From IMG/VR virus record IMGVR_UViG_3300021400_004107: a stretch of 64,000 bases of DNA; one strand, given 5' to 3'. The DNA is from an uncultured virus (IMG/VR IMGVR_UViG_3300021400_004107) (Duplodnaviria; Heunggongvirae; Uroviricota; Caudoviricetes). The first letter of the stretch is position 1. Each line of letters starts with the position of its first letter. Below are positions 1 through 64,000 of the stretch, piece by piece. The position numbers and the translations under genes were made by a program. The notes under the pieces were generated by a model that saw nothing but the letters and a program-made list of their open reading frames with translations, searched no databases and was not told the DNA's origin.

Positions 1-1253
1 CTGCGTTCCTGACCGAGTCTGTATATTCTCTTGACGGTCTGCTTGAACTCGTCATATGACCAGGGCAGGGAGTACCAAACGAGTCTTCTGCAGTGGTTCT
101 GAAGGTTGAGTCCGTACATGTCCGACTTGGGCTGCAAGAGCGCCACTCGGCCGTAAACCGTATCGGACTCCGCCTTGAACTTTTCGATGTTGGCAGCCGA
201 ATCCAGTCTGATCGATTCTAAGCCCATACGCTTCAATAGTTCCTCGATGCGTCTGAGGTCCTCTTGGTAGTTATAAGCGACTACGACATCTTCGCTATTG
301 CCGTCCATTCCGGCTGTTACTTCCAGTATCGACTGAAGGGCATCGAGCTTCTTATCGTGAATGTACTGGATATTACCCTTCGTGTCGTAGATGAAGCCGT
401 TCGTAAGCTGCGAGAGCTTGTTGGTCAAGATACCGGAGTTCTTTGCCTTGATGATCGAGTCGCCGAGCTCCAGACAATACTCACGCTTGAGCTTCTTGTA
501 GAGCTTCATCGTGTCCTCGTCCAGCTGTATGGTCTTTCTTACTGACTGGAATGGCGGCAGCTTGATATGCTCTTCGGAACGCATTGAGATCGTGATATCT
601 TCTATCCTGTCAAAGACCCGGTCTATAGCGTTAGGCTGCGGTCTGTACAGATAACGCTTCGGATCGTAGAGCTGCATATACTTCTCCCTGAAGGCGGTCA
701 CTGTGCGTTCCAGCCTGATTCCGCCGTCAAGGATCTTGTACTGCGCGAACAGGTCTTCTACGTCTCTCGGCATCGGTGTGCCTGTGAGAATGACCTTGCG
801 CGGGTGGGTAAGGCCAAAAAGCGCCTTGGTTCTTGCTGCGCTGTAATTCTTAAAAGACGTAGATTCATCCATGACGATCATGTCGTAAGAGTTGAGATCC
901 ACTATGCCTGACTGCTTTAAGTAGTCGACATGGTCCCTGGATATAATATGAATGTTAGCAGGAGCCTTCATCTTCTGAGGGACGTAGTCCTTTCTGGTCT
1001 GGCTCTTCTTGTCGGGTTCGACTGCAATCGCCGAGATGCTCTTTAAGTGATCCCACTTATTTATTTCCTGGATCCATTCATTAACGACAAGTCTCGGTGC
1101 TATGACCAATACATTCTTAAGACCCATGTCCTTAATCGAAGTGAGAGTGATTGCTGTCTTACCGAGGCCGCAATCTAAAAGCAAAGCCGCATTAGGGTGC
1201 GTCTTAACGAATTCAATAGCAGTCTTCTGGTAAGGAAGGGGGTAAAATATCAT
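1..1253 (-). CDS. SNF2-family (DEAD/H-like) helicase, 3' part runs off the window
   Basis: Manual translation of the minus strand from ATG 1253: MIFYPLPYQKTAIEF...LLLDCGLGKT (motif I), VLVIAP (Ia), IVMDES (II), ILTGTP (III). Absent from the ORF track because it has no stop in the window. Confidence 0.9.
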   Translation of the reverse strand, partial: MIFYPLPYQKTAIEFVKTHPNAALLLDCGLGKTAITLTSIKDMGLKNVLVIAPRLVVNEWIQEINKWDHLKSISAIAVEPDKKSQTRKDYVPQKMKAPANIHIISRDHVDYLKQSGIVDLNSYDMIVMDESTSFKNYSAARTKALFGLTHPRKVILTGTPMPRDVEDLFAQYKILDGGIRLERTVTAFREKYMQLYDPKRYLYRPQPNAIDRVFDRIEDITISMRSEEHIKLPPFQSVRKTIQLDEDTMKLYKKLKREYCLELGDSIIKAKNSGILTNKLSQLTNGFIYDTKGNIQYIHDKKLDALQSILEVTAGMDGNSEDVVVAYNYQEDLRRIEELLKRMGLESIRLDSAANIEKFKAESDTVYGRVALLQPKSDMYGLNLQNHCRRLVWYSLPWSYDEFKQTVKRIYRLGQER

Positions 1254-1306
1254 TAGGTTTTATTCTTCTTTCTGCGGAGGTGTATATACTTTCGATTTCT
1301 ATATTG

Positions 1307-1335
1307 AGTATAGCAACATCTTTCCATAAATGCAA
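1307..1335 (-). promoter_or_regulatory. sigma-A-type promoter for the SNF2 gene
   Basis: Minus strand TTGCAT-17 nt-TATACT with an extended -10 TG. Confidence 0.6.
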
Positions 1336-1343
1336 GTGATAAA

Positions 1344-1401
1344 TGTCACTTAAGTCAACAAGAACCCTTGGAGACAAAGTTTTTACACCGTGCTATAATT
1401 A
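1344..1401 (+). promoter_or_regulatory. Element-specific promoter motif copy 1 (TGTCACTTAAG-N39-TATAATTA)
   Basis: Box 1344-1354, -10 at 1394-1399; same spacing at five other sites. Confidence 0.75.
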
Positions 1402-1468
1402 CACTAACACAATTGGTGCAAGAAACGTATATGGGTTTCTTGCCCTCTTTCATTTTTGGAGGTTATAC

Positions 1469-2020
1469 ATGGCTGTATACGCTATTACATGTGAGTCTAG
1501 TGGCCCGTTTCCCGCTCCGGGGATGAACAATGAGGCTACCATGCTCACTTCTATAAGGATCGTTACCTGTCCTCAAAACAAGCCGATCGCTGCAGGGTTC
1601 TTTACCCGCTCCGATGGACAAACGGTCGTGTCCAGATATAACGCGATCACTGACGAGATGTGCAAGGGCCGTCCTTCTTTTGAGTCGGCGGTACCTAAGC
1701 TTAAGGGCTTTATAGGCAATCCCGATAACATCTTCCTTTGCTTTGGCAACGGGTACTACGAACAGCTCCTGCTCAGATACGGAATCAAGGGCAAGTTCGT
1801 CGATCTGCTTCCTGCCGCGCGTGATCTTATGGCGCGTTCTGCCAACATCAACAACCCGAGTGGATCAGGTGGGGCCAAGATTCCGAAGATAGCAGAGCTT
1901 GCAGAATGGCTCGGGTTTGATAACCCGGTCATGCCGGAAGATAAGGCCAAACTTATCTGTGAGACAGCACTCTGGATAAAGGCTGAGCAGAATAATACTG
2001 CTATGGGGAGGATGTCCTGA
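1469..2020 (+). CDS. DnaQ/DEDDh 3'-5' exonuclease-like protein, catalytic residues degenerate
   Basis: SD GGAGG before ATG 1469. NAITDEMCKGRPSF, FVDLL and PKIAELAEWLG resemble the epsilon fold, but the ExoI DxE reads TCE. Ends GRMS. Confidence 0.6.
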   Translation: MAVYAITCESSGPFPAPGMNNEATMLTSIRIVTCPQNKPIAAGFFTRSDGQTVVSRYNAITDEMCKGRPSFESAVPKLKGFIGNPDNIFLCFGNGYYEQLLLRYGIKGKFVDLLPAARDLMARSANINNPSGSGGAKIPKIAELAEWLGFDNPVMPEDKAKLICETALWIKAEQNNTAMGRMS

Positions 2021-2583
2021 TGAAGGCAACCGATGTTAATGATTGTATGAATATATTAGAGGGTTTTGCCGAAGAGGCAAAGAGCTTCGCTTCCAATATC
2101 TTTGCCAAGGAGCCTGTTACTAAGTCAGGACCCTGGTGTGAAGCACCCTGGTGGAGAGAGACCGCGTCTAAGTATCTCAAGTCCGGCACTCTTGCGTGTG
2201 GCGGCGCTGCACTTGCAGCCTGTGCCGAATTCAAGGCGCGTGACACCGGTATCGACCCTGAGATCTACTTAAGATTGTGGATAGCTCAGACCGACTCACC
2301 CTACAGACCGTCTATCATGGCGTGGCTCGGTGGCATATCGGTTGCTCCATCCACCATACACACTCTCACATTAAGCGTTGACGAGGTGTTCGATGCCATA
2401 GACAGCGAGAAGTTTGGCGTATCCGATTGTCTGTACATGCTAGATCACGGCGTTCAGGGCCAGTTGGCCAATCGCGCCGAGGAGCGTATCGCGGAGATCG
2501 CTCCCGAGATCGTACCTCTGGCCCAATATATGATCAAGGTGGCAGCTATTAAGCAGGGTAAACTTGCAGAAAGGTGGAGATAA
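2020..2583 (+). CDS. hypothetical protein
   Basis: Start overlaps the upstream stop (TGATG); 187 aa. Confidence 0.7.
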   Translation: MKATDVNDCMNILEGFAEEAKSFASNIFAKEPVTKSGPWCEAPWWRETASKYLKSGTLACGGAALAACAEFKARDTGIDPEIYLRLWIAQTDSPYRPSIMAWLGGISVAPSTIHTLTLSVDEVFDAIDSEKFGVSDCLYMLDHGVQGQLANRAEERIAEIAPEIVPLAQYMIKVAAIKQGKLAERWR

Positions 2584-2584
2584 T

Positions 2585-2965
2585 ATGGAATTTCCCGAAC
2601 TTGAATCAATAAACGAAATGCTGGTAGACGGCAGAGACACGGCTGTAAAGATGCTCGAAGGTCGTTTATCCCCCGACGAGTTTTCTTACGCTCTGTCCGA
2701 ACTTCTGCTGGCTAAGCTGTATGAGATGGACGCTTCTCCGTCTCACGACTGGGCTAATGCACAAGCTCCCGGACTGGCAGCGGCTACCGAGGCTAAGAGA
2801 ACTTCCGACCTGATCCTCAAGCTTGCGGCAGGCGGCGTGCTTGCGGTGTCCAGAGAATCGGCAACTCCGCCGTCTACAGTCATCTATGAACTGTGCTGGC
2901 AGGCTATGTCCAAAGCAACAGAAGGGAAGCTCCCTGACGAAGAAAGTGTATCCAGAGGTGCATAA
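2585..2965 (+). CDS. hypothetical protein
   Basis: SD GGAG; ATG 2585; operon-packed. Confidence 0.7.
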   Translation: MEFPELESINEMLVDGRDTAVKMLEGRLSPDEFSYALSELLLAKLYEMDASPSHDWANAQAPGLAAATEAKRTSDLILKLAAGGVLAVSRESATPPSTVIYELCWQAMSKATEGKLPDEESVSRGA

Positions 2966-2967
2966 TA

Positions 2968-3780
2968 ATGAACTCGTTCTATTACCGTTATTTCTTAGCA
3001 CGCAAAGGCTTTGTCTTTGAAGTGCCTGACGAGGAATGGGACGACTCTACTCTTGACTTCCTGGCCAAGGATTCCGATAAAGTTAAAGAGATCGCGGACA
3101 AACTCGGTATCTCGTCCTTGTGGCTTACCGACATGCCTGTAATCTTCTCGAAACGCACCTTTAACTACTATATAGGAAGTAAGACAATATCTGACATGGT
3201 CGTACCCGAAGAAGAGGGCCTTGTCCTTGTCAATCCGTCTCAGAAACTAAAGGACGGTCTTCGTGCCATCGAACTGTCTGCTATCGGTTTCGAACCCATG
3301 CCGACATCACTTAAGCCGAGACCGTACTCTATGGTCTTCCTTGCAGCGGAGAAGAACGAATTAACTCTCGACGGGTACCTGAGATCGAAGTTGAACCTCA
3401 CCGGTGATGCTTTCTCAGATCTGTACAAGGAACTCCTTATGTGCGATGCCTTTCCGCCTGTAGGCTCTCCTCTTATCTGCCAAAGAGATATTATCGAAAA
3501 ATTGTCTGCAGCAGAGAATCTGACCTACGACGAATGCGCTTCGGCATTCTATGTCGCAGATGCTGCTTGTCTGTTTAATTTATTCCTGGCATTTAGGCTC
3601 TTTGTCGAGCCTTGGCACATTACACCGAGACGTGATGGCAAATACCTTATTACATATAAGAATTATGACTACGCGGATTTCCTGCCTGTCGGTGTCAAAG
3701 CGGCTCAGAACAAGCCTGATATATCCAGCAAGAAACCTGTTGCCAGAAGACGCGCAGGCGGTGGTGACGCAGGCAGGTAA
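2968..3780 (+). CDS. hypothetical protein with HTH-like N-terminus, paralog of 22191..23033
   Basis: KVKEIADKLGISSLWL is HTH-like; shares blocks with the 22191 ORF; ends GR. Confidence 0.7.
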   Translation: MNSFYYRYFLARKGFVFEVPDEEWDDSTLDFLAKDSDKVKEIADKLGISSLWLTDMPVIFSKRTFNYYIGSKTISDMVVPEEEGLVLVNPSQKLKDGLRAIELSAIGFEPMPTSLKPRPYSMVFLAAEKNELTLDGYLRSKLNLTGDAFSDLYKELLMCDAFPPVGSPLICQRDIIEKLSAAENLTYDECASAFYVADAACLFNLFLAFRLFVEPWHITPRRDGKYLITYKNYDYADFLPVGVKAAQNKPDISSKKPVARRRAGGGDAGR

Positions 3781-3804
3781 GAGAAAGCAAATATAGAGCA
3801 GGAT

Positions 3805-3833
3805 CGCAGCTGTTACAGGCTGCGTTTTATTTT
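3805..3833 (+). terminator. intrinsic terminator
   Basis: CGCAGC/GCTGCG stem plus T-tract. Confidence 0.65.
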
Positions 3834-3857
3834 GCCCGGATTACAGGAGGTAGGCAT

Positions 3858-4295
3858 ATGAATGTATTAGAGTTTCTTGACTTCGAAGGTAAAGACTTCG
3901 ACATCGGGGATAAGACCTACGATATCACAGTCACTTGTTGTCAGAGTAGTGATTTTGCTCAGGCCTTGAAAGACTACGAAGCAGGTCACAAGGTCGAATA
4001 TTACAGCCTGTTTAATGCACAGCTGTTCAGCAAGGTACAGATGGTCTCCGGCGGTGATCATCCGGTTGCTGACTGGGCCAAGCTCATAGAGGACAACACC
4101 GAGGTCTTCAAGGAGTTCGCTCGGAAGCATTGGATCGCTGACTATGCAGACAAAGACGAGTTTATTTATGAGTGGATCAAGGAGCTCGACTCTTATATCG
4201 CAGGATATGTGTCCGAGTCCTTTTACAAAGTGATCTGCGAAGAACTTACTCCCAATTTGAAATCCGCTCCGGAACTACTGGAGCCTCAGAGATAA
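3858..4295 (+). CDS. hypothetical protein
   Basis: SD AGGAGG; 145 aa; ends PQR. Confidence 0.75.
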   Translation: MNVLEFLDFEGKDFDIGDKTYDITVTCCQSSDFAQALKDYEAGHKVEYYSLFNAQLFSKVQMVSGGDHPVADWAKLIEDNTEVFKEFARKHWIADYADKDEFIYEWIKELDSYIAGYVSESFYKVICEELTPNLKSAPELLEPQR

Positions 4296-4306
4296 GGAGA
4301 AACGCC

Positions 4307-4663
4307 ATGATGGACACAGAACAATTACGCGAAAATATCTATTCACTGTATCAGCTTGACTGGATGCAGAGACACGGACACTCAATTCAGGAATTGATCG
4401 CCAAGATGGATTACATATTGGGCGAAAAATCGCCTGACGCAGGTAAAGAATTGAGCCCTTCTGAAATTTATTCAGAGTTTCTGTCTGACTTTGGCTTTGG
4501 CGGTGAGTGTTTCGTTTGTTTCGACGAGTTTATGCAGTGCGAGTATCTCGACAGCGAATATATCAAAGAGTTATGTGATGTCACGCCTTCCGGAAAGGCT
4601 TTGTACAGGCAATACGAAGAGGACAGTAAGCAGATCATCGAAGAAATGTGGAGGAAACAGTAG
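4307..4663 (+). CDS. hypothetical protein
   Basis: SD AAGGAG before ATG 4307. Confidence 0.75.
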   Translation: MMDTEQLRENIYSLYQLDWMQRHGHSIQELIAKMDYILGEKSPDAGKELSPSEIYSEFLSDFGFGGECFVCFDEFMQCEYLDSEYIKELCDVTPSGKALYRQYEEDSKQIIEEMWRKQ

Positions 4664-4665
4664 TT

Positions 4666-4719
4666 ATGAGAGTGATAAAGGGCGGTCTGGTCAGATTAGA
4701 AGAAATGACGGGGAGATAA
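4666..4719 (+). CDS. 17-aa mini-ORF MRVIKGGLVRLEEMTGR
   Basis: Fills the gap between neighbours; upstream GGAGG; ends GR. Confidence 0.4.
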   Translation: MRVIKGGLVRLEEMTGR

Positions 4720-4723
4720 GGCT

Positions 4724-5023
4724 ATGAAGGGTTTAACTAAGGAACGTTTGATGAAGCTCGTCGGTATGGAAGTCGGCGTGCGGCTGTTCGACGACAAAGA
4801 ATACGAAGGTGTGCTCGGTTTTGCTGATGACTTCTCTGCAAGACACGGCTGGAGAAAGCCCGGGTACTTCTACATAGATGACATGGGCTTTAAGGTCAGT
4901 CACGTCAAGAAGATATGGCTTCCGTTAGCCAAGTCCCGGGATCAGGGTCCGTTAATGACTCCCGAAGAATGGCAGAAAGAACAGGAAAAGACTGACTGCA
5001 TCGGCAGAGAATTTATGAGGTGA
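4724..5023 (+). CDS. hypothetical protein
   Basis: 99 aa; ends GREFMR. Confidence 0.7.
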   Translation: MKGLTKERLMKLVGMEVGVRLFDDKEYEGVLGFADDFSARHGWRKPGYFYIDDMGFKVSHVKKIWLPLAKSRDQGPLMTPEEWQKEQEKTDCIGREFMR

Positions 5024-5029
5024 CAGATT

Positions 5030-6703
5030 ATGGCTAACTTAACTATAGATAAGACTTTTAAGGACCTGCTTGAAAATGAAGGTGTTGGCAGTATCGAGGC
5101 GGTAAGTTTTGAGGTAAAAGACGGTATTCTCACAATGACAACACTACGCAGAGATACCGACTACTTGTATCTTATCGACCAGGATCGTGCTAATCAGACA
5201 GGAAAAGACGGCTTGCCTGTTTATGGCAGCCTTATCGTGAACGGTCAGACGATCTATGAAGAGTACGAAGACGCTGCTTCTGAAGCTGAAGAATACGGTG
5301 AGACCGTCGACGAGGATATCTTTGGCGAGGCGTTTACTGAAATAGATGAACATGTAGCGTATTCGGTTACAAGTCGTACCGTTCTCGTTGAGGCGATCGC
5401 CGAGGAGATGTTCAAGGAGCTGACAAGGTATCCGCTTTCTCACTCCCGTACAAATCAGGGCTATCTGTTAAAGAAGATCCTTGAAAGAAACCCTGATCAC
5501 TTCGACCAGCTCCTTATTTCCGGTTGCGGCGGTATCGCTTTTGACAGAGAAGACACTGATGCGATCCTTGCCGATGGTAAAGAGATCTATGATGACAATA
5601 CTCTTACACGTCTGAAAGATGAGCTTATAGACTGCGTATGCAGGATTGGAACAATAGAGTGTATAGTGAACGACATTCCTTCGGAGGCATTCTCATTTGC
5701 AGTCATCAGAGACATTATTGCTCAGGATCTTAAGACCGGGGAGAAATCCGACGGTACCCAGAGCTCGCGTGACAGTCTTCTGTACAAGGCTTTTGACAGG
5801 CTGCTTCAGACACCTGAGATGGCACCTGTCAGAGACTCGATAAAATGGGCAAAAGAATGGGGCATTGCTTATCAGCCGTCTAAGAACCTGCTCGTTACTA
5901 CTCTCGGCGGCAAGGAGTTTCCTGAAGGCCCTACCGAGGAAATAACACCCGAAGAGCTGGTGCTCATTCTTTCGGGACGTATTCCTAATCACCATTCGCA
6001 GATATTCCAGTTCATGTTTGACTTTAGTGATACCACGGGTGGTGACAAAGACCGTGAGAGGATCCTGAACGGGCTTCTCAAGATGAGACCTGACCTCGCC
6101 GATTATGACAAGGTCTTTGACGACCTGGCTCAGGCTGAGTTTGAGAAGTTTCTTAACGATCCGGATTTAGAGTTTGTTTGCTCAGGTGACAGACCCTGCG
6201 GTCTTTATATGGATTCGGGCAAGCGTTTTGTTCCCCTCGAAGAACTCGAGTGTAACCAGAGCGTACTTCATGTTTGTGAGGCACGTGGTTACACTTCCTA
6301 TTCTGCTCGAGGAGACAACGATACTAAGACTTACACATGTTGGACTGAGTTCGTCAAAGACTCCGATGGTCAGTTTAGAAAAACTCACGGTCGGGAGGCT
6401 TGGGAAGATGTTCAGGAAGACTGCATTAAGCGAGCTCCTGAGATCTCAACCAGTGTCAAGATTAAGAACAACAAGATCTGTGAAGTCTTGCGCTACGAAG
6501 GCAAGCGCGCAGACGGCAGTAAGAGCGGCCCTTACAGTTCGGTTAATCACGGTTTTGATGGTAGGGACGTTCCCAATGCCGAGTTCGATAACACCGACGC
6601 GCGTGCGGGTTATAAGACTAATCCTGTCAGAGTCGCTGCGACAGCAGCAGGGTTCTTTAAGTACCGCGATTATTTGATGGAACAGTTAGGCAGAGGCGCA
6701 TAA
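5030..6703 (+). CDS. acidic hypothetical protein, 557 aa
   Basis: SD GAGGTGA; long ORF; ends GRGA. Confidence 0.8.
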   Translation: MANLTIDKTFKDLLENEGVGSIEAVSFEVKDGILTMTTLRRDTDYLYLIDQDRANQTGKDGLPVYGSLIVNGQTIYEEYEDAASEAEEYGETVDEDIFGEAFTEIDEHVAYSVTSRTVLVEAIAEEMFKELTRYPLSHSRTNQGYLLKKILERNPDHFDQLLISGCGGIAFDREDTDAILADGKEIYDDNTLTRLKDELIDCVCRIGTIECIVNDIPSEAFSFAVIRDIIAQDLKTGEKSDGTQSSRDSLLYKAFDRLLQTPEMAPVRDSIKWAKEWGIAYQPSKNLLVTTLGGKEFPEGPTEEITPEELVLILSGRIPNHHSQIFQFMFDFSDTTGGDKDRERILNGLLKMRPDLADYDKVFDDLAQAEFEKFLNDPDLEFVCSGDRPCGLYMDSGKRFVPLEELECNQSVLHVCEARGYTSYSARGDNDTKTYTCWTEFVKDSDGQFRKTHGREAWEDVQEDCIKRAPEISTSVKIKNNKICEVLRYEGKRADGSKSGPYSSVNHGFDGRDVPNAEFDNTDARAGYKTNPVRVAATAAGFFKYRDYLMEQLGRGA

Positions 6704-6715
6704 AAGGAGGAGCTT

Positions 6716-7129
6716 ATGGAACTTAAGAATGTAACAATGACTTTCGGTTGCAAGACCGTGGAAGAGCTTTGCAAGAACAGAGAGAAATACTTCAGTGAAG
6801 AACTCGAGAAGCAGACTGATCCGTGGTGGATCGGGAACTGTTCCGGCAGCAGAGAAACTTGGCGCTTTATAGGTGCCACGCTTGAAGCCAAAGGCGAAGA
6901 CATTTTTCCTATATTCCTTGCTGAAGGCTATATGACAGCACTAAACGATGAAGCTTTTGCCGATCTGGCTTCGAAGGGCTTTTCTGACAAGATGTGCGGC
7001 TTTATCGCCGGTCAGAAGTCAGTGTACAAAAGAGTATTGCTCGATATACACAGAGAAGATCTCGTAAACCTTGTAGACGAGGGCAAGTTTGACCCTGAGC
7101 AGTACATGGCAAGCACGATGGGAAGATAA
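6716..7129 (+). CDS. hypothetical protein
   Basis: SD AGGAGG; ends MGR. Confidence 0.75.
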   Translation: MELKNVTMTFGCKTVEELCKNREKYFSEELEKQTDPWWIGNCSGSRETWRFIGATLEAKGEDIFPIFLAEGYMTALNDEAFADLASKGFSDKMCGFIAGQKSVYKRVLLDIHREDLVNLVDEGKFDPEQYMASTMGR

Positions 7130-7142
7130 AGGAGACACTACG

Positions 7143-7418
7143 ATGGCTAATGATTTGCAAAAGATGTATACATTTCAGTTCAGCTTTGTTAATCCTAACA
7201 CAGGCCGCGACGATTCCGTTCAATTTTGCGCCGTGGATTTTGTAGAAGCGCGCGCATTGTTTGGTGATTGGATCGACGAAGAGAGGCTTGAGCCGGCGAT
7301 CATAAACGAGGCTAAGTGCGAGGCTGTAAGAAACGAGGAAGACGCAAAAGAGTACGGAGACCGTTACGGCGATCCTTCGGATCTCTTGATAACCGGTATA
7401 TCAATGAAATTCAGTTGA
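7143..7418 (+). CDS. hypothetical protein
   Basis: SD AAGGAG before ATG 7143. Confidence 0.7.
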   Translation: MANDLQKMYTFQFSFVNPNTGRDDSVQFCAVDFVEARALFGDWIDEERLEPAIINEAKCEAVRNEEDAKEYGDRYGDPSDLLITGISMKFS

Positions 7419-7432
7419 GGAGAGTTATCGCT

Positions 7433-8137
7433 ATGGCTAATATATCCAGTGCATCAGGCACAGTCACTTTTTCCGAGGATTTTGCTATCAGGCACGAAGC
7501 CGAGATCCGTGAGTTCATCGAGAGTTACAAATGCGCTTATTACGGAGTCCAAGAGATCCACGATTATGACCCCGAAACGCACACCGCTGAGTTCTGGGCT
7601 AACGGTAGATGGAGCTTCGAGTGTTCTCTCGAGGACTTCGGCGGTATTCCTTTTCACGAAAGCGAGTACAAATCCAACAGAGAGTTCATTGAACTACTTG
7701 CCAGAGAGGGTGGGGCTCTTACTTATGCATTTACTGACTATGAGTGCGGAAACGAGGTCTTCTATGAAGCAACTTGCGGAGTGTCTTATTCCTTATCTCC
7801 TGCGGGTATATTGGTACCCGGTTATCAGGAGATCGAATCTTCAAGCATTCCGTTCACGGATAAAAACCGTGTCGATATGGGCATGGAAGATGGAAGCTCC
7901 GTAGAACACTTTATGTCAGATGACTCGTTCAAGGAATTCAGAGCGCAACTTATGAAAGAGACTAACCTTGACGAGAACGCCTTGTTCCATGCGATCAGGT
8001 GCAGTGATGTCCTTGACGGGTATATCTGTGCTTGGCGCTACGAGGAAGAGGAGCCTGACGAGTGTCTCATAGACTACGTCACCGAAGGTTACAAGCTGTA
8101 TCTGACACAGAATCCCGATGCAGCGCCTGAGAGATAA
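7433..8137 (+). CDS. hypothetical protein
   Basis: SD GAGGAG before ATG 7433; ends PER. Confidence 0.75.
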   Translation: MANISSASGTVTFSEDFAIRHEAEIREFIESYKCAYYGVQEIHDYDPETHTAEFWANGRWSFECSLEDFGGIPFHESEYKSNREFIELLAREGGALTYAFTDYECGNEVFYEATCGVSYSLSPAGILVPGYQEIESSSIPFTDKNRVDMGMEDGSSVEHFMSDDSFKEFRAQLMKETNLDENALFHAIRCSDVLDGYICAWRYEEEEPDECLIDYVTEGYKLYLTQNPDAAPER

Positions 8138-8151
8138 GGAGGATCAACAGT

Positions 8152-8559
8152 ATGGATAAGTTCTTAACTAAGTGGCATGGCCGCGAAATAGAGGATTGGG
8201 GCTCTGTCGTAAGTGACGATTTTCGTGAATTTGCCCGAGACTTTAAGTCTTATGTTAAGCGTTGTTTCGACGGTACCGGGTACAAAGTTGAAGGCTATCA
8301 CGCCGGGCATTATGACATGTCGGGCTTTTTGGTCAAGGAAGGCGACCCTACGGACTGTGTGTACTTCAGCTACAACGTGCCCAGATACGAGAAGATCGAT
8401 GTTACCGCTCCCGGTGCGCATTACGGTGTGCTCTACAGAACAGCAGAAAACACTAAGGATTTTCGCGGCGGCATGAATCATTTCAGCAGCCTCGCGGAAT
8501 TCAACAGTGAAAGGCTGCTCGAAGTTGGCAAAGGCGACTTCACTTTCTATGGGAGGTAA
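8152..8559 (+). CDS. hypothetical protein
   Basis: SD AAGGAGG; ends YGR. Confidence 0.75.
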   Translation: MDKFLTKWHGREIEDWGSVVSDDFREFARDFKSYVKRCFDGTGYKVEGYHAGHYDMSGFLVKEGDPTDCVYFSYNVPRYEKIDVTAPGAHYGVLYRTAENTKDFRGGMNHFSSLAEFNSERLLEVGKGDFTFYGR

Positions 8560-8565
8560 CGGCCG

Positions 8566-8904
8566 ATGAATAAGGAAATGATCTCTGAGGGTGATATCTG
8601 TTTGCTGGATGAAAAGGTCGAATACCCAACGACCGGCAAGGATCCTTATCCCGTCCTCGTGTTGTGGCACGGTGTTAACGGTCAGCCGCTGGTAACAAGA
8701 CCGGATAACTACTCTCCTGTCTGGACTACATACAGTCAGTTGGTCGAGAGGGTAGAGCATCTTGATCTGTCTGCTGCAGTTGCCGATCTTTGGAAGGCCT
8801 CTGAAAGTGCCGTCCAGTCTGCGATGATTGACCGAACCTATCGTAGTGACCCATATGAATATATGAGCCAAGAGCCTTGTGATTATTGTTCTTATCAGAG
8901 ATGA
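8566..8904 (+). CDS. hypothetical protein
   Basis: SD GGAGGT overlaps the upstream stop. Confidence 0.7.
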   Translation: MNKEMISEGDICLLDEKVEYPTTGKDPYPVLVLWHGVNGQPLVTRPDNYSPVWTTYSQLVERVEHLDLSAAVADLWKASESAVQSAMIDRTYRSDPYEYMSQEPCDYCSYQR

Positions 8905-8926
8905 GGAATAAAGGAGAAAAGATACT

Positions 8927-9286
8927 ATGAATACTGACAAAGACCCTAAGATGCAGGAGCTTATTCAAAGCATTGAGCGAAGCGGCTTTTCTGTTCACGA
9001 CATATTGAATGCGATGGGATACTACGGATTCAAACTTTGGACTCAGGAAGACATGGAAGCGCAATTCGCGGCAGTCATGAACGAAGTAAAAGAAGACGAC
9101 AGTGTTTCCGGCGAGTTGAGACAGTTGTGGAAAGACAAGACGGCAGCTGAACTCGGTATTAACATTCAGGATTGTGATTCCGGACTCAGTACCTGCACTG
9201 ATGACGATTGGGACACCATCTCGAGTTGCATTTTCTCGAAAATTCATGAGGTAGAAGCTTCTATAAGAAATGTGCAGGGGAGATAA
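8927..9286 (+). CDS. hypothetical protein
   Basis: SD AAGGAG; ends QGR. Confidence 0.75.
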   Translation: MNTDKDPKMQELIQSIERSGFSVHDILNAMGYYGFKLWTQEDMEAQFAAVMNEVKEDDSVSGELRQLWKDKTAAELGINIQDCDSGLSTCTDDDWDTISSCIFSKIHEVEASIRNVQGR

Positions 9287-9291
9287 CGATC

Positions 9292-9582
9292 ATGAGTGAT
9301 AAACAGATTGAATTGTGCTTTGTGACATCGCTGTACTCCAACAATGCCGAAGAGTCTTTGGAAATTACTTTCCAAGTCCCCGAAAATTGGCTCAGATCGT
9401 TCTATTCCGGACACAGAGAGGTCGGACAGTATAAAGAGTTTTCAAGCTTCGATGACTTCGTAGAACGGTTCAGCGATGCTGATGACGAACTGTGCATAGG
9501 TTGCTTTGAAGCGGCTGTGTATGACGATGTATGTAAGACAGAGGTTGAACTTAATAGCCTCGGTCTCTTTGGAACGAGGTAA
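9292..9582 (+). CDS. hypothetical protein
   Basis: Operon-packed; ends GTR. Confidence 0.7.
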   Translation: MSDKQIELCFVTSLYSNNAEESLEITFQVPENWLRSFYSGHREVGQYKEFSSFDDFVERFSDADDELCIGCFEAAVYDDVCKTEVELNSLGLFGTR

Positions 9583-9587
9583 TTATC

Positions 9588-10085
9588 ATGGAACAGGAAA
9601 GAAGTTATATCGAGATTGAATACAATGACGAGAAACTGCGTCTGTACGGCAGTTTTTACGAAGTCGAGGACTGGATGGGTGAGCCTAAGCGTCTTATAGG
9701 GCTCTATCTTGAGACGCCCGAAGGAGAGCCTTACACAGACCTTACTGTAAGCTTTGGTGAGTTCGTCGGAGCGTACGGCAACTTCTTCCCGGATGTCAAT
9801 AACGAGCCCGGCATTGAGAAGTTTTTGCAGGATAACCTCATAGCCTTCCCGGCAGGTGGTTTTAAGACCAGCGGGTTCGTTACTTATCCCGCCTATCGTT
9901 TGTCCCCGTATGTTATGGAGAAGCTCTTTACTCTCGAGGAAATACGAGACTACAAACTTGATTATGATTTCCATGGAGAAGCCACAGAAGACATGCGAAC
10001 ATCTTGCGAGTGGGCCAAAGAGTCATTGGATAAAGAAAAGAAAAGTTTCGACGAGTTTCTGGCAGAACGTCAAGGTCGAGCTTAA
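9588..10085 (+). CDS. DUF4313-like protein
   Basis: EPYTDLTV...FFPDVNN...SGFVTYPAY pattern typical of DUF4313; ends GRA. Confidence 0.6.
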   Translation: MEQERSYIEIEYNDEKLRLYGSFYEVEDWMGEPKRLIGLYLETPEGEPYTDLTVSFGEFVGAYGNFFPDVNNEPGIEKFLQDNLIAFPAGGFKTSGFVTYPAYRLSPYVMEKLFTLEEIRDYKLDYDFHGEATEDMRTSCEWAKESLDKEKKSFDEFLAERQGRA

Positions 10086-10096
10086 GGGAGGTTTTT

Positions 10097-10672
10097 ATGC
10101 TCATCAATTATCCTACGCGTAGATATAAAGGCTATGCCATCGAAAAAGTCAAGAAAGACGATGAGATAGTTTACCGTGTCTATGACCCCGTCAAAGAAAA
10201 CCAGACCATTGCGTACGCCGATTCCGTCGATGAGGCTATGCAGGGTATAGATGAACAGTGTACTGCTAAGCACGAGATATCTTTCGACAATGGCTATGGC
10301 ACAACGTATCGATTCACTGTCGTGGACTCCATTCCGGACAGCAGATACCACGTCTGGAACATCGGCGATCACATGGTCGACGGCTATCTTCCTTTGTGCA
10401 GACGTGCTCCGGGCCAGGAAGACTGGCAACAGGAAGTGGATGTGAACTCTTTAGTTGCAATAGACATGTCGGATCGTCCGAAAGTTCTGGCTGAGATGCG
10501 AAGAGCTGCGGGTTATGGTGTGACTTCCTTGGAGACTGCTATGAAGTACGCCTTCGCAAAAGAACCGCCGCAGAATCAGATGGAACGCGGACAGAGGGCC
10601 TACGCCAAAGATCTGCTGCCTGTATTCGAAGAGTTGTCACCAAGCTTTGTGGATAGAATGTATGGGAGGTAA
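10097..10672 (+). CDS. hypothetical protein
   Basis: SD GGAGG; ends YGR. Confidence 0.75.
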   Translation: MLINYPTRRYKGYAIEKVKKDDEIVYRVYDPVKENQTIAYADSVDEAMQGIDEQCTAKHEISFDNGYGTTYRFTVVDSIPDSRYHVWNIGDHMVDGYLPLCRRAPGQEDWQQEVDVNSLVAIDMSDRPKVLAEMRRAAGYGVTSLETAMKYAFAKEPPQNQMERGQRAYAKDLLPVFEELSPSFVDRMYGR

Positions 10673-10677
10673 CGGTT

Positions 10678-11034
10678 ATGGGTTATAGAGCTAAAGCACA
10701 TGGATTTATTTGTCTAAAGGCTCCGGTGGATTCTTATAGTGCGCTGGAACAACTCCTGGGGTCAACACCGGGCTTCGATTTCGGTTTGGCAGACGACTAT
10801 CAGACGGTGGACATTTCTTTTTGCGACAACTATAAGGAAGAGTCTTGGTATTCTTTCTACGCCTCAATTTCGGATAAAACCGAGAAGGCCAAGATCGAAT
10901 TTGAAGGCGAAGACGGCTGCCTTTGGAAGCACGAGTTTCTGAAGGAAACTTCACAATGGCTTGAATTCTCCGGACGAGTTGTCTATGAGGAGTTCCAACC
11001 TATATGCGGCCTTGAGCAAGCGCAAGGGAGGTAA
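10678..11034 (+). CDS. hypothetical protein
   Basis: Operon-packed; ends QGR. Confidence 0.75.
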   Translation: MGYRAKAHGFICLKAPVDSYSALEQLLGSTPGFDFGLADDYQTVDISFCDNYKEESWYSFYASISDKTEKAKIEFEGEDGCLWKHEFLKETSQWLEFSGRVVYEEFQPICGLEQAQGR

Positions 11035-11039
11035 CACCC

Positions 11040-11459
11040 ATGACACCGACAGAATTCATACGAACACTTTCGCCGAACTTGTACTTTGTTAAGCGTTTCG
11101 ATGCCCTGATCTGCGAGGACAGACTATTCGTTATGAGTAAAGGAAAGTTAGGCAATCCTCAGTACAACTACGGAGTCGTTGCCGTTTGCGATAAGCGTGA
11201 CACCGAGGAAGGTAACTTTGACGCTAAGCACGTTTTTACAGCTTTCCACAGAGCAGGTCTCACCTCGCCTCTCGAAGTCTATGAAGGCTGTGTCAAGCCG
11301 TACTATGTCTATCCGCCTTTGCCAAAGAAATTCGACAAAGAACAGATTACGTATGAGGGTACCGAGGAGGATCAGGCTTGTCTCGACAAGTATTTTGAAA
11401 ACCTCCACATCGCTCTCGGTGAGCGTATGGAAGAAGACCGTTGGCGTTGGAGGACATAA
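11040..11459 (+). CDS. hypothetical protein
   Basis: Operon-packed; ends RWRWRT. Confidence 0.75.
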   Translation: MTPTEFIRTLSPNLYFVKRFDALICEDRLFVMSKGKLGNPQYNYGVVAVCDKRDTEEGNFDAKHVFTAFHRAGLTSPLEVYEGCVKPYYVYPPLPKKFDKEQITYEGTEEDQACLDKYFENLHIALGERMEEDRWRWRT

Positions 11460-11462
11460 GAT

Positions 11463-12218
11463 ATGGAACATATAACAGTAGAAATCTTACGCGCCAATGG
11501 TATCTATGTTGACGGCGACGGTGTCTATGATAACGCAGACATAGACGGTATGTTAGCGACGCTCAAAGACCCCGGCAATCTTAAGGACTTCCAATCACAT
11601 CTGATCTGCAGCGTTCATGACGAGAAAGCGATCCTCGACTGTATAGATGACGGCTCCTATGAACGCTTTGACCGATATGACTCGGATGTCTGCGAGATCT
11701 TCATATCGGCGTACGAGAACTGGCTTTTATCTAAGGGTAGGCAATCAGTCGATAAAGAGTGCCTTGCCATGGACAAAGCAGCCGAGAGATACCTCGATAT
11801 GATCTCAACGGTCGAACGGTCCCGGGAATGCTGGCCCAAGAACCCTGACAGTGCCAACTTCGTCAGCACTATGGTCTTCGGCTTCTACAACCGCGCGATC
11901 GACAGTGAGGAGCACAAGCTTTTAGGATCCAGAGAAGATACACGGGATAAGATCTCTCTTACCTACTCAGTTTATCATCTCGATGACGTGCCCGGTAAGG
12001 TGGAGCCTGTCTACACGGCTTCGCACGAGGTATCACTCATAAGTACGTCTCAGCGTATGTACGGTCTTAATGCTGTTGCTGAAGATATTACCTGGATGGT
12101 GTATCAGATAAATGGTGGAAAGGCTTTTGCAAGTAAGAAAGATCTCATAGAGGCTATAACTGCTCCTAAACAGGGCATAGATAGTAGAACCGAGAGTCCT
12201 ATTGTTCCCGGGAGGTAA
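11463..12218 (+). CDS. hypothetical protein
   Basis: 251 aa; ends PGR. Confidence 0.75.
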   Translation: MEHITVEILRANGIYVDGDGVYDNADIDGMLATLKDPGNLKDFQSHLICSVHDEKAILDCIDDGSYERFDRYDSDVCEIFISAYENWLLSKGRQSVDKECLAMDKAAERYLDMISTVERSRECWPKNPDSANFVSTMVFGFYNRAIDSEEHKLLGSREDTRDKISLTYSVYHLDDVPGKVEPVYTASHEVSLISTSQRMYGLNAVAEDITWMVYQINGGKAFASKKDLIEAITAPKQGIDSRTESPIVPGR

Positions 12219-12222
12219 TGCT

Positions 12223-12825
12223 ATGAATAAGAGTAAAATGACAGGTCATGAAGCGATCAGGATCCTGCGTGAGGCAAAGAGTTGTGTGGTAGGCAGAGTA
12301 TACGGTCTGCACGACGCTGTTGAGATGGCGACGAACGCTATAAATAACAGGATCTCCGTAGAGAACTTTGCTTTGAAGTTGGAAGACCGTCTGGCTCGCT
12401 ACAGCAGAGGACACGGCCAGAATGACACCCTTGATGAAGTATTCAGGATCATTCACGAGGAGAAACAGGCTGTGTTAGAGCCCGGCATGGAAAAAGACAG
12501 GATAGAGGACTGGCTGTCTAACAACATTCAGAACTGGGTCTTAAACGGTGCCGAGGGCTCTGTTGAGATGGACCTGGCAGAGGATGTGTTCTTATCTTTT
12601 GAGCCTTCGGTGCGTGATAGTGCGAAGGCATTCCTTTCAGTTCTCGCTAATGACGACATTGCCTGGCGCGAATTCATGAAGACATCCGCTTCCGAGTTCG
12701 CGTTTGATTCGTTCTCGATCATATCGCCTGCTGTACCCGAGTCTGAAGTCAGCACTTTCGAACTTTTGACGGATACAGTCTATGATGCTTGGAAGCAGTT
12801 ATACGGCGAACAGTTGGGGAGGTAA
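12223..12825 (+). CDS. hypothetical protein sharing a module with the next ORF
   Basis: ATG 12223 after GGAGGT; ends LGR. Confidence 0.75.
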   Translation: MNKSKMTGHEAIRILREAKSCVVGRVYGLHDAVEMATNAINNRISVENFALKLEDRLARYSRGHGQNDTLDEVFRIIHEEKQAVLEPGMEKDRIEDWLSNNIQNWVLNGAEGSVEMDLAEDVFLSFEPSVRDSAKAFLSVLANDDIAWREFMKTSASEFAFDSFSIISPAVPESEVSTFELLTDTVYDAWKQLYGEQLGR

Positions 12826-12830
12826 GTCTT

Positions 12831-13379
12831 ATGGATCGTACTTATAAGGATGGCGATAGTGTACAGATGGATTTCTACAGTCATGAAGAGCCTTTGTGCT
12901 CTGTAGAAGGACGAGTGAACGGCGAATATCTGAATGTAACGGGCGGTTCCATCCCCCTGGACATAAACCAGGTATTTACTACAAATATAGTGTCCAGACC
13001 GGACCTGAAAGAGAACTCCAACCCTGATCCGGGAGAGACTATTGAACATTTAAGAGAGTTGAAAACATTAAAAATTGAGTTTCCTAACACATTACAAGAA
13101 CAGGCTCTTGACTTTGCTATTAAGGCTGTGGAGAATCAAGCTTCAGTCGACACCTTCATCAATGAGTTCAGAGAGCGCTTGAAGAGATACGGACTCAGTC
13201 ACGGTAACAATCGAACTTTAGAAGATGTTTTCCAGATACTAAATGCGACTAAACAGTCCTACGAGAAGGGGGAACTGTCCCCGAAGCCTCAGCACAACCC
13301 TTGCAACGACATGGCAGATATCATGTCGGATCCTGAGCTCTACAAGCATTGGATGGAAACTTCCGGGAGGTATTTATGA
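12831..13379 (+). CDS. hypothetical protein sharing a module with the previous ORF
   Basis: ATG 12831 after GGAGGT; ends GRYL. Confidence 0.75.
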   Translation: MDRTYKDGDSVQMDFYSHEEPLCSVEGRVNGEYLNVTGGSIPLDINQVFTTNIVSRPDLKENSNPDPGETIEHLRELKTLKIEFPNTLQEQALDFAIKAVENQASVDTFINEFRERLKRYGLSHGNNRTLEDVFQILNATKQSYEKGELSPKPQHNPCNDMADIMSDPELYKHWMETSGRYL

Positions 13380-13669
13380 GTAACTATAAACAGACTATAA
13401 AATCCGTCGAGAAGGGCGGAGTCGTCTTTGAAGTAAAAGAACTTCTTGCTCCGGAAGAGATATTCTCAAGACGCAACTATGAGACGGGTATGGACGAGAT
13501 CGACTGGGTCAATATCGAGTTCAAGAGTCAGTACGGCTACAGACACTTTAAGTTTCAGAAGGACGGTCTTTCTTGTGATACAGGCACTGTCAACTTCCTG
13601 AACGGCACCTCGGTCGAATTCACTACCGACGGCAGGCTCGAGGAGAGACTTGCTGAGCGTGGAAGGTAA
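13376..13669 (+). CDS. hypothetical protein
   Basis: ATGA overlap with the upstream stop; ends RGR. Confidence 0.7.
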   Translation: MSNYKQTIKSVEKGGVVFEVKELLAPEEIFSRRNYETGMDEIDWVNIEFKSQYGYRHFKFQKDGLSCDTGTVNFLNGTSVEFTTDGRLEERLAERGR

Positions 13670-13682
13670 AGGAGTAAGGATT

Positions 13683-14270
13683 ATGAACTCGTTAACAGAC
13701 ACTGAAAAGAGGATATTCCTCGCGGCTATGTCTCGAGAAATGAAAGCGTGTAAGCAGACTGACAGAGAGTTTCCCAGTGCGGCGGTTAACCTGGTATCCG
13801 TTTGTCGGTCTATCGAGAGCAAGGTCAAAGCTGCGCTGTGGGAAGACAGAGCCGCTCAAGATCAGACTGCGCGCAGCAACGGACGAATCCCGGATACCGA
13901 TAAGATAAGTCGTAGTTCTCTGACAAAGGCGATAGAGGAAGAACAAGCGCAGTGGGATCAGAACACTGAAAGTCATGCTGCGAAATGGGACGAGTGTGAA
14001 ACCATCCTGGCTCTTATTGACCGTGCAGAACCTGCTCCGGACTGGACACCGTGTTTCGAGAAACAGCCTGATAAAGACGGAGTCTATCATGTCACCGTGA
14101 ATTTCAATGGTCGTTCTATAACCCGTGACCAGACTTTCGCCGCAGGGCGTTGGCTCCCGGCAGGAACGCTCATGGTTCACGGCAAGGTCGGTGAGCCCGA
14201 GGTCATCGCCTGGATGGCGAAGCCTAGGCCCTACGTATCGCCCGAAATGGATCTTCTCAGGCCTATGTAA
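13683..14270 (+). CDS. hypothetical protein with C-terminal DUF551-like domain
   Basis: WTPCFEKQPDKDGVYHVT...VIAWMAKPRPY. Confidence 0.6.
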   Translation: MNSLTDTEKRIFLAAMSREMKACKQTDREFPSAAVNLVSVCRSIESKVKAALWEDRAAQDQTARSNGRIPDTDKISRSSLTKAIEEEQAQWDQNTESHAAKWDECETILALIDRAEPAPDWTPCFEKQPDKDGVYHVTVNFNGRSITRDQTFAAGRWLPAGTLMVHGKVGEPEVIAWMAKPRPYVSPEMDLLRPM

Positions 14271-14402
14271 CATTGTTAATCTGACTATTTACAGAAAAAA
14301 TATAGATCAAACTATTGAAATAATCACAAAACAGGCTACTGGTGTCATAAAACACACTTACACAGGAAGACATGGAATCGTTTCATACAAGGTAAAGGAG
14401 AT

Positions 14403-14909
14403 ATGAGTATGGAAGCAGATAGAATCATCACTACTACGAAAAAAATCGACCTTGACATTCAGGAAATAACTCTTTTGTCAATAGAAGAAACTAAGGAATA
14501 CTTGACGCGAGAGCAACTTGCAACAGGCTCTTGGTGGTGGCTCCGGTCGCCCGGTTTTGGTCCTTTTCGCGCTGCCTATGTTGACAATGATGGCAGGGTC
14601 AGCACTGATGGTATCAGTGTCGATTTCAGCCACTATGGTGTTCGCCCCGCTTTACGCATCTCAAGCCTTGGCTCTTTAGATCTCTCTATAGGTGACAAGA
14701 TCAAAGTTGGCGGTGAGAACTGGACTGTGATTTCAGACGACCTCGCGTTATGCGAAAACGTCGTTGGCAACAGCTGCTTCAGATATGCTTATACCGCTCC
14801 CGATGCTAATGTCTACGAGAAGTCGGACGTTAAGATATGGCTTGACCAATGGGCTCTCGAACGAGGTATCGTTACGCAAGAAAATATAGCACTGTTTCAG
14901 ACAAGGTGA
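14403..14909 (+). CDS. DUF6273 (CLec-like) domain protein, possible DGR target
   Basis: ITLLSIEE...WWWLRSPG...AAYVDNDG...GVRPAL signature. Confidence 0.75.
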   Translation: MSMEADRIITTTKKIDLDIQEITLLSIEETKEYLTREQLATGSWWWLRSPGFGPFRAAYVDNDGRVSTDGISVDFSHYGVRPALRISSLGSLDLSIGDKIKVGGENWTVISDDLALCENVVGNSCFRYAYTAPDANVYEKSDVKIWLDQWALERGIVTQENIALFQTR

Positions 14910-14979
14910 AGAAGGCTTTTATGAAAGATATTCTTACCTGCCGCAACCAATCTTATCTTTTTGGAGGTGTTAACCCTTT

Positions 14980-17805
14980 ATGAAAACATCAGCTGATCTT
15001 TTCAAAGCCAACTCGTGTCCTAATCATGCGGACGTTGTACAGGTGTCCGATGCCATGATCCGCGCCCGTGCAGTTAAGCGTACGGCTATTGATGCGGTCA
15101 TGGGTGATTATGAACACATGGACATACAGGGCCTCATTCTGTCCAGGCTTACCGCTGCCGGTTACGCATTCGAGTCCCTTGACCAAATGCTCATTAACCT
15201 CAAGAGGTTCGAAGAAGCAGTCGAACTCGCTGTTCACTGGTTCCACGAGCGTGAGGCTATGGGCTGGCGCTTTGAACGTATTGGCCGCGAAGAGGACACG
15301 ACGATAGATTACTTCGGTACGCCTGTCAAAGCCTTGCCTGACTTCATTGCGACTACGCCCGAGGGTGATTCATACGCGATACAGGTCAAGGCATCTAAGG
15401 ACAAGCCTATCAAGGACGACTACATTCCCGAAGCGTATTGCTTGGCATCGTATGCTAACAACATCAAGCAGGACCCGGACGGCCATGCCGCTGTCATCAA
15501 GCTCTTTATGTTTGACAAGTCGAACAACCCTGTGGCCAAGACGGAAGAGATGACTTATTCCACAGCGCTTACTAAAGCACGCGAAGTTCAGGAAGCACGC
15601 GAAGCAGCCGGAGCAGAACGCTGTTCCGGTGAGGACTGTGAACGCTGTTCCATGAACTCCATCTGCAACTATGAGGATCCGCCTCTTGCTCAGAACACCC
15701 TGCGTGACATCACGCCGTCCCAGACCATCAATCTCTCTACAGAGCAGCAGGCAGTGGTGAACTTCACAGACGGCATCGCGCGCGTTAATGCGGGCCCGGG
15801 TGCAGGCAAGACGCTTGTCGTGGCTTTCCGTGTAAGACAACTTTTGCAGTCGGGCGTACCGGCAAGTAAGATCGCGCTCCTCACGTTCACTCGTGCAGGC
15901 GCTGAAGAGATGACGACTCGTATCAAGCAGTATTGTGATGAAGCGGGTGTCGCTTTTGATCCTGCTGAGATGACTTGTGGCACGTTCAACTCCTTCTGTA
16001 TGGACCAGATCCAGGCTAACTATGTGCAGCTTGGGTTCCTCGAGCCGCCACGACTTCTGGATGACTCGACCAAGTACGACATCTGCAACCGTATCCTCGC
16101 TCAGTTTCCGCGCATCCAGGCTTGGAACTACGGCGGATTTGCCGATAACATATTGAGCCTTAAGTTCACAGCTAAGAGTCAGGCCATATCATCCCTGATT
16201 GATGCATTTGCCACTTTGAAGGCCGGACGCGAACCTGCTGTACCATTTGGTACTCTGCCGCAGATCAAGGCTATGTACGACAGGTACCAGTCCGAACTTG
16301 ACCGTCTGCACTACATCGAGTTCGATGACCAGATAGTGCTCGTTAAGAAACTCGGTGAAGTAGACCCAGAATTCTACAATCGTCTCGGCTATGAACATAT
16401 CATCGTTGACGAGTTCCAGGACACTGACCTCAAGCAGATAGAACTTCTGCAGAAGATGATCCGTGGTACCGACTTCCGCTCGTTCATGGCAGTGGGCGAT
16501 GATTCTCAGTCCATCTTCGGATTCCGTTTCACTACGCCTGAGTACATGATCAACTTTGACCGCTACTTCGGTGAGTTCACTGACCTTAACCTTCTGACTT
16601 GCCGCCGCTGTCCGCAGCCTATCGTAAACCTGGCTAACCGCATTAACGGCCTTCGTATTTCTCGAGCTGCAGAAGCACCGCTCGTTACACCTAAACAGTC
16701 AGACTTGGCACCGGTTATCAAAGGCTTCTATAAAGCCGAGGACGAGATCAAGTACATCTGCGACTCCATAGAACAGGACATTGCAAACGGTGTGCGTTCC
16801 CACGAGATAGCAGTTCTTACCAGGGACAAAAATGAGATAGCTAACGTAGCAGCAGAGCTCGCCCTTCGTGGTATTCCGGCTACGATCTGCAACCCGGTGC
16901 CGTACATCAAAGACTCACGAGTTGCTGCCATTTGCGCCTTCTGGGAGTCTTGGATGGGTGAAGGCGACCTTGGTATCGCAGCGTATATCAATGCTATGGA
17001 ACACGGCTCCTTAAAAGACGTTGCTCCCGAAGAAGTGCGCGCTGCCATTGACTCATTCGAGTTTCCCGAATCCCGTGACTATGCAGGCTTTATCGAGAAG
17101 GCGGAAGCCCTGGATAACATCGACGACGAGGGTCAGTTCGATGCCTGCTACCGTGACTTTCTGGACAAGATCAAGCGCAACCGTGACTACGACGAGCTTA
17201 AGGATTTCTTCCGCACATTTAAGCTTTACGGTGTCAAGGACGCTTACAGGCGTGACGGTGTGTATGAAGGCGTGTGTCTTACCACCGTGCACTCGGCCAA
17301 GGGTCGTGAGTGGGATGTGACCTATCTCACTCTGTCCAGCTTCGACAAAGTGGCTTATCACAAGAAGGAAACTCAGTTCCGTAACAGCGGTGAGTATGAC
17401 GAGAATCTCAGACTTTGGTTCGTAGGTGCTACCCGTGCCAAGGTCAAGCTGGTCATGACAGGCCTGTTCCGTATCAAGAGTCGTGACGAGGTGTTCCAGA
17501 ACCAGTACGTCGAGCAGGCGTACACACTTCTGAACAAACCTTACGAGTTTAATCCGCGCACGGCTAATCAAATAGACGAAGAGGAGAGACGCTCAAGACA
17601 GCGTACGTCTTCAAGGAACACAGAGTCTTCCGAGCGAGTACCGATAAGACGCCGCAGGAACACCCGCGCCAACACGGAACCTGATCCTAACGCCCGTGTG
17701 TATGAGCCGATGACTGAGGCAGAGCTTGAAGCCATCAACATGTCGGTGTTCGACCTTATTGAGGCACCTGCAGAGCCTGAAGCTGAGCCTGTCAGACAGA
17801 CGTAA
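14980..17805 (+). CDS. PD-(D/E)XK-like nuclease fused N-terminally to a UvrD/PcrA SF1 helicase
   Basis: Helicase motifs AGPGAGKT, LLTFT, VDEFQD, VGDDSQSIFGFR, TVHSAKGREW, VGATRAK. N-terminal LPDF...IQVK and Cys set SCP...CERC...IC. Confidence 0.85.
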   Translation: MKTSADLFKANSCPNHADVVQVSDAMIRARAVKRTAIDAVMGDYEHMDIQGLILSRLTAAGYAFESLDQMLINLKRFEEAVELAVHWFHEREAMGWRFERIGREEDTTIDYFGTPVKALPDFIATTPEGDSYAIQVKASKDKPIKDDYIPEAYCLASYANNIKQDPDGHAAVIKLFMFDKSNNPVAKTEEMTYSTALTKAREVQEAREAAGAERCSGEDCERCSMNSICNYEDPPLAQNTLRDITPSQTINLSTEQQAVVNFTDGIARVNAGPGAGKTLVVAFRVRQLLQSGVPASKIALLTFTRAGAEEMTTRIKQYCDEAGVAFDPAEMTCGTFNSFCMDQIQANYVQLGFLEPPRLLDDSTKYDICNRILAQFPRIQAWNYGGFADNILSLKFTAKSQAISSLIDAFATLKAGREPAVPFGTLPQIKAMYDRYQSELDRLHYIEFDDQIVLVKKLGEVDPEFYNRLGYEHIIVDEFQDTDLKQIELLQKMIRGTDFRSFMAVGDDSQSIFGFRFTTPEYMINFDRYFGEFTDLNLLTCRRCPQPIVNLANRINGLRISRAAEAPLVTPKQSDLAPVIKGFYKAEDEIKYICDSIEQDIANGVRSHEIAVLTRDKNEIANVAAELALRGIPATICNPVPYIKDSRVAAICAFWESWMGEGDLGIAAYINAMEHGSLKDVAPEEVRAAIDSFEFPESRDYAGFIEKAEALDNIDDEGQFDACYRDFLDKIKRNRDYDELKDFFRTFKLYGVKDAYRRDGVYEGVCLTTVHSAKGREWDVTYLTLSSFDKVAYHKKETQFRNSGEYDENLRLWFVGATRAKVKLVMTGLFRIKSRDEVFQNQYVEQAYTLLNKPYEFNPRTANQIDEEERRSRQRTSSRNTESSERVPIRRRRNTRANTEPDPNARVYEPMTEAELEAINMSVFDLIEAPAEPEAEPVRQT

Positions 17806-17910
17806 GTATTTGCCTTTTATCACTATTACTTTATCCATCCGGGTCTCGGGCAGGTAAGAAGAATCCTTCTTCCTTATCTGCTCCGGGCCCTTTATTACGA
17901 GGTATAATTC

Positions 17911-20628
17911 ATGATCGTTTTTAACACTAAAGCAATGGTATCCAACTTCATTCTTCCTGAAGCTGACAGACGCTTGTTCGACATTCACTCGACCGTCGAT
18001 GCTGCAGAACTTTATCAGCACCTTCTGGACGGTACCGAGGGTGAGGAAGCGGAGATCGAACAGTACAACACCGCCGAGACTCCGTCTACATTCGCGGGTA
18101 CGTTTGACGGCGCAGTCGATCAGCGCCAGGCTTGGACTTCCAACTCTCTGTACGGTTCTTATGCGAGTGCTGCTATCAGAGCGGAGAACATCAAGGAGAC
18201 TCGCCAGTTCTATCTCTCACATCCTCAGGCTGAAGAGATGGCGCGTCTGTACTACGGCTTTGCAGCAGACTCCAGATCCGAGCGCGTGTTCGGTAACTTC
18301 GAACAGCGCGATGTGGTCCGCGAAGAGCTTATCAGACACCTGGCAGATGCGCTCTGTATACCGCCTGAGCTGGCATTTGACACAGAGCATACTCTCGAGC
18401 AGAAGCAGGCTATCGGCCGTGACATGAACCGCTTGCGCTGGTTCTTCGCAGACAATGCGGTGCCTGTCCATTTTCAGAATACGCCGCCGCTTGAACAGGT
18501 CGAGATGTATCAGACCTGGACACCGGCGGAGCGTAACCTCGTCAACAGCTCCGTCTTTGCACCTCAGCAGATGTTGGACATTGCCTGTGCATTCAAAAGA
18601 GATAATCCGAACAAGATCCTGACCCCTGACATTCTGGACGGCAGGGCGTTTCAGACTCAGGTTAATGCCGATTTCGAGAACCGTGCCCGCGAGGCGTTCG
18701 TGGCCAAGTGGCGTCGAGCGCCGCGTGTCTTGAACGAGTATCTTCGTGCTCAAGTCGCAGCAGGCAATGAAGACGTAGAAGACATTGCAGACAAGTTCAG
18801 TCTCGATTCTCTTAAGGCGGTCGCTCAGCTCGGTTCGGAGGCCCTGTATGCACTCGTACCGTATATCGATTTTTCGAAGATCAAGGCAGAACAGATTGCG
18901 TACTTGGCAACCCATATCCGTGAGATGCAGCTTAGAGATCTTGTACAGCGTGGATTCGGTGAATGGTACAACCAGCACCGTGGCGATCCTACGGCGGATC
19001 TGACTGAGCTCCTTACCACAGTACGCTTAGACGAGGTCAATTGGGACCTCTCTAAATCCGCCAGAGAGGTCATAAATGAGACTGTTATGGCGAAATATGT
19101 GGGTGAAGCACGCGAATATGAGCGTAAGTACCACTACAGATTCGCCGATAACTGCACGGCTATCCGGGGCAAGGAGATCGTCGTCAAAGACCACGGTCTT
19201 AAGATGTACATGATGGCTCCGGACGACTACCGCAACTTTGCGATGGGCGATGCCACTCACTGCTGTCAGCATTGGCGCGGAGCAGGTGAGTCCTGTGTCT
19301 GGAAGTACACGACTGATCCGTTCGCGGCCTGTGTCATCATTGAAAAAGCCGGCAAGGTTGTAGCTCAGGGCTTCGTGTTCACTGACGAAGTCAAGGATAT
19401 TTTCGTGTTTGATAACATGGAGTTTGCCAATGACCGTAACGTAGCCGACTTCAAGAACATCATCGCGACCTATGTTGACGCTTTGCCGTACCAGAATGTA
19501 CACCTCGGCGCCGGATATACGGAAGCGACGCTCCTTTCGTGGGGTAAGTCCATCGAGCAGTGCGGTGCCTCTATGGCTCACATGCCTACTACTATCGGCA
19601 GAAATCCTGTACATTGCGACTGGGGCGGTGGTAGCAATAACGCAGTTGGCTGTGATATCTACTCGGACTATCACCCGAATGCACGTGTCTTCAAGAAGGA
19701 TGGTGCAATGCTAATACCTAAGGGCAGTGGCGAGGTCTTTCATGACCAAGTCGAGCCTACACCTTGGGATGCGCTCCGTGACTCGGACGCTAAGTTCATC
19801 ATCAACGACTATGAGATCCCCGCTGCTGAACGTCAGGCTATGGCTACTATGGGCGAGGACGATATCCGTACTCTGGCTGACTCGGTGCACATGCGCGCGC
19901 ACTATCTCCGTGACCCGTCTATTGCATCAGGTCTTCCTGCGATACCTGAAGAGTGGCAGCGTGCAGCTCTTGCACAACAGGTGCTCCCGAGGCTTTTGGC
20001 CGAGATTAAGAACCCGATACCCGAAGTCCGTGACAGGATCCTCGAATGGATGCCTGAGAAGATCGTCGAATGGCCCGATGCTACCGAAGCACAGTGGCTT
20101 TCGGCTGTCAGGCAGAAGCCTGCACTCGCGGCTCAGTATCCGGGTGAGATGACTTCCGAACTGGCTCTTACGGCGTTCCATTCGGGCGGTATTGATGCGC
20201 TGTCGTACATACCCGTATCGCTTATCCCGACTGCGGAGCTCTCCGGTATTGTATCTATGTCGCCCCGTGTCATCCTCTCGTTTGAGGACCCGTCAGACGA
20301 GCTTGTTCAGCTTGCAGTATCCCGCGAGCCGTATCTCATTTCAGCGCTCCCTGTACTCTCGGAGCAGGTGGGTATCGTCGCGTGCCACGTTAAGCCGTCG
20401 GCCGTTCTGCTCTGGCCCGATGCACCGGATGATGTCGTACGCGGTTGCGTTGAGCGCGAGCCGTTCCTGATCCGCAACTATGCTCATCTGTATCCGGAGC
20501 TTCGCGAAGTTGCCATCAGATCCAACCCTGATTCGGTCTGGGCTATACCAGGTGCAACTGACGAGGAGAAGGCCCTTGCTCTGCAGCTTAAGAATGGAGA
20601 AACGCAGGTTTCGCGTTCTGTCACTTAA
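17911..20628 (+). CDS. Large multidomain protein: PcfJ/GNAT-like core plus C-terminal DUF4116-like helical repeats
   Basis: DDYRNFAMGDATHCCQHWRGAGESC...VAQGFVF...FDNME; repeats such as AVRQKP, AVSREPYLI, AIRSNP. Confidence 0.55.
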   Translation: MIVFNTKAMVSNFILPEADRRLFDIHSTVDAAELYQHLLDGTEGEEAEIEQYNTAETPSTFAGTFDGAVDQRQAWTSNSLYGSYASAAIRAENIKETRQFYLSHPQAEEMARLYYGFAADSRSERVFGNFEQRDVVREELIRHLADALCIPPELAFDTEHTLEQKQAIGRDMNRLRWFFADNAVPVHFQNTPPLEQVEMYQTWTPAERNLVNSSVFAPQQMLDIACAFKRDNPNKILTPDILDGRAFQTQVNADFENRAREAFVAKWRRAPRVLNEYLRAQVAAGNEDVEDIADKFSLDSLKAVAQLGSEALYALVPYIDFSKIKAEQIAYLATHIREMQLRDLVQRGFGEWYNQHRGDPTADLTELLTTVRLDEVNWDLSKSAREVINETVMAKYVGEAREYERKYHYRFADNCTAIRGKEIVVKDHGLKMYMMAPDDYRNFAMGDATHCCQHWRGAGESCVWKYTTDPFAACVIIEKAGKVVAQGFVFTDEVKDIFVFDNMEFANDRNVADFKNIIATYVDALPYQNVHLGAGYTEATLLSWGKSIEQCGASMAHMPTTIGRNPVHCDWGGGSNNAVGCDIYSDYHPNARVFKKDGAMLIPKGSGEVFHDQVEPTPWDALRDSDAKFIINDYEIPAAERQAMATMGEDDIRTLADSVHMRAHYLRDPSIASGLPAIPEEWQRAALAQQVLPRLLAEIKNPIPEVRDRILEWMPEKIVEWPDATEAQWLSAVRQKPALAAQYPGEMTSELALTAFHSGGIDALSYIPVSLIPTAELSGIVSMSPRVILSFEDPSDELVQLAVSREPYLISALPVLSEQVGIVACHVKPSAVLLWPDAPDDVVRGCVEREPFLIRNYAHLYPELREVAIRSNPDSVWAIPGATDEEKALALQLKNGETQVSRSVT

Positions 20629-20676
20629 GCCGTCAGAAGGCCTTTCGGGCAGTATTATTTCAAGAGGCTATACTTA
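20619..20676 (+). promoter_or_regulatory. Element-specific promoter motif copy 2
   Basis: TGTCACTTAAG 20619-20629 (contains the upstream gene's stop), 39 nt, TATACT 20669-20674. Confidence 0.75.
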
Positions 20677-20794
20677 AGTTGTAATCATTTGGGCAGGTAG
20701 GAAGAACTGCTCAAAGAAGAGGCCCTCGGCAGGCATTTCTGCCCAGGGGCTTTATCATTTTTGTTAGGCCGTTTTGGCCGGAAAGGAAAGTTTT

Positions 20795-21001
20795 ATGAAC
20801 TTTGAAAAGAAGATCTCACTTATTCGTGCACTCAGAAAAATCGGTGTCACTTCAGCTAAGGAGCTGAATGATTTCGTATCTGATTCGCGTACTCTGATCG
20901 CGTCCGGTATGTCTATCAATGACATGCAGGCAGTGCTTGACCTTGCCGCCATTGTGGGCAAGAACAACGCGCTCTTCGACTGGCTCGCCAAGGACGCTTG
21001 A
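20795..21001 (+). CDS. small hypothetical protein
   Basis: SD AAAGGA before ATG 20795. Confidence 0.65.
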   Translation: MNFEKKISLIRALRKIGVTSAKELNDFVSDSRTLIASGMSINDMQAVLDLAAIVGKNNALFDWLAKDA

Positions 21002-21039
21002 TTTACTGAGGGAAACATTTAACAGGAGGAAACCGGGTC

Positions 21040-22170
21040 ATGTACACAGCTGACGATCTGCACAAATTACCGCTTCTCGATTACCTTGACGCTCTCGGAT
21101 ACTCTTACCGCATGAAGGGTACTGACGTGTATGGAGACGTCGAAGATCCGAGCGGACACATCATGTCCTCGTTCGTCTATAACAAGAAGAAGAACGTATG
21201 GACATACAATGCCGGCGGTATATCAGGCTACGGTGCCTGGGACTATGTCCGTAAGATCGAGGGCCTTACTATGCCCGGTGAGATCCAGGCCAGACTTGAA
21301 GAGGTCATGGCGGTCGATGATGCCGAGCGAGCCGCTCAGATAGAGACCCGTGTTAAGGAACGCGAGGAGAAGTCTGCGCTTGTTCAACAGCGTCCCGATG
21401 ACGACGGTAAGTTTCATCTCCCGCCTCAGTCCCCGACGATTAACCAGCTTCGTACAGGTCTTTGCGGCAAGCGCTGCATTGACCGCGAAGTGCTGGAGTT
21501 CTTCGTCGATCAGGGCCTGATCTATGAATCTAACGAGCCTTGGGTTCGAGCCGACGGACAAACAGTTTATTTCCACAACGCCATCTTTGTCGCACGTGAC
21601 GAGTTCGGTGAGGCAAGGGCTGCGGAGTATAAGTATCTGATACCCAAAGTCGACGAGGAGACGGGGCGCGAGTTCTATCCGAGAGGTACCGTACCGCATT
21701 CGGATCACAAGCATTACCTGCCTTCTTACTTCTCCGGTAAGTCGTCGCTCCTCGTTATCTTCGAGTCGGTAATAGATGCACTCTCGTACATCACAATGCA
21801 GAAGATGAAGGGGCGCGCGTGGGATGCATACTCGTTCATATCCCTCGAGGGTGCGTGTGCCAAGTACACTGTCGTGCCTCAGGCGCTTAGGACTTTGCTC
21901 GACCAGCACAAGACGATATCGGACATTGTCCTGGCTCTTGATAATGACAAGACGGGGCTTGCCGCCATGGACTCTTTGGGCGAGCTTCTAACAGCACATT
22001 ACAACGTGATCAAGTATGCTCCGCCTGCTGAGAAGAGGCAGTTTACACATGGAAAAGATGAATTCTGCAAGGACTGGAGTGATCTCTGCATAGAGAGAGT
22101 CAAAGCCCTGAAGACAGCAGAGTTCATGGCTCAGGTGGAAGAGTCCGACCCGGCTATTTCGAAGTCCTGA
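21040..22170 (+). CDS. DUF3991/toprim primase-like protein typical of Bacillota conjugative elements
   Basis: RCIDREVLEFFVDQGLIYES, HNAIFV, IFESVIDALSY, LALDND, KDW. Confidence 0.8.
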   Translation: MYTADDLHKLPLLDYLDALGYSYRMKGTDVYGDVEDPSGHIMSSFVYNKKKNVWTYNAGGISGYGAWDYVRKIEGLTMPGEIQARLEEVMAVDDAERAAQIETRVKEREEKSALVQQRPDDDGKFHLPPQSPTINQLRTGLCGKRCIDREVLEFFVDQGLIYESNEPWVRADGQTVYFHNAIFVARDEFGEARAAEYKYLIPKVDEETGREFYPRGTVPHSDHKHYLPSYFSGKSSLLVIFESVIDALSYITMQKMKGRAWDAYSFISLEGACAKYTVVPQALRTLLDQHKTISDIVLALDNDKTGLAAMDSLGELLTAHYNVIKYAPPAEKRQFTHGKDEFCKDWSDLCIERVKALKTAEFMAQVEESDPAISKS

Positions 22171-22190
22171 GCCCTTAGAAAGGACTACTT

Positions 22191-23033
22191 ATGAATTACT
22201 TTTTTCTTGAATATTTCAGAGCTTTAACAGGCACTTCGGCCAAAGACCTTATGATCAAGCTCGGCTCCGACCCGGAGCGTGCTGCTCATGCATATACTGA
22301 CATGATGCGCGCGTTCCCCGAGGCGTCGTCCGAGAGAGTCAAGGCTATGGCAGATGCCCTCGGGATATCGGAAGCGTGGCTCGTTCATGCTCCGGTCGTG
22401 TTCTCGAAGAGCGATCTCGACAACTACATTGCGGTCTACTTAAAGCGTGAAGCGACTCCGCTTATCAAGATGACTGACAAGGGTAATCAGTATGAGATCA
22501 TCTCGACACCTCTGGCTTTGGAGCTTTCCGAGATAGCCGAGACCAGAGCACACAGCTCTCCGTCCGAGTGGGCCAAGTACCTTCTGACGGCGGCCAAGGA
22601 AGACCCTGAATATCAGGCGTCGCCACTGCGCTCGGTACTGGACTACGCGCTTTTGAATTACGACAGCATCCCGGCGTTTGCCAGGGCCTTTGTCAATCAG
22701 GCACCGGACCTTAAGCCGACACAGTATAACGCTGTCACAGCCAAGCTCGTTATGGCACAATCGCTGCCGACGGTCAAGTTTGAGAAGAGACTTATGCAGG
22801 CTTTCGCCGATTTCTCGAATAAGACATTCGACCAGGTCATGTGCGACTTCCGCATATCGTCCTCAGAGTCGATAATCAACTTGTTCCTTGTCGTGTCGGT
22901 GCTCATTTCTGAGTGGACTATCGCCGAGAACGAGAACGGCTCGACACTGCTGACATTAACAGACCCGAGGTACTTGCCGTCTGAGGCACCGTCTATCAGC
23001 GACTTGGTGCCGGGGCTTGACCCGACGATATAA
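22191..23033 (+). CDS. hypothetical protein with HTH-like segment, paralog of 2968..3780
   Basis: RVKAMADALGISEAWL...PVVFSK. Confidence 0.7.
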   Translation: MNYFFLEYFRALTGTSAKDLMIKLGSDPERAAHAYTDMMRAFPEASSERVKAMADALGISEAWLVHAPVVFSKSDLDNYIAVYLKREATPLIKMTDKGNQYEIISTPLALELSEIAETRAHSSPSEWAKYLLTAAKEDPEYQASPLRSVLDYALLNYDSIPAFARAFVNQAPDLKPTQYNAVTAKLVMAQSLPTVKFEKRLMQAFADFSNKTFDQVMCDFRISSSESIINLFLVVSVLISEWTIAENENGSTLLTLTDPRYLPSEAPSISDLVPGLDPTI

Positions 23034-23231
23034 GGAAGACAAAGTCCTCGGCGGTCGCAGTGGTTATGGTGAGTGTGCGGCGGCGCTGTGTGGCGCGTTC
23101 GCGGTGAATGTCAGACTTGGTTTGATCTATCTGCGATAGAGACTCTTTAACCAGCATACTGTTGAAATGTGCAAGACGTTGCTGTTTATGCACGATTGTA
23201 ACAGAGAATGTTTGCGAGTGAGGACTTGAAC

Positions 23232-23501
23232 ATGATTAACACAGATATTACAAATCCTACCAGACTCAAAGTGGCATATCTGTCTTCGGATAATGAAGAT
23301 ATCAGATGCAGCATCATAGCCAATCCCAACTGCCCGGCGTCGGTAACGGAGCTGGGTGCTTGTGATGATTCGGCTAAGGTAAGAGCTGCGGCGATCGAAA
23401 GCGGAAAGCTATCCGCCGAGACGCTCGCAAAGCTCTCGGAGGACTTCGATCCTGACGTAGCCAATCTTGCTGTTGCATCACTTTGTTGCCTGGGCAGGTA
23501 G
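23232..23501 (+). CDS. small HEAT/LRV-repeat-like protein
   Basis: IIANPNCP, DDSAKVRAAA, EDFDPDV; ends LGR. Confidence 0.55.
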   Translation: MINTDITNPTRLKVAYLSSDNEDIRCSIIANPNCPASVTELGACDDSAKVRAAAIESGKLSAETLAKLSEDFDPDVANLAVASLCCLGR

Positions 23502-23514
23502 AAAGCGGCTCGAT

Positions 23515-23871
23515 ATGCCTGAAAGAAAGAGATTCGGAAAGATAAGAATAAGAGAATGCGACATTGCGTATAAGTACAACAAGCCCGGGGAGCCGGTCAA
23601 GTCGATGCTGATACGAATGCCGTCGGAGAGCGCCTACAAGGGATGTGCCTTCTGGCACCCGGCAAGTATGGTGTTCGAAGGAAGTGTTCCCGGAACTTTC
23701 GTGTTGTCTTATGATGCGGAGTCCTGGGACTTCATATTGACATCAGAGGAAAAGGACGATAACGGGCGTCATCGCAAGGTGGCTCTCATAGGCCCTCCCG
23801 AGATGGAAGCGGAATGGAGAAGTATAAACTCCGAGATCCGCAGACAGGAAAGACAATCAGGCAAGTCCTGA
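23515..23871 (+). CDS. hypothetical protein
   Basis: KSMLIRMPSESAYKGCAFWHP; ATG 23515. Confidence 0.7.
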   Translation: MPERKRFGKIRIRECDIAYKYNKPGEPVKSMLIRMPSESAYKGCAFWHPASMVFEGSVPGTFVLSYDAESWDFILTSEEKDDNGRHRKVALIGPPEMEAEWRSINSEIRRQERQSGKS

Positions 23872-24042
23872 ATGTTGATATGCGTGTTCAACTATCCAGA
23901 AAGGACGGAGAAAACACATGGATAAAAGGTTACGGGTGTCAAAAGGTACCTAACCAATAAAAGACTAAGAGGGGCGGACAATGTCCCTCTTTTCTTTTAT
24001 CTCAAGTTTGTTAACCGCTCTCGCTTCGAGGGCAGAACGGAG

Positions 24043-24807
24043 ATGAAAATGAAATTCAAGAAAGTTATAGCCACAGTCGCAATTCTCGGAATGTTGATCG
24101 GTACGACCGCTTGTACAGTCCGAGAAAAGAAGACCGAGATCGTGGAGTCTGATCCGAGTGAGACTTCAACCAGGCAGAGCATGGTATACGGCAGCTACGA
24201 TATCGGCGACACTGCCCGAGACGGTTCCGTTGAGATGTCAGTAGACTCGGTCGAGATAGTTGTATGGGATCAGGTCGATTATTCGGGAGTCGTCTATGAG
24301 ACGCATAACCTGATCAAAGCCCATGTCTCCATCACCAACCTCGGTGAAGAGGACTTGGATCTTCAGCCGCGAGACGTCAGAGGCTTTATCGACAATGAGC
24401 AGATCAACTCGACACAGGTCGAGGCCGCATACGAGTCACTCGGTATCAAGGGCGATCTCATAGAGAGCGCAGTCATTCACCCGGGTCGCTCCGAGACAGG
24501 CTACATCCTCTACGAATACTACAGGAACTGGTCCGTTTTCGAGATCCAATACAAAGACACCGCATTAGACTTTGAGCTCAACTTCTCGACAGACGATGTC
24601 GTTCATGAACAGGCCATGATAATCCCGGGCGCAACAGACGGGACCGATACAACAGCAAGTGACGTAACGGAGCCGACCGAAACTACGAACGCTACAGAAT
24701 CTTCTTCCGGAACAGGACTTGTCATTCCGGGGGCAAGCACAGCAGATACAACACCAACCACAAGCGGAACAGGTGGAACGGGCCTAACCATTCCTGCCGC
24801 GGGATAA
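24043..24807 (+). CDS. lipoprotein with DUF4352/DUF5067-like Ig fold and Thr-rich tail
   Basis: Signal peptide with lipobox TTAC; VIHPGRSETGYILYE. Confidence 0.7.
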   Translation: MKMKFKKVIATVAILGMLIGTTACTVREKKTEIVESDPSETSTRQSMVYGSYDIGDTARDGSVEMSVDSVEIVVWDQVDYSGVVYETHNLIKAHVSITNLGEEDLDLQPRDVRGFIDNEQINSTQVEAAYESLGIKGDLIESAVIHPGRSETGYILYEYYRNWSVFEIQYKDTALDFELNFSTDDVVHEQAMIIPGATDGTDTTASDVTEPTETTNATESSSGTGLVIPGASTADTTPTTSGTGGTGLTIPAAG

Positions 24808-24828
24808 GACACCAAAGGAGGGATACGA

Positions 24829-25227
24829 ATGAGGGATTTTAAGATGCCGAACCTGGACAAGGTTCTTGAAAAGGGAAACAGCCAGGTCAGATCTACGAAC
24901 GAGGCTGAGTACGAGAATGCTGCTATGGAATTGTTCCGTACAGTCAAGCATATGTTCCCGGGCGAGACCAGATGGTTTGGTACCGAGACTCCGGGCATCA
25001 AGGCTGTCGGTATCAAAAACGACAAAGACTGCCCGACTTTAATGCTCAAGCTGACTCGCTACAACCCCGAAGGCGGCGACATGAGCTACAAGCTCGGCAG
25101 CCTTAAGGATCTTCAGAAGTTGGATAGCTTGAGCGAGATCCGCTGGTTCGTAAACAACTGGCGCACTCTCATGCCGGGCCTCAAACAGGATCATGCCGTA
25201 CAGCACGTGTCCGGAAGAAACTTCTAA
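24829..25227 (+). CDS. hypothetical protein
   Basis: SD AGGAGG; ends GRNF. Confidence 0.75.
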   Translation: MRDFKMPNLDKVLEKGNSQVRSTNEAEYENAAMELFRTVKHMFPGETRWFGTETPGIKAVGIKNDKDCPTLMLKLTRYNPEGGDMSYKLGSLKDLQKLDSLSEIRWFVNNWRTLMPGLKQDHAVQHVSGRNF

Positions 25228-25274
25228 ACGACACAAAACTCAGGAACGTTATTGACTTAAACGGAGAATCACTT

Positions 25275-25928
25275 ATGCAGTTTATCGACACGACAAAGTT
25301 AGAACTTTTACAGACAAATGCAAACTCAATCAAGTCCGGTTGTCTGTTCAGATACGCGCCCTCTGATTATAAGGTCCGTATCTGTATAGACATGGACGGT
25401 GTGCTCGCCAAGTGGCGCGGCAATAATGAAGAATACGAAAGCAGCATCTACGGAAAACAGTTCTTCCACGTAGAACATCTCTATCACGAAGGCTACTTCT
25501 TGGAGTTGCCCCCGAATATGAACGTGGTTAAGGCGGTTACGAGACTCGCTCAGAATGCTGACAGGCAAGGCATTTCTATAGCATTGTTTTCCTCTTATCT
25601 GCCCGATTCCAGATTTGCCTTGGAGGAGAAGGATCAGTGGGTCGATAAGTACCTGCCTTTCATTAAAGAGCGTATCTTCACTCCGTGCGGTATATCCAAA
25701 GCGAGTCAGATCAAAGCGGACTCGTCTGATTGGTTCCTGATCGACGACTTGACAGAGAACCTTCGCGGATTTCAGGAAGCGGGTATGTCGGGAATTAAGA
25801 TGCTTAACGGCATCAATGATACACATCGTTCCTGGACAGGTTTAAGAGTCGATATGAATGATCCTGAATTGGACATGTCTATCCTAGACGCTGTTCATAA
25901 GATCATGGAAGAGAGACTGATGAAATAA
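25275..25928 (+). CDS. HAD-family 5'(3')-deoxyribonucleotidase-like (NT5C)
   Basis: IDMDGVLA (motif I), EKDQWVDKYLP, LIDD (motif IV). Confidence 0.75.
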   Translation: MQFIDTTKLELLQTNANSIKSGCLFRYAPSDYKVRICIDMDGVLAKWRGNNEEYESSIYGKQFFHVEHLYHEGYFLELPPNMNVVKAVTRLAQNADRQGISIALFSSYLPDSRFALEEKDQWVDKYLPFIKERIFTPCGISKASQIKADSSDWFLIDDLTENLRGFQEAGMSGIKMLNGINDTHRSWTGLRVDMNDPELDMSILDAVHKIMEERLMK

Positions 25929-25946
25929 TAAGGAGGACATTTGACT

Positions 25947-26372
25947 ATGCCGTTGCATAAACGTTTTGCTAAACAGTTGGATAAGCACGACTATAAATCC
26001 GACATTGTACATGTCGAAGGAGTCGATAACATCTACGATCTGACTTTGGTTAACGAAGTCACTTCCCGTATGGGGCATCCGCAAGCAGTCGCTTTTTCCG
26101 AATTGATAGAGCAGGGACTTGCTACAGGTGATCTGAAAGGAGTCGTGCATAGAGGCGATAAGTTGATCGCCACCCTTCGTTCGGGGATAAACGAGGAGAA
26201 GGAGTATGAATTCCGCGTAGGTATTGTCAACATGGCTGATCATATCAAAGGTACAGCTCAGTCCGTTTCTTATGTCGGCAAGGCATTGGATAAGATCGCG
26301 GCGGACATTGAGCAACGTATACGGATGGTTCAGAGCTATCAGGTATATGGTGATATGGGAATGATGCGATGA
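25947..26372 (+). CDS. hypothetical protein
   Basis: SD AAGGAGG; ends MMR. Confidence 0.7.
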   Translation: MPLHKRFAKQLDKHDYKSDIVHVEGVDNIYDLTLVNEVTSRMGHPQAVAFSELIEQGLATGDLKGVVHRGDKLIATLRSGINEEKEYEFRVGIVNMADHIKGTAQSVSYVGKALDKIAADIEQRIRMVQSYQVYGDMGMMR

Positions 26373-26403
26373 TAAGACTTGGCAGGTAAGAGGAAAGGAC
26401 TAT

Positions 26404-26805
26404 ATGATAGCATACGATATTAAATGGAACGTCGACATAGACGAAGCGATAGAAAAGCTGGAGAGTATGTCGGTCAGAGATGCGGCAAGAGTGTTGCAGT
26501 ACAGACCGGATCTTTATGCAAACATGATCCCGGAAGACAGGCGCGACCTGGCCAAGGAATATTTCCATCACTGTCCGGGCGCTCTGGAGGATTTTGTCGG
26601 TCTGCCGAACGAGGTGGAGATACCTTCGGAGTTTACCGAGGACGAGGACATCTCGAACTGGCTGTCTGACACCTACGGCTACTGTCACGAAGGATTTTCT
26701 ACCAAGGCTTCTCCCGAGTCTGCAAAGTATCCCGTAAGAGGCGAGGTCATCTCGGATTTTAATGCTTTAAGAGATATAGATCCGGGCACCTTCAACTTCA
26801 GATAG
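26404..26805 (+). CDS. hypothetical protein (phage/plasmid type)
   Basis: DIKW...LPNEVEIP...ISNWLSDTYGYCHEGF. Confidence 0.7.
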   Translation: MIAYDIKWNVDIDEAIEKLESMSVRDAARVLQYRPDLYANMIPEDRRDLAKEYFHHCPGALEDFVGLPNEVEIPSEFTEDEDISNWLSDTYGYCHEGFSTKASPESAKYPVRGEVISDFNALRDIDPGTFNFR

Positions 26806-26868
26806 TAAGTGGTGATTTTCACGGAAAAAAGTACCTTTTTTGGTGCTGTTTTTACTTGAATTTTCGAC

Positions 26869-26916
26869 ACCACTACATCTAGTTATGAGAGGCTTGACCG
26901 ACTACTAAATATGGAA
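26869..26916. promoter_or_regulatory. tandem NrdR-box-like sites
   Basis: CACTACATCTAG (26871) and TACTAAATATGG (26903), 32 bp apart. Confidence 0.5.
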
Positions 26917-26932
26917 GAGCCTTTCACAAAAA

Positions 26933-26995
26933 TTGTATTCATTGAATACAAAAGTTGAAAATTTTATTGCGTTTCGACGGGTTTATGGCTAAAAT
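26933..26995 (+). promoter_or_regulatory. Operator palindrome plus sigma-A promoter, probably giving a leaderless mRNA for the TA operon
   Basis: TTGTATTC-att-GAATACAA at 26933-26951; TTGCGT-17-TAAAAT ending 6 nt before ATG 27002; no SD. Confidence 0.6.
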
Positions 26996-27001
26996 CGACT
27001 T

Positions 27002-27664
27002 ATGAGAAGTATTAAGACATTAAGAGAAATGACGGGGCTAAATCAGACCAAGTTCGCGGAGCGTTACGGTATCCCGAGAATGACACTCGTGCAGTGGGAA
27101 ACCGGCAAGCGAACTCCCCCGGAATATGTGGTCAGTATGTTGGAGCGTTTGGTCAAGGCTGATGCCCTGAACAGACGCGCTTTATCTCTGCTTCCTTCAA
27201 AGGACAAGGCACACAAGAAGATCCTTCCGACCAGCGGCGAGTATGTTCAGCTGAGAGATTGGCTGACTGACGTTGCCAACGAGATCGGGAATGTGGTTTT
27301 TGCACTCGACAATGCTCTGATGTGCGACGGCTCCTATTTAGGCTTGAACAATGAATACATTATTTACTGTTATGGTCCGAAGGAACTGGCAACGGAATAT
27401 CGAGGCGTAGTCGTTATCGGAGAGAATGTAAATGACGCGGATATCGTAGAGACTCCTGACGGGCTCAGGTATACGACATTCAACCGTACATTGATCGACG
27501 CCCTTGATAATGAAGACTTACTTGACATGCAAGGCACAACGGAAGCCTTGAGTCATTACTACTTTACACACAACAGCTCCTTTCAAGGCTTGGTGATTCC
27601 GCCACACTTGCAGGAGCGCTTTGAAAAGTATTCGGTATGGGCAATGGAATATTATACGTATTAA
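27002..27664 (+). CDS. XRE HTH plus AbiEi-like antitoxin
   Basis: LREMTGLNQTKFAERYGIP...WETGKRTPP; LRYTTFNRTLID; directly upstream of an AbiEii-like gene. Confidence 0.7.
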   Translation: MRSIKTLREMTGLNQTKFAERYGIPRMTLVQWETGKRTPPEYVVSMLERLVKADALNRRALSLLPSKDKAHKKILPTSGEYVQLRDWLTDVANEIGNVVFALDNALMCDGSYLGLNNEYIIYCYGPKELATEYRGVVVIGENVNDADIVETPDGLRYTTFNRTLIDALDNEDLLDMQGTTEALSHYYFTHNSSFQGLVIPPHLQERFEKYSVWAMEYYTY

Positions 27665-27676
27665 CGGAGGTCTCAT

Positions 27677-28402
27677 ATGCAGAAGTTACACGATAATGAA
27701 AATCTCATGTATCAAATTATGACCGCCATCTACAAAAGCAGTGTACCGATAGATTACAAAGGTTCCATGGTGCTTCGAGCTTTTCTAACTAAGAAAGATT
27801 TCGACTATATGAGGCACACCAGAGACATGGATGCGAATTGGCTCTCAGATAAGGCTCCCACATCGGAGCAGATGACTTCATCTATTCAAAGGGCGATGGA
27901 CAGAGCCGGTATTGATGTCACGGTCAAGATATACAGAGAGTATGGTGAGGGCAAGTCCGCCGGATTCGAATTCTATACTCCCGGCAGTGACACGGCCGCT
28001 GCCTATATGGATATGGATGTCAACCGCCCGACATATGCATCTTGTGTTTATGAGATGGGCTCATTTGTATTCAGAGGTGCGGTAGTTGAACAGATGCTCG
28101 CGGATAAGATCTGTGCCGTATCCGGGGATATGATCTTCAGAAGGGCAAAGGACGTCTTGGATCTGTATTATCTGTCCAAGGTCTGCGAACTTGACTACAG
28201 TAAGGTCTGGGAAGCTCTTTCTGCTATGAAGAAGTCTCCCGAATCTTTTTGCGGCTTCTTGAATCGCAAAGAAGATCTTCGTCACGCTTACGATAAGTTC
28301 AGAGTGGACGATGACGTAGAAAAGCCTGATTTCGACTCTGTGTATAATGCAGTGCTTGAATACATCGAACCGTTTATTTCGGCAACAGACCCCAGGAGGT
28401 AA
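27677..28402 (+). CDS. AbiEii/AbiGii nucleotidyltransferase toxin (type IV TA)
   Basis: YKGSMVL, TRDMD, LADKI, RAKDVLDLY. Confidence 0.8.
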   Translation: MQKLHDNENLMYQIMTAIYKSSVPIDYKGSMVLRAFLTKKDFDYMRHTRDMDANWLSDKAPTSEQMTSSIQRAMDRAGIDVTVKIYREYGEGKSAGFEFYTPGSDTAAAYMDMDVNRPTYASCVYEMGSFVFRGAVVEQMLADKICAVSGDMIFRRAKDVLDLYYLSKVCELDYSKVWEALSAMKKSPESFCGFLNRKEDLRHAYDKFRVDDDVEKPDFDSVYNAVLEYIEPFISATDPRR

Positions 28403-28407
28403 TCGCC

Positions 28408-28791
28408 ATGGACATTCAAAAGTATGAAGAAGCTTTAAGACAGTTTTGTACCAAGCAGCTCGGAGAGATCCGGGCTGTTTATTATAGTGACGGATTTTCC
28501 AAGTCAGATCCGTACAGCGACGGTCCTGAGAAGATGGACAAGGATGAGCTTCAGAATCTCGGTATGGCCTTTAATCAGTTAGGATCTGTTCTGGAATACG
28601 GCGCCGCTTTGATAGGTGTCCTGGAAGACACAGGTATAGATCTGACTGCAGAGCAGTATATGGAAATGCTTAATAACCAGAACGCTCTTATTGAGCAGGG
28701 TCAGTCAATGGAAGGCTCTGGGCCTTGCACAGATATGTGCAGAGATCATCTCGAGGAGTATCTGGCCGATCATGAATTATTTGGTCGCTAA
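28408..28791 (+). CDS. hypothetical protein
   Basis: SD GGAGGT; ends FGR. Confidence 0.7.
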   Translation: MDIQKYEEALRQFCTKQLGEIRAVYYSDGFSKSDPYSDGPEKMDKDELQNLGMAFNQLGSVLEYGAALIGVLEDTGIDLTAEQYMEMLNNQNALIEQGQSMEGSGPCTDMCRDHLEEYLADHELFGR

Positions 28792-28823
28792 AGATTAGAC
28801 TCTCATACTCAAAAGTTCTTATC

Positions 28824-28882
28824 TGTCACATAAGACGCCGGGAGGTCGTTCTCGGTGTCTTTTTACATTGTCGCTATATTTA
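28824..28882 (+). promoter_or_regulatory. Variant copy of the promoter motif
   Basis: TGTCACATAAG-N40-TATATTTA: one mismatch in the box, spacing +1. Confidence 0.45.
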
Positions 28883-28912
28883 GATTAAAGAACAACTTCA
28901 AGAGGTATCGCC

Positions 28913-29329
28913 ATGCAAGGGAAAGAATTAACAGGTCTTTTCATAGATAATTCCAAGTGTGAAGCTCGCGGCTGCACCATTACGGACACTCTTGATTCGC
29001 TCTATAAGACACTGGACTGTGAGACGATCGACATAGTTACCCGTTACATTAACGGGCAGGCTTTTGACATCGTTATTGATGGCGAGGGCAAATTTATCAA
29101 GGATAATCCTCCGACGATCAGGTGTTTTCATGAAGGAAAGCCTGCCGATGTCATTGTCGGCAAGGTCTTTATCTGCCACGCGAATGAAGAAGGCGAATTA
29201 ACCGATATTACTGAAGACGACATGAAGTCCCTCATGAGTTCGCTAAACGTTGGGCATATGGAAGACGGTAAGAAGATCCTTTTCCTGGATGCGACATATT
29301 ATCCGGAAGATGTCATGAGGAGTTGCTAA
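28913..29329 (+). CDS. DUF3846-like protein
   Basis: LYKTLDCETIDIV...DIVIDGEGK...IVGKVFI. Confidence 0.65.
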   Translation: MQGKELTGLFIDNSKCEARGCTITDTLDSLYKTLDCETIDIVTRYINGQAFDIVIDGEGKFIKDNPPTIRCFHEGKPADVIVGKVFICHANEEGELTDITEDDMKSLMSSLNVGHMEDGKKILFLDATYYPEDVMRSC

Positions 29330-29691
29330 TGAGTAAAGAAGTCGCGGTAGAAGAGTTCTTCGTTTGTACACTGAGGCCTGACTCTTGCAGAGCCGTTCAA
29401 AGGACTACCGGACAGGGTTCCGAGATGATCCACTTGAACAGTCGTGAAGAAGCAAGACAGCTGGCTAAAGATTTGGCCATTAAGTATTGCAGTGAGTCTT
29501 ACAGGCAGCAGGATAACGTCCTGGGTTTTGTGGCCAAGTATACGAGATGTGGTGGCGGTCTTCCATACATCAATGAGGACCTTGGCACTTTCGGTAAGAA
29601 CGGGGAAGAGATATTCAGAACACGGGCCGTAGTAGAAGAGACAAAAGAGCCTGAGCCTGAACAAGGCCAGATGTCATTCTTGGGTATGTAA
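29329..29691 (+). CDS. hypothetical protein
   Basis: TAATG overlap with the upstream stop. Confidence 0.65.
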   Translation: MSKEVAVEEFFVCTLRPDSCRAVQRTTGQGSEMIHLNSREEARQLAKDLAIKYCSESYRQQDNVLGFVAKYTRCGGGLPYINEDLGTFGKNGEEIFRTRAVVEETKEPEPEQGQMSFLGM

Positions 29692-29715
29692 GGATCTTCA
29701 TAAGGAGGTATCAAT

Positions 29716-30000
29716 ATGGCACGCAAAGAGGGTTTGGGAGTTTATGACATCTTTGCCAGACTTCATGACAAGGTCGATAGCGACAAACATCCTATATTGT
29801 CAGCTGTTCTTTATGACGCTTCCTGTAAGCCCGGCACACCCGAGTTTTACGCAGGTCCTTCGAGATGGCCTGAACCTATAAATCGTTCAGACAGTCTCGC
29901 TCCGGAATGGAGCATTGCCCACGACCATAATATGAGAGCAATGATCGAGCACAATCAAAGACAGCGCGAATTGATGGATGAGATCCGCAGCAGGATGTAA
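29716..30000 (+). CDS. hypothetical protein, tandem paralog A
   Basis: MARKEGLG...; strong SD. Confidence 0.7.
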   Translation: MARKEGLGVYDIFARLHDKVDSDKHPILSAVLYDASCKPGTPEFYAGPSRWPEPINRSDSLAPEWSIAHDHNMRAMIEHNQRQRELMDEIRSRM

Positions 30001-30012
30001 GGAGGTATCAGT

Positions 30013-30300
30013 ATGGCACGCAAGTCAGGTTTAGGTTTTTTCGGTGTGGTAAGACAGAGTGCCCGCCGCGATCACCAGGCTTTTAACGCTACTCTCGGAC
30101 AGATCGTTCCTGCGAGAGAGCACCCGCATCTGATGGAACAGGCTGCGGAAGAAAGAGCTGTGAGGCCTGCATCACAGTCTCACAGTTTGCACAGACATAA
30201 CAAGAATCGCGGGCCTCGGCCTTCGGTCAGACCGTATGATCCGAGGACTTCGGCTTCCTTGGGAGAGACAAGATCGGCTGATTTTGGCCGCGGTATGTGA
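30013..30300 (+). CDS. hypothetical protein, tandem paralog B
   Basis: MARKSGLG...; ends GRGM. Confidence 0.7.
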   Translation: MARKSGLGFFGVVRQSARRDHQAFNATLGQIVPAREHPHLMEQAAEERAVRPASQSHSLHRHNKNRGPRPSVRPYDPRTSASLGETRSADFGRGM

Positions 30301-30309
30301 GGTGATATT

Positions 30310-30894
30310 ATGGCACTTGTTAATGAAGGTCAGATCAGAGGTGAACTTGCCCGTAAGAACGGTCTGAAAGCTGAGGACATCAAAGCGTGGAGCGAACATA
30401 TGGCGATATCGTCATCAGGTGCCTCGCTCTCTAATCTTATAGATTCATCGAGGCAGCCCTTATCCGGACAGAGACTCAAGGCACTGGACGACTGGGCTGC
30501 TTTGGCTGAGCTTGCCTGTGCCACGGGCTTACTCCCTAAGGGCAAGATAATCGCTTTGAAGGATGTACAGGTTCTGATTACCTATAATCCTTTGATCGTG
30601 GAACCTTATGTAAGTACGATGCGGTTCATGTCTCCGGAATTCGATGTGGAGATAAGAAGAGACGCTAGAAGAGAAGCTACGACTTGGAAAGCTTATAGCG
30701 GTGCAAACAATCTGAAAGACCCTAAACAGGACAGTGCCAAAGCTTTCAAGAATTTCGATAGCAGGTTCGACCAGATCAAATACGACTATGATCAGTTGCT
30801 CAGAAGAGCAATGCGTACTCGAGAAGAAGAGCTGATCAGACTGAACGAGATTGCAGAGCGTTACGGCAAATATCCGCCGACGCGGAGTATCTAA
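30310..30894 (+). CDS. hypothetical protein
   Basis: SD GAGGTGA. Confidence 0.7.
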   Translation: MALVNEGQIRGELARKNGLKAEDIKAWSEHMAISSSGASLSNLIDSSRQPLSGQRLKALDDWAALAELACATGLLPKGKIIALKDVQVLITYNPLIVEPYVSTMRFMSPEFDVEIRRDARREATTWKAYSGANNLKDPKQDSAKAFKNFDSRFDQIKYDYDQLLRRAMRTREEELIRLNEIAERYGKYPPTRSI

Positions 30895-30922
30895 ACTAAC
30901 ACTTTTATCAGGAGGAAACGAG

Positions 30923-31831
30923 ATGAAGAGTATTACAGAGTTTCAGAAGGATTTGCTGAGAGATTTCCCTAATTATCTCCCGGAACGTATGGTGGGCAGC
31001 GAGATCACTACACAGACGATCTCCAAGAACGGTAAAGACATGACAGGTATTGTCGTTAAGATGGGCCAGGTAAGCCCAGTGCTGTATGTTGAGAAGCTGT
31101 ACGATCAGTATAGCAACGGACAGTCTTACGAAGAGGTTCTTGAAGGTATTACAAGAACACTTGAGAATGTGGTTCCGCCTTCAGTAGACAGCGTAGTAAT
31201 CAAGCTCAAGAATTGGGAAGAGAATGCACAATTGCTGGCTGTTCCCGCTGATCATCCTAAGGCCAAGAAATTCAAAGCCGCCCAGATTATCGGCGACATT
31301 GCAGCCGTTCCTTGTTGCGTGGTATCTTCCGATTCCGAAGGTTTCGGTCTTGTGACGTACGATGATCTTCTTTGCAACCAGTTCGACATAGACGAACAGG
31401 CGTTGATCGAAGGCGCCAAGGCTAACATGGCCAAGGATGTCAGCCTGAAGACTCTCAGAGACATGGTAGCAGGTATGATGCCGCCGGAAATGGAAGGATT
31501 CCTTCCGCCTCCGACAGAAATGGAGCTTAACACTTTTGTTCTCACTAACACCAGAGGACAGCAGGGTGCCGCTGCCATATTCTCCCAGGAGATAATGGAT
31601 AAGATCTGTGCAGAACACTCCGCACTCAAAGACGGTTGTGTGATACTTCCAAGTTCCATTCATGAGGTCATCTTGATGCCGATGAGCGTCGCCGATCCGG
31701 CCGAGTTGGCTACTATGGTTCAGAATATTAACGGAGACGTTGTGTCTGCAGAAGAACAGCTCTCTGATAATATATATGCCTACTATCCCGGAATCGGGCT
31801 CGAACCTATAGATGTTGGCAGGTCTCGTTAA
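30923..31831 (+). CDS. DUF5688 family protein
   Basis: KNG...SPVLY, LTN...GAAAI, ILPSSIHEVIL, EEQLSDNIYAY; ends GRSR. Confidence 0.75.
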   Translation: MKSITEFQKDLLRDFPNYLPERMVGSEITTQTISKNGKDMTGIVVKMGQVSPVLYVEKLYDQYSNGQSYEEVLEGITRTLENVVPPSVDSVVIKLKNWEENAQLLAVPADHPKAKKFKAAQIIGDIAAVPCCVVSSDSEGFGLVTYDDLLCNQFDIDEQALIEGAKANMAKDVSLKTLRDMVAGMMPPEMEGFLPPPTEMELNTFVLTNTRGQQGAAAIFSQEIMDKICAEHSALKDGCVILPSSIHEVILMPMSVADPAELATMVQNINGDVVSAEEQLSDNIYAYYPGIGLEPIDVGRSR

Positions 31832-31857
31832 TTTTTAAGAAAGAGAGGTGAGTGGCT

Positions 31858-31932
31858 ATGCCTACGATCTATGTAGAGATCTACTTCGGCTCTGACGACA
31901 GCTACGAAAGACTCAAAGCGTATCTGAAGTAA
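31858..31932 (+). CDS. 24-aa small protein MPTIYVEIYFGSDDSYERLKAYLK
   Basis: Strong SD GAGGTGA; followed by a terminator. Confidence 0.5.
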   Translation: MPTIYVEIYFGSDDSYERLKAYLK

Positions 31933-31937
31933 GCCGC

Positions 31938-31980
31938 ACCCCGGGGGAGCCCATCCTTCTCCGGGGTTCTTTTTCTTTAT
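31938..31980 (+). terminator. intrinsic terminator
   Basis: ACCCCGGGGGAG/TTCTCCGGGGT stem plus T-tract. Confidence 0.65.
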
Positions 31981-32004
31981 TTTCATTCAGAAAGGACGAT
32001 CGAT

Positions 32005-32517
32005 ATGTCTGACATTATTGTAGAGGTTAACGCGGAAAATAATGCTCTTACTCTCATCAAGGGTGATGCCCGCATCCATCTGGAATTAGACGAATTAAAT
32101 GAAGTCCGCAGGAAGATAAACTTCATGGACTATCGTGAAGATGTCTTCATGATCCTGACAGAAGAGGATCGTATTGAGGATTTTTTTGACCCGGATGTCT
32201 TTGACACCAAACGTATCATGTCTGAAGTGCTTTCTGGCGAGAACGATGAAGCAGTATTAAACATCTTAAGCTACTACGGAGATCTCCGTGAAGAGCACGG
32301 CACGGGAAACCCGGATCAGATGCTGGACTGGGTCGATTGTATGAACATGGCAGTAGAACAGAGCATCGGAGACGGCGATTTTAATTCCTATCTGAAGCCA
32401 GGAAAGTCCTTGGCAGATAAGAGAGATGGTGACGTGCCGGACTACTTAGAGCAGCAGGACTTCGCTCACGATGACGACTTTTCTAACCTCGATGGCGATA
32501 TGGGTACGGGCTTATGA
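32005..32517 (+). CDS. acidic hypothetical protein
   Basis: SD AAAGGA; 170 aa. Confidence 0.7.
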   Translation: MSDIIVEVNAENNALTLIKGDARIHLELDELNEVRRKINFMDYREDVFMILTEEDRIEDFFDPDVFDTKRIMSEVLSGENDEAVLNILSYYGDLREEHGTGNPDQMLDWVDCMNMAVEQSIGDGDFNSYLKPGKSLADKRDGDVPDYLEQQDFAHDDDFSNLDGDMGTGL

Positions 32518-32975
32518 CTATAGACGAATTACAGAGACTCAAGTCTCAGGCAAATATACTGGTCGGAAGGCAGGAGAACATAACTGCAGCTGACAAGGAA
32601 TCTTACAGATCCAAGTGGCGTGCGGTGGCTCCGAGACTACTTGCTATATGCAACTGTATGTTGCCGAGAGCGATCGTCAAGGTGAAGTTCAGTGGTCTTG
32701 AATGTAAGATAACAGGCACTCCGGATGGCGGCTTCGGCATGAACCTGGACGCAGGCCAGACTTTGATCATGCTGGGGGATCAGATCCAGTACGTTGAGAA
32801 AAGCCATGCTTTGACCTGCATCGTGTATTCTAAGACACAAGGAATATGTGACCCTATGCCCATCATTGAGCGCGGATCTCCGATGATGAGGTACCTGCTC
32901 AACAATTGGACAGAGTTGGAGCCTAAGTTTATCGACGGAGTGGCAGACAATCTCAAAACCTGGGCGAAGGGTTGA
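32514..32975 (+). CDS. hypothetical protein
   Basis: ATGA overlap. Confidence 0.7.
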   Translation: MTIDELQRLKSQANILVGRQENITAADKESYRSKWRAVAPRLLAICNCMLPRAIVKVKFSGLECKITGTPDGGFGMNLDAGQTLIMLGDQIQYVEKSHALTCIVYSKTQGICDPMPIIERGSPMMRYLLNNWTELEPKFIDGVADNLKTWAKG

Positions 32976-32990
32976 TTTATAGGCAATAAA

Positions 32991-33031
32991 GACGGCAGTT
33001 TTCTTCTTCGGAGGGAGGCTGCCGTCCTTTT
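32991..33031 (+). terminator. terminator hairpin, repeat copy 1
   Basis: GACGGCAGTTTTCTTCTTCGGAGGGAGGCTGCCGTC plus Ts. Confidence 0.7.
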
Positions 33032-33077
33032 ATTCGTTTTAGTGCTATACTGAATAATAACAGGAGGGCTTATCGCT

Positions 33078-34178
33078 ATGTCGGACGTAAGAAATCTTTC
33101 CGGTGACGTACTATTGCGTGATACTATCGTTGCGTCGTTTGAAGACGGGCAATGCGTTTTCATCGACCATGATAAAGCACCTTTTTTGCTTCGCCGTACC
33201 AAAGACCTTACAGGCTGGTTGGAGTCGCGGTTGATGGATGACTCCAGAGTCAATTCACGCATGCTGAAAAAGGTACTTGGTTTGTCGTCAATGGCAGGTA
33301 TCGAGGCAGTTTTATTCGTAAGAGGAGCCAGTGTCACAGACCGTTACTGGTTCCGCGACAGTCGGAATAGCGAGTTAACATACGAAGACATCGAGATAAG
33401 AAAAGATACTTTCTTCAATGTCGCTTTAAGGGGTGATCCGAATGGTTTTGCTCTGTCTCCGGAGCCTACGGGAGAGCTTACAACCGCAGGCAGCTTTGAG
33501 AAAGGCTGGCACTTAGAAGATGGCCATTGGTACCTCTATAAGCAAGGTAGTCCGGAAGAACTATTCTCAGAAAAATTCATTTCTGAAGTGGGGGCCCGAC
33601 TGGGTTTTGATATGGCTCGGTATCAGATCGTCGGTAATTATATTAAGACGCCGAGCTTCGCAGAGGATCTTAATTTGGAGCCTATAAGCAGCCTGGTAGA
33701 CGAAGACGAGGATTATACGAGGTGCTACAGAGCTTTAGAGACTCTCGGAAATGATAGTCTGCTGGATGACTATCTGCGGATGCTCTGGATAGATACTTTA
33801 TGCTTCAATATGGACCGGCACACAGGAAACATAGGTATCTTAAGAGATGATGCAGGGCAAGTTATCAAGCTTGCTCCTAACTACGACAACAACATCGCTT
33901 TGATCTCAAGAGGAAAGGTTAACGACCCTAAAGCTGCGCTTAAATTGTTTCACGACTTATATCATAAGTTGATCTGCTCGGACTACAAGATCGCAGAGAG
34001 AATTCTGCGTATAGCACCGTCGCCCCTGGGTCAGGATAAGGTTCTTGAGTGCATAGATGCAGCAGGAGGCGTACCGAGCGGACATCAAGCAAAAGATGTT
34101 CTCAGCATCGTAACTCAAGGTCAGTATTACTTGGACGATCTATACCGCACAGCAGCGAGCGAGCAACTTCGCACTTAA
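33078..34178 (+). CDS. HipA-like kinase
   Basis: TDRYW, GSFEKGW, YLYK, NMDRHTGNIG, LAPNYDN. Confidence 0.8.
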   Translation: MSDVRNLSGDVLLRDTIVASFEDGQCVFIDHDKAPFLLRRTKDLTGWLESRLMDDSRVNSRMLKKVLGLSSMAGIEAVLFVRGASVTDRYWFRDSRNSELTYEDIEIRKDTFFNVALRGDPNGFALSPEPTGELTTAGSFEKGWHLEDGHWYLYKQGSPEELFSEKFISEVGARLGFDMARYQIVGNYIKTPSFAEDLNLEPISSLVDEDEDYTRCYRALETLGNDSLLDDYLRMLWIDTLCFNMDRHTGNIGILRDDAGQVIKLAPNYDNNIALISRGKVNDPKAALKLFHDLYHKLICSDYKIAERILRIAPSPLGQDKVLECIDAAGGVPSGHQAKDVLSIVTQGQYYLDDLYRTAASEQLRT

Positions 34179-34202
34179 AACAATCGAACAGTCACAGAGA
34201 CG

Positions 34203-34257
34203 GGCGGCAGTCTTTCTTCTTCGGAGGGAGGGCTGCCGCCTTTATTTTTTTTTTTTT
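34203..34257 (+). terminator. terminator hairpin, repeat copy 2
   Basis: GGCGGCAGTCTTTCTTCTTCGGAGGGAGGGCTGCCGCC plus long T-tract. Confidence 0.75.
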
Positions 34258-34359
34258 GCGCAAATTTTGGCCAGATCGGTCGCTAACATCAGTCCGGTTT
34301 TTGCTTCTGTTCGGCACTATATAAGTAAGAATTCAAACGTGAAAGAGAGGAACTTGCTT

Positions 34360-34707
34360 ATGATTACCGAGAAGGATAGACAAGATTTGAACAGAGGTCT
34401 CAAGGACATCTTTGCAGCTTTAAGAAACCCTAGAGCGGACCTTTGGCAATGGTCTCCGATGGCAGAAAGGTCCCTTAGCGAAGAGGAGCAGAGAGGCTTC
34501 ACGGAAGGTGCAGGAGAGACCTTGGCTAGGATCGCTAAGCTGGTCATCCACGGTCAAGAAGACTTCGCCATCGAGCTGGTCAGAGCGGAGAGGGGAGTGC
34601 TGAAACTGACCGGTACCGAGCGTCACGGTGAGGATCGGTACGAAGCCGGATACCTGGAGGGATTTGCCTTCGTGTTTAGCACTCTTGCGTCATATATGGG
34701 CGAATAA
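34360..34707 (+). CDS. hypothetical protein
   Basis: SD GAGG before ATG 34360. Confidence 0.6.
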   Translation: MITEKDRQDLNRGLKDIFAALRNPRADLWQWSPMAERSLSEEEQRGFTEGAGETLARIAKLVIHGQEDFAIELVRAERGVLKLTGTERHGEDRYEAGYLEGFAFVFSTLASYMGE

Positions 34708-34962
34708 TGTAGCATGTAGTGCAATAATGTAACAACTAACGCAGAGGGTAGGTCTTATAATGTAACGATATATGCAATACTTGTTAGGGCTAAAATCACT
34801 ACATCTTGAGAAACTTTTTAGCACAAGCCGAAACTTTATATGTCAGCGGCATAATTTTTGATCGACATCCTCATTCTCATCTGAAAATTCTAAGTCGAAA
34901 ATATCGCTGTTTTTGGTCAAAAACGGCATTTTTTCCGACAGCACGGTTAGACAACATGCATA

Positions 34963-35345
34963 ACTGTGCAGTGCGTCTGTAAAGCACCTTGTACAAAAGA
35001 CGTAACGAGATGCGCAATTCTGCACGGTACTGTGCAATACTGTGCAGCAATACTGTGCAGGGTTGGAAACGCCCGTGGTTATTGCGTTTCAAGGCTTCCT
35101 CAAAATTTCTTGCGAAATACTGTGCAGTATACTGTGCAGTGGCTTCTAACCCATTGTTTACAAGGGTTTGTGCTATCGGCTGCACAGTATATCTCCATTT
35201 TTCTCTAAAAACTTTTTCCGGAAGTGTGCAAAGCCTCAGGAAATTTATAGCAAAATACTGTGCATACTGTGCAGTTCCCCCTCCTTATCTTGGGCAAAGC
35301 CCCACGCTGCAAGGGTTTGCGTTGCTGCACAGTATTGCTGCACAG
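34963..35345. repeat. Iteron-like TACTGTGCA cluster, candidate replication origin or centromere
   Basis: Perfect copies at 35028, 35038, 35051, 35118, 35130, 35256, 35265 (+) and 35181, 35326 (-), plus about 3 imperfect copies, in a roughly 870-bp gene-free gap. Confidence 0.75.
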
Positions 35346-35450
35346 ATGTGGTTTCAGCGTTTTTCCTGAAGTTTTTATCTTGAGACGGGTATTCTGTTAG
35401 GTGTTTGAATGAGGCTTTGGGCTATTTTCGGATCCTAAAAGGTTCTTAGC

Positions 35451-35508
35451 TGTCACTTAAGACGATAAGACCTGATGAAAACGGCCTAAATTCAGACCGT
35501 TATAATTA
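35451..35508 (+). promoter_or_regulatory. Element-specific promoter motif copy 3
   Basis: Box 35451-35461, 39 nt, TATAAT 35501-35506. Confidence 0.75.
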
Positions 35509-35582
35509 TGCTATACATTTTTGTGAGGGCGCCTTGACGGGCGCTCTTTTAATTTAAGACGAAAGGAGTTCTTAATAGTTCT

Positions 35583-36386
35583 ATGCTTAAGAAATTCACG
35601 ACTATCTGCATCGCAGCCGCGATGCTTCTCTGCGGGTGTTCGGCTCACGAATACATACCCGGAGTATTAAACGATGAACAGAGGGAATCTGTAGAAGATC
35701 GTATCGGCTCCGTTTACGAAGCCCTTAAGACTGATAACGCTTCACTTGGCGGTGTGACTTCATCTCTTGCTGAGCAGTACGGGGACTCGATCTCTCCCGA
35801 CAACACTTGTCTCATGGGCTTGAGTCATATTGACTTCTCGATGCCAAACTCGTATGCATCTGAGTACGACGAACTGAGAATCGATGCGGATGCAATTAAG
35901 CCATATATATATTCCACATTAGGCGACCTGCAGTGCACATTCTCCGACCCGATTGCAACCGGTGAGAACTCGTGGGCTTTCACCGTCGAAATAACCGGTA
36001 CCGTGAAAGACTACAATGCCGCGTGGATACAGTACAAGTCCGACTCTGCGAGAGTCGTTGCCCTGATCGAGTTGATGAAGTCGGACGGTGCTACAGCATC
36101 TGAGCAGTTCGGAACCGTCTTTACACAGATCCTCGATGGCTGCGAGACGGTCCCTTACAGTGCTACCGCTACGTGCTTGCTTTTATCCGACGGATCGGTT
36201 CAGATACGTTCCCTCAGTGACACGCCTCTTGACGGTGCTTTCTCCTTGTCAATTCAGGAACAGTCTGCTCTGCTCGAAGAATTGGGGGTCTATACTCTCG
36301 ATAACTTATACGAGGCGGATCCCGAAGCTGTGCAGGGCCTTTTCACCGAAGACGAGTGGACACAAATAATGGCAGAACAGGAATGA
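35583..36386 (+). CDS. lipoprotein
   Basis: Signal peptide with lipobox LLCGC. Confidence 0.75.
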   Translation: MLKKFTTICIAAAMLLCGCSAHEYIPGVLNDEQRESVEDRIGSVYEALKTDNASLGGVTSSLAEQYGDSISPDNTCLMGLSHIDFSMPNSYASEYDELRIDADAIKPYIYSTLGDLQCTFSDPIATGENSWAFTVEITGTVKDYNAAWIQYKSDSARVVALIELMKSDGATASEQFGTVFTQILDGCETVPYSATATCLLLSDGSVQIRSLSDTPLDGAFSLSIQEQSALLEELGVYTLDNLYEADPEAVQGLFTEDEWTQIMAEQE

Positions 36387-36399
36387 GTTCGTGTCTATC

Positions 36400-36457
36400 T
36401 GTCACTTAAGTCAATCAGCGAACGGGAAAGCGGCTAAAAATAAAGTCGCTATAATTA
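36400..36457 (+). promoter_or_regulatory. Element-specific promoter motif copy 4
   Basis: Box 36400-36410, 39 nt, TATAAT 36450-36455. Confidence 0.75.
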
Positions 36458-36668
36458 TGCTGACAGACGCCGCAGGGAATTAGTTCCTCGCGGCTTTTTC
36501 ATTGCTTCATAGTGTAGGAAGGTTGGCCTCCGAACACTTAAAAATATACGTCTGTGGAGATCCAACATCGTAGCCCAGGACTTAATCGGTCGGCTTAGTC
36601 GATCAAGTGGCGTAAGTCGGTTCTAAGAGCGATGTGGTCGTTGAAGCAGAAAATACGTGCAACTTGAG

Positions 36669-36771
36669 GGTCAAGACTTGATGTGGTTAACACGGTAGTC
36701 AAACCTAAACGATACTAGTTATCAAAAATGTAAGTGGTCAAGACCTGATGTGTTTAACACGGTAGTCAAAC
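36669..36771. CRISPR. Orphan CRISPR-like mini-array (2 x 36-bp repeats, one 31-bp spacer)
   Basis: GGTCAAGACYTGATGTGKTTAACACGGTAGTCAAAC at 36669 and 36736 (34/36 identical); no cas genes in the window. Confidence 0.55.
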
Positions 36772-36788
36772 CTCAACTTAAACAAACC

Positions 36789-36823
36789 AAGAGGAGATCT
36801 CAACCGAGGTCTTCTTTTTATTT
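36789..36823 (+). terminator. terminator after the mini-array
   Basis: AAGAGGAGATCTC-aacc-GAGGTCTTCTTTT followed by Ts. Confidence 0.65.
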
Positions 36824-37082
36824 GCAAAATTTTATCCCACGAAAGAAGGTGATACTCATGCGCTTTATCTACAGCGTAATTTAGAACCCTTATTAGGTAA
36901 GGAAGTTGTTTCTTCTGCCAAGTGAATCAGGTAGCGAGCGGATGCGGATAAAAGTTTTGATTCCGGTTTTTCTTCTGTCTGCACGCCAAGAGGATCTTCT
37001 CGCTATCTGCTCCTCTTGGCAGGAGACAACTCAGGTAAGAAGTTTTAAGAAAATACACTTTAAAGAAAGGAGAATTTGACCT

Positions 37083-40000
37083 ATGGGCAAATTCAATATG
37101 CTCAAGAGTGCTTACGCTGCTACAGTATCTGCTGTGTCCAAGACTGTCAGAAAGTCTTTCAAGGGTGCCTGTGCTGTTACTGTATCTGCACTTCTTGTTA
37201 TGCAGGGTCTCGTGCCCTCTGTCGCTGTTATCGCTGACGAGATCGATTCCTCCGATGAGACAGAAGCTGTCTATGAAGTAGTAGCATCTCCTGCTACTAT
37301 CGAGACAGACGATGTTGTAATCGAGGTTGGCGAAACAGAAGAGACAGTGGACGAGAATGTTGATTCTGTTCCTGCGGACGATACGGCTGAGTCGGAGGAT
37401 CCGGCAGATGTCGATACCAATCCGCCTATCGAGGATCAGAGCGAGGTAACTGAAGTTACAGAGACTGAAGCGGATGCTACTGAAGCAACCGAAGCTGAAG
37501 CTGAGGAAACAACGGAAACTGATGTTGAGGAAGTCCCTTATGTGGAGTTTGATCATCTCTATTCCGACGTTGACATTGAGTCTGTCACTACTTCAGACCT
37601 TTTGGTTCAGACGAACAACGCAGACGTATTTACTTACAACACTAATGTTGTATCTAATTACGATGATGTATATGTGATCTCTTTCGACTCTGTTGAGGAG
37701 GCGAGGTTCGCTTACTCCTACTACGCAGATAAGGTAGAGAGTATCTCAGATATGTCTTCTGTGATCTCTATTGCAACAGACGATAATCCGGATGATACGG
37801 CAGACTTGTCTGACCTTAACAATGGCGAAGATGCTATTTCCAATTTGAACGATATCTCTGTATCTGATTACAGCGGTTATATCGCTCTGATTGATACTGG
37901 TGCAAATGCCGATGTTAATTTCTCTGTTGTCGGTGATGACACTTCTGACAGTCAGGGTCATGGTACTGACATGCTCGGTTATATCAGAGAAGAGTATCCT
38001 GATGCTAAGGTAATGAGCATTAAGGTATTCAACGGTTCAACCACCGACGCGGCAAGTGTCTATGCCGGTATAATGCTTGCTATCGAGAGCAATGTATCCG
38101 TCATCAACCTCTCTTTTACAGGTCTTGATAATGAGCAGAATGCCATCGTAAGATCTGCTATCGAGCAGGCTGTTGCTCAGGGTATTGTTGTGATTGGCGC
38201 AGCAGGTAATCAGAACTCTGATGCAAACAACTATATTCCGGGTGCGGTTTCCGGTGTTGTTGCGATCGGCGCAATCAACGATGATGGTACGAAGAATTCA
38301 GCTTCGAACTACAACGCTGATTACTATGTAGTAGCTTCTTCTACTTCCGAAGCTGCTGCAAGATACTCAGGTATCTATGTATCCGGTGAACTTTCCGACA
38401 AGGTTTGTTCCAGTTATGTCGAGACTTCTGTTACGGAGCCTGATGTAACTCCCTCTTCCGACAATGACGACGGTTCTGTTCCGGGTATGAGTGTCGGTGA
38501 TATTGTAGGCGTCTCTGATGACGGTTCTTACTGGATCGTTACTAAGATAGAGAACGGTTCTTTCGACGCTCAGTTTGTTCCTGCGCCGGGTTCTGATTTT
38601 GAAGCAGCAGAACTCACATACGGTACAGGTGGACCTTATAACGTTGATGGTCTCGGTATTGAACCTAACTCATCCGGCGTAGATTACGGTACTTGTGATT
38701 TTACTCGTACTGAAGCCGGTTATGGTGAGATCAGAAACTTTAGTGGCTCTGAAAACACAAACGGCAGCTGGCATATCGGCGACTTCATTGGCGGCGATTA
38801 CCTTAACTGCGAATGTGAAGGTCATGGCAGTAACAGCACTCAGTCCAGTTATGCTTATGCTATGGACTCGGGTAAGAAGTATTACAAGGCTGAATGGTCT
38901 GCAGGAGATGTAGAAGATGACGGCAAGATTCATATCAGTGTCAGCATCTATATCTCTAACGACACGAATTTCGGTGCGAGATCTTGGAGCGATAAGACAC
39001 AGACCGTTCGTTGGCGTGTTCGCTGGGTAGACGGAGGTATTCCTGGTATTCAGAGTTACAAGTGTGTTCTTGACCTTGATACTGATAACGACGGCGATTA
39101 CGATGTAACGGGTGTTGAAGTCTCAAGCGCTTTCCCGGCCGGAGGTCTTTCGTTCGCTCAGTCCAGCGGTATCGTTAACAGCGTTATGGATAAGATCAGG
39201 GACCACATACCCACTGTTGCACCGTATAAAGGTATTAGAAATGTCGGTTCGACTACCTTCGTCGGTTTGACTAATGATCATATTAAAATCGGAACTACCG
39301 CTGTAGGCACGGCAAAGACCGATTATGAGCGCTGTGAAGAGACCCAGGTCTATTTCCGTGCTGCCGCTTTTACGACTACTAATTCCTCTGCTATCGGTCT
39401 TACTAAGATTACAGCAGACGGATACGATTGTGTTACTGACGGTAACTCTTGCTACAGCCTTAGTGGTACAGAATACACTCTGTATTCTGATGCCGATTGC
39501 ACTAATGAGGTTCATACCTTTAGTATCGGCGCAGACGGACATACGGATTCCTATACGGTAGAGGCTTCCAACTTTGGTTCAACTTACTACTTGAAGGAAA
39601 CTGTTGCAGGTCCCGGCTATGCTCTTGATACTACGGTTTATAAGATCGTGGTAGATGATTCAGGCGCAATGACCGGATCCACACATTCCGGCTCAGGTTC
39701 TTGTGGCTTTGAGTGGCACAGTGGTGACAGATTGGGCGAGATCATTGTATCCGATACTCCGCTCCTCGATGACTTCGTTATTAAGCTCCAGAAGGTGAAT
39801 GATGTCAATCCGACGGCTACACAGGCGACAATGGATTCCGCTACGTTCCGTGTTTGCTATTATGCCGATGATTACGGAATTACTGATACGCTTGGTACGC
39901 CGACAGATGATTTTGAAATCACTATTTCAAATCCTTCTACTCTCACGAGTCTGAATTTGCAGGCTCTTGCTGTAGGAACTACTAGAGTGTCTGTGTCGGG

Positions 40001-43000
40001 GGACAACGGCTATTTGCTCGGTATCTATGATGCATTAGAGCTTCGACATCTTCCGTTAGGCACTTATACTATTCAGGAAGTCACACCTCCTACTGGGTTC
40101 AATGTTAATTCAACTGTATACCGCATTAGAATTTACGAAAGCGGAGATGACACTGCTCAGACTATCCGCAACATGACTACAGGCGCTAACATACCTGTTA
40201 TCGTCAGTGGTCAGACTGCTACGGCTGAGTTCACTTCTATCCACGAGCCTCATACTTACGCGTACTATTCGCTTATCAAGGATCTTCCTGATACAACGAT
40301 CAACAACAATCGCGCAGGTTTCGAGTACAACATGTACTGGAAGAAGGCTGACGGTACTTATGTACTGTTCGCAACAGGTACCTCGCAGAGTGACGGTCGC
40401 GTTTATTGGACTTATCAGATAGCAAACTATTACCATCTGAGTGAAACCGATTACGAGACTAAGACCCTCTTGACAGGTACAAGGACCTACACTCTTGAAG
40501 TTGTCGCAGGTGAGACATACGAAGTTCGTGAGACCATTAAGGATCTTCCTTACGGTAATCAGAATTCTGGTCTTACTTATACTTCTATCACGCCTTCCGG
40601 CTGGACAAGAGGTAACGGATATTTCTACAAGAGTGTTGTAGTCGCAGCAGGTACTACTGCAGCAAATTCTGCTCAGCATGTATCCAACGACTGGAATTAT
40701 GGCTCCTTGTCAGTTCACAAGACTAAGCCTGCCGGAGATCTTTTCGATCTTACCAAGGTAAGCTTCACTCTGTATACTTATGTAAACAACGTCCGTAAGG
40801 TCGTTGCTACTGGTACGGTTGATGCTAACGGTAACATTACCTGGACCCGTGTCGATACTAACGGCTACGGTGTTTACCAGGCCGGTAACTATAACAACAG
40901 AACTTCGATCAACACTGTTGCTAACCTGCCTCTCGGCACCTATTATGTCGAAGAGACCTGGGACAAGGTGTATATCGACACTCTTGATCCGGATGCGCAC
41001 GACATTTGGGAACTTTGGGCTACCAACAACACGTCCGGTTGGACGACTTCGTCTGATGACGAGAGCTATGTCAGCTACACGTCAGTAACACTGACTAACG
41101 AAGCTTCCATTACTCTCGGAGCTCCGATGAACGACCTCCACTATCAGTGGTTCGGCGCCAACAAGACCGTTACGGATGACGGCGATGTCTCAACTATTCA
41201 GTTCGAGCTTTACTACACCAGCGGAGCGACGCCGGTTCTCGTAGCAACAGGTTACGCTGAGACTGCAGGTAAGGGTACTTATCCGATCATTTGGGACGGC
41301 TACCAGGGTGCATCTGAGTACAGAAGGAATAACGATCAGGAGATCGTGCTGCCTGAAGGCAACTACGAAATCCGTGAGATCGTTCCTGAGACGTACTATC
41401 AGAACGGGAGAGACAATGTTCCTTATTCCTATATGGTACCTTCCGGATGGCAGAACCATGTAGGAGCAAACGGACACTCTGATTACTTCTACAAGACTTT
41501 TACGGCGTCCAATAATGCCAATACGGTCATCAGCAGCGTGAATCCTACTAACGATCGTATCGAAGCTGAGCTTACGGTAAGAAAGATCGAGCAGACAAAC
41601 GCCCCTGAGCGTGAGTTTACTTTCGAGATCTACTACCGTGGTAATGAAGCTGAGCCTATGAACGTCGGCGTCTTTACAGAAGAGTATCTGCTTGACACCA
41701 TCACTGTTACCACGGTCGACGGTTCAGGTTATGCAACTCTGAACAAAATTCCTGAAGGTTGGTACGAAGTTATCGAAGTCGATAACGACGGTTGGGAAGC
41801 TATTTGGATGAACTCCGCTACCAATACTGCTGCAGGCAAACTGGTACACGCTTCGTCCGAGAACCTTACAGTCTCCAACATCGTTATCAACGACAACATC
41901 AAGTTGTTCGGTATGTCCTTCTCGGGCATTCTCATCAACAACATGATCTCGCCTACGGTCGAGGTTCCTAAGATTGACTCTTGGACAAACGATGTTGTTG
42001 CTTCCGACATTACACATCCTGAGGGTATACACCTTACGTTCTATCTCTACCAGGATAGAAACAGCAATGGAACTCTTGACGACATCGAGCTCGATTACGG
42101 TTATGTTGCAAGGATCGACGGAGACGATGACGGTTCTGTTAAGTTTGAGAACCTCAGAGCAGGCGATTATATCGTTCATGAGGTAGCAACTATTGACGGC
42201 TACTATCTCACGGCGGCAGATACCGCTTTCTCATTGTCCGAGCCTGAACTTACTGTTATTGAGATGGGCAACATGCCTTATACCGAGACAGTTAAGGTGA
42301 CAAAGGTTGACAACGAGACTGATGAGCTTCTCTCCGGAGCCGTATTCACAGTCTTCGTTGACACCAATGACAACGGCGAGTATGACGCAGAGGACCAGAT
42401 CGCGCAGATGTGGAACGATGCTAACGGTAACAAGAAGGCTGACGACGGCGAACTTATGGACGCAGTTCTTGTCGAGACATCCAAGGGTGTCTATGAGAGC
42501 TACGCTCTGCACTTCAACGACGGCGCAACTTTCGGCAACCGCTACTTCCTCGTCGAGACAGAGGCTCCTGAGAATTACTTCTTCGTCAATGAGGACGGCA
42601 CATTCTCTGATACGAGCCGTGTTGTAACCTTTACGGTAGATAAGAAGGATACTACAGCCGCTGACTTCCAGGTTGGCACTAACGAGTACACCTTCCGCAA
42701 CCAGACGGGTACAGTCTTCGCCAAGAAGGCTAATCAGAACGGTGAGTTCCTCTCCGGTGCTGTATTCACAGTCTACGCCGATGAAGCTTGCACACAGGTT
42801 GTCGGAGTTCTCACAGAGAATACGGCAGAGCAGACTTACTCTTACAGAGGTTTGGGCCTTGGTACCTACTATCTCAAGGAGACAGTTGCTCCTGAGGGAT
42901 TCGAGATCGATCCTAATGCTTATGCGTTTGAGGTAACTACGACTCAGGTTCATCCGGTTGTTATGAACTTCATGGCGTATAAGTACAATGTTGACGGTGC

Positions 43001-45494
43001 TTTCGTCGATGTTGAGATTCACACGACCGCTAACGATCCTATGATCGCCAACCCTGATGACTCTTACAGCATCATAGCAAGAGAGTCTGAAGAGACAACG
43101 ATCGTAGACCGCGTTTACTTCGACGGACTCATTATCGGTAACGAGTACCAGGTAACAGGTGATCTTGTTTACCAGACAGACTTCGACGGTCATAAGGCCG
43201 GTGACGTCATCACGACTCAGACTGTGACATTTGTTGCAGGTGACGAGAATGACGAGGCACAGTCCTTCACGGTCAACGAAGATGGAAAGACGATCGAAGG
43301 TTATATCGACGTGGTATTCACAGTTGATACGACCAAGATCACAACGACTATCGTTGCGTTCGAGACCATCGAGACACTGCCTGAGGGTACAGTAGTCGGA
43401 GTACACGCTTCTTTGAACGATGTACCTCAGACAAAGGTTATCCCTCACATCGGTACGACCATTGCCGACCAGCAGACGATGATCAATCAGACATCTCTGG
43501 GCGGAACAGTGACCGTAGTCGATGAAGTTGCTTACGAGAACCTTATCAAGGGCGAGACTTACACGCTGAACGGCGTACTGGTCGACTCCGAGACAGGTGA
43601 CGAAGTAGCAACAGGCACCGTTCAGTTCACGGCAGACGGTGAGATCGTTAAGACGGTTGTCGTCGACGGACAGGTTATCGATCTTGTATCCGGTACGGCA
43701 AACGTAACATTCGAACTCGACGTTACGGACCTTGGCGGAAGAAGCTTTGTCGCTTTCGAGTATCTGTTTATGACAGGTGTGGACGGCGAGGCTGTTCAGA
43801 TCGCATCTCACGAGGATCTGGATGACGAAGGTCAGACTATCCACGTTCCTGAGATCAAGACTCACGCCAATGTACCTGAGGAAGACCTCAGACTTGCTCC
43901 TGCGATCGAGGACTACACATTTACCGATACAGTCATGTACGAGAATCTTATCCCGGGCAAGACTTACACGGTAACAGGTGTTCTTATGAACGCTGATACA
44001 GGCGAGGTTCTTGTCGACGAAGACGGCAATCCTTATGAAGGATCTACAGAGTTTACCGCTGAGAAGGCTGACGGCTCTGTTGATGTCACATTCGTAGTCA
44101 ACACCAAGCTCCTGCAGGGAACGAGTGTAGTAGTCTTTGAGGATCTTTACTACAACGGGATCCACATTGCGACACACTCCGACCTTAAGGACAAGGATCA
44201 GACTTTCGACATTCCTGAGCTGCACACGACTGCTTCTACGGCAATCGGCAATACAGTTGAGTATTCGGATCAGGCAGTAGTTACTGACCGTGTCTTCTAC
44301 AGCAATCTCGTACCCGGTAAGGAATACGAGATCACGGGTACACTGGTAGTCAAGGCTTCCGGTGAGTCTGTCAAGGATGCTGAGGGACACGAAGTTACAG
44401 CAACTGTTACTTTCACTCCGGAAACGACTGAAGGATATGTCGACGTCGTATTCACATTCGACGCTACTGTCTATGTCGGTGAAACACTCGTTGCCTTCGA
44501 GACTCTGTCTCACAAGGGCATTGAGTATGTTGCTCACGCTGACCTCGAAGACGAAGATCAGACGGTCTATGTACCTGAGATCCACACAACGGCTTCGACA
44601 GCTATAGGCAATGTCGTTGAGTATTCCGAACAGGCAACTGTAACAGACCGCGTATTCTATACAGGTCTTACGGTCGGCAAGACTTACGAAGTAACCGGTA
44701 CGCTGGTTGTTAAGTCCACCGGCGATACAGTCAGAGATGCTAACGGCGAGGCCATCGTTGCAATGGCTGCTTTCACGCCTGAGACATCCGAAGGCTTCGT
44801 AGATGTCACATTCGTATTCGACGCAACGCTCTATCAGGGCGAAGCTCTCGTAGCGTTTGAGACATTGACTTACGAAGGTATCGTGTACGCAGTACACACA
44901 GACCTCGAAGACGAGGATCAGACGGTCTATGTACCTGAGATCCACACAACGGCTACTGACGCCAACGGCAATAAGGTATTCCAGGCTACCGAATCTGCGA
45001 CTATCGTAGATGAGATCGCTTACGAGAACCTTGAGCCCGGCACGATCTACCGTGCTGACGGTGTTCTTATGGATAAGTCCACAGGCGCTCCTCTCCTGAT
45101 CAATGGTCAGGAAGTACACGCAAGTGTCGAGTTTACGCCTGAGACTCCTGACGGCACTGTCACGGTGACATTCACGTTCAACGCGAGCGCACTTGCAGGC
45201 AAGAGCCTTGTAGTCTTTGAGAACGTCTACGACATCTCCGGTGCGTTTGTCGTTAACCAGGAGACAGGCGAAGAGGTCTTCGATGAAACCATAGAGACAC
45301 TCGTTGCAACACACGAGGATCTTGAGGACGAGGGCCAGACAGTTACGATCACGGAAGCACCTAAGACAGGTGACACTTCAGACATGAGCGGCCTGGCAAC
45401 AGGCGCCATGATCACTGCAGGTGTTGCTGCTGTTGCAGGCGCAGCTTTCGTAGCTCTTCGCAAGAAGAATAAGAGCCAGGGCGGTGAGGCGTAA
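37083..45494 (+). CDS. 2803-aa sortase-anchored adhesin: S8 subtilase-like domain, SpaA/Cna-B repeats, six VaFE (T-Q ester) repeats
   Basis: Signal peptide; LIDTG, GHGT, AAGN, STSEAA; YYLKETVAPEG-type repeats; xHTTA...VAFE...HxDxxDxxQT repeats; APKTG plus TM helix plus RKKNK. Confidence 0.9.
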   Translation: MGKFNMLKSAYAATVSAVSKTVRKSFKGACAVTVSALLVMQGLVPSVAVIADEIDSSDETEAVYEVVASPATIETDDVVIEVGETEETVDENVDSVPADDTAESEDPADVDTNPPIEDQSEVTEVTETEADATEATEAEAEETTETDVEEVPYVEFDHLYSDVDIESVTTSDLLVQTNNADVFTYNTNVVSNYDDVYVISFDSVEEARFAYSYYADKVESISDMSSVISIATDDNPDDTADLSDLNNGEDAISNLNDISVSDYSGYIALIDTGANADVNFSVVGDDTSDSQGHGTDMLGYIREEYPDAKVMSIKVFNGSTTDAASVYAGIMLAIESNVSVINLSFTGLDNEQNAIVRSAIEQAVAQGIVVIGAAGNQNSDANNYIPGAVSGVVAIGAINDDGTKNSASNYNADYYVVASSTSEAAARYSGIYVSGELSDKVCSSYVETSVTEPDVTPSSDNDDGSVPGMSVGDIVGVSDDGSYWIVTKIENGSFDAQFVPAPGSDFEAAELTYGTGGPYNVDGLGIEPNSSGVDYGTCDFTRTEAGYGEIRNFSGSENTNGSWHIGDFIGGDYLNCECEGHGSNSTQSSYAYAMDSGKKYYKAEWSAGDVEDDGKIHISVSIYISNDTNFGARSWSDKTQTVRWRVRWVDGGIPGIQSYKCVLDLDTDNDGDYDVTGVEVSSAFPAGGLSFAQSSGIVNSVMDKIRDHIPTVAPYKGIRNVGSTTFVGLTNDHIKIGTTAVGTAKTDYERCEETQVYFRAAAFTTTNSSAIGLTKITADGYDCVTDGNSCYSLSGTEYTLYSDADCTNEVHTFSIGADGHTDSYTVEASNFGSTYYLKETVAGPGYALDTTVYKIVVDDSGAMTGSTHSGSGSCGFEWHSGDRLGEIIVSDTPLLDDFVIKLQKVNDVNPTATQATMDSATFRVCYYADDYGITDTLGTPTDDFEITISNPSTLTSLNLQALAVGTTRVSVSGDNGYLLGIYDALELRHLPLGTYTIQEVTPPTGFNVNSTVYRIRIYESGDDTAQTIRNMTTGANIPVIVSGQTATAEFTSIHEPHTYAYYSLIKDLPDTTINNNRAGFEYNMYWKKADGTYVLFATGTSQSDGRVYWTYQIANYYHLSETDYETKTLLTGTRTYTLEVVAGETYEVRETIKDLPYGNQNSGLTYTSITPSGWTRGNGYFYKSVVVAAGTTAANSAQHVSNDWNYGSLSVHKTKPAGDLFDLTKVSFTLYTYVNNVRKVVATGTVDANGNITWTRVDTNGYGVYQAGNYNNRTSINTVANLPLGTYYVEETWDKVYIDTLDPDAHDIWELWATNNTSGWTTSSDDESYVSYTSVTLTNEASITLGAPMNDLHYQWFGANKTVTDDGDVSTIQFELYYTSGATPVLVATGYAETAGKGTYPIIWDGYQGASEYRRNNDQEIVLPEGNYEIREIVPETYYQNGRDNVPYSYMVPSGWQNHVGANGHSDYFYKTFTASNNANTVISSVNPTNDRIEAELTVRKIEQTNAPEREFTFEIYYRGNEAEPMNVGVFTEEYLLDTITVTTVDGSGYATLNKIPEGWYEVIEVDNDGWEAIWMNSATNTAAGKLVHASSENLTVSNIVINDNIKLFGMSFSGILINNMISPTVEVPKIDSWTNDVVASDITHPEGIHLTFYLYQDRNSNGTLDDIELDYGYVARIDGDDDGSVKFENLRAGDYIVHEVATIDGYYLTAADTAFSLSEPELTVIEMGNMPYTETVKVTKVDNETDELLSGAVFTVFVDTNDNGEYDAEDQIAQMWNDANGNKKADDGELMDAVLVETSKGVYESYALHFNDGATFGNRYFLVETEAPENYFFVNEDGTFSDTSRVVTFTVDKKDTTAADFQVGTNEYTFRNQTGTVFAKKANQNGEFLSGAVFTVYADEACTQVVGVLTENTAEQTYSYRGLGLGTYYLKETVAPEGFEIDPNAYAFEVTTTQVHPVVMNFMAYKYNVDGAFVDVEIHTTANDPMIANPDDSYSIIARESEETTIVDRVYFDGLIIGNEYQVTGDLVYQTDFDGHKAGDVITTQTVTFVAGDENDEAQSFTVNEDGKTIEGYIDVVFTVDTTKITTTIVAFETIETLPEGTVVGVHASLNDVPQTKVIPHIGTTIADQQTMINQTSLGGTVTVVDEVAYENLIKGETYTLNGVLVDSETGDEVATGTVQFTADGEIVKTVVVDGQVIDLVSGTANVTFELDVTDLGGRSFVAFEYLFMTGVDGEAVQIASHEDLDDEGQTIHVPEIKTHANVPEEDLRLAPAIEDYTFTDTVMYENLIPGKTYTVTGVLMNADTGEVLVDEDGNPYEGSTEFTAEKADGSVDVTFVVNTKLLQGTSVVVFEDLYYNGIHIATHSDLKDKDQTFDIPELHTTASTAIGNTVEYSDQAVVTDRVFYSNLVPGKEYEITGTLVVKASGESVKDAEGHEVTATVTFTPETTEGYVDVVFTFDATVYVGETLVAFETLSHKGIEYVAHADLEDEDQTVYVPEIHTTASTAIGNVVEYSEQATVTDRVFYTGLTVGKTYEVTGTLVVKSTGDTVRDANGEAIVAMAAFTPETSEGFVDVTFVFDATLYQGEALVAFETLTYEGIVYAVHTDLEDEDQTVYVPEIHTTATDANGNKVFQATESATIVDEIAYENLEPGTIYRADGVLMDKSTGAPLLINGQEVHASVEFTPETPDGTVTVTFTFNASALAGKSLVVFENVYDISGAFVVNQETGEEVFDETIETLVATHEDLEDEGQTVTITEAPKTGDTSDMSGLATGAMITAGVAAVAGAAFVALRKKNKSQGGEA
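44219..44960 (+). repeat. 360-bp tandem VaFE domain duplication
   Basis: GACCTCGAAGACGARGATCAGACGGTCTATGTACCTGAGATCCACACAACGGCT at 44541 and 44901. Confidence 0.8.
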
Positions 45495-45651
45495 AGCCTC
45501 CCGCTTAAGGCTTCCTTCTTAGGCTGACAGCGGGCCTCGGAGCTTAGTGCTTCGGGACCCGTTACTGAGCTTAAGAAAGAGCAGAAGAGAGTTATCGCTC
45601 TAGCCGTTTCTCTTATCTGCTTGCGTGTTTATAAGAAAGGACAGTATTTCC

Positions 45652-46479
45652 ATGAACAGATTGACTCTCGTTCGGGTGCAGAACGGTGGCAAGAAACTGC
45701 TTCTTTTAATTTGCCTTGCAGCTGTGTGTGTCTGCGGATATTTCCTTGTCCGTATGCTTTTAATAGAGGAAGCACAGAAGATAGGGCAACAGGAATACTG
45801 GCATCTATCTGAAGAGATGGGTCCTGAAGACGAGACGCCCGAAGAGAGACTTGTCGAGGTTCAGCTCGCTGAGCCTTTAGAGGTTTTGCCTGAATACGCG
45901 GATATGCTTGCCGAGTATCCGAACTTTGCTGGGTGGATCAGTATCCCTGATACTGAGTTCAGTTACCCGGTCATGATTGCTCCGGAAGAAGATCCTAATT
46001 ACTATCTATTTCATAACTATGAGGGAACTCGTACCGACCTCGGTTGCCCGTATATCCCGTATTACAGTAGCTACGATGCGGATAACGTAATGATATATGG
46101 TCATCATATCAGAAATCACCGCATGTTTGGCTTTCTCGAGAATTACCAGGACGAGGATTTCTATAACGAGCACCGCTTCATATTCTATGATACGCCCTAT
46201 CAGCATCGCATTTACTATATTGTGTCGGTGATGATCATATCGGTAGAAGATCCGAGATTCCATTTCCAGGATTTCGTTAACTGGGGCGGGATCGGGCAGT
46301 CGCATTTTTATAATCAGGAGTGTTATGACCGCAACATTTTCGACTCGGACACTCTGCCTGATGATGGAGACAAATTGCTCACATTAGTTACTTGTGAATA
46401 TTCCATTCCAAATGGCAAAGGCCGATTGGTCATAGTGGCACAAGATGTTACTGCTTATGACACCGAATCTGAGAATTAA
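45652..46479 (+). CDS. srtB: class B sortase
   Basis: N-terminal TM; GWISIP, YPV, IYGHH, MFG, LTLVTC, GRLVIVA. Confidence 0.85.
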   Translation: MNRLTLVRVQNGGKKLLLLICLAAVCVCGYFLVRMLLIEEAQKIGQQEYWHLSEEMGPEDETPEERLVEVQLAEPLEVLPEYADMLAEYPNFAGWISIPDTEFSYPVMIAPEEDPNYYLFHNYEGTRTDLGCPYIPYYSSYDADNVMIYGHHIRNHRMFGFLENYQDEDFYNEHRFIFYDTPYQHRIYYIVSVMIISVEDPRFHFQDFVNWGGIGQSHFYNQECYDRNIFDSDTLPDDGDKLLTLVTCEYSIPNGKGRLVIVAQDVTAYDTESEN

Positions 46480-46508
46480 GTTCTTTTGCAAATAAGAGAG
46501 GAGCTCAT

Positions 46509-46778
46509 ATGGATAAACACGAATATTTTGAGAAGTATCGAAAGGCCCATGATCTTCCGGAGATTAAAGACTTCGGTATGGCCAAAGAGCATGATCCGAG
46601 GTCCGTAGAACTGTTTGGCTATATCTCTGAGGTCGATTACGGCAATGGTGACTATTTCTGCTTCAAGAGCGGCGGAGACGGTGATAACGGTGAGATCTTA
46701 ATGGATCTGCTGGACTGCTTCTTTAAGAACAAGGACAAGTTAGAAAGTGTTGAGCAAGGTCTTGGCACGGAAAGGTAG
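46509..46778 (+). CDS. hypothetical protein
   Basis: FCFKSGGDGDNGE; ends TER. Confidence 0.7.
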   Translation: MDKHEYFEKYRKAHDLPEIKDFGMAKEHDPRSVELFGYISEVDYGNGDYFCFKSGGDGDNGEILMDLLDCFFKNKDKLESVEQGLGTER

Positions 46779-46784
46779 GGGCCT

Positions 46785-47045
46785 ATGTTAGGAGCTGTGT
46801 TGTCGACTTTAGTTGCCATAGCATGTGTTGCCGGGTTTGTTGTATTCATATTCCGTAAGGGCAAAGAGTATCAGGACAAGGAAAAGTGTGCTTTTGATGA
46901 TCTGGCCAAGGAGAGTAACGCTAAAGCCGACCGGGAATTGCAAGAAACTAAGGCTACGTTCTGCGGATACTGCGGCAGGTTTAATCTGGGCCCGGTAGAT
47001 GTCTGTAGGTATTGCGGGGCAATACTAAATAAGGAGAAGAATTGA
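46785..47045 (+). CDS. membrane-anchored zinc-ribbon protein
   Basis: N-terminal TM; CGYCG...CRYCG. Confidence 0.7.
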   Translation: MLGAVLSTLVAIACVAGFVVFIFRKGKEYQDKEKCAFDDLAKESNAKADRELQETKATFCGYCGRFNLGPVDVCRYCGAILNKEKN

Positions 47046-47046
47046 T

Positions 47047-47358
47047 ATGAACGTGCATATGCAAGGTGATCCTTCTCAGATAATCCCGGTGCTGATCGGC
47101 ATGGTGCTGTGTTTTATCATAAGCGCCGTTCCTATAATGACTGTTATCATAGCGCTCGTCAGGCATTTTAAGCGTCAGGCGAAGAACGATGCCGACATGA
47201 TGAAGAAAGCGGCGGAGATAAAGAGCAAGCAACTCGAGATCGAGGAGAATAAGGGCATTCCGAAGCGGATAGTCGAATGCCCATTCTGCGGCAGAGTCAA
47301 TCGCTATGACACAGGCTCGTGTAAATATTGCGGAGGCGTGCTGAATTTGAAAGAGTGA
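47047..47358 (+). CDS. membrane-anchored zinc-ribbon protein
   Basis: TM; CPFCG...CKYCG. Confidence 0.7.
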   Translation: MNVHMQGDPSQIIPVLIGMVLCFIISAVPIMTVIIALVRHFKRQAKNDADMMKKAAEIKSKQLEIEENKGIPKRIVECPFCGRVNRYDTGSCKYCGGVLNLKE

Positions 47359-47374
47359 AAGGAAAGTAACTGCT

Positions 47375-47674
47375 ATGCTTGTTTTGCCGATCAAGAAACG
47401 CTGGTTCGACATGATCCTGTCCGGAGAGAAGAAAGAGGAGTACCGCGATATCAAGCCGTATTACTGTTCCCGTCTTACATCGGCGGGCTATCTGGATCAG
47501 TACGGGCTTCCGACATTGAAACATGGAAAAGTGCTCTTTAGGAACAGATACTCCAAAACCTCACCATCGTTTACGGCACTGGTCACGGTCGATATTAAAA
47601 CAGGCAACTCTGACTGGGGCGCCGAGCCTGGTAAGGAATACTATGTCCTGTCTATTAAAGAGATCATCCACTAG
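47375..47674 (+). CDS. ASCH domain protein
   Basis: LPIKKRWFDMILSGEKKEEYR. Confidence 0.75.
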   Translation: MLVLPIKKRWFDMILSGEKKEEYRDIKPYYCSRLTSAGYLDQYGLPTLKHGKVLFRNRYSKTSPSFTALVTVDIKTGNSDWGAEPGKEYYVLSIKEIIH

Positions 47675-47742
47675 GGAATCGGGGGGGGTATAGGTGAATT
47701 TGCTGGCAAACTTGTCTTGTTTTTAAGAAGAAAAGGGGGCTT

Positions 47743-48321
47743 TTGATGCATTTGTTGACCATAATTCCCGGTAGTATCCTATATAGGTTTGTGAATGAAA
47801 GACCGGGTAACGTCCAGATTTCGTTTCGTGAAAATAAAGGGGAGGATGGACGCTTTAATAAGAACGAATCACTTGCCTATTTTTCTTTATCCGTTGATGA
47901 TTTGATGGATGAATTAGGTAGGAGTAATAAGATAATGGGAAGTATGTTAACTGCGATTGTTCAAAAGCCCGTTGTTATTGTCTACCCCGATCGTGAGACT
48001 GAATTTAATGCTTATAGAGCCATAAACAATAATCATGTTCGATCTCCGGAGTTTAAGTGCGCATATCGCCGCCTTTCTTTTCCTATTATACCTGACTACG
48101 AGATTACTAATGATTTGGCTCATTACTATTTAAAGGATCTATGTATCGATGGAATAGGGTATTCTTCTGCACAAGGGTTAAATTTAATGGCTAATGGCAG
48201 GCTGTATTATTTAGGCAAAACTAATGAGATATCGCCATTTGTTCAAAATATAGCTTTGAAACGGCAGGGCTACGACAAATTAAAAATACAGTCTCCTGTG
48301 CCCTATTGGCATTTGCCTTAG
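47743..48321 (+). CDS. RES-domain-like protein, AT-rich
   Basis: LYR, GRFN, DYEITNDLA...DGIGYSS, NIAL. Confidence 0.55.
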   Translation: MMHLLTIIPGSILYRFVNERPGNVQISFRENKGEDGRFNKNESLAYFSLSVDDLMDELGRSNKIMGSMLTAIVQKPVVIVYPDRETEFNAYRAINNNHVRSPEFKCAYRRLSFPIIPDYEITNDLAHYYLKDLCIDGIGYSSAQGLNLMANGRLYYLGKTNEISPFVQNIALKRQGYDKLKIQSPVPYWHLP

Positions 48322-48445
48322 TACAGTTATTTCTATTCATAAACTCTTTCATTCCTGACAAGAAGTTGTTATAATATAGATATAGAAATTTCTATAACAA
48401 ACTTAACTCAAGATGGATAAGACTCAATAAGAAAGAAAGGGTCAC

Positions 48446-48796
48446 ATGTTTGCAAATCAGACTATTATCATTTTTGCCGTATTCTGCGCAGTCGTTTTGA
48501 TCTGTCTGGGTATCGGTATTTTTCTAGCTTTCAGGTCTAATGATCATCACATAGCTTATATAGTTATAGTGCCCGCGATACTGGCTGCCTTGTTGGCGAT
48601 CCTGTTGCGCGACGATGTGGAAAAGCGCTATAGCGCCGGCGAGTATGACCTTTCACGCATGGCGGAAGATTATGGAGCTGCGGTTGATTATGGTGACTAT
48701 GACGAACCGAGGCTCGAGCACTATCTTCTGACTGACGAGTGGATATACAGAATCCCGCAGTTCGAAGACCCGGGTGAACAATACAGATTGAACTGA
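48446..48796 (+). CDS. membrane protein (2 TM)
   Basis: Two hydrophobic segments. Confidence 0.65.
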   Translation: MFANQTIIIFAVFCAVVLICLGIGIFLAFRSNDHHIAYIVIVPAILAALLAILLRDDVEKRYSAGEYDLSRMAEDYGAAVDYGDYDEPRLEHYLLTDEWIYRIPQFEDPGEQYRLN

Positions 48797-48820
48797 GGAA
48801 GGATTCTCGAGGTGCCCGTT

Positions 48821-48973
48821 ATGAAAAGCAACATCCACAAGAAGGCAACTTTTGAAGACAAGTTCGACCGCAAGTACGCGTGCTGGGTTAAGAACAATCC
48901 GAAGGCGTGGCGGTTCTGGAAAAAACGGAACAGGAAACTGTTCAGGAAGCAAAGAATAGGAGAGGAGATTTGA
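48821..48973 (+). CDS. 50-aa basic small protein
   Basis: SD GAGGTG; MKSNIHKKATFEDKFDRKY... Confidence 0.5.
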   Translation: MKSNIHKKATFEDKFDRKYACWVKNNPKAWRFWKKRNRKLFRKQRIGEEI

Positions 48974-48975
48974 TT

Positions 48976-49293
48976 ATGATCGTAGTTTTTATTGCATGTG
49001 CTGTTCTCGGGATAGTAATCGCAAGTGTACTGTTAACGCGCACCGAAAGACTTTGGCAAATGGTCATAGTAACGGCTGCTGCGTCATTCTTAATTGCGTT
49101 CGGCGGAGTCGGTGTGATAGACGAGTATAAGAAGTACACAGCTCCCGCACCCTCAACTGTCACTGTTCACTTTATCGAGAGCGACAGATATGTCGAGTAT
49201 GAAAACGCTCAATACTATTCAGACACCGGCAAGATTGTCCTGGAAGACGGCTCCGTAGTACAGCTCGCTAATGCCGAGATTACTTGTGAATAA
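48976..49293 (+). CDS. membrane protein
   Basis: SD GAGGAG; 2 TM. Confidence 0.65.
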   Translation: MIVVFIACAVLGIVIASVLLTRTERLWQMVIVTAAASFLIAFGGVGVIDEYKKYTAPAPSTVTVHFIESDRYVEYENAQYYSDTGKIVLEDGSVVQLANAEITCE

Positions 49294-49319
49294 TAAGAAT
49301 ACTGAAAGAAGGACTAAGC

Positions 49320-49739
49320 ATGGGCGTGACGATAACAGCAACCAAGTCTTCATATTCATTCGACATGGGCTGTGGTGGGTTCTTTGATCTTAGACAGAAT
49401 ATCGCTCACATTCTCAATGAAGAACTGGGCGAGGTCTATGAGACGCTGATACATTGTCACAGCCGTGAAGCTTTTGAAGAGCACGACAGAAGGGCTAGCA
49501 GGGTCATCGCTAAGTACGATCTCGACAGGTATAGCGGTGTCTTAGACTTCCTGTACAGTAGTGATTGCGGTGGAAGCGCTAACTATAAGGTCTGTAAGCA
49601 GATCTACGATCTCATTAAGGATGTGGACTTCGGAGATAAGTGCTTCAGGTACGCTATGCGTGCACACAACGACTACGAAGAGTTCAAGGCATTCTTAATG
49701 GAGTGTTACTCGCACAGAAGATCGATGCGTTGGTATTAA
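49320..49739 (+). CDS. hypothetical protein
   Basis: SD AAGGA; FLYSSDCGG. Confidence 0.7.
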   Translation: MGVTITATKSSYSFDMGCGGFFDLRQNIAHILNEELGEVYETLIHCHSREAFEEHDRRASRVIAKYDLDRYSGVLDFLYSSDCGGSANYKVCKQIYDLIKDVDFGDKCFRYAMRAHNDYEEFKAFLMECYSHRRSMRWY

Positions 49740-49752
49740 GGAGGCCAAGAAA

Positions 49753-50040
49753 ATGTTCCTGATCGTCTTTCTTTCTTTTATGATTGGTCTCGGTATCTTC
49801 CTTGCTGTAAAGGGCTTAAGAGAATGGGACGAAACCAACTTTATGCTCGGTATCGGTATGACCATATTATTTGCCTTATCGATTTTAGGTACGGTACTTG
49901 AATACTCGGTCCCGTTTGTGCAAGTCGGTATCGGTATCGGAATAGGCGCACTGTCTTTTGTTTCTGTGTGTCTTATCATACGCTTCCTGTCCTGGTTGTA
50001 TCTGAATACAGACAAGCTTGACTGGATAAACTACTTATAA
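49753..50040 (+). CDS. membrane protein (3 TM)
   Basis: Hydrophobic; SD GGAGG. Confidence 0.65.
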   Translation: MFLIVFLSFMIGLGIFLAVKGLREWDETNFMLGIGMTILFALSILGTVLEYSVPFVQVGIGIGIGALSFVSVCLIIRFLSWLYLNTDKLDWINYL

Positions 50041-50105
50041 CTAAAGAGGAGAATTTGCGATATCTCGTGTGGGGATGACACAAATCAAACAATCGTAGCA
50101 GTAAA

Positions 50106-50163
50106 AGTCACTTAAGGCGATAAAGAGCGAGGAAAGCAAGAATATCTCAGCTCGTTATAATTA
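50106..50163 (+). promoter_or_regulatory. Element-specific promoter motif copy 5
   Basis: AGTCACTTAAG 50106-50116, 39 nt, TATAAT 50156-50161. Confidence 0.75.
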
Positions 50164-50230
50164 AGATAACACAGCCGTACGGGAAGTTTTTCTTGTACGG
50201 CTTTTGCATTATTAGATCAGGAGGAATCGG

Positions 50231-50620
50231 ATGGATCCGATGAAGATTACTGCAGGGGAGCATAAAGCTTTCTTAAAGGCTTTAACCCCCGACCAGTCGG
50301 AAGAGCTCAAGGAACTGGGTCTCAAGTGGAGTCCATTCCGTGCGCGAGGTTGGACTTACGAGCATCTTGGCGGGAACAATTTCAAATTCACTGCACCGAA
50401 TAGTAAGTATTTCTTCGCGCACATGGATTTCGACAGCGGCAACATTATTTACACGGGGCCGCAGGGTGAGGAGATGTCACCCGGGTCTTGTGTGGGAAGG
50501 AATTTCGAATGCAGAGGCGTCAGAGCCGTTCGGGTTACTGCTAAAACAGTCGCCAGAGCGGTGTTTTATTACGAGAGACTGAAGTATCAATTGTCACTCG
50601 AGGAACAAGATAAGGAGTAA
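50231..50620 (+). CDS. hypothetical protein
   Basis: SD AGGAGG. Confidence 0.7.
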   Translation: MDPMKITAGEHKAFLKALTPDQSEELKELGLKWSPFRARGWTYEHLGGNNFKFTAPNSKYFFAHMDFDSGNIIYTGPQGEEMSPGSCVGRNFECRGVRAVRVTAKTVARAVFYYERLKYQLSLEEQDKE

Positions 50621-50624
50621 GACT

Positions 50625-51695
50625 ATGTCAGGTATGAGCCCGGATCTGTATTTACGCTTCATGCATAAGTTTACAGCAGATGTGTTAGAGGACTTCAACC
50701 CCACAAATACGCCGCTATCCAAACTTCCTGTTATTGACTTCTGGACTTCAAATTGGGATCCCAGAGAGTTTAACGACAGACCCGATTACCATGACTGGGT
50801 GGTCAAGAACGGTTTCGATGCTTTCTTGCCACCGTTTTCTGCTTGCTGGGTCAAGGTTATGGACCATTGCGCTCTCGTAAGGGCCAGCAGAGATTTTCTG
50901 CAGTTCCTTATCTGCGGCAAGATGGTCTTCGATAAGGTAAACGGGGATCGCCTGGCTTTGTTTAATGTCAAAGGAATGGGTTATCCGTTTATATCTTGCG
51001 CTTTGTCTCAGGTTGAGAGAGATACTCTCAACGACTCATGGCGTTATACGATTACTAATGGTATCGCGGACCTGTTTATGAGCTTCGATGATCAGGAGTG
51101 CAAAGATGTACTTCGAAAGTATCAGATACCGGAATCCTGCCTTCCCGGAATAAAAGAAAATATGGAGATCAATCTCTCCGAGAACATGTCTCAGGATTTC
51201 TTGGACGAGTGGTATGCGCTGTCTAATTGTGTTATGGCTGCTCTTGCCGTAACGAACTATCTGTTATCAAGACGCTCCATCGAGAAGGCAGAGAAGAAAT
51301 GCATCGTCATTCCCGATTCGGTCAAGCTTTTCGAAGAAGACCGTCAGGAGCAGAAACGAATTATCAAAAACCTGAAGGAGTATTCTTTCGAGCACGTCAC
51401 GATCTTATCCACTGATCCGCCTAAGCGCGTTACTGAGCGCAACATAGATAAGCTGTATGCCAGAGAGCCATACCAGATCCACACTCCCGCCTGGCTTGTT
51501 TCGGAGCATACCAGAGCACCGGCCCGTGCTCATGAGCGCCATCTTAAGGACGGGCGCGTCATCCAGGTCAGAGAGGGCTCGCATACGGCTACGGTTTCTG
51601 CACATGTAAATCAGCACAAAGGTATAGAAACGCCTAAGCCTGACATTGCCGAGTTCAGAGAGACTCTGCAGGTCTGGGAAGGCCGAGGATATTAA
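50625..51695 (+). CDS. hypothetical protein (phage/plasmid type)
   Basis: WLVSEHTR...HERHLKDGRVIQV; ends GRGY. Confidence 0.75.
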   Translation: MSGMSPDLYLRFMHKFTADVLEDFNPTNTPLSKLPVIDFWTSNWDPREFNDRPDYHDWVVKNGFDAFLPPFSACWVKVMDHCALVRASRDFLQFLICGKMVFDKVNGDRLALFNVKGMGYPFISCALSQVERDTLNDSWRYTITNGIADLFMSFDDQECKDVLRKYQIPESCLPGIKENMEINLSENMSQDFLDEWYALSNCVMAALAVTNYLLSRRSIEKAEKKCIVIPDSVKLFEEDRQEQKRIIKNLKEYSFEHVTILSTDPPKRVTERNIDKLYAREPYQIHTPAWLVSEHTRAPARAHERHLKDGRVIQVREGSHTATVSAHVNQHKGIETPKPDIAEFRETLQVWEGRGY

Positions 51696-51714
51696 CTAAT
51701 ATGAGGAGGTTCAT

Positions 51715-52014
51715 ATGGAAGTTTATGTAACCAGTATTTATGACAACGATTCCGACACATCCGATCTCAAAGTGTTCGAGACGAAGGAACAGGCCCAGGC
51801 TTACGCCTATTCGGAATACGAGAAGATCTATCTTCAGCACCAGAACGACGGCGACTTAGACTGTGACAGTTTTGTTCCGAAGAGTGAATTCTGGCCGGGA
51901 GACTTGGGTGAGCAGGATGTATACGCAGTCATTCAGTGTTATGACATGCACATCACGTTTACCATTGCTACCAGAGAGGTTGAACGCACCCTTGAGATAG
52001 GGAGGTGCAGCTGA
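51715..52014 (+). CDS. hypothetical protein
   Basis: SD GGAGGT; ends GRCS. Confidence 0.7.
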   Translation: MEVYVTSIYDNDSDTSDLKVFETKEQAQAYAYSEYEKIYLQHQNDGDLDCDSFVPKSEFWPGDLGEQDVYAVIQCYDMHITFTIATREVERTLEIGRCS

Positions 52015-52190
52015 TGGGGATACTGAAACTGCATCAGGAAGACGGAAGTGAGATCTTCATTGCTGCGGATGACATACAGGCATTCTACCCGAAGACTAAC
52101 AGCTCTTCGGCCATAGTGTTCAAGAGTCACGGTCAGCTGATCGTTAAGGAGACAGCAGATGAAATAAACTTAATGCTCAAAGGAGGATAA
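52014..52190 (+). CDS. small hypothetical protein (FlbD-like fold possible)
   Basis: TGATG overlap; IVKETADEI. Confidence 0.55.
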   Translation: MGILKLHQEDGSEIFIAADDIQAFYPKTNSSSAIVFKSHGQLIVKETADEINLMLKGG

Positions 52191-52194
52191 TACG

Positions 52195-52545
52195 ATGGGA
52201 AAGTATGGCTCAGGCCTGTCTTCCGGACAGGTTGCAAATCTGGAGAAAGAGGAGATAAGAGAGGCCCTTAACGGGCGTATCAGGGTAGACGAGAACGAGG
52301 ACGGCTTTGTCTATGCTCCTTGTGACGATAAGGAGAGACTCAACAGTATCATTCTTCATGCGTATGATGCGATCTATTTCCAGCTTAATCAGTCGCTGGC
52401 ATCTGCCAGGGCTCTCGAGAAGATGTACCACGATATGGGCGGTACCGTTAACCTTCCGAAGTATCAGGAGGCGCTTCTTGCAACCGCCATGACTGACGAG
52501 TATATCTACGAAGACGATGAAAAAGATGACGACGGAGAAGAATGA
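52195..52545 (+). CDS. hypothetical protein
   Basis: SD GGAGG. Confidence 0.7.
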   Translation: MGKYGSGLSSGQVANLEKEEIREALNGRIRVDENEDGFVYAPCDDKERLNSIILHAYDAIYFQLNQSLASARALEKMYHDMGGTVNLPKYQEALLATAMTDEYIYEDDEKDDDGEE

Positions 52546-52557
52546 GGAGGTATGTAG

Positions 52558-52947
52558 ATGGAATTACACCATTCTGATCCTGAGATCACTGATGACGGCG
52601 ACAAGCTTGAATTCTCTGGCGCATATGCATCGTTCTACATGCTTTCGACGTACATATACTCCGAACCGATGTATGTTTTCCAGAAACTGATCCGGAAATC
52701 GTCTCTGTCCGCCGAGAACTTATACTCTATGACATTGTCAGTCGAGCAACTGGCAGAGGGCGAAGGAAAGTCAGTTCACTTGATAGATGCGCCGAGAAGT
52801 TTCAGCCTGAACGGTCTTGATAAAACAGAGCTCATGGAGGCTTTTATTACACTGGTCAGTAATCTCGGCCAGTATGGATTCAACGCTATAGGCTTTTTAC
52901 CGGGCACCGTTCTGTCCGTTGAGGCGGAAGGAGGTGCCGATGTCTGA
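52558..52947 (+). CDS. hypothetical protein
   Basis: SD GGAGGT. Confidence 0.7.
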   Translation: MELHHSDPEITDDGDKLEFSGAYASFYMLSTYIYSEPMYVFQKLIRKSSLSAENLYSMTLSVEQLAEGEGKSVHLIDAPRSFSLNGLDKTELMEAFITLVSNLGQYGFNAIGFLPGTVLSVEAEGGADV

Positions 52948-53119
52948 TCTGGATGTGACAGTGCGAGAGACTATCGCCAAGTATCACTTGACGGAGGATA
53001 GTGCTCCCAAAGAAGTGCTTCAGGCAGCAATAGCGGAGTTTGGCCTCTCGGAAGGGGGCATGTATGCGGCGGAGATGCGTAACATCTTGTATGCGAACAA
53101 AAGAAAGAAAATGACATAA
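52940..53119 (+). CDS. small hypothetical protein
   Basis: SD GGAGGT before ATG 52940. Confidence 0.6.
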   Translation: MSDLDVTVRETIAKYHLTEDSAPKEVLQAAIAEFGLSEGGMYAAEMRNILYANKRKKMT

Positions 53120-53130
53120 CTGATAAAGCC

Positions 53131-53159
53131 TTGCCGTTTCTGAAAGATAGAGTTATAAT
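53131..53159 (+). promoter_or_regulatory. sigma-A promoter ahead of a non-coding stretch
   Basis: TTGCCG-17-TATAAT. Confidence 0.6.
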
Positions 53160-53433
53160 AAGCCTATCCATAGGGATCGTGTTACAGAAACCTGTGAGGC
53201 CTGTAACCTTTTAAGAATTCTCAAGGGTTATTCTAAGGAAACGTTTTCACTCATATCCAAATACCTCGAAACCAATGCTCAAGGCAACGTTACTTCTCCT
53301 AATCGCTGAATATTGACACCAAGGCAACGCTCATTACTCATTACAGCTTCTATTTAATTTGAAGGATTGCCGCCTTTCGTTTGCTTCATAGCCTACGGGA
53401 GGCGGTATTTCTAATTGTGTTTGTGATAAGGAC

Positions 53434-53461
53434 TTGCATTATTTCGTAAGTTGGCTATAAT
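53434..53461 (+). promoter_or_regulatory. sigma-A promoter of the tRNA/tmRNA cluster
   Basis: TTGCAT-16-TATAAT. Confidence 0.6.
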
Positions 53462-53496
53462 ATACATATAGATATTTCTATATAGAACTTTGACAA

Positions 53497-53571
53497 GCTC
53501 GCATGGCTCAAAGGTAGAGCAGTTGTTTCGTAATCAACAGGTTCCGGGTTCAAGTCCCGGTGTGAGCTCCA
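53497..53571 (+). tRNA. tRNA-Thr(CGT)
   Basis: Acceptor GCTCGCA/TGTGAGC, anticodon loop TTCGTAA, T-arm GGTTCAAGTCC, encoded CCA. Confidence 0.85.
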
Positions 53572-53765
53572 GCAGATCTCTTCGCGGCGGTTGTCATACC
53601 AGGCTTTTGTAAGCTCGCTCCTGACTCGGAAGATGCGTTCGCGAAAAAGGGTAGTTTTCATCTTCCGGGTACTCCTTCAAGTTAAGCGAACTTTCGGCAT
53701 CGGTTTTCGTTTCGGCTTTCTGCTGTTCCGATCGCCACTACCATACAGTCAGAAAGCCGGGATAT

Positions 53766-53840
53766 CGCGGAATGGAGCAGCGGCAGCTCGTCGGGATCAT
53801 AGCCCGAAGGTCGCAGGTTCGAATCCTGCTTCCGTCACCA
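53766..53840 (+). tRNA. tRNA-Met(CAT), initiator type
   Basis: Anticodon stem TCGGG/CCCGA with three G-C pairs, loop ATCATAG, unpaired position 1, CCA. Confidence 0.85.
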
Positions 53841-53883
53841 GTTGGGTTATAATAAAGGAAACAAGTATTAAGGAGAGATAACA

Positions 53884-54054
53884 ATGGAGAAGAAGATCGT
53901 TTGCGCTACACCTGAGCAGGTCAAGAAGTCTGGCGAGGAGATCTGCAAGAGATTTCCTGTATCTATGAATATGCTCGCCGGCAATGAGGAGAAGGCGCGC
54001 GAGCTGCTTAAGGAGAAGGAAAATGAAAGAGACTCTTCTTACCCCGGCAGATAA
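53884..54054 (+). CDS. 56-aa protein inside the RNA cluster, ends PGR
   Basis: SD AAGGAG; MEKKIVCATPEQ...DSSYPGR. Confidence 0.6.
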   Translation: MEKKIVCATPEQVKKSGEEICKRFPVSMNMLAGNEEKARELLKEKENERDSSYPGR

Positions 54055-54234
54055 CAACTAATAACGTATATCAGGGATTATTATGCTTTGGAACTTACAT
54101 AAGTGATAATTCCTTGTTATAACAACATGCCCTCCGAGGTTTTCGGACTGACGGTTAAAGACGAGCGTTTTCGGACGTGAGCAAAGTAGATGATGTGTCA
54201 CCCAACTGCGAGTCGCAAAAGGCAACATTCACAT

Positions 54235-54618
54235 GGGGGCGCCCGGTTTCGACGGGGCTCTTCAAACAAGATAAGCGGGCGGTGCCATTTCCCGGTAAGA
54301 CACCTAAATCCTTTCCGGGAGCGCAGAAGTAACTGCAAACGAACCTGAGCTCGCAGTAGCCTGAATCTGCAGTGCCCTGTGCCATCTGCCGCACAGAAGC
54401 ACTCACATCGCAGACCTCGGGATAGGGTAGGTCAAGATCCCGGTCCGGTTAGCAAGGTTTTTCTCTTTCCTGCCATAAGGTCCTTAACTTAAAGGAGAAC
54501 TGATAAAGCTCGTTTGACGGTGTACTAACCTTTGTCAGTATTTTGATCACCGTATACGCCCGAAGAAAGTCTTGTCCACGAGTTTCGGACAGGGGTTCGA
54601 TTCCCCTCACCTCCACCA
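54235..54618 (+). ncRNA. ssrA: tmRNA, tag (A)ANEPELAVA
   Basis: 5' GGGGGCG...GGTTTCGAC; 3' GACAGGGGTTCGATTCCCCTCACCTCCACCA with G3-U; tag ORF 54335-54364 after TAACT. Confidence 0.9.
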
Positions 54619-54623
54619 AATAT

Positions 54624-54773
54624 GAAGTAGCGGCAGAATGGCGATTGTTAAATGAACGGTAGTAATGAGTTAAGGTGCAGTGGGGTTCGAGTCCCCTAAC
54701 GGATAGGTTCAACTCCTACTCGTGCAGGCGCAATATCTTTAACATAAAGGTTCAAATCCTTTCTACTTCACCA
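54624..54773 (+). ncRNA. 150-nt tRNA-like RNA with three T-loop hairpins
   Basis: GAAGTAG/CTACTTC-A-CCA acceptor stem; T-arm AAAGG-TTCAAAT-CCTTT; internal GGGG-TTCGAGT-CCCC and TAGG-TTCAACT-CCTA. Confidence 0.65.
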
Positions 54774-54998
54774 AAGGTCTGATTTCGAACATGGGCTTTA
54801 GAAGACCTCTTAAACTTATAAGCCAATGTAAAAGTTTGTATGTTCTGTTCAAAACATGCCAGTCGAATCAGGGTGTACACGAAGTGACTGTAAGATGATC
54901 GTGGCACGTGGGAAAGTTAAGTAAGTTAAAGTGAACCCATTTTGTGTGTAAACACAGAACGATATAACTGCTGACAGTCGGGAAAGACCGACTTTTAT

Positions 54999-55075
54999 GT
55001 TTCGTTAGCTCAATCGGTAGAGCACTCGACTTTTAATCGAGGGGTACCAGGGTTCGAATCCCGGACGAAGCACCA
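54999..55075 (+). tRNA. tRNA-Lys(TTT)
   Basis: CTCGA-CTTTTAA-TCGAG anticodon arm, GGTTCGAATCC, CCA. Confidence 0.85.
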
Positions 55076-55165
55076 TTTGAGATAAGGATTAAGAAAAGCA
55101 TGGCTTTGTACGGGCAGCGGGGCTTAGACCCCGTCGCTCCAGTTTCTCCGTTTGGAGGTTCGATT

Positions 55166-55630
55166 ATGTCCCGTTGTATAGAATTTACTCCTGAGAACCT
55201 TGATAAGCTTAAGCGTATAGAGCGTGAGGCCTATGACGGTACCGGCTATATGCAGATGCAATGGTGTGAAACGTGGGCAGATATTGCCGGATACTGTGAG
55301 TGTTCTCTTGAGCATCTCCACATCGCTTTTATTGACGACGGATATGTCATCGCTGCTTGCCATGAAGACTACATGGAAATCGTCGATCTTGCCTCGTCAG
55401 GCAGGAATATGAACCTGTTTGCAGTATGGGATTTTTTGAAGGAACTTAATAAGCCGATGGTTTTCGATGCCAGGGAGAGTACCTCGTACAGGCTTATAAA
55501 ACTCCTGGAACGCAGAGGCGAGATCTCGATCGTAGAAGACGCCCCACATCAATGGGGAGGAGAGACCTTCCATGACGTAAGATGCACTTTCAATCTGTCC
55601 CGGCATCCGGAGATAGGCCGATACACATAA
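55166..55630 (+). CDS. hypothetical protein, GNAT-like fold possible
   Basis: SD GGAGGT; EIVDLAS...DARESTSY; ends GRYT. Confidence 0.65.
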   Translation: MSRCIEFTPENLDKLKRIEREAYDGTGYMQMQWCETWADIAGYCECSLEHLHIAFIDDGYVIAACHEDYMEIVDLASSGRNMNLFAVWDFLKELNKPMVFDARESTSYRLIKLLERRGEISIVEDAPHQWGGETFHDVRCTFNLSRHPEIGRYT

Positions 55631-55640
55631 AGAAAGGAAT

Positions 55641-56204
55641 ATGCTTGTTATGAACCTTGAGAAATTCAGATCCCTGTCTAAATCTTACCGAAAGCTGGTC
55701 AAGAAGGAGAACCAGATTAAGAAAGTGTGTATCTGGCTTCCTGTCGGCTGGCTTATCTGGTTCCTGATGATCGGAACCATTACGCTTAAGCTGTCGAACG
55801 CGGATCCCGGACATCCGATGACTGCGATCTGGGCTTTGATATTCACGCTTTGTCCTATTGTCTGGGGCATCTTCATGTTTAAGAAGAGCCAGCTGAAGAA
55901 GGACAGGATCGAAGAGTCTGAAGACATGCGAAACACGGTCATTAAGATCCTGAAGCACGAATACGCATCGGTATCCGGTACTAACTTCGACGATACACTG
56001 ACTTCTGTACTGGAGTCTTCGGGCCTGCCTATGCAGGTCCGAGACAGCTGGTGGCTGGGTATCGACACGATACGCTACATCGAGGTGCTACTCTTGGAGT
56101 CGTATACAGGCAAGGAATTTTCACGTTTCCAAAAGGGCATTCTTGCGACGGTTTTGGAAGAAAAGCATCAGCCTACTTCGCGCTTAAAAAGAGACGGAGA
56201 GTGA
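55641..56204 (+). CDS. membrane protein (2 TM)
   Basis: Two hydrophobic helices. Confidence 0.7.
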   Translation: MLVMNLEKFRSLSKSYRKLVKKENQIKKVCIWLPVGWLIWFLMIGTITLKLSNADPGHPMTAIWALIFTLCPIVWGIFMFKKSQLKKDRIEESEDMRNTVIKILKHEYASVSGTNFDDTLTSVLESSGLPMQVRDSWWLGIDTIRYIEVLLLESYTGKEFSRFQKGILATVLEEKHQPTSRLKRDGE

Positions 56205-56219
56205 CACAATATATTGTGT
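56204..56219. promoter_or_regulatory. NrdR-box-like perfect palindrome
   Basis: ACACAATATATTGTGT. Confidence 0.55.
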
Positions 56220-56223
56220 TACC

Positions 56224-56281
56224 TGTCACTTAAGCCGTTTAGGCAAAAGAAATACGCATCTTTCGCAGGTGGCTATACTTA
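56224..56281 (+). promoter_or_regulatory. Element-specific promoter motif copy 6
   Basis: Box 56224-56234, 39 nt, TATACT 56274-56279. Confidence 0.75.
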
Positions 56282-56446
56282 AACTGTGATTTAAGTCAAT
56301 CATCGGCGGCCCATATACCGGGCCCGGACTCCGTGCCGATTGGTCAAAAGCGGAGCCTCTTTCTGTGGTGGAGGGAGCTCGAGTTTAGCTCCCTCTTTTT
56401 TTTATTACAACATGAGCCGTACGGAATACGGCAGAAAGGAACTTTC

Positions 56447-56884
56447 ATGAAAAAATATCTTTATGTAACAAGTGCTCTGGTTCTTACAGCAGCGCTCATG
56501 GCAGGCTGTGCTTCCAAGGAGGCTTCCATCAACGGCCATTACAAAACAGATCTTGACGTAGGCGGTTCCGTCACCGTGAACGAAGCCGGTATGACTAACC
56601 CCGATGTTCTCCTGCCCGTAGAGATCGTTCTTGCTGACGGGGAGTACACGATCACGCTTGACACCGACGCGATGGCCAGAGATTTCGAAGATGCACAGAC
56701 TGACGAGCACTATGTCGTTGATTCAGTAGAAGCGGACGAGGAAGTTGTCTACACAGGTCATTACACCGTAGAAGACTCTGTTATTACTTTTGACGGTGAT
56801 ATGCACTTTACTGCCAACGTAGAAGACGGAACGCTTGTTGCGGATCATTTCCTCGGTTTTGATGATGTAACATTCGCAAAATAA
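56447..56884 (+). CDS. lipoprotein
   Basis: Lipobox LMAGC; SD AAAGGA. Confidence 0.75.
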   Translation: MKKYLYVTSALVLTAALMAGCASKEASINGHYKTDLDVGGSVTVNEAGMTNPDVLLPVEIVLADGEYTITLDTDAMARDFEDAQTDEHYVVDSVEADEEVVYTGHYTVEDSVITFDGDMHFTANVEDGTLVADHFLGFDDVTFAK

Positions 56885-56926
56885 AAAATCAATATGCCGG
56901 ATGTCCCCGGCGGAAAGGTTAATCTT

Positions 56927-57898
56927 ATGAGAAAAGCAAAATTCGGTAAAAAGTCTATTATCGCTATGGCAGGCGCCGGCGGTATCTTAGCCCTTGCGAT
57001 CGGCGGAGTCGTTCTGCTCCCTAAGCTCCTTAACAAAAGCCCTGAAGCGCTGCATATCAATCTCGCGTCAGAGCTTGACTGCACAGACGCAGCCTCCGAC
57101 GTACTTTCGGATATTACCGGTGCGAATTATAACTTCGATGGTGAAGTATATGCGCATTTCACCATGTCCCTCGACGACGGCGAGTTCACTATGGACCTTG
57201 ACGAAGATCAGCTCCGAGAAGACCTGGACGCGTTCTTCTCCAACAATGTCGAGGGTATCTTAACTTCTCAGCTCTCTGCTGCAGGCGTCGGTACCGATGC
57301 TTCGGCGCTTGACGCATATGCTCAGGAGATCGGCTATGCCAACTGGGCGGCTGTTGTTGATGCGACTGCTGCTTCTGTCATGGACTCCGACGGTTATCTC
57401 GCCTTAACAGACGGGGATGTTAACTATGAAGGTACCTATGAGTACACAGAAGACGGCACGGCTCTTAACTGCTATGTCGGATCTAAAACTGTATTTGTAG
57501 CCGAGATCGGCGACGACGGTAAGATCTACATCGACTACGACTTCGACCGCAGCGCCCCTGTCATGCTCTACGATTACTTCAATCGCGGTTGCACTCTCGA
57601 GTTTGCCAAGGCTTCCGGAAACAGTGATCGTGACTCTGATTCCGACAGGCCGTCTTCAGGCAATTCTTCTGACGGCGTAGTCGTTAATGTCTATATTGTT
57701 CCTGCAGAGACTACTGCAGAGCCTACAGAGACTACGGCAGAACCTACTCCTGAGCCTACACCTGAGCCTACACCCGAACCTACTCCTACACCTGTACCCG
57801 AGACACAGCCTTCCGAGACAGCGCCTGTAGAGACAGAGGCTCCGGCCGAGACAGAAGCGCCTGCTCCCGCCGAAGGTGAAACTTCTGCGGAGGGTTAA
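56927..57898 (+). CDS. membrane-anchored extracellular protein with PT/PE-rich tail
   Basis: N-terminal TM; (EPTP)n repeats; shares motifs with the upstream lipoprotein. Confidence 0.75.
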   Translation: MRKAKFGKKSIIAMAGAGGILALAIGGVVLLPKLLNKSPEALHINLASELDCTDAASDVLSDITGANYNFDGEVYAHFTMSLDDGEFTMDLDEDQLREDLDAFFSNNVEGILTSQLSAAGVGTDASALDAYAQEIGYANWAAVVDATAASVMDSDGYLALTDGDVNYEGTYEYTEDGTALNCYVGSKTVFVAEIGDDGKIYIDYDFDRSAPVMLYDYFNRGCTLEFAKASGNSDRDSDSDRPSSGNSSDGVVVNVYIVPAETTAEPTETTAEPTPEPTPEPTPEPTPTPVPETQPSETAPVETEAPAETEAPAPAEGETSAEG

Positions 57899-57900
57899 CC

Positions 57901-58179
57901 ATGGCTAGTTTATCGGCGCAGGTACCGTGGGGCTTCGTGAACTTTATCAGGGAGACTCTGCCTAATGTCGACCCTGTCATAGCATCTATAGCAGGGCTCG
58001 TTACTTTTATGGCCATACTGTTCGCCGTTCTTATCTGGTATCAGTCAGAAACCCGAGACCTCAGATCGCTCTGGAAGTACATCCTTGTCGCAGGCATCTG
58101 TGCTGTTGCGTTCGTTTCGCTGTTTGGCTTGTTGATCGTTTATGCAAGATCTCGAGGCGTCGTTCTGCCTATTAACTAA
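57901..58179 (+). CDS. membrane protein
   Basis: 2 TM. Confidence 0.65.
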   Translation: MASLSAQVPWGFVNFIRETLPNVDPVIASIAGLVTFMAILFAVLIWYQSETRDLRSLWKYILVAGICAVAFVSLFGLLIVYARSRGVVLPIN

Positions 58180-58227
58180 GGCCACGACCCTCGAATCTGA
58201 AATACATATTTCGTGAGGTGAATCACT

Positions 58228-58818
58228 ATGATCTTAATCATCGGACGCTCGGGCAGCGGTAAAGACTTCCTTGCCCGCGAACTTGCCAAGCAGGGCTTAT
58301 CCCAGGTGAAGTCGTACACCACGCGCCCTCCTCGCTATGAGGGTGAGAATACGCACATCTTCCTATCTGCTCAAGAGGCTAAAGGCTTTAGCGATAAGAT
58401 AGCCACAACAGTCATCAACGGCTATGAATACTTCGCCACTTCTTCGCAGATGAAGGATAACGATGTCTATATTATCGATCCCAGAGGCACTGCGGAGCTT
58501 TTGCGGAATTGCCCCGAAGTCACTTTTGACATCTGCTACCTGCAGGCAGACGATTCCTGTCGCCGTGCTATGGCTGTAGGGCGTGGATCTGACCTTGCTA
58601 AAGAAGCAAAGGTATACGAGATGCGCAATGCTGACGAGGATGCTCAGTTCCGCGAGTTCGAAAACATGCTCAAGGACACTTATGCATTCTACGCCTTTAA
58701 GAATAAGTACCCCAACGTAAGACAAGTCATTATCGGCCATAACGACTATCGACCCGAGACCATGAACAATCTCGTTCAGTCACTGACTGCCCCTGTCTGT
58801 GCGGGGCGTGGTACTTAA
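58228..58818 (+). CDS. guanylate kinase-like protein
   Basis: GRSGSGKD P-loop, SYTTRPPR, YIIDPRG; ends GRGT. Confidence 0.75.
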   Translation: MILIIGRSGSGKDFLARELAKQGLSQVKSYTTRPPRYEGENTHIFLSAQEAKGFSDKIATTVINGYEYFATSSQMKDNDVYIIDPRGTAELLRNCPEVTFDICYLQADDSCRRAMAVGRGSDLAKEAKVYEMRNADEDAQFREFENMLKDTYAFYAFKNKYPNVRQVIIGHNDYRPETMNNLVQSLTAPVCAGRGT

Positions 58819-58851
58819 GGCTTTGGCAGGTAAGAGAGGAGGACTAAGGTT

Positions 58852-59169
58852 ATGTATGTCAATTTCGATCAAGGCTGGGTAGCGAAAGCACATCCAGGTG
58901 CGGCTTTGACCGGTTATCTCTTTGACGGTGATCCAACGCCGACGGATGCTCCGGAAGGATTCTCGGTGTTGTGCAACACGGAGCTGGTAGATGACCTGAG
59001 ACGGATCCGATTCGAGAACACGTTCAGACTGTTCTGGACCGGTGAGGACGGGGAGGCGCACAAAGACTGGTTCGGTAAGACTTCCGTATATTTCGATGAC
59101 TACCTGAATGTCTCGGAAGAACCCCGTTATTCAGTAGTAGCCCCGCTTGTCATATCGATGACGCGCTAA
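58852..59169 (+). CDS. hypothetical protein
   Basis: SD GGAGG. Confidence 0.65.
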   Translation: MYVNFDQGWVAKAHPGAALTGYLFDGDPTPTDAPEGFSVLCNTELVDDLRRIRFENTFRLFWTGEDGEAHKDWFGKTSVYFDDYLNVSEEPRYSVVAPLVISMTR

Positions 59170-59184
59170 AGTCGGAGGCTATGA

Positions 59185-59547
59185 ATGAAGATACACGGAC
59201 ACATACTGGCTTCCAGACTCAGCCCTGACTTCGACATTAACACCAAGCTGTATGAGCTGCCGTCGGAGATCAGGGCGTATATCACAGACTGTATGAGCGG
59301 GTCGGACCTGTCGGCAGACATCTTGACCGCACTTGGTGAGATAGGTGTCACCGACCTCGGGGGCGACCTGCTTAAGTATCTGAGGATCAAAGTCTCGGAG
59401 GCCATAAAGGAAGATAAGGCTTACGACATCTCATTCACCAGAAACGGTGCGCTGGCTTACAACTATGTAGTCGATGTCGCAATACACCTTAATGACTTTA
59501 TAGAAGAACTGAACAACAGGCCAACGCCGGCTTTCAGGCCGTTTTAG
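59185..59547 (+). CDS. hypothetical protein
   Basis: SD GGAGG. Confidence 0.65.
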   Translation: MKIHGHILASRLSPDFDINTKLYELPSEIRAYITDCMSGSDLSADILTALGEIGVTDLGGDLLKYLRIKVSEAIKEDKAYDISFTRNGALAYNYVVDVAIHLNDFIEELNNRPTPAFRPF

Positions 59548-59561
59548 AAAGGACTACAACT

Positions 59562-59840
59562 ATGAGTGAAGAATTATTTGACCAGCTTGTTTCGCTAATT
59601 GAGTATTGCACCCGAATGGCTGCTTCGTCTCTGATCGTAGGCATTGTGTGCATTATCGGTATCTTTATCACATTGCTCTGCCTCGTCGTTATCGACAGGA
59701 AGATAAACTACATGCGTAAAGCGTTAAACATCGCGCCTGAAGACTCGCCTAAGAGCGCATTCTGCCTTTTCAAGAAGACGTCTAAGGACGCTGCCGCTAA
59801 GGCAGATAATGTTATCGACCAGAAACTGTCACATAAATGA
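59562..59840 (+). CDS. single-TM protein
   Basis: One hydrophobic helix. Confidence 0.65.
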   Translation: MSEELFDQLVSLIEYCTRMAASSLIVGIVCIIGIFITLLCLVVIDRKINYMRKALNIAPEDSPKSAFCLFKKTSKDAAAKADNVIDQKLSHK

Positions 59841-59856
59841 AGGGGTTAAAAAGAAC

Positions 59857-60180
59857 ATGACTAATTTTGAGCTTATAACATCGGCACCTTATTGCCTTCT
59901 TAAGAACCACGAGTGGCTTATGGACCACTATCACAACATCGCAGATCGTATCAACTGGGAGGAGTGGCTCCAGTCAGAGGTGGGCAAGAAGCCGTCCGAC
60001 TTCGTGATAAATGCACAGCGTGGTTTCTACTCGGATGATGAAGGTAAGAATGAAGTTGAATGCATGATTCTGGGTCAGTGCGAGATGTTCGGTCAGGATT
60101 ATATCCGTCTTACTACAGAGCTTGACGACCGTTGGACTATACTGAGCGTGCCTGCGCATAAAGTGCGCATTACAGGGTGA
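59857..60180 (+). CDS. hypothetical protein
   Basis: MTNFE...WLQSE; ATG 59857. Confidence 0.65.
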   Translation: MTNFELITSAPYCLLKNHEWLMDHYHNIADRINWEEWLQSEVGKKPSDFVINAQRGFYSDDEGKNEVECMILGQCEMFGQDYIRLTTELDDRWTILSVPAHKVRITG

Positions 60181-60186
60181 CAAACG

Positions 60187-60756
60187 GTGATTGCCAGAGA
60201 TCATATCATCACAGGAACGGCTTCGGCCGTTTTTTTATGCTCTGCGGTATATACCGTCGCATATAATGTCGACCTGGGCTTGATCTCTTCTGCGTGTTCG
60301 TCTGCGATCTCGTACCTGTCGGAGGTATCTTCGCTCTATAAGCTCTGTGCTGTTCCTTTATATATCTTCGGACTCATTCTGCCTGACTGCGACATGCGTA
60401 CATCCGTAGTCGGGCGCTTTTTTTATATCCCCGTTAAGCATCGCACCTGGACGCATTCTGTATGGTTCGTCCTGCCGTGGTTCGTGCTTTCTTACTGGTT
60501 CCCGCCTCTGGTCGCACTGGCTTTCGGCATTTGCTTACACGACTGGTGGGACGGTCTTTCGAACGGCGGGGTGTGCTTCTTTTATCCCATAACCAAGTAT
60601 CGTGACATGCCTACCGGTGCGCACTATAAGCCCAATCACAGGGGCTTTTATGCTACCGGTTCGGGTGACGAGACTTTCCTTACCGTAGCTGCATCTTTGT
60701 TCGCCGTTCTGGCAGTAGCGTACGCCGTCCTGTTCCACAAAATTCATTTGCTTTAG
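60187..60756 (+). CDS. YdjM-like membrane metal-dependent hydrolase
   Basis: LPDCD, HRTWTHS, LHDWWD. Confidence 0.75.
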   Translation: MIARDHIITGTASAVFLCSAVYTVAYNVDLGLISSACSSAISYLSEVSSLYKLCAVPLYIFGLILPDCDMRTSVVGRFFYIPVKHRTWTHSVWFVLPWFVLSYWFPPLVALAFGICLHDWWDGLSNGGVCFFYPITKYRDMPTGAHYKPNHRGFYATGSGDETFLTVAASLFAVLAVAYAVLFHKIHLL

Positions 60757-60768
60757 GAGATTTTCAGT

Positions 60769-61482
60769 ATGACCTTGGATGAATATAACGCAGTTAAAGG
60801 CATGAACTACAACGAGTTTTGTGAACATCTCAAGGCGAAGTACGGCATTGCTACAGAAGATTATTACCTACCGGGCTTTGTTCGTAATAACAAGGTGTCC
60901 AGGACAAGAGAAGGGCTCTTTGCGCATCATGTTATGGAAGACCGCGCAATACTTCTGTCTACCCGTGAGGTAGCTATGACACATCCCATGTCGTACCAGT
61001 CTAAAGAGAATCTTGTCTATTGCGACTGGGTAGAGCATCTGTATCTCCATCTTCTCATAGCAGAGAATCCTGCTCCGGGCGCGGAGGAAGGCGTCGGCAT
61101 CGGGGGCTGCATTTCGTTTCTCGTACCGCAGCTTAATGACGTTTTTGCCGGATTCAGGTCGGACAAGGAGTGGGAGCAAAACTGCATCAACAAGGTCTTC
61201 GATGAAGAGACGGGCTTTGATGCGTATATGGCTGTTGTGGCCAGACTCAAAGTGCATCTGGCAAAACTCCTAACAGGAGATTCGTCCGTCATAGACCTCG
61301 ATGCATTAAACGAACACTGCAACTATTACCTGTGCAGCTCGGCCCACGAGGAGGACTCGCATGGAATGCCTAATCAGGCTTTCGTCGCTGAGTATGGCAG
61401 CAGACTGGAGTCTTTTATCTATGCACCTATAAGGAATATGCCTACGGGATTCAGTCTGTCTTTGCCCGGATTACATTACTAA
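60769..61482 (+). CDS. HNH-like (His-Me) nuclease-family protein
   Basis: EGLFAHHVME...ENLVYCDWVEHLYLH. Confidence 0.55.
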   Translation: MTLDEYNAVKGMNYNEFCEHLKAKYGIATEDYYLPGFVRNNKVSRTREGLFAHHVMEDRAILLSTREVAMTHPMSYQSKENLVYCDWVEHLYLHLLIAENPAPGAEEGVGIGGCISFLVPQLNDVFAGFRSDKEWEQNCINKVFDEETGFDAYMAVVARLKVHLAKLLTGDSSVIDLDALNEHCNYYLCSSAHEEDSHGMPNQAFVAEYGSRLESFIYAPIRNMPTGFSLSLPGLHY

Positions 61483-61503
61483 AGAAAGGACTCAATATCC
61501 AAC

Positions 61504-62163
61504 ATGGCTAAGAATAACAAAAGAAGGGAAGCAGAGCCCGGGGATCTTGTTTTCCCGGACAATAACTTCCTCAACAAGATGTACTCGGACGCGTTTAATC
61601 ACCGATGTTCCGTCTTCAAGCGTCCGTTCGTTGTGATCGGTAAGCATCGTAACAGACCGTATCTTTCGATCATCGCACCCTTGTCGTCCAAGTTCTATTA
61701 CAACTATATAAAGCTCAAGAGACGATACGATCTGGGCCTTGAAAACCCTCGCGCACCTTCGATCATACTTGTGTCCAACGACGCACACAAGTCTCAGGGC
61801 TTCTACAACGCAGCTCTGATGATGGATCAGGCTATCATCGTGCCGACTAAGTCATTATGCGTATATAAGAAAGCACATACGGAATGGCATCTGGACCTAC
61901 CCAGACGACCCATAAGGCCATCGGTGCCATTTGATGATCCGCAATATCCGTTTATCCTGGCTCGCTACGAGAAGGCAGAAGACGAGTGGGAGAAATGCAC
62001 GGACAAGTCTTTGTTCAGTCCTAAGGTAAATATCAACCTGATCGTTTCGCAAGGCAGAGACATGATCAAGACTTTGTACGAAACAGGCAAGATGGAGACC
62101 GACCTGGATGTTGCGATTGGCAGGTCTGAGGGGCTTCTTCATCCCGACATGTTCGACTTCTGA
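61504..62163 (+). CDS. PemK/MazF-like protein
   Basis: PGDLVF...KRPFVVIG...IIAPLSSK...MMDQ. Confidence 0.5.
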   Translation: MAKNNKRREAEPGDLVFPDNNFLNKMYSDAFNHRCSVFKRPFVVIGKHRNRPYLSIIAPLSSKFYYNYIKLKRRYDLGLENPRAPSIILVSNDAHKSQGFYNAALMMDQAIIVPTKSLCVYKKAHTEWHLDLPRRPIRPSVPFDDPQYPFILARYEKAEDEWEKCTDKSLFSPKVNINLIVSQGRDMIKTLYETGKMETDLDVAIGRSEGLLHPDMFDF

Positions 62164-62174
62164 GGTGAGACGAT

Positions 62175-62426
62175 ATGAGAAATATACACAATGAACTCGT
62201 CTCTTCCCGTGAAGTTTATCAGTTCGCGGATCACCGCCCGGAAGACCTCTACAAGCAGGTGATCTCCATGACTTTGTACCGACTGGAAACTATGCTCGAG
62301 GGTTCTCAGAACTTCGAGTCGGAAGAGTCGTGGCTTTTTAGACGAGACATATCTTCTACAGCAGAAAGTATTCGTGCCGCTTTAGGTATCAGCGAAGCAA
62401 TGGCTTCGGAGGACGACCCGTTATGA
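62175..62426 (+). CDS. hypothetical protein
   Basis: SD GAGGTGA. Confidence 0.65.
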   Translation: MRNIHNELVSSREVYQFADHRPEDLYKQVISMTLYRLETMLEGSQNFESEESWLFRRDISSTAESIRAALGISEAMASEDDPL

Positions 62427-63055
62427 GATATATGACACATTACCAGAGAGTTAATGCGTATAAGCACATCAGCCGGGACAACTGGACACTGGACATGACT
62501 GCACGTAAGTACGGCGTATCCGTATCAGCTGTCGAGGCCATGCTCAGAAGTCAGAAGAAGAATGCAAAGATCGGCCTTGGCTGGGAGGCAGTCGCCAAGA
62601 TCTGCGACGAGCGTGATGCCGGACTTAATGTCAGGGACATCTCGCTGTATTGGAACGTGCCTGAGAGGGTCATTCTTACCTTAAAAAGAGATGCAGACTT
62701 CGTGCCGGGACGAGAGCCCGGGCCGTCCGGATATGTGTTCCCCAGGGACAAGTATGATGTGTTTATCGCTGACTATGACCGTATTCCGCCCAAGACAATG
62801 ACTCGTAAGGATATAGCGGCGAAGTATGGACTTACCGAGAATCAGCTGAACTGGATAACTTCGGGTAATGCCAAGAATTCACGCATCGTTTCTCCTGAAG
62901 TTAAAGAGCAGATCATGAAAGACATCGAGGCTTTGAATAGCAAGAGTATCAGGCGCCTGGCGGATAAGTACGACATCCCTTACGATATCGCGAGGAGCTG
63001 GATAGGTAATCACTTAAAGGAGCTTAAAGAAGCTGAAGCTGCCTTGGGCAGATAG
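62423..63055 (+). CDS. multi-HTH DNA-binding protein
   Basis: Four HTH-like units (TARKYGVS, ISLYWNVP, IAAKYGLT, LADKYDIP); ends LGR. Confidence 0.65.
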   Translation: MRYMTHYQRVNAYKHISRDNWTLDMTARKYGVSVSAVEAMLRSQKKNAKIGLGWEAVAKICDERDAGLNVRDISLYWNVPERVILTLKRDADFVPGREPGPSGYVFPRDKYDVFIADYDRIPPKTMTRKDIAAKYGLTENQLNWITSGNAKNSRIVSPEVKEQIMKDIEALNSKSIRRLADKYDIPYDIARSWIGNHLKELKEAEAALGR

Positions 63056-63166
63056 GAGAGAGGGTACAGCTGGAGAGTGGCATTGTTTTCAATCTTCGTT
63101 ATACTATAGATGTACAGTTAAGTACATTAGGCGATTCCCAGCAATAAGCGGGGGCCTTAAAATTCT

Positions 63167-63197
63167 ACGGGAGTGTTAGTGCACTCCCGTTTTTTTG
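63167..63197 (+). terminator. terminator-like hairpin
   Basis: ACGGGAGTG/CACTCCCGT plus T-tract. Confidence 0.65.
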
Positions 63198-63222
63198 TAT
63201 TTAAAGATAAGGAAGAAGGTAT

Positions 63223-63918
63223 ATGGTAGATAACTTAAGTCCGATTCAAAGGTCAATCATAGGAGCGCTGGGTCCCTTAGGCCCGGGTGCGGGGCTGGTC
63301 TATTCGAAGGGCCTTTACAGGGAGATTTGCGGAGAAAAGCCGGTGCCTGAGGAAGCGTTTGCCAGAGCTTTGAGGACTATGCCGGAGCGCCCGTTCGGGG
63401 ATGACTACGTCTTTCACAAGGTCTGTAACGGCGTCTATGTCGTGGCATCTCCGGAGAGTCAGAAGCGCGATCTGACACAGGTTGCAAAAGACATCTTAAG
63501 GTCTGATTTGAGCTGCTGGATGTCTGACGATGCGTATATGGTCGGGGCCAGTTTTAAAGAGGAGTTAGACCTTAAGATACAGGCCGGGCCGCTGTACATT
63601 GCAGTCAATGAGCGACTCTTTCCCAAGGCGTACGAAGACGTATTCGAGGTGTATCAGAGGCAGGCGCCGTATCCCATAGACAAGAAGACAAAGTGGATCC
63701 TGGCGCTGCTTGACTACTTCAAAGACAACAAGGATATCCCTGACGAAGAGTGGGCAAAAGTGGTCAGTCTCCTGGGCGGTAAACTCATGGATCGGAACAT
63801 GGCAGGTATGGCTTTTGCCATCGCGGATCAGTGCTATTCGCGCCGCGTCATGGACCGTTTGACTGACTTTATGCAGCGTGCCGGCAGGGAGTACGAGGCA
63901 TACAGACAGAGCAGATAA
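63223..63918 (+). CDS. hypothetical protein, possibly AbiEi/DUF6088-like
   Basis: AFARALR...KVCNGVY winged-helix-like N-terminus; ILALLD. Confidence 0.45.
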   Translation: MVDNLSPIQRSIIGALGPLGPGAGLVYSKGLYREICGEKPVPEEAFARALRTMPERPFGDDYVFHKVCNGVYVVASPESQKRDLTQVAKDILRSDLSCWMSDDAYMVGASFKEELDLKIQAGPLYIAVNERLFPKAYEDVFEVYQRQAPYPIDKKTKWILALLDYFKDNKDIPDEEWAKVVSLLGGKLMDRNMAGMAFAIADQCYSRRVMDRLTDFMQRAGREYEAYRQSR

Positions 63919-63931
63919 CAGCATTTATCAA

Positions 63932-63974
63932 CCCCGGTGTTTCCTTCTAAGGAGGCATCGGGGCTTTATTTTTT
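63932..63974 (+). terminator. intrinsic terminator
   Basis: CCCCGGTGTTTCC/GGAGGCATCGGGG plus Ts. Confidence 0.65.
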
Positions 63975-64000
63975 GCCCTGCGAACGAACAATCGTTCTGT

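Follow-up and report, generated by a model that had tools for sequence, protein, structure and literature searches.

Unrelated proteins of a mobile element from gut bacteria end in Gly-Arg far more often than expected, which raises the question of whether the dipeptide is a signal carried by the protein or a by-product of the DNA at gene ends. The window, that is, the whole stretch of DNA that was analysed, comprises 64,000 nucleotides of the IMG/VR record IMGVR_UViG_3300021400_004107. Its initial annotation listed about 26 proteins with this ending and regarded the ending as a candidate export signal maintained by selection at the protein level.

Size and distribution of the Gly-Arg excess

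At all 26 listed ends, G-R does lie within the last six residues of an open frame, and the codons quoted there are confirmed. Tiling of the plus strand gave 95 ORFs downstream of position 1300, and 92 were kept after three that overlap tRNA or tmRNA genes had been dropped. About a quarter of them (25/92) have G-R within the last six residues, against 1.3 expected from the interior frequency of the dipeptide (50 of 17,715), and 28 of the 92 have a C-terminal Arg. The number of tagged proteins is one lower than had been listed, because the 26th case (4711..4719) lies on a 23-codon spacer ORF whose GGG AGA TAA is the SD sequence of the gene at 4724; related contigs from two runs lack this spacer. 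When all dipeptides are compared, Gly-Arg is by far the most enriched in tails, the second being Met-Gly (5 against 0.5 expected). It is followed directly by the stop codon in 13 tails (GR-stop), by one residue in one (GRx-stop) and by two residues in ten (GRxx-stop), and in a single case the Arg is followed by four residues.

Two of the 26 cases (ends 4719 and 54054) stand on doubtful ORFs, as would be expected if chance or ORF calling had produced the pattern. This explanation is already refuted and retains next to no weight: the binomial probability of the excess against the interior frequency is 1e-24 (95-ORF set), 22 of 85 window ORFs still have the tail when a second ORF caller with a length cut-off is used, and the excess is seen again in the related contig L007 (11 of 23 ORFs).

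The excess is specific to the lineage of this mobile element from gut bacteria. When one ORF caller is applied throughout, GR tails end 22/85 ORFs in the window and 10/19 in L007, as opposed to 4/291 in the host chromosome of L007, 3/139 in the Butyrivibrio megaplasmid pCY186 and 0/62 in the VirD4-containing (ICE/T4SS) regions of G001, the genome that holds the related contig; the comparison with host chromosomal proteins proposed in the initial annotation thus finds no enrichment there. Protein families at large mostly lack the tail, which is present in 5 of 150 homologues in the family of the P-loop kinase-like protein described below and in 8 of 120 in another, which favours the junction origin proposed below. 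The specificity for the element favours a possible but less probable reading, in which C-terminal x-G-R with zero to two further residues is a dedicated peptide signal, read by a factor of the element or the host; a secretion coupling protein, a modifying enzyme, a protease or an adaptor could play this role.

Tails that contain the ribosome-binding site of the next gene

Nine of the 25 tails, all on the plus strand like the other tails described here, consist of GGG-AGG or GGG-AGA and are part of the ribosome-binding site (SD) of the next gene, with stop-to-start gaps of -4 to +6 nt. The exact 9-mer GGGAGGTAA makes up five of these nine SD-type tails, against 0.29 expected, and each of the five is GR-stop: 8551..8559 (gap of 6 nt to the ATG at 8566), 10664..10672 (5 nt, ATG at 10678), 11026..11034 (5 nt, ATG at 11040), 12210..12218 (4 nt, ATG at 12223) and 12817..12825 (5 nt, ATG at 12831). 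Another GR-stop tail, at 9278..9286, reads GGG AGA TAA and is separated by 5 nt from the ATG at 9292. In the remaining three, GGG AGG is followed by two codons: GRMS-stop at 2006..2020, with the site 8 nt before the ATG at 2020 and a TGATG overlap; GRYL-stop at 13365..13379, 5 nt before the ATG at 13376 with an ATGA overlap; and GRCS-stop at 52000..52014, 8 nt before the ATG at 52014. Two further GR-stop tails are ambiguous, because GGA AGA TAA at 7121..7129 and GGA AGG TAA at 13661..13669 both lie 16 nt from the next start with another SD in between, which is a stronger one (AAGGAG) in the former case and a separate one in the latter.

An SD sequence inside the 3′ end of the upstream cistron, in genes that abut or overlap by ATGA or TGATG and are translated by termination-reinitiation, is the textbook arrangement of translational coupling. 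The nine SD-type tails resemble it in that their core is located 5-9 nt before the start and inside the upstream ORF, and coupling is predicted for them from this geometry. In the window, 25 of 42 close gene pairs have an embedded SD core. Unlike in ordinary coupling, the Arg frame and the exact SD-plus-stop word dominate here, and Gly-Arg persists on genes without an adjacent start. Of the 25 embedded sites, 16 use the Arg frame, whereas two replicons taken as controls have it at 9 of 48 (p 2e-4). This frame preference needs a cause of its own, because the geometry of the junction does not force it, and it favours a peptide signal; so does the use of Gly in place of the SD-optimal A before GGAGG, where the preceding base is G at 9 of 13 embedded sites and A at 24 of 30 intergenic ones. 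If the peptide came first, as this less probable reading holds, the ribosome-binding site of a close next gene would have been placed in codons already destined for Gly-Arg.

Codon usage points the other way. In the last four codons, AGG is enriched 10.5-fold, GGG 5.3-fold, AGA 3.8-fold and GGA 3.1-fold, versus 1.9-fold for CGT, 1.7-fold for CGC, 1.0-fold for CGG, 1.7-fold for GGC and 1.2-fold for GGT, which are the less SD-like synonyms. Among the last four residues, Arg is enriched 3.8-fold and Lys 0.9-fold in the window, the corresponding values in the host chromosome of the related contig being 1.4-fold and 1.8-fold. Such a strong dependence on the codon (AGG 10.5-fold, CGN about 2-fold), together with the lack of a Lys excess, is predicted by an SD origin and not by a charge-based signal, and the very unequal enrichment of synonymous codons argues against a peptide signal in general. 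The GR tails are mostly due to the placement of the next gene's ribosome-binding site and of the stop in the last codons, so that their main cause lies at the nucleotide level. An SD-in-tail junction does not account for all of the GR tails: besides the two ambiguous cases, 14 of the 25 have non-SD codons or no start within 14 nt.

Tails with other codons

These 14 non-SD tails, against 1.2 expected, agree with the statement in the initial annotation that many of the tails use non-SD codons, and the enrichment survives the removal of SD-overlapping ends that was proposed there. Seven are GGC-AGR, one synonymous change from GGG-AGR: GR-stop at 3772..3780 (GGC AGG TAA, gap of 77 nt), 23493..23501 (GGC AGG TAG), 54046..54054 (GGC AGA TAA, on a doubtful 56-codon ORF between tRNA-Met and tmRNA) and 63047..63055 (GGC AGA TAG, an HTH protein, gap of 167 nt); GREFMR-stop at 5003..5023 (GGC AGA), the final AGG TGA of which is part of the next gene's SD; GRGA-stop of a 557-aa protein at 6689..6703 (GGC AGA), where the stop is followed by a separate SD (AAGGAGG); and GRSR-stop of a DUF5688 protein at 31817..31831 (GGC AGG, gap of 173 nt). 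GRNF-stop at 25213..25227 is encoded by GGA AGA and precedes a gap of 47 nt.

In the other six, Arg is encoded by CGN, whereas the interior frequency of G-CGN pairs predicts 0.8 such tails. They are GRA-stop of a DUF4313 protein at 10074..10085 (GGT CGA) and GRGY-stop at 51681..51695 (GGC CGA), both with a separate SD after the stop; GR-stop at 28783..28791 (GGT CGC TAA, gap of 121 nt); GRGM-stop at 30286..30300 (GGC CGC), where the SD of the next gene (GAGGTGAT) lies downstream of the tail; GRYT-stop at 55616..55630 (GGC CGA); and VCAGRGT-stop of a P-loop kinase-like protein at 58804..58818 (GGG CGT). Three more CGN-coded tails in L007 and one in the related contig L003 bring the total to ten, which together with the non-SD excess supports a peptide signal. 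Seven of the 14 non-SD tails precede gaps of 47-173 nt. GGG is present in one of the 14 and AGG in three, so that little trace of a GGG/AGG ancestry is left. Non-SD tails share the offsets of the SD-type ones, GR-stop and GRxx-stop in the window, and in L007 GRx-stop is the commonest in both classes (2/2 SD-type, 4/8 non-SD).

Part of the non-SD tails might be made by a nucleotide motif in its own right, GGCAGRTAR (extended form TTGGCAGRTAAGAGR), which would serve in regulation, processing or recombination at gene boundaries; its TAR would stop any frame, and one frame would read G-R-stop. The motif occurs at 15 sites in the window (ten on the plus strand, five on the minus strand), against 1.23 expected and 1.6-2.6 per 64 kb in control DNA, and for a related pattern, GCAGRTAAG, the count is 13 and the expectation 0.93. 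Four of the plus-strand sites are GR-stop tails (3772, 23493, 54046 and 63047), four lie in spacers 7-64 nt past a stop, and one abuts the start at 59809. We regard this explanation as improbable, since it accounts for only four of the 14 non-SD tails, L003 has no such site and L007 two, no role is evident for the copies on the minus strand and inside genes, and neither a structure nor a protein partner was found for the motif. The motif may itself be a stranded junction sequence, consisting of a tail and a purine-rich SD region.

Retention of Gly-Arg in orthologues

Conservation in homologues, the further check proposed in the initial annotation, gives a positive result: Gly-Arg is retained with different codons in orthologues of 37-64% identity. 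The tail of the DUF4313 protein is present in 13 of 19 homologues, being invariant in the 13 of 59-95% identity, and the orthologue in L007 has GGC AGA GCG where the window has GGT CGA. The L003 orthologue (37% identity) of the protein ending at 28791 terminates in MGR-stop with GGG CGT, and all four homologues of the 557-aa protein (90-94% identity) retain GR. The non-SD excess, the retention of GR in recoded orthologues and its absence from the host chromosome together indicate some constraint on the amino acids. To this extent protein-level selection, as first proposed, is upheld; the codon-dependent, Arg-only enrichment is as an SD origin predicts and does not fit a charge-based signal.

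Several junctions appear in different states in related contigs. The GGG AGG tail ending at 12218 corresponds to MGRA-stop with GGT AGA and a gap of 66 nt in its L007 orthologue (30% identity), and the Arg at 59169 is CGC in the window and AGG TGA plus 5 nt in L007, so that both orthologue pairs switch between the SD and the non-SD state and keep the residue. Related contigs delete 4665-4721, which leaves a tail TGG AGG AAA CAG TAG 14 nt from the ATG at 4724, and two different breaks occur in them at 13653, immediately upstream of a tail.

The constraint is not peculiar to Gly-Arg. GR is kept in 4 of 5 orthologue pairs and the last dipeptide of non-GR tails in 3 of 6 (few pairs, from L007 and L003), that is, GR tails are not better kept than others, which weakens the case for a signal. 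The window and L003 also share conserved non-GR tails, namely EYYTY, SFLGM, KTWAxG and GxGL, and tails here thus seem to be constrained in general.

A possible dedicated peptide signal and type IV secretion

The conserved remainder beyond the SD junctions could be a real peptide signal. Relatives of the DUF5688 protein at 96, 91, 52 and 38% identity all have GR near the end at shifted positions, as if it were re-positioned relative to the C-terminus and not to the fold, and the VCAGRG ending of the kinase-like protein is common to an unrelated Fic protein in L007. Proteins with hydrophobic segments mostly lack the tail (1 of 17 versus 24 of 78 others; Fisher p 0.037, 95-ORF set), although this contrast is confounded by region, because 14 GR tails lie within 1.3-14.3 kb, where there is one such protein; the claim that the tail is missing from all of about 15 membrane or secreted proteins is nearly but not strictly correct. 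Against a signal, the distance of GR to the C-terminus varies from 0 to 4 residues, and no receptor candidate was identified. In a structure model of the DUF4313 protein (one protein, 165 residues), the Gly-Arg pair sits at the end of a long terminal helix that spans 141-163 (the last residues being G163, R164 and A165), so that the modelled tail is a helix end and not a free or flexible peptide.

A narrower form of this reading, in which the tail marks cargo for conjugative type IV secretion, is distinctly less probable. Substrates of the Agrobacterium VirB/VirD4 system (VirE2, VirF and others) have Arg-rich C-terminal transport signals, which group several basic residues within a flexible segment some 20-50 residues long. 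The GR tails resemble these in that Arg is found close to the C-terminal end of numerous soluble, mutually unrelated proteins encoded by a mobile element, but differ in that there is usually a single Arg after Gly, at a helix end; a basic C-terminal cluster is absent, and Lys is at 0.9-fold in the last four residues. Neither VirD4, VirB4 nor a relaxase was found among the window ORFs (Pfam, 89 ORFs; NCBIfam, 80 ORFs; 64-kb window of a 126-kb contig), and the VirD4-containing regions of G001 are devoid of GR tails. Proteins with C-terminal or internal signals are carried by the F, pKM101 and RP4 conjugation systems, and two papers describe such transport of plasmid proteins by the F system (PMC11288057; PMC8406263), a precedent that favours a signal; this analysis found no evidence tying GR tails to export or conjugative delivery.

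A C-terminal degron of the ssrA/ClpXP type was considered and rejected. Degrons of this kind are non-polar at the C-terminus, with (L)AA or a similar end, the tails here end in R or in GR plus one or two varied residues, and the element's own tmRNA encodes ANEPELAVA.

Stranded junction tails as the proposed origin

The GR tails are best explained, with a probability of roughly 0.55, as the protein-level shadow of a recurrent gene junction, the non-SD tails being stranded copies held by ordinary purifying selection. Such a junction has the SD sequence of the following gene (GGAGG, mostly GGGAGGT) within the final codons of the preceding one, read in the frame xGG-AGG, and then either an immediate stop (GGGAGG-TAA, 4-6 nt and ATG) or two codons and a stop/start overlap; this frame gives Arg, and GGG gives Gly. 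Genes and spacers would then be gained, lost and re-joined at the junctions, and a stranded tail, no longer a ribosome-binding site, would drift to common synonymous codons (GGC/GGT and AGA/CGN). Gly and Arg are proposed to persist in stranded tails because C-termini are under ordinary purifying selection. This reading is favoured by the geometry and codon bias of the SD-type tails, the offsets common to both classes, the seven GGC-AGR tails, the moved junctions and switched orthologue pairs in related contigs, the conservation of non-GR tails and the helix end in the DUF4313 model. Geometry, codon bias, lineage specificity and the retention of GR in orthologues are observed; descent of the non-SD tails from SD-type ones, and their lack of a separate function, are inferred.

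Some observations count against stranding. Fourteen non-SD relics, where 1.2 would be expected, are a large number, and the seven of them before wide gaps, the six with CGN codons and the scarcity of GGG and AGG in this class weigh the same way. Close coupling of genes is common in the host chromosome, where 34% of same-strand gaps measure ≤15 nt, yet GR tails are few there. The two unrelated proteins with VCAGRG(T/A)-stop differ at synonymous sites only, and this shared ending belongs here, as do the invariance of GR in DUF4313 proteins and the preference for the Arg frame.

At the junction, GGG puts G where intergenic sites have A, and an in-frame AGG-AGG pair is avoided. In Escherichia coli, in-frame AGG-AGG, a tandem of rare Arg codons, causes frameshifting, and rare Arg codons before stops lead to SsrA tagging. 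By analogy, such problems would explain the use of GGG-AGG (Gly-Arg) instead of the SD-optimal AGG-AGG (Arg-Arg), although, unlike in the E. coli case of rare Arg codons, AGA is the commonest Arg codon here.

Excess and distribution of GR tails

The initial annotation listed 26 ORF ends in the window that share a Gly-Arg tag, and all 26 of 26 were confirmed to carry the dipeptide within the last six residues (a GR tail, named here by the end coordinate of its ORF), with the codons that it had quoted. One of these, 4719, contains Gly-Arg but has just 23 codons and lies in the spacer ahead of the gene at 4724; this spacer is deleted in related contigs. The 54054 ORF, which has 56 codons and lies between tRNA-Met and tmRNA, is doubtful. 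When the + strand is tiled with 95 ORFs and the three that overlap RNA genes are removed, GR tails are found in 25 of 92 ORFs, where 1.3 are expected from the interior frequency of Gly-Arg (50 of 17,715 dipeptides; p = 1e-24), and Arg is the final residue in 28 of 92. No other dipeptide is enriched in tails like Gly-Arg. Its position relative to the stop varies: 13 tails end in GR*, one in GRx* and ten in GRxx*, and one has four residues past the Arg. Paralogy was rejected as the origin of the shared tails, because there are just four weak paralogue pairs among the 95 ORFs.

To compare the window with other DNA, GR in the last six residues was counted with a single ORF caller on both strands (at least 80 aa). 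The window has 22 GR tails in 85 ORFs, and L007, a 13-kb contig of a Clostridiales MAG with five proteins homologous to those of the window, has 10 in 19 (11 of 23 with + strand tiling). A 320-kb portion of the MAG chromosome has 4 in 291, with 4.6 expected, and a 150-kb portion of the Butyrivibrio megaplasmid pCY186 has 3 in 139. Against this host chromosome, the excess that had been claimed for the window is borne out (Fisher p = 4e-12), and L007 differs from it to a similar degree (p = 4e-11). VirD4-bearing regions of the same MAG have no GR tail in 62 ORFs. These counts indicate that the GR tail belongs to the element lineage, and not to the host, to Lachnospiraceae plasmids or to conjugative regions generally.

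The last of these controls bears on the initial proposal that the tails mark cargo for type IV secretion (T4SS), which is neither supported nor excluded. Searches with Pfam and NCBIfam found no T4SS gene, relaxase or integrase among the window ORFs, the tails have no basic cluster, and the T4SS regions of the MAG have no GR tails. It had also been claimed that membrane and secreted proteins do not carry the tail; this is nearly so (1 of 17 proteins with a hydrophobic segment versus 24 of 78 others, p = 0.037), and the difference, which is confounded by region, would suit a tail that is more than a passive by-product.

Tails that double as Shine-Dalgarno sites

Shine-Dalgarno (SD) sites within the ends of upstream genes, together with coupled translation, are well known. 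In nine GR tails, encoded by GGG-AGG or GGG-AGA, the Arg codon is followed by the next start at a distance of 5-9 nt; six of the nine are GR* with a gap of 4-6 nt, and three are GRxx* with overlapping stop and start. The exact word GGGAGGTAA occurs in five of these SD-type tails, compared with 0.29 expected. The tails at 7129 and 13669 are ambiguous: their GGA-AGR lies 16 nt from the start, and a stronger SD intervenes.

Enrichment of codons among the last four of the window ORFs follows their likeness to an SD site: AGG 10.5-fold, GGG 5.3-fold, CGA 4.3-fold, AGA 3.8-fold, GGA 3.1-fold, CGT 1.9-fold, CGC and GGC 1.7-fold, GGT 1.2-fold and CGG 1.0-fold. In the last four residues, Arg is enriched 3.8-fold and Lys 0.9-fold in the window, whereas the host chromosome has the usual mild excess of both (Lys 1.8-fold, Arg 1.4-fold). 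Because Lys is not enriched and AGG is favored tenfold over CGN, the tail is unlike a charge-based peptide signal. The Gly also has a nucleotide-level reading. The base preceding GGAGG is A at 24 of 30 intergenic sites and G at 9 of 13 embedded sites in the Arg frame (p = 1e-5), and a G at this position avoids an in-frame AGG-AGG; tandem AGG-AGG codons are harmful in E. coli.

The most probable reading, to which we give a probability of about 55%, is that GR tails are the protein-level shadow of a reused junction. The SD of such a junction would be read in the Arg frame, and the stop would come either at once or two codons later. When genes and spacers are re-joined, the tail would be left stranded, and stranded copies would persist by ordinary purifying selection.

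It is less likely, and in our view rather doubtful, that some factor reads the peptide itself and that the SD was written into an existing tail. The frame of the embedded SD sites is in favor of this explanation. Arg-frame use is 16 of 25 in the window, compared with 7 of 32 for the chromosome of the MAG and 2 of 16 for pCY186, where the Glu frame is the main one (16 of 25 versus 9 of 48 in the pooled controls, Fisher p = 2e-4), and the choice of the Arg frame is not forced by the geometry of the junction. The preference for AGG and the indifference to Lys argue against it insofar as the signal would be charge-based.

Non-SD tails and the GGCAGRTAR motif

The number of non-SD tails is a further point for a peptide that is itself read. 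In 14 tails, either the codons are not of the SD type or no start follows within 14 nt: seven with GGC-AGR (3780, 5023, 6703, 23501, 31831, 54054 and 63055), six with G-CGN (10085, 28791, 30300, 51695, 55630 and 58818) and one with GGA-AGA (25227). The initial annotation had asked whether the excess outlasts removal of SD-overlapping ends, and it does so: among the 84 ORFs that remain when those with SD-type or ambiguous tails are left out, about 1.2 GR tails are expected (p = 4e-11). The seven other than GGC-AGR still give p = 2e-4, and the six G-CGN tails compare with 0.8 predicted from the interior (30 of 17,715). Seven of the 14 are followed by gaps of 47-173 nt; after the remaining seven, the next gene has its own SD past the stop. 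Codon usage of the non-SD tails is near equilibrium, which would point to more than a passive by-product. Junction geometry, codon bias, the Lys comparison, lineage specificity and retention in orthologues are observed directly; under the reading that we prefer, that of a reused junction, we infer that these tails descend from SD-type tails.

L007 shows the same pattern. Its 11 tails are mostly GRA*, and 8 of the 11 use GGC AGA, GGT AGA, GGG CGC, GGG CGT or GGT CGT; where such a tail precedes a close gene, a TAA-AGGAGG-type site mostly follows. Arg is within the last four residues in 17 of 23 ORFs of L007. Its genes at 168-12723 encode a Fic protein, a tyrosine recombinase, an ADP-ribosylglycohydrolase and an M20/M28-like peptidase, along with unknown genes.

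Four of the non-SD tails are accounted for at the nucleotide level by a motif, GGCAGRTAR, which has 15 sites in the window compared with 1.23 expected and 1.6-2.6 copies per 64 kb of control DNA. Ten sites are on the + strand (among them 3772, 17849, 20692, 23493, 26381, 58825 and 63047) and five on the - strand (3481, 14942, 21722, 25603 and 29177). The + strand copies are almost exclusively at, or shortly past, gene ends: four are GR* tails, four lie in spacers 7-64 nt past stops, and one adjoins the start at 59809. Several copies share the extended form TTGGCAGRTAAGAGR. In a check for sigma-70 promoters and terminators, one consensus promoter-like match overlaps the copy at 26381, and promoter-like matches overall show no excess over shuffles. 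The UvrD-like gene is flanked by an inverted pair of copies, at 14942 (-) and 17849 (+).

Junction movement and conservation in relatives

Of 742 variant places in related contigs, the analysis covered 40. About 4665-4721 is deleted in related contigs (breakpoints 4664-4722), and the deletion leaves 14 nt between the tail TGG AGG AAA CAG TAG and the ATG at 4724, a distance that is 60 nt in the window, where this tail is stranded. At 13653, immediately ahead of a GR tail, two runs have a break with right-hand ends that are unlike, and 13031-13129 is another deletion or replacement. The tails at 12218 and 59169 differ from their L007 orthologues by a switch between an SD-positioned and a stranded state, with the residue kept. 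The breakpoints seen in related contigs of other runs are located at gene tails and spacers.

Relatives of the window are few. Megablast gave no matches in phages or plasmids. In tblastn searches of plasmids, the DUF4313 protein gave no match and DUF5688 only two distant Butyrivibrio plasmids, one of which serves as a control. Profile searches of genome contigs gave a single locus, L007, with the DUF4313 alignment and none with that of DUF5688; viral contigs gave no matches, and metagenome contigs gave the window's own contig and two short relatives. Among 399 genomes of the class of the L007 MAG, matches were confined to that MAG and one distant contig with zero GR tails.

As to whether Gly-Arg is conserved, the tails are kept in orthologues with other codons, but the families at large mostly lack them. 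L003, a related sludge metagenome contig, is syntenic with 27.0-33.0 kb of the window and retains GR in both testable orthologues: 28791 has GGT CGC where L003 has GGG CGT, and 31831 has GGC AGG plus two codons where L003 has GGA AGA (37% identity in each case). The QGRA* tail of the DUF4313 protein is GGT CGA GCT in the window and GGC AGA GCG in L007 (64% identity); a GRA or GRS end is found in 13 of 19 homologues (59-95% identical) and is absent in the six most distant. The four closest relatives of the DUF5688 protein (96-38% identity) have GR near the end at shifted positions, and among 120 homologues 8 have a GR tail and 31 a terminal Arg. For the P-loop kinase-like protein (GRGT*), which belongs to a large family, a GR tail is found in just 5 of the best 150 representatives. 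This pattern indicates that the lineage gained the tail and has since retained it. Across orthologue pairs, GR is retained in 4 of 5 and the last dipeptide of non-GR tails in 3 of 6, which is no clear difference; the non-GR tails EYYTY, SFLGM, KTWAxG and GxGL are also common to the window and L003. A three-gene unit at 27002-28791 (313-2114 in L003) comprises an HTH protein, an AbiEii-like nucleotidyltransferase and a 127-aa unknown protein ending in GR, with 79%, 71% and 37% identity, respectively.

Helices often end with Gly and then a basic residue. In an AlphaFold2 model of the DUF4313 protein built from the alignment (mean pLDDT 89.6), a terminal helix at 141-163 is predicted to be closed by G163, R164 and A165, with confidence falling to 65 across the final five residues of this one protein.

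A tail shared by unrelated proteins is a third point for a peptide that is read. VCAGRG[T/A]* ends both the P-loop kinase-like protein of the window (58798-58818) and an unrelated Fic protein of L007 (831-851), and the two coding ends differ solely at three third-codon positions. Past the stop of the window gene, the frame continues as GFGR* across a GGCAGGTAA copy. In a broader and somewhat more improbable form of the same idea, a quarter to half of the soluble accessory proteins in a family of gut and sludge Clostridia elements (Fic, P-loop kinase-like, DUF4313, DUF5688 and HTH proteins) would bear a peptide-read C-terminal Gly-Arg(-x0-2) signal; its reader could be, for example, a dedicated adaptor or protease, or the transfer machinery of the element. 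Ribosome-binding sites of the tightly packed genes would have been written in later, and the tail would be the cause of the GGGAGGTAA junction and not its product.

Significance

What is new is the scale, a quarter to half of the element's proteins, together with the strict lineage specificity relative to the host chromosome and the conserved non-SD fraction. A full-text search of the literature returned no paper on C-terminal residue bias from embedded SD sites and no Gly-Arg signal in Gram-positive conjugation, which is not proof of absence. If the junction explains the tails, they are a clean, quantified case of a translation signal that shapes protein ends, with the ends outliving the signal. 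This is relevant to shared C-terminal motifs of phage and plasmid proteins that are otherwise taken as targeting tags, and the codon split (SD-like versus synonymous), the Lys control and the host-chromosome control are reusable tests. If the peptide is read, accessory proteins of a Gram-positive mobile element would for the first time be seen to share a C-terminal recognition tag, which would offer a direct handle on which unknown proteins cooperate or reach recipient cells.

Gene content of the window

The window is 64 kb of the span of a 126-kb metagenome contig. Its long ORFs are tightly packed and nearly all on the + strand, with only one off that strand in 1-64000; GC content is 45-52%, and nearly all 4-kb bins of the same interval have a positive GC skew. 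The strand bias and the positive skew indicate that transcription is co-oriented with one direction of replication or transfer.

Few ORFs are named by Pfam. These are an SNF2 helicase (3-1253, - strand), a UvrD-like helicase, a Toprim/DUF3991 protein, DUF4313, DUF3846 and DUF5688 proteins, an HTH/AbiEii pair, a HipA-like protein, YdjM, and a 2803-aa TQ/SpaA adhesin with a class B sortase (37083-46479). The label "conjugative element" is one that we infer from the DUF families, and it is putative. PHROGs added almost nothing and gave zero phage structural genes, and a phage structural module at 1.4-14.3 kb was rejected, being unsupported by PHROGs and Pfam. The adhesin has six TQ ester-bond domains and five SpaA-like domains, and the sortase next to it is followed by a run of small membrane proteins at 46.8-50.0 kb.

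An RNA gene cluster at 53497-55075, detected with Rfam and ARAGORN, contains tRNA-Thr(CGT), tRNA-Met(CAT), tRNA-Lys(TTT) and a full-length tmRNA (54235-54618; 112.8 bits; tag peptide ANEPELAVA). Integration at these genes was considered and rejected, as no repeat of them of at least 14 nt occurs elsewhere in the window. Contigs with DNA near-identical to the window come from animal gut metagenome runs of several studies.
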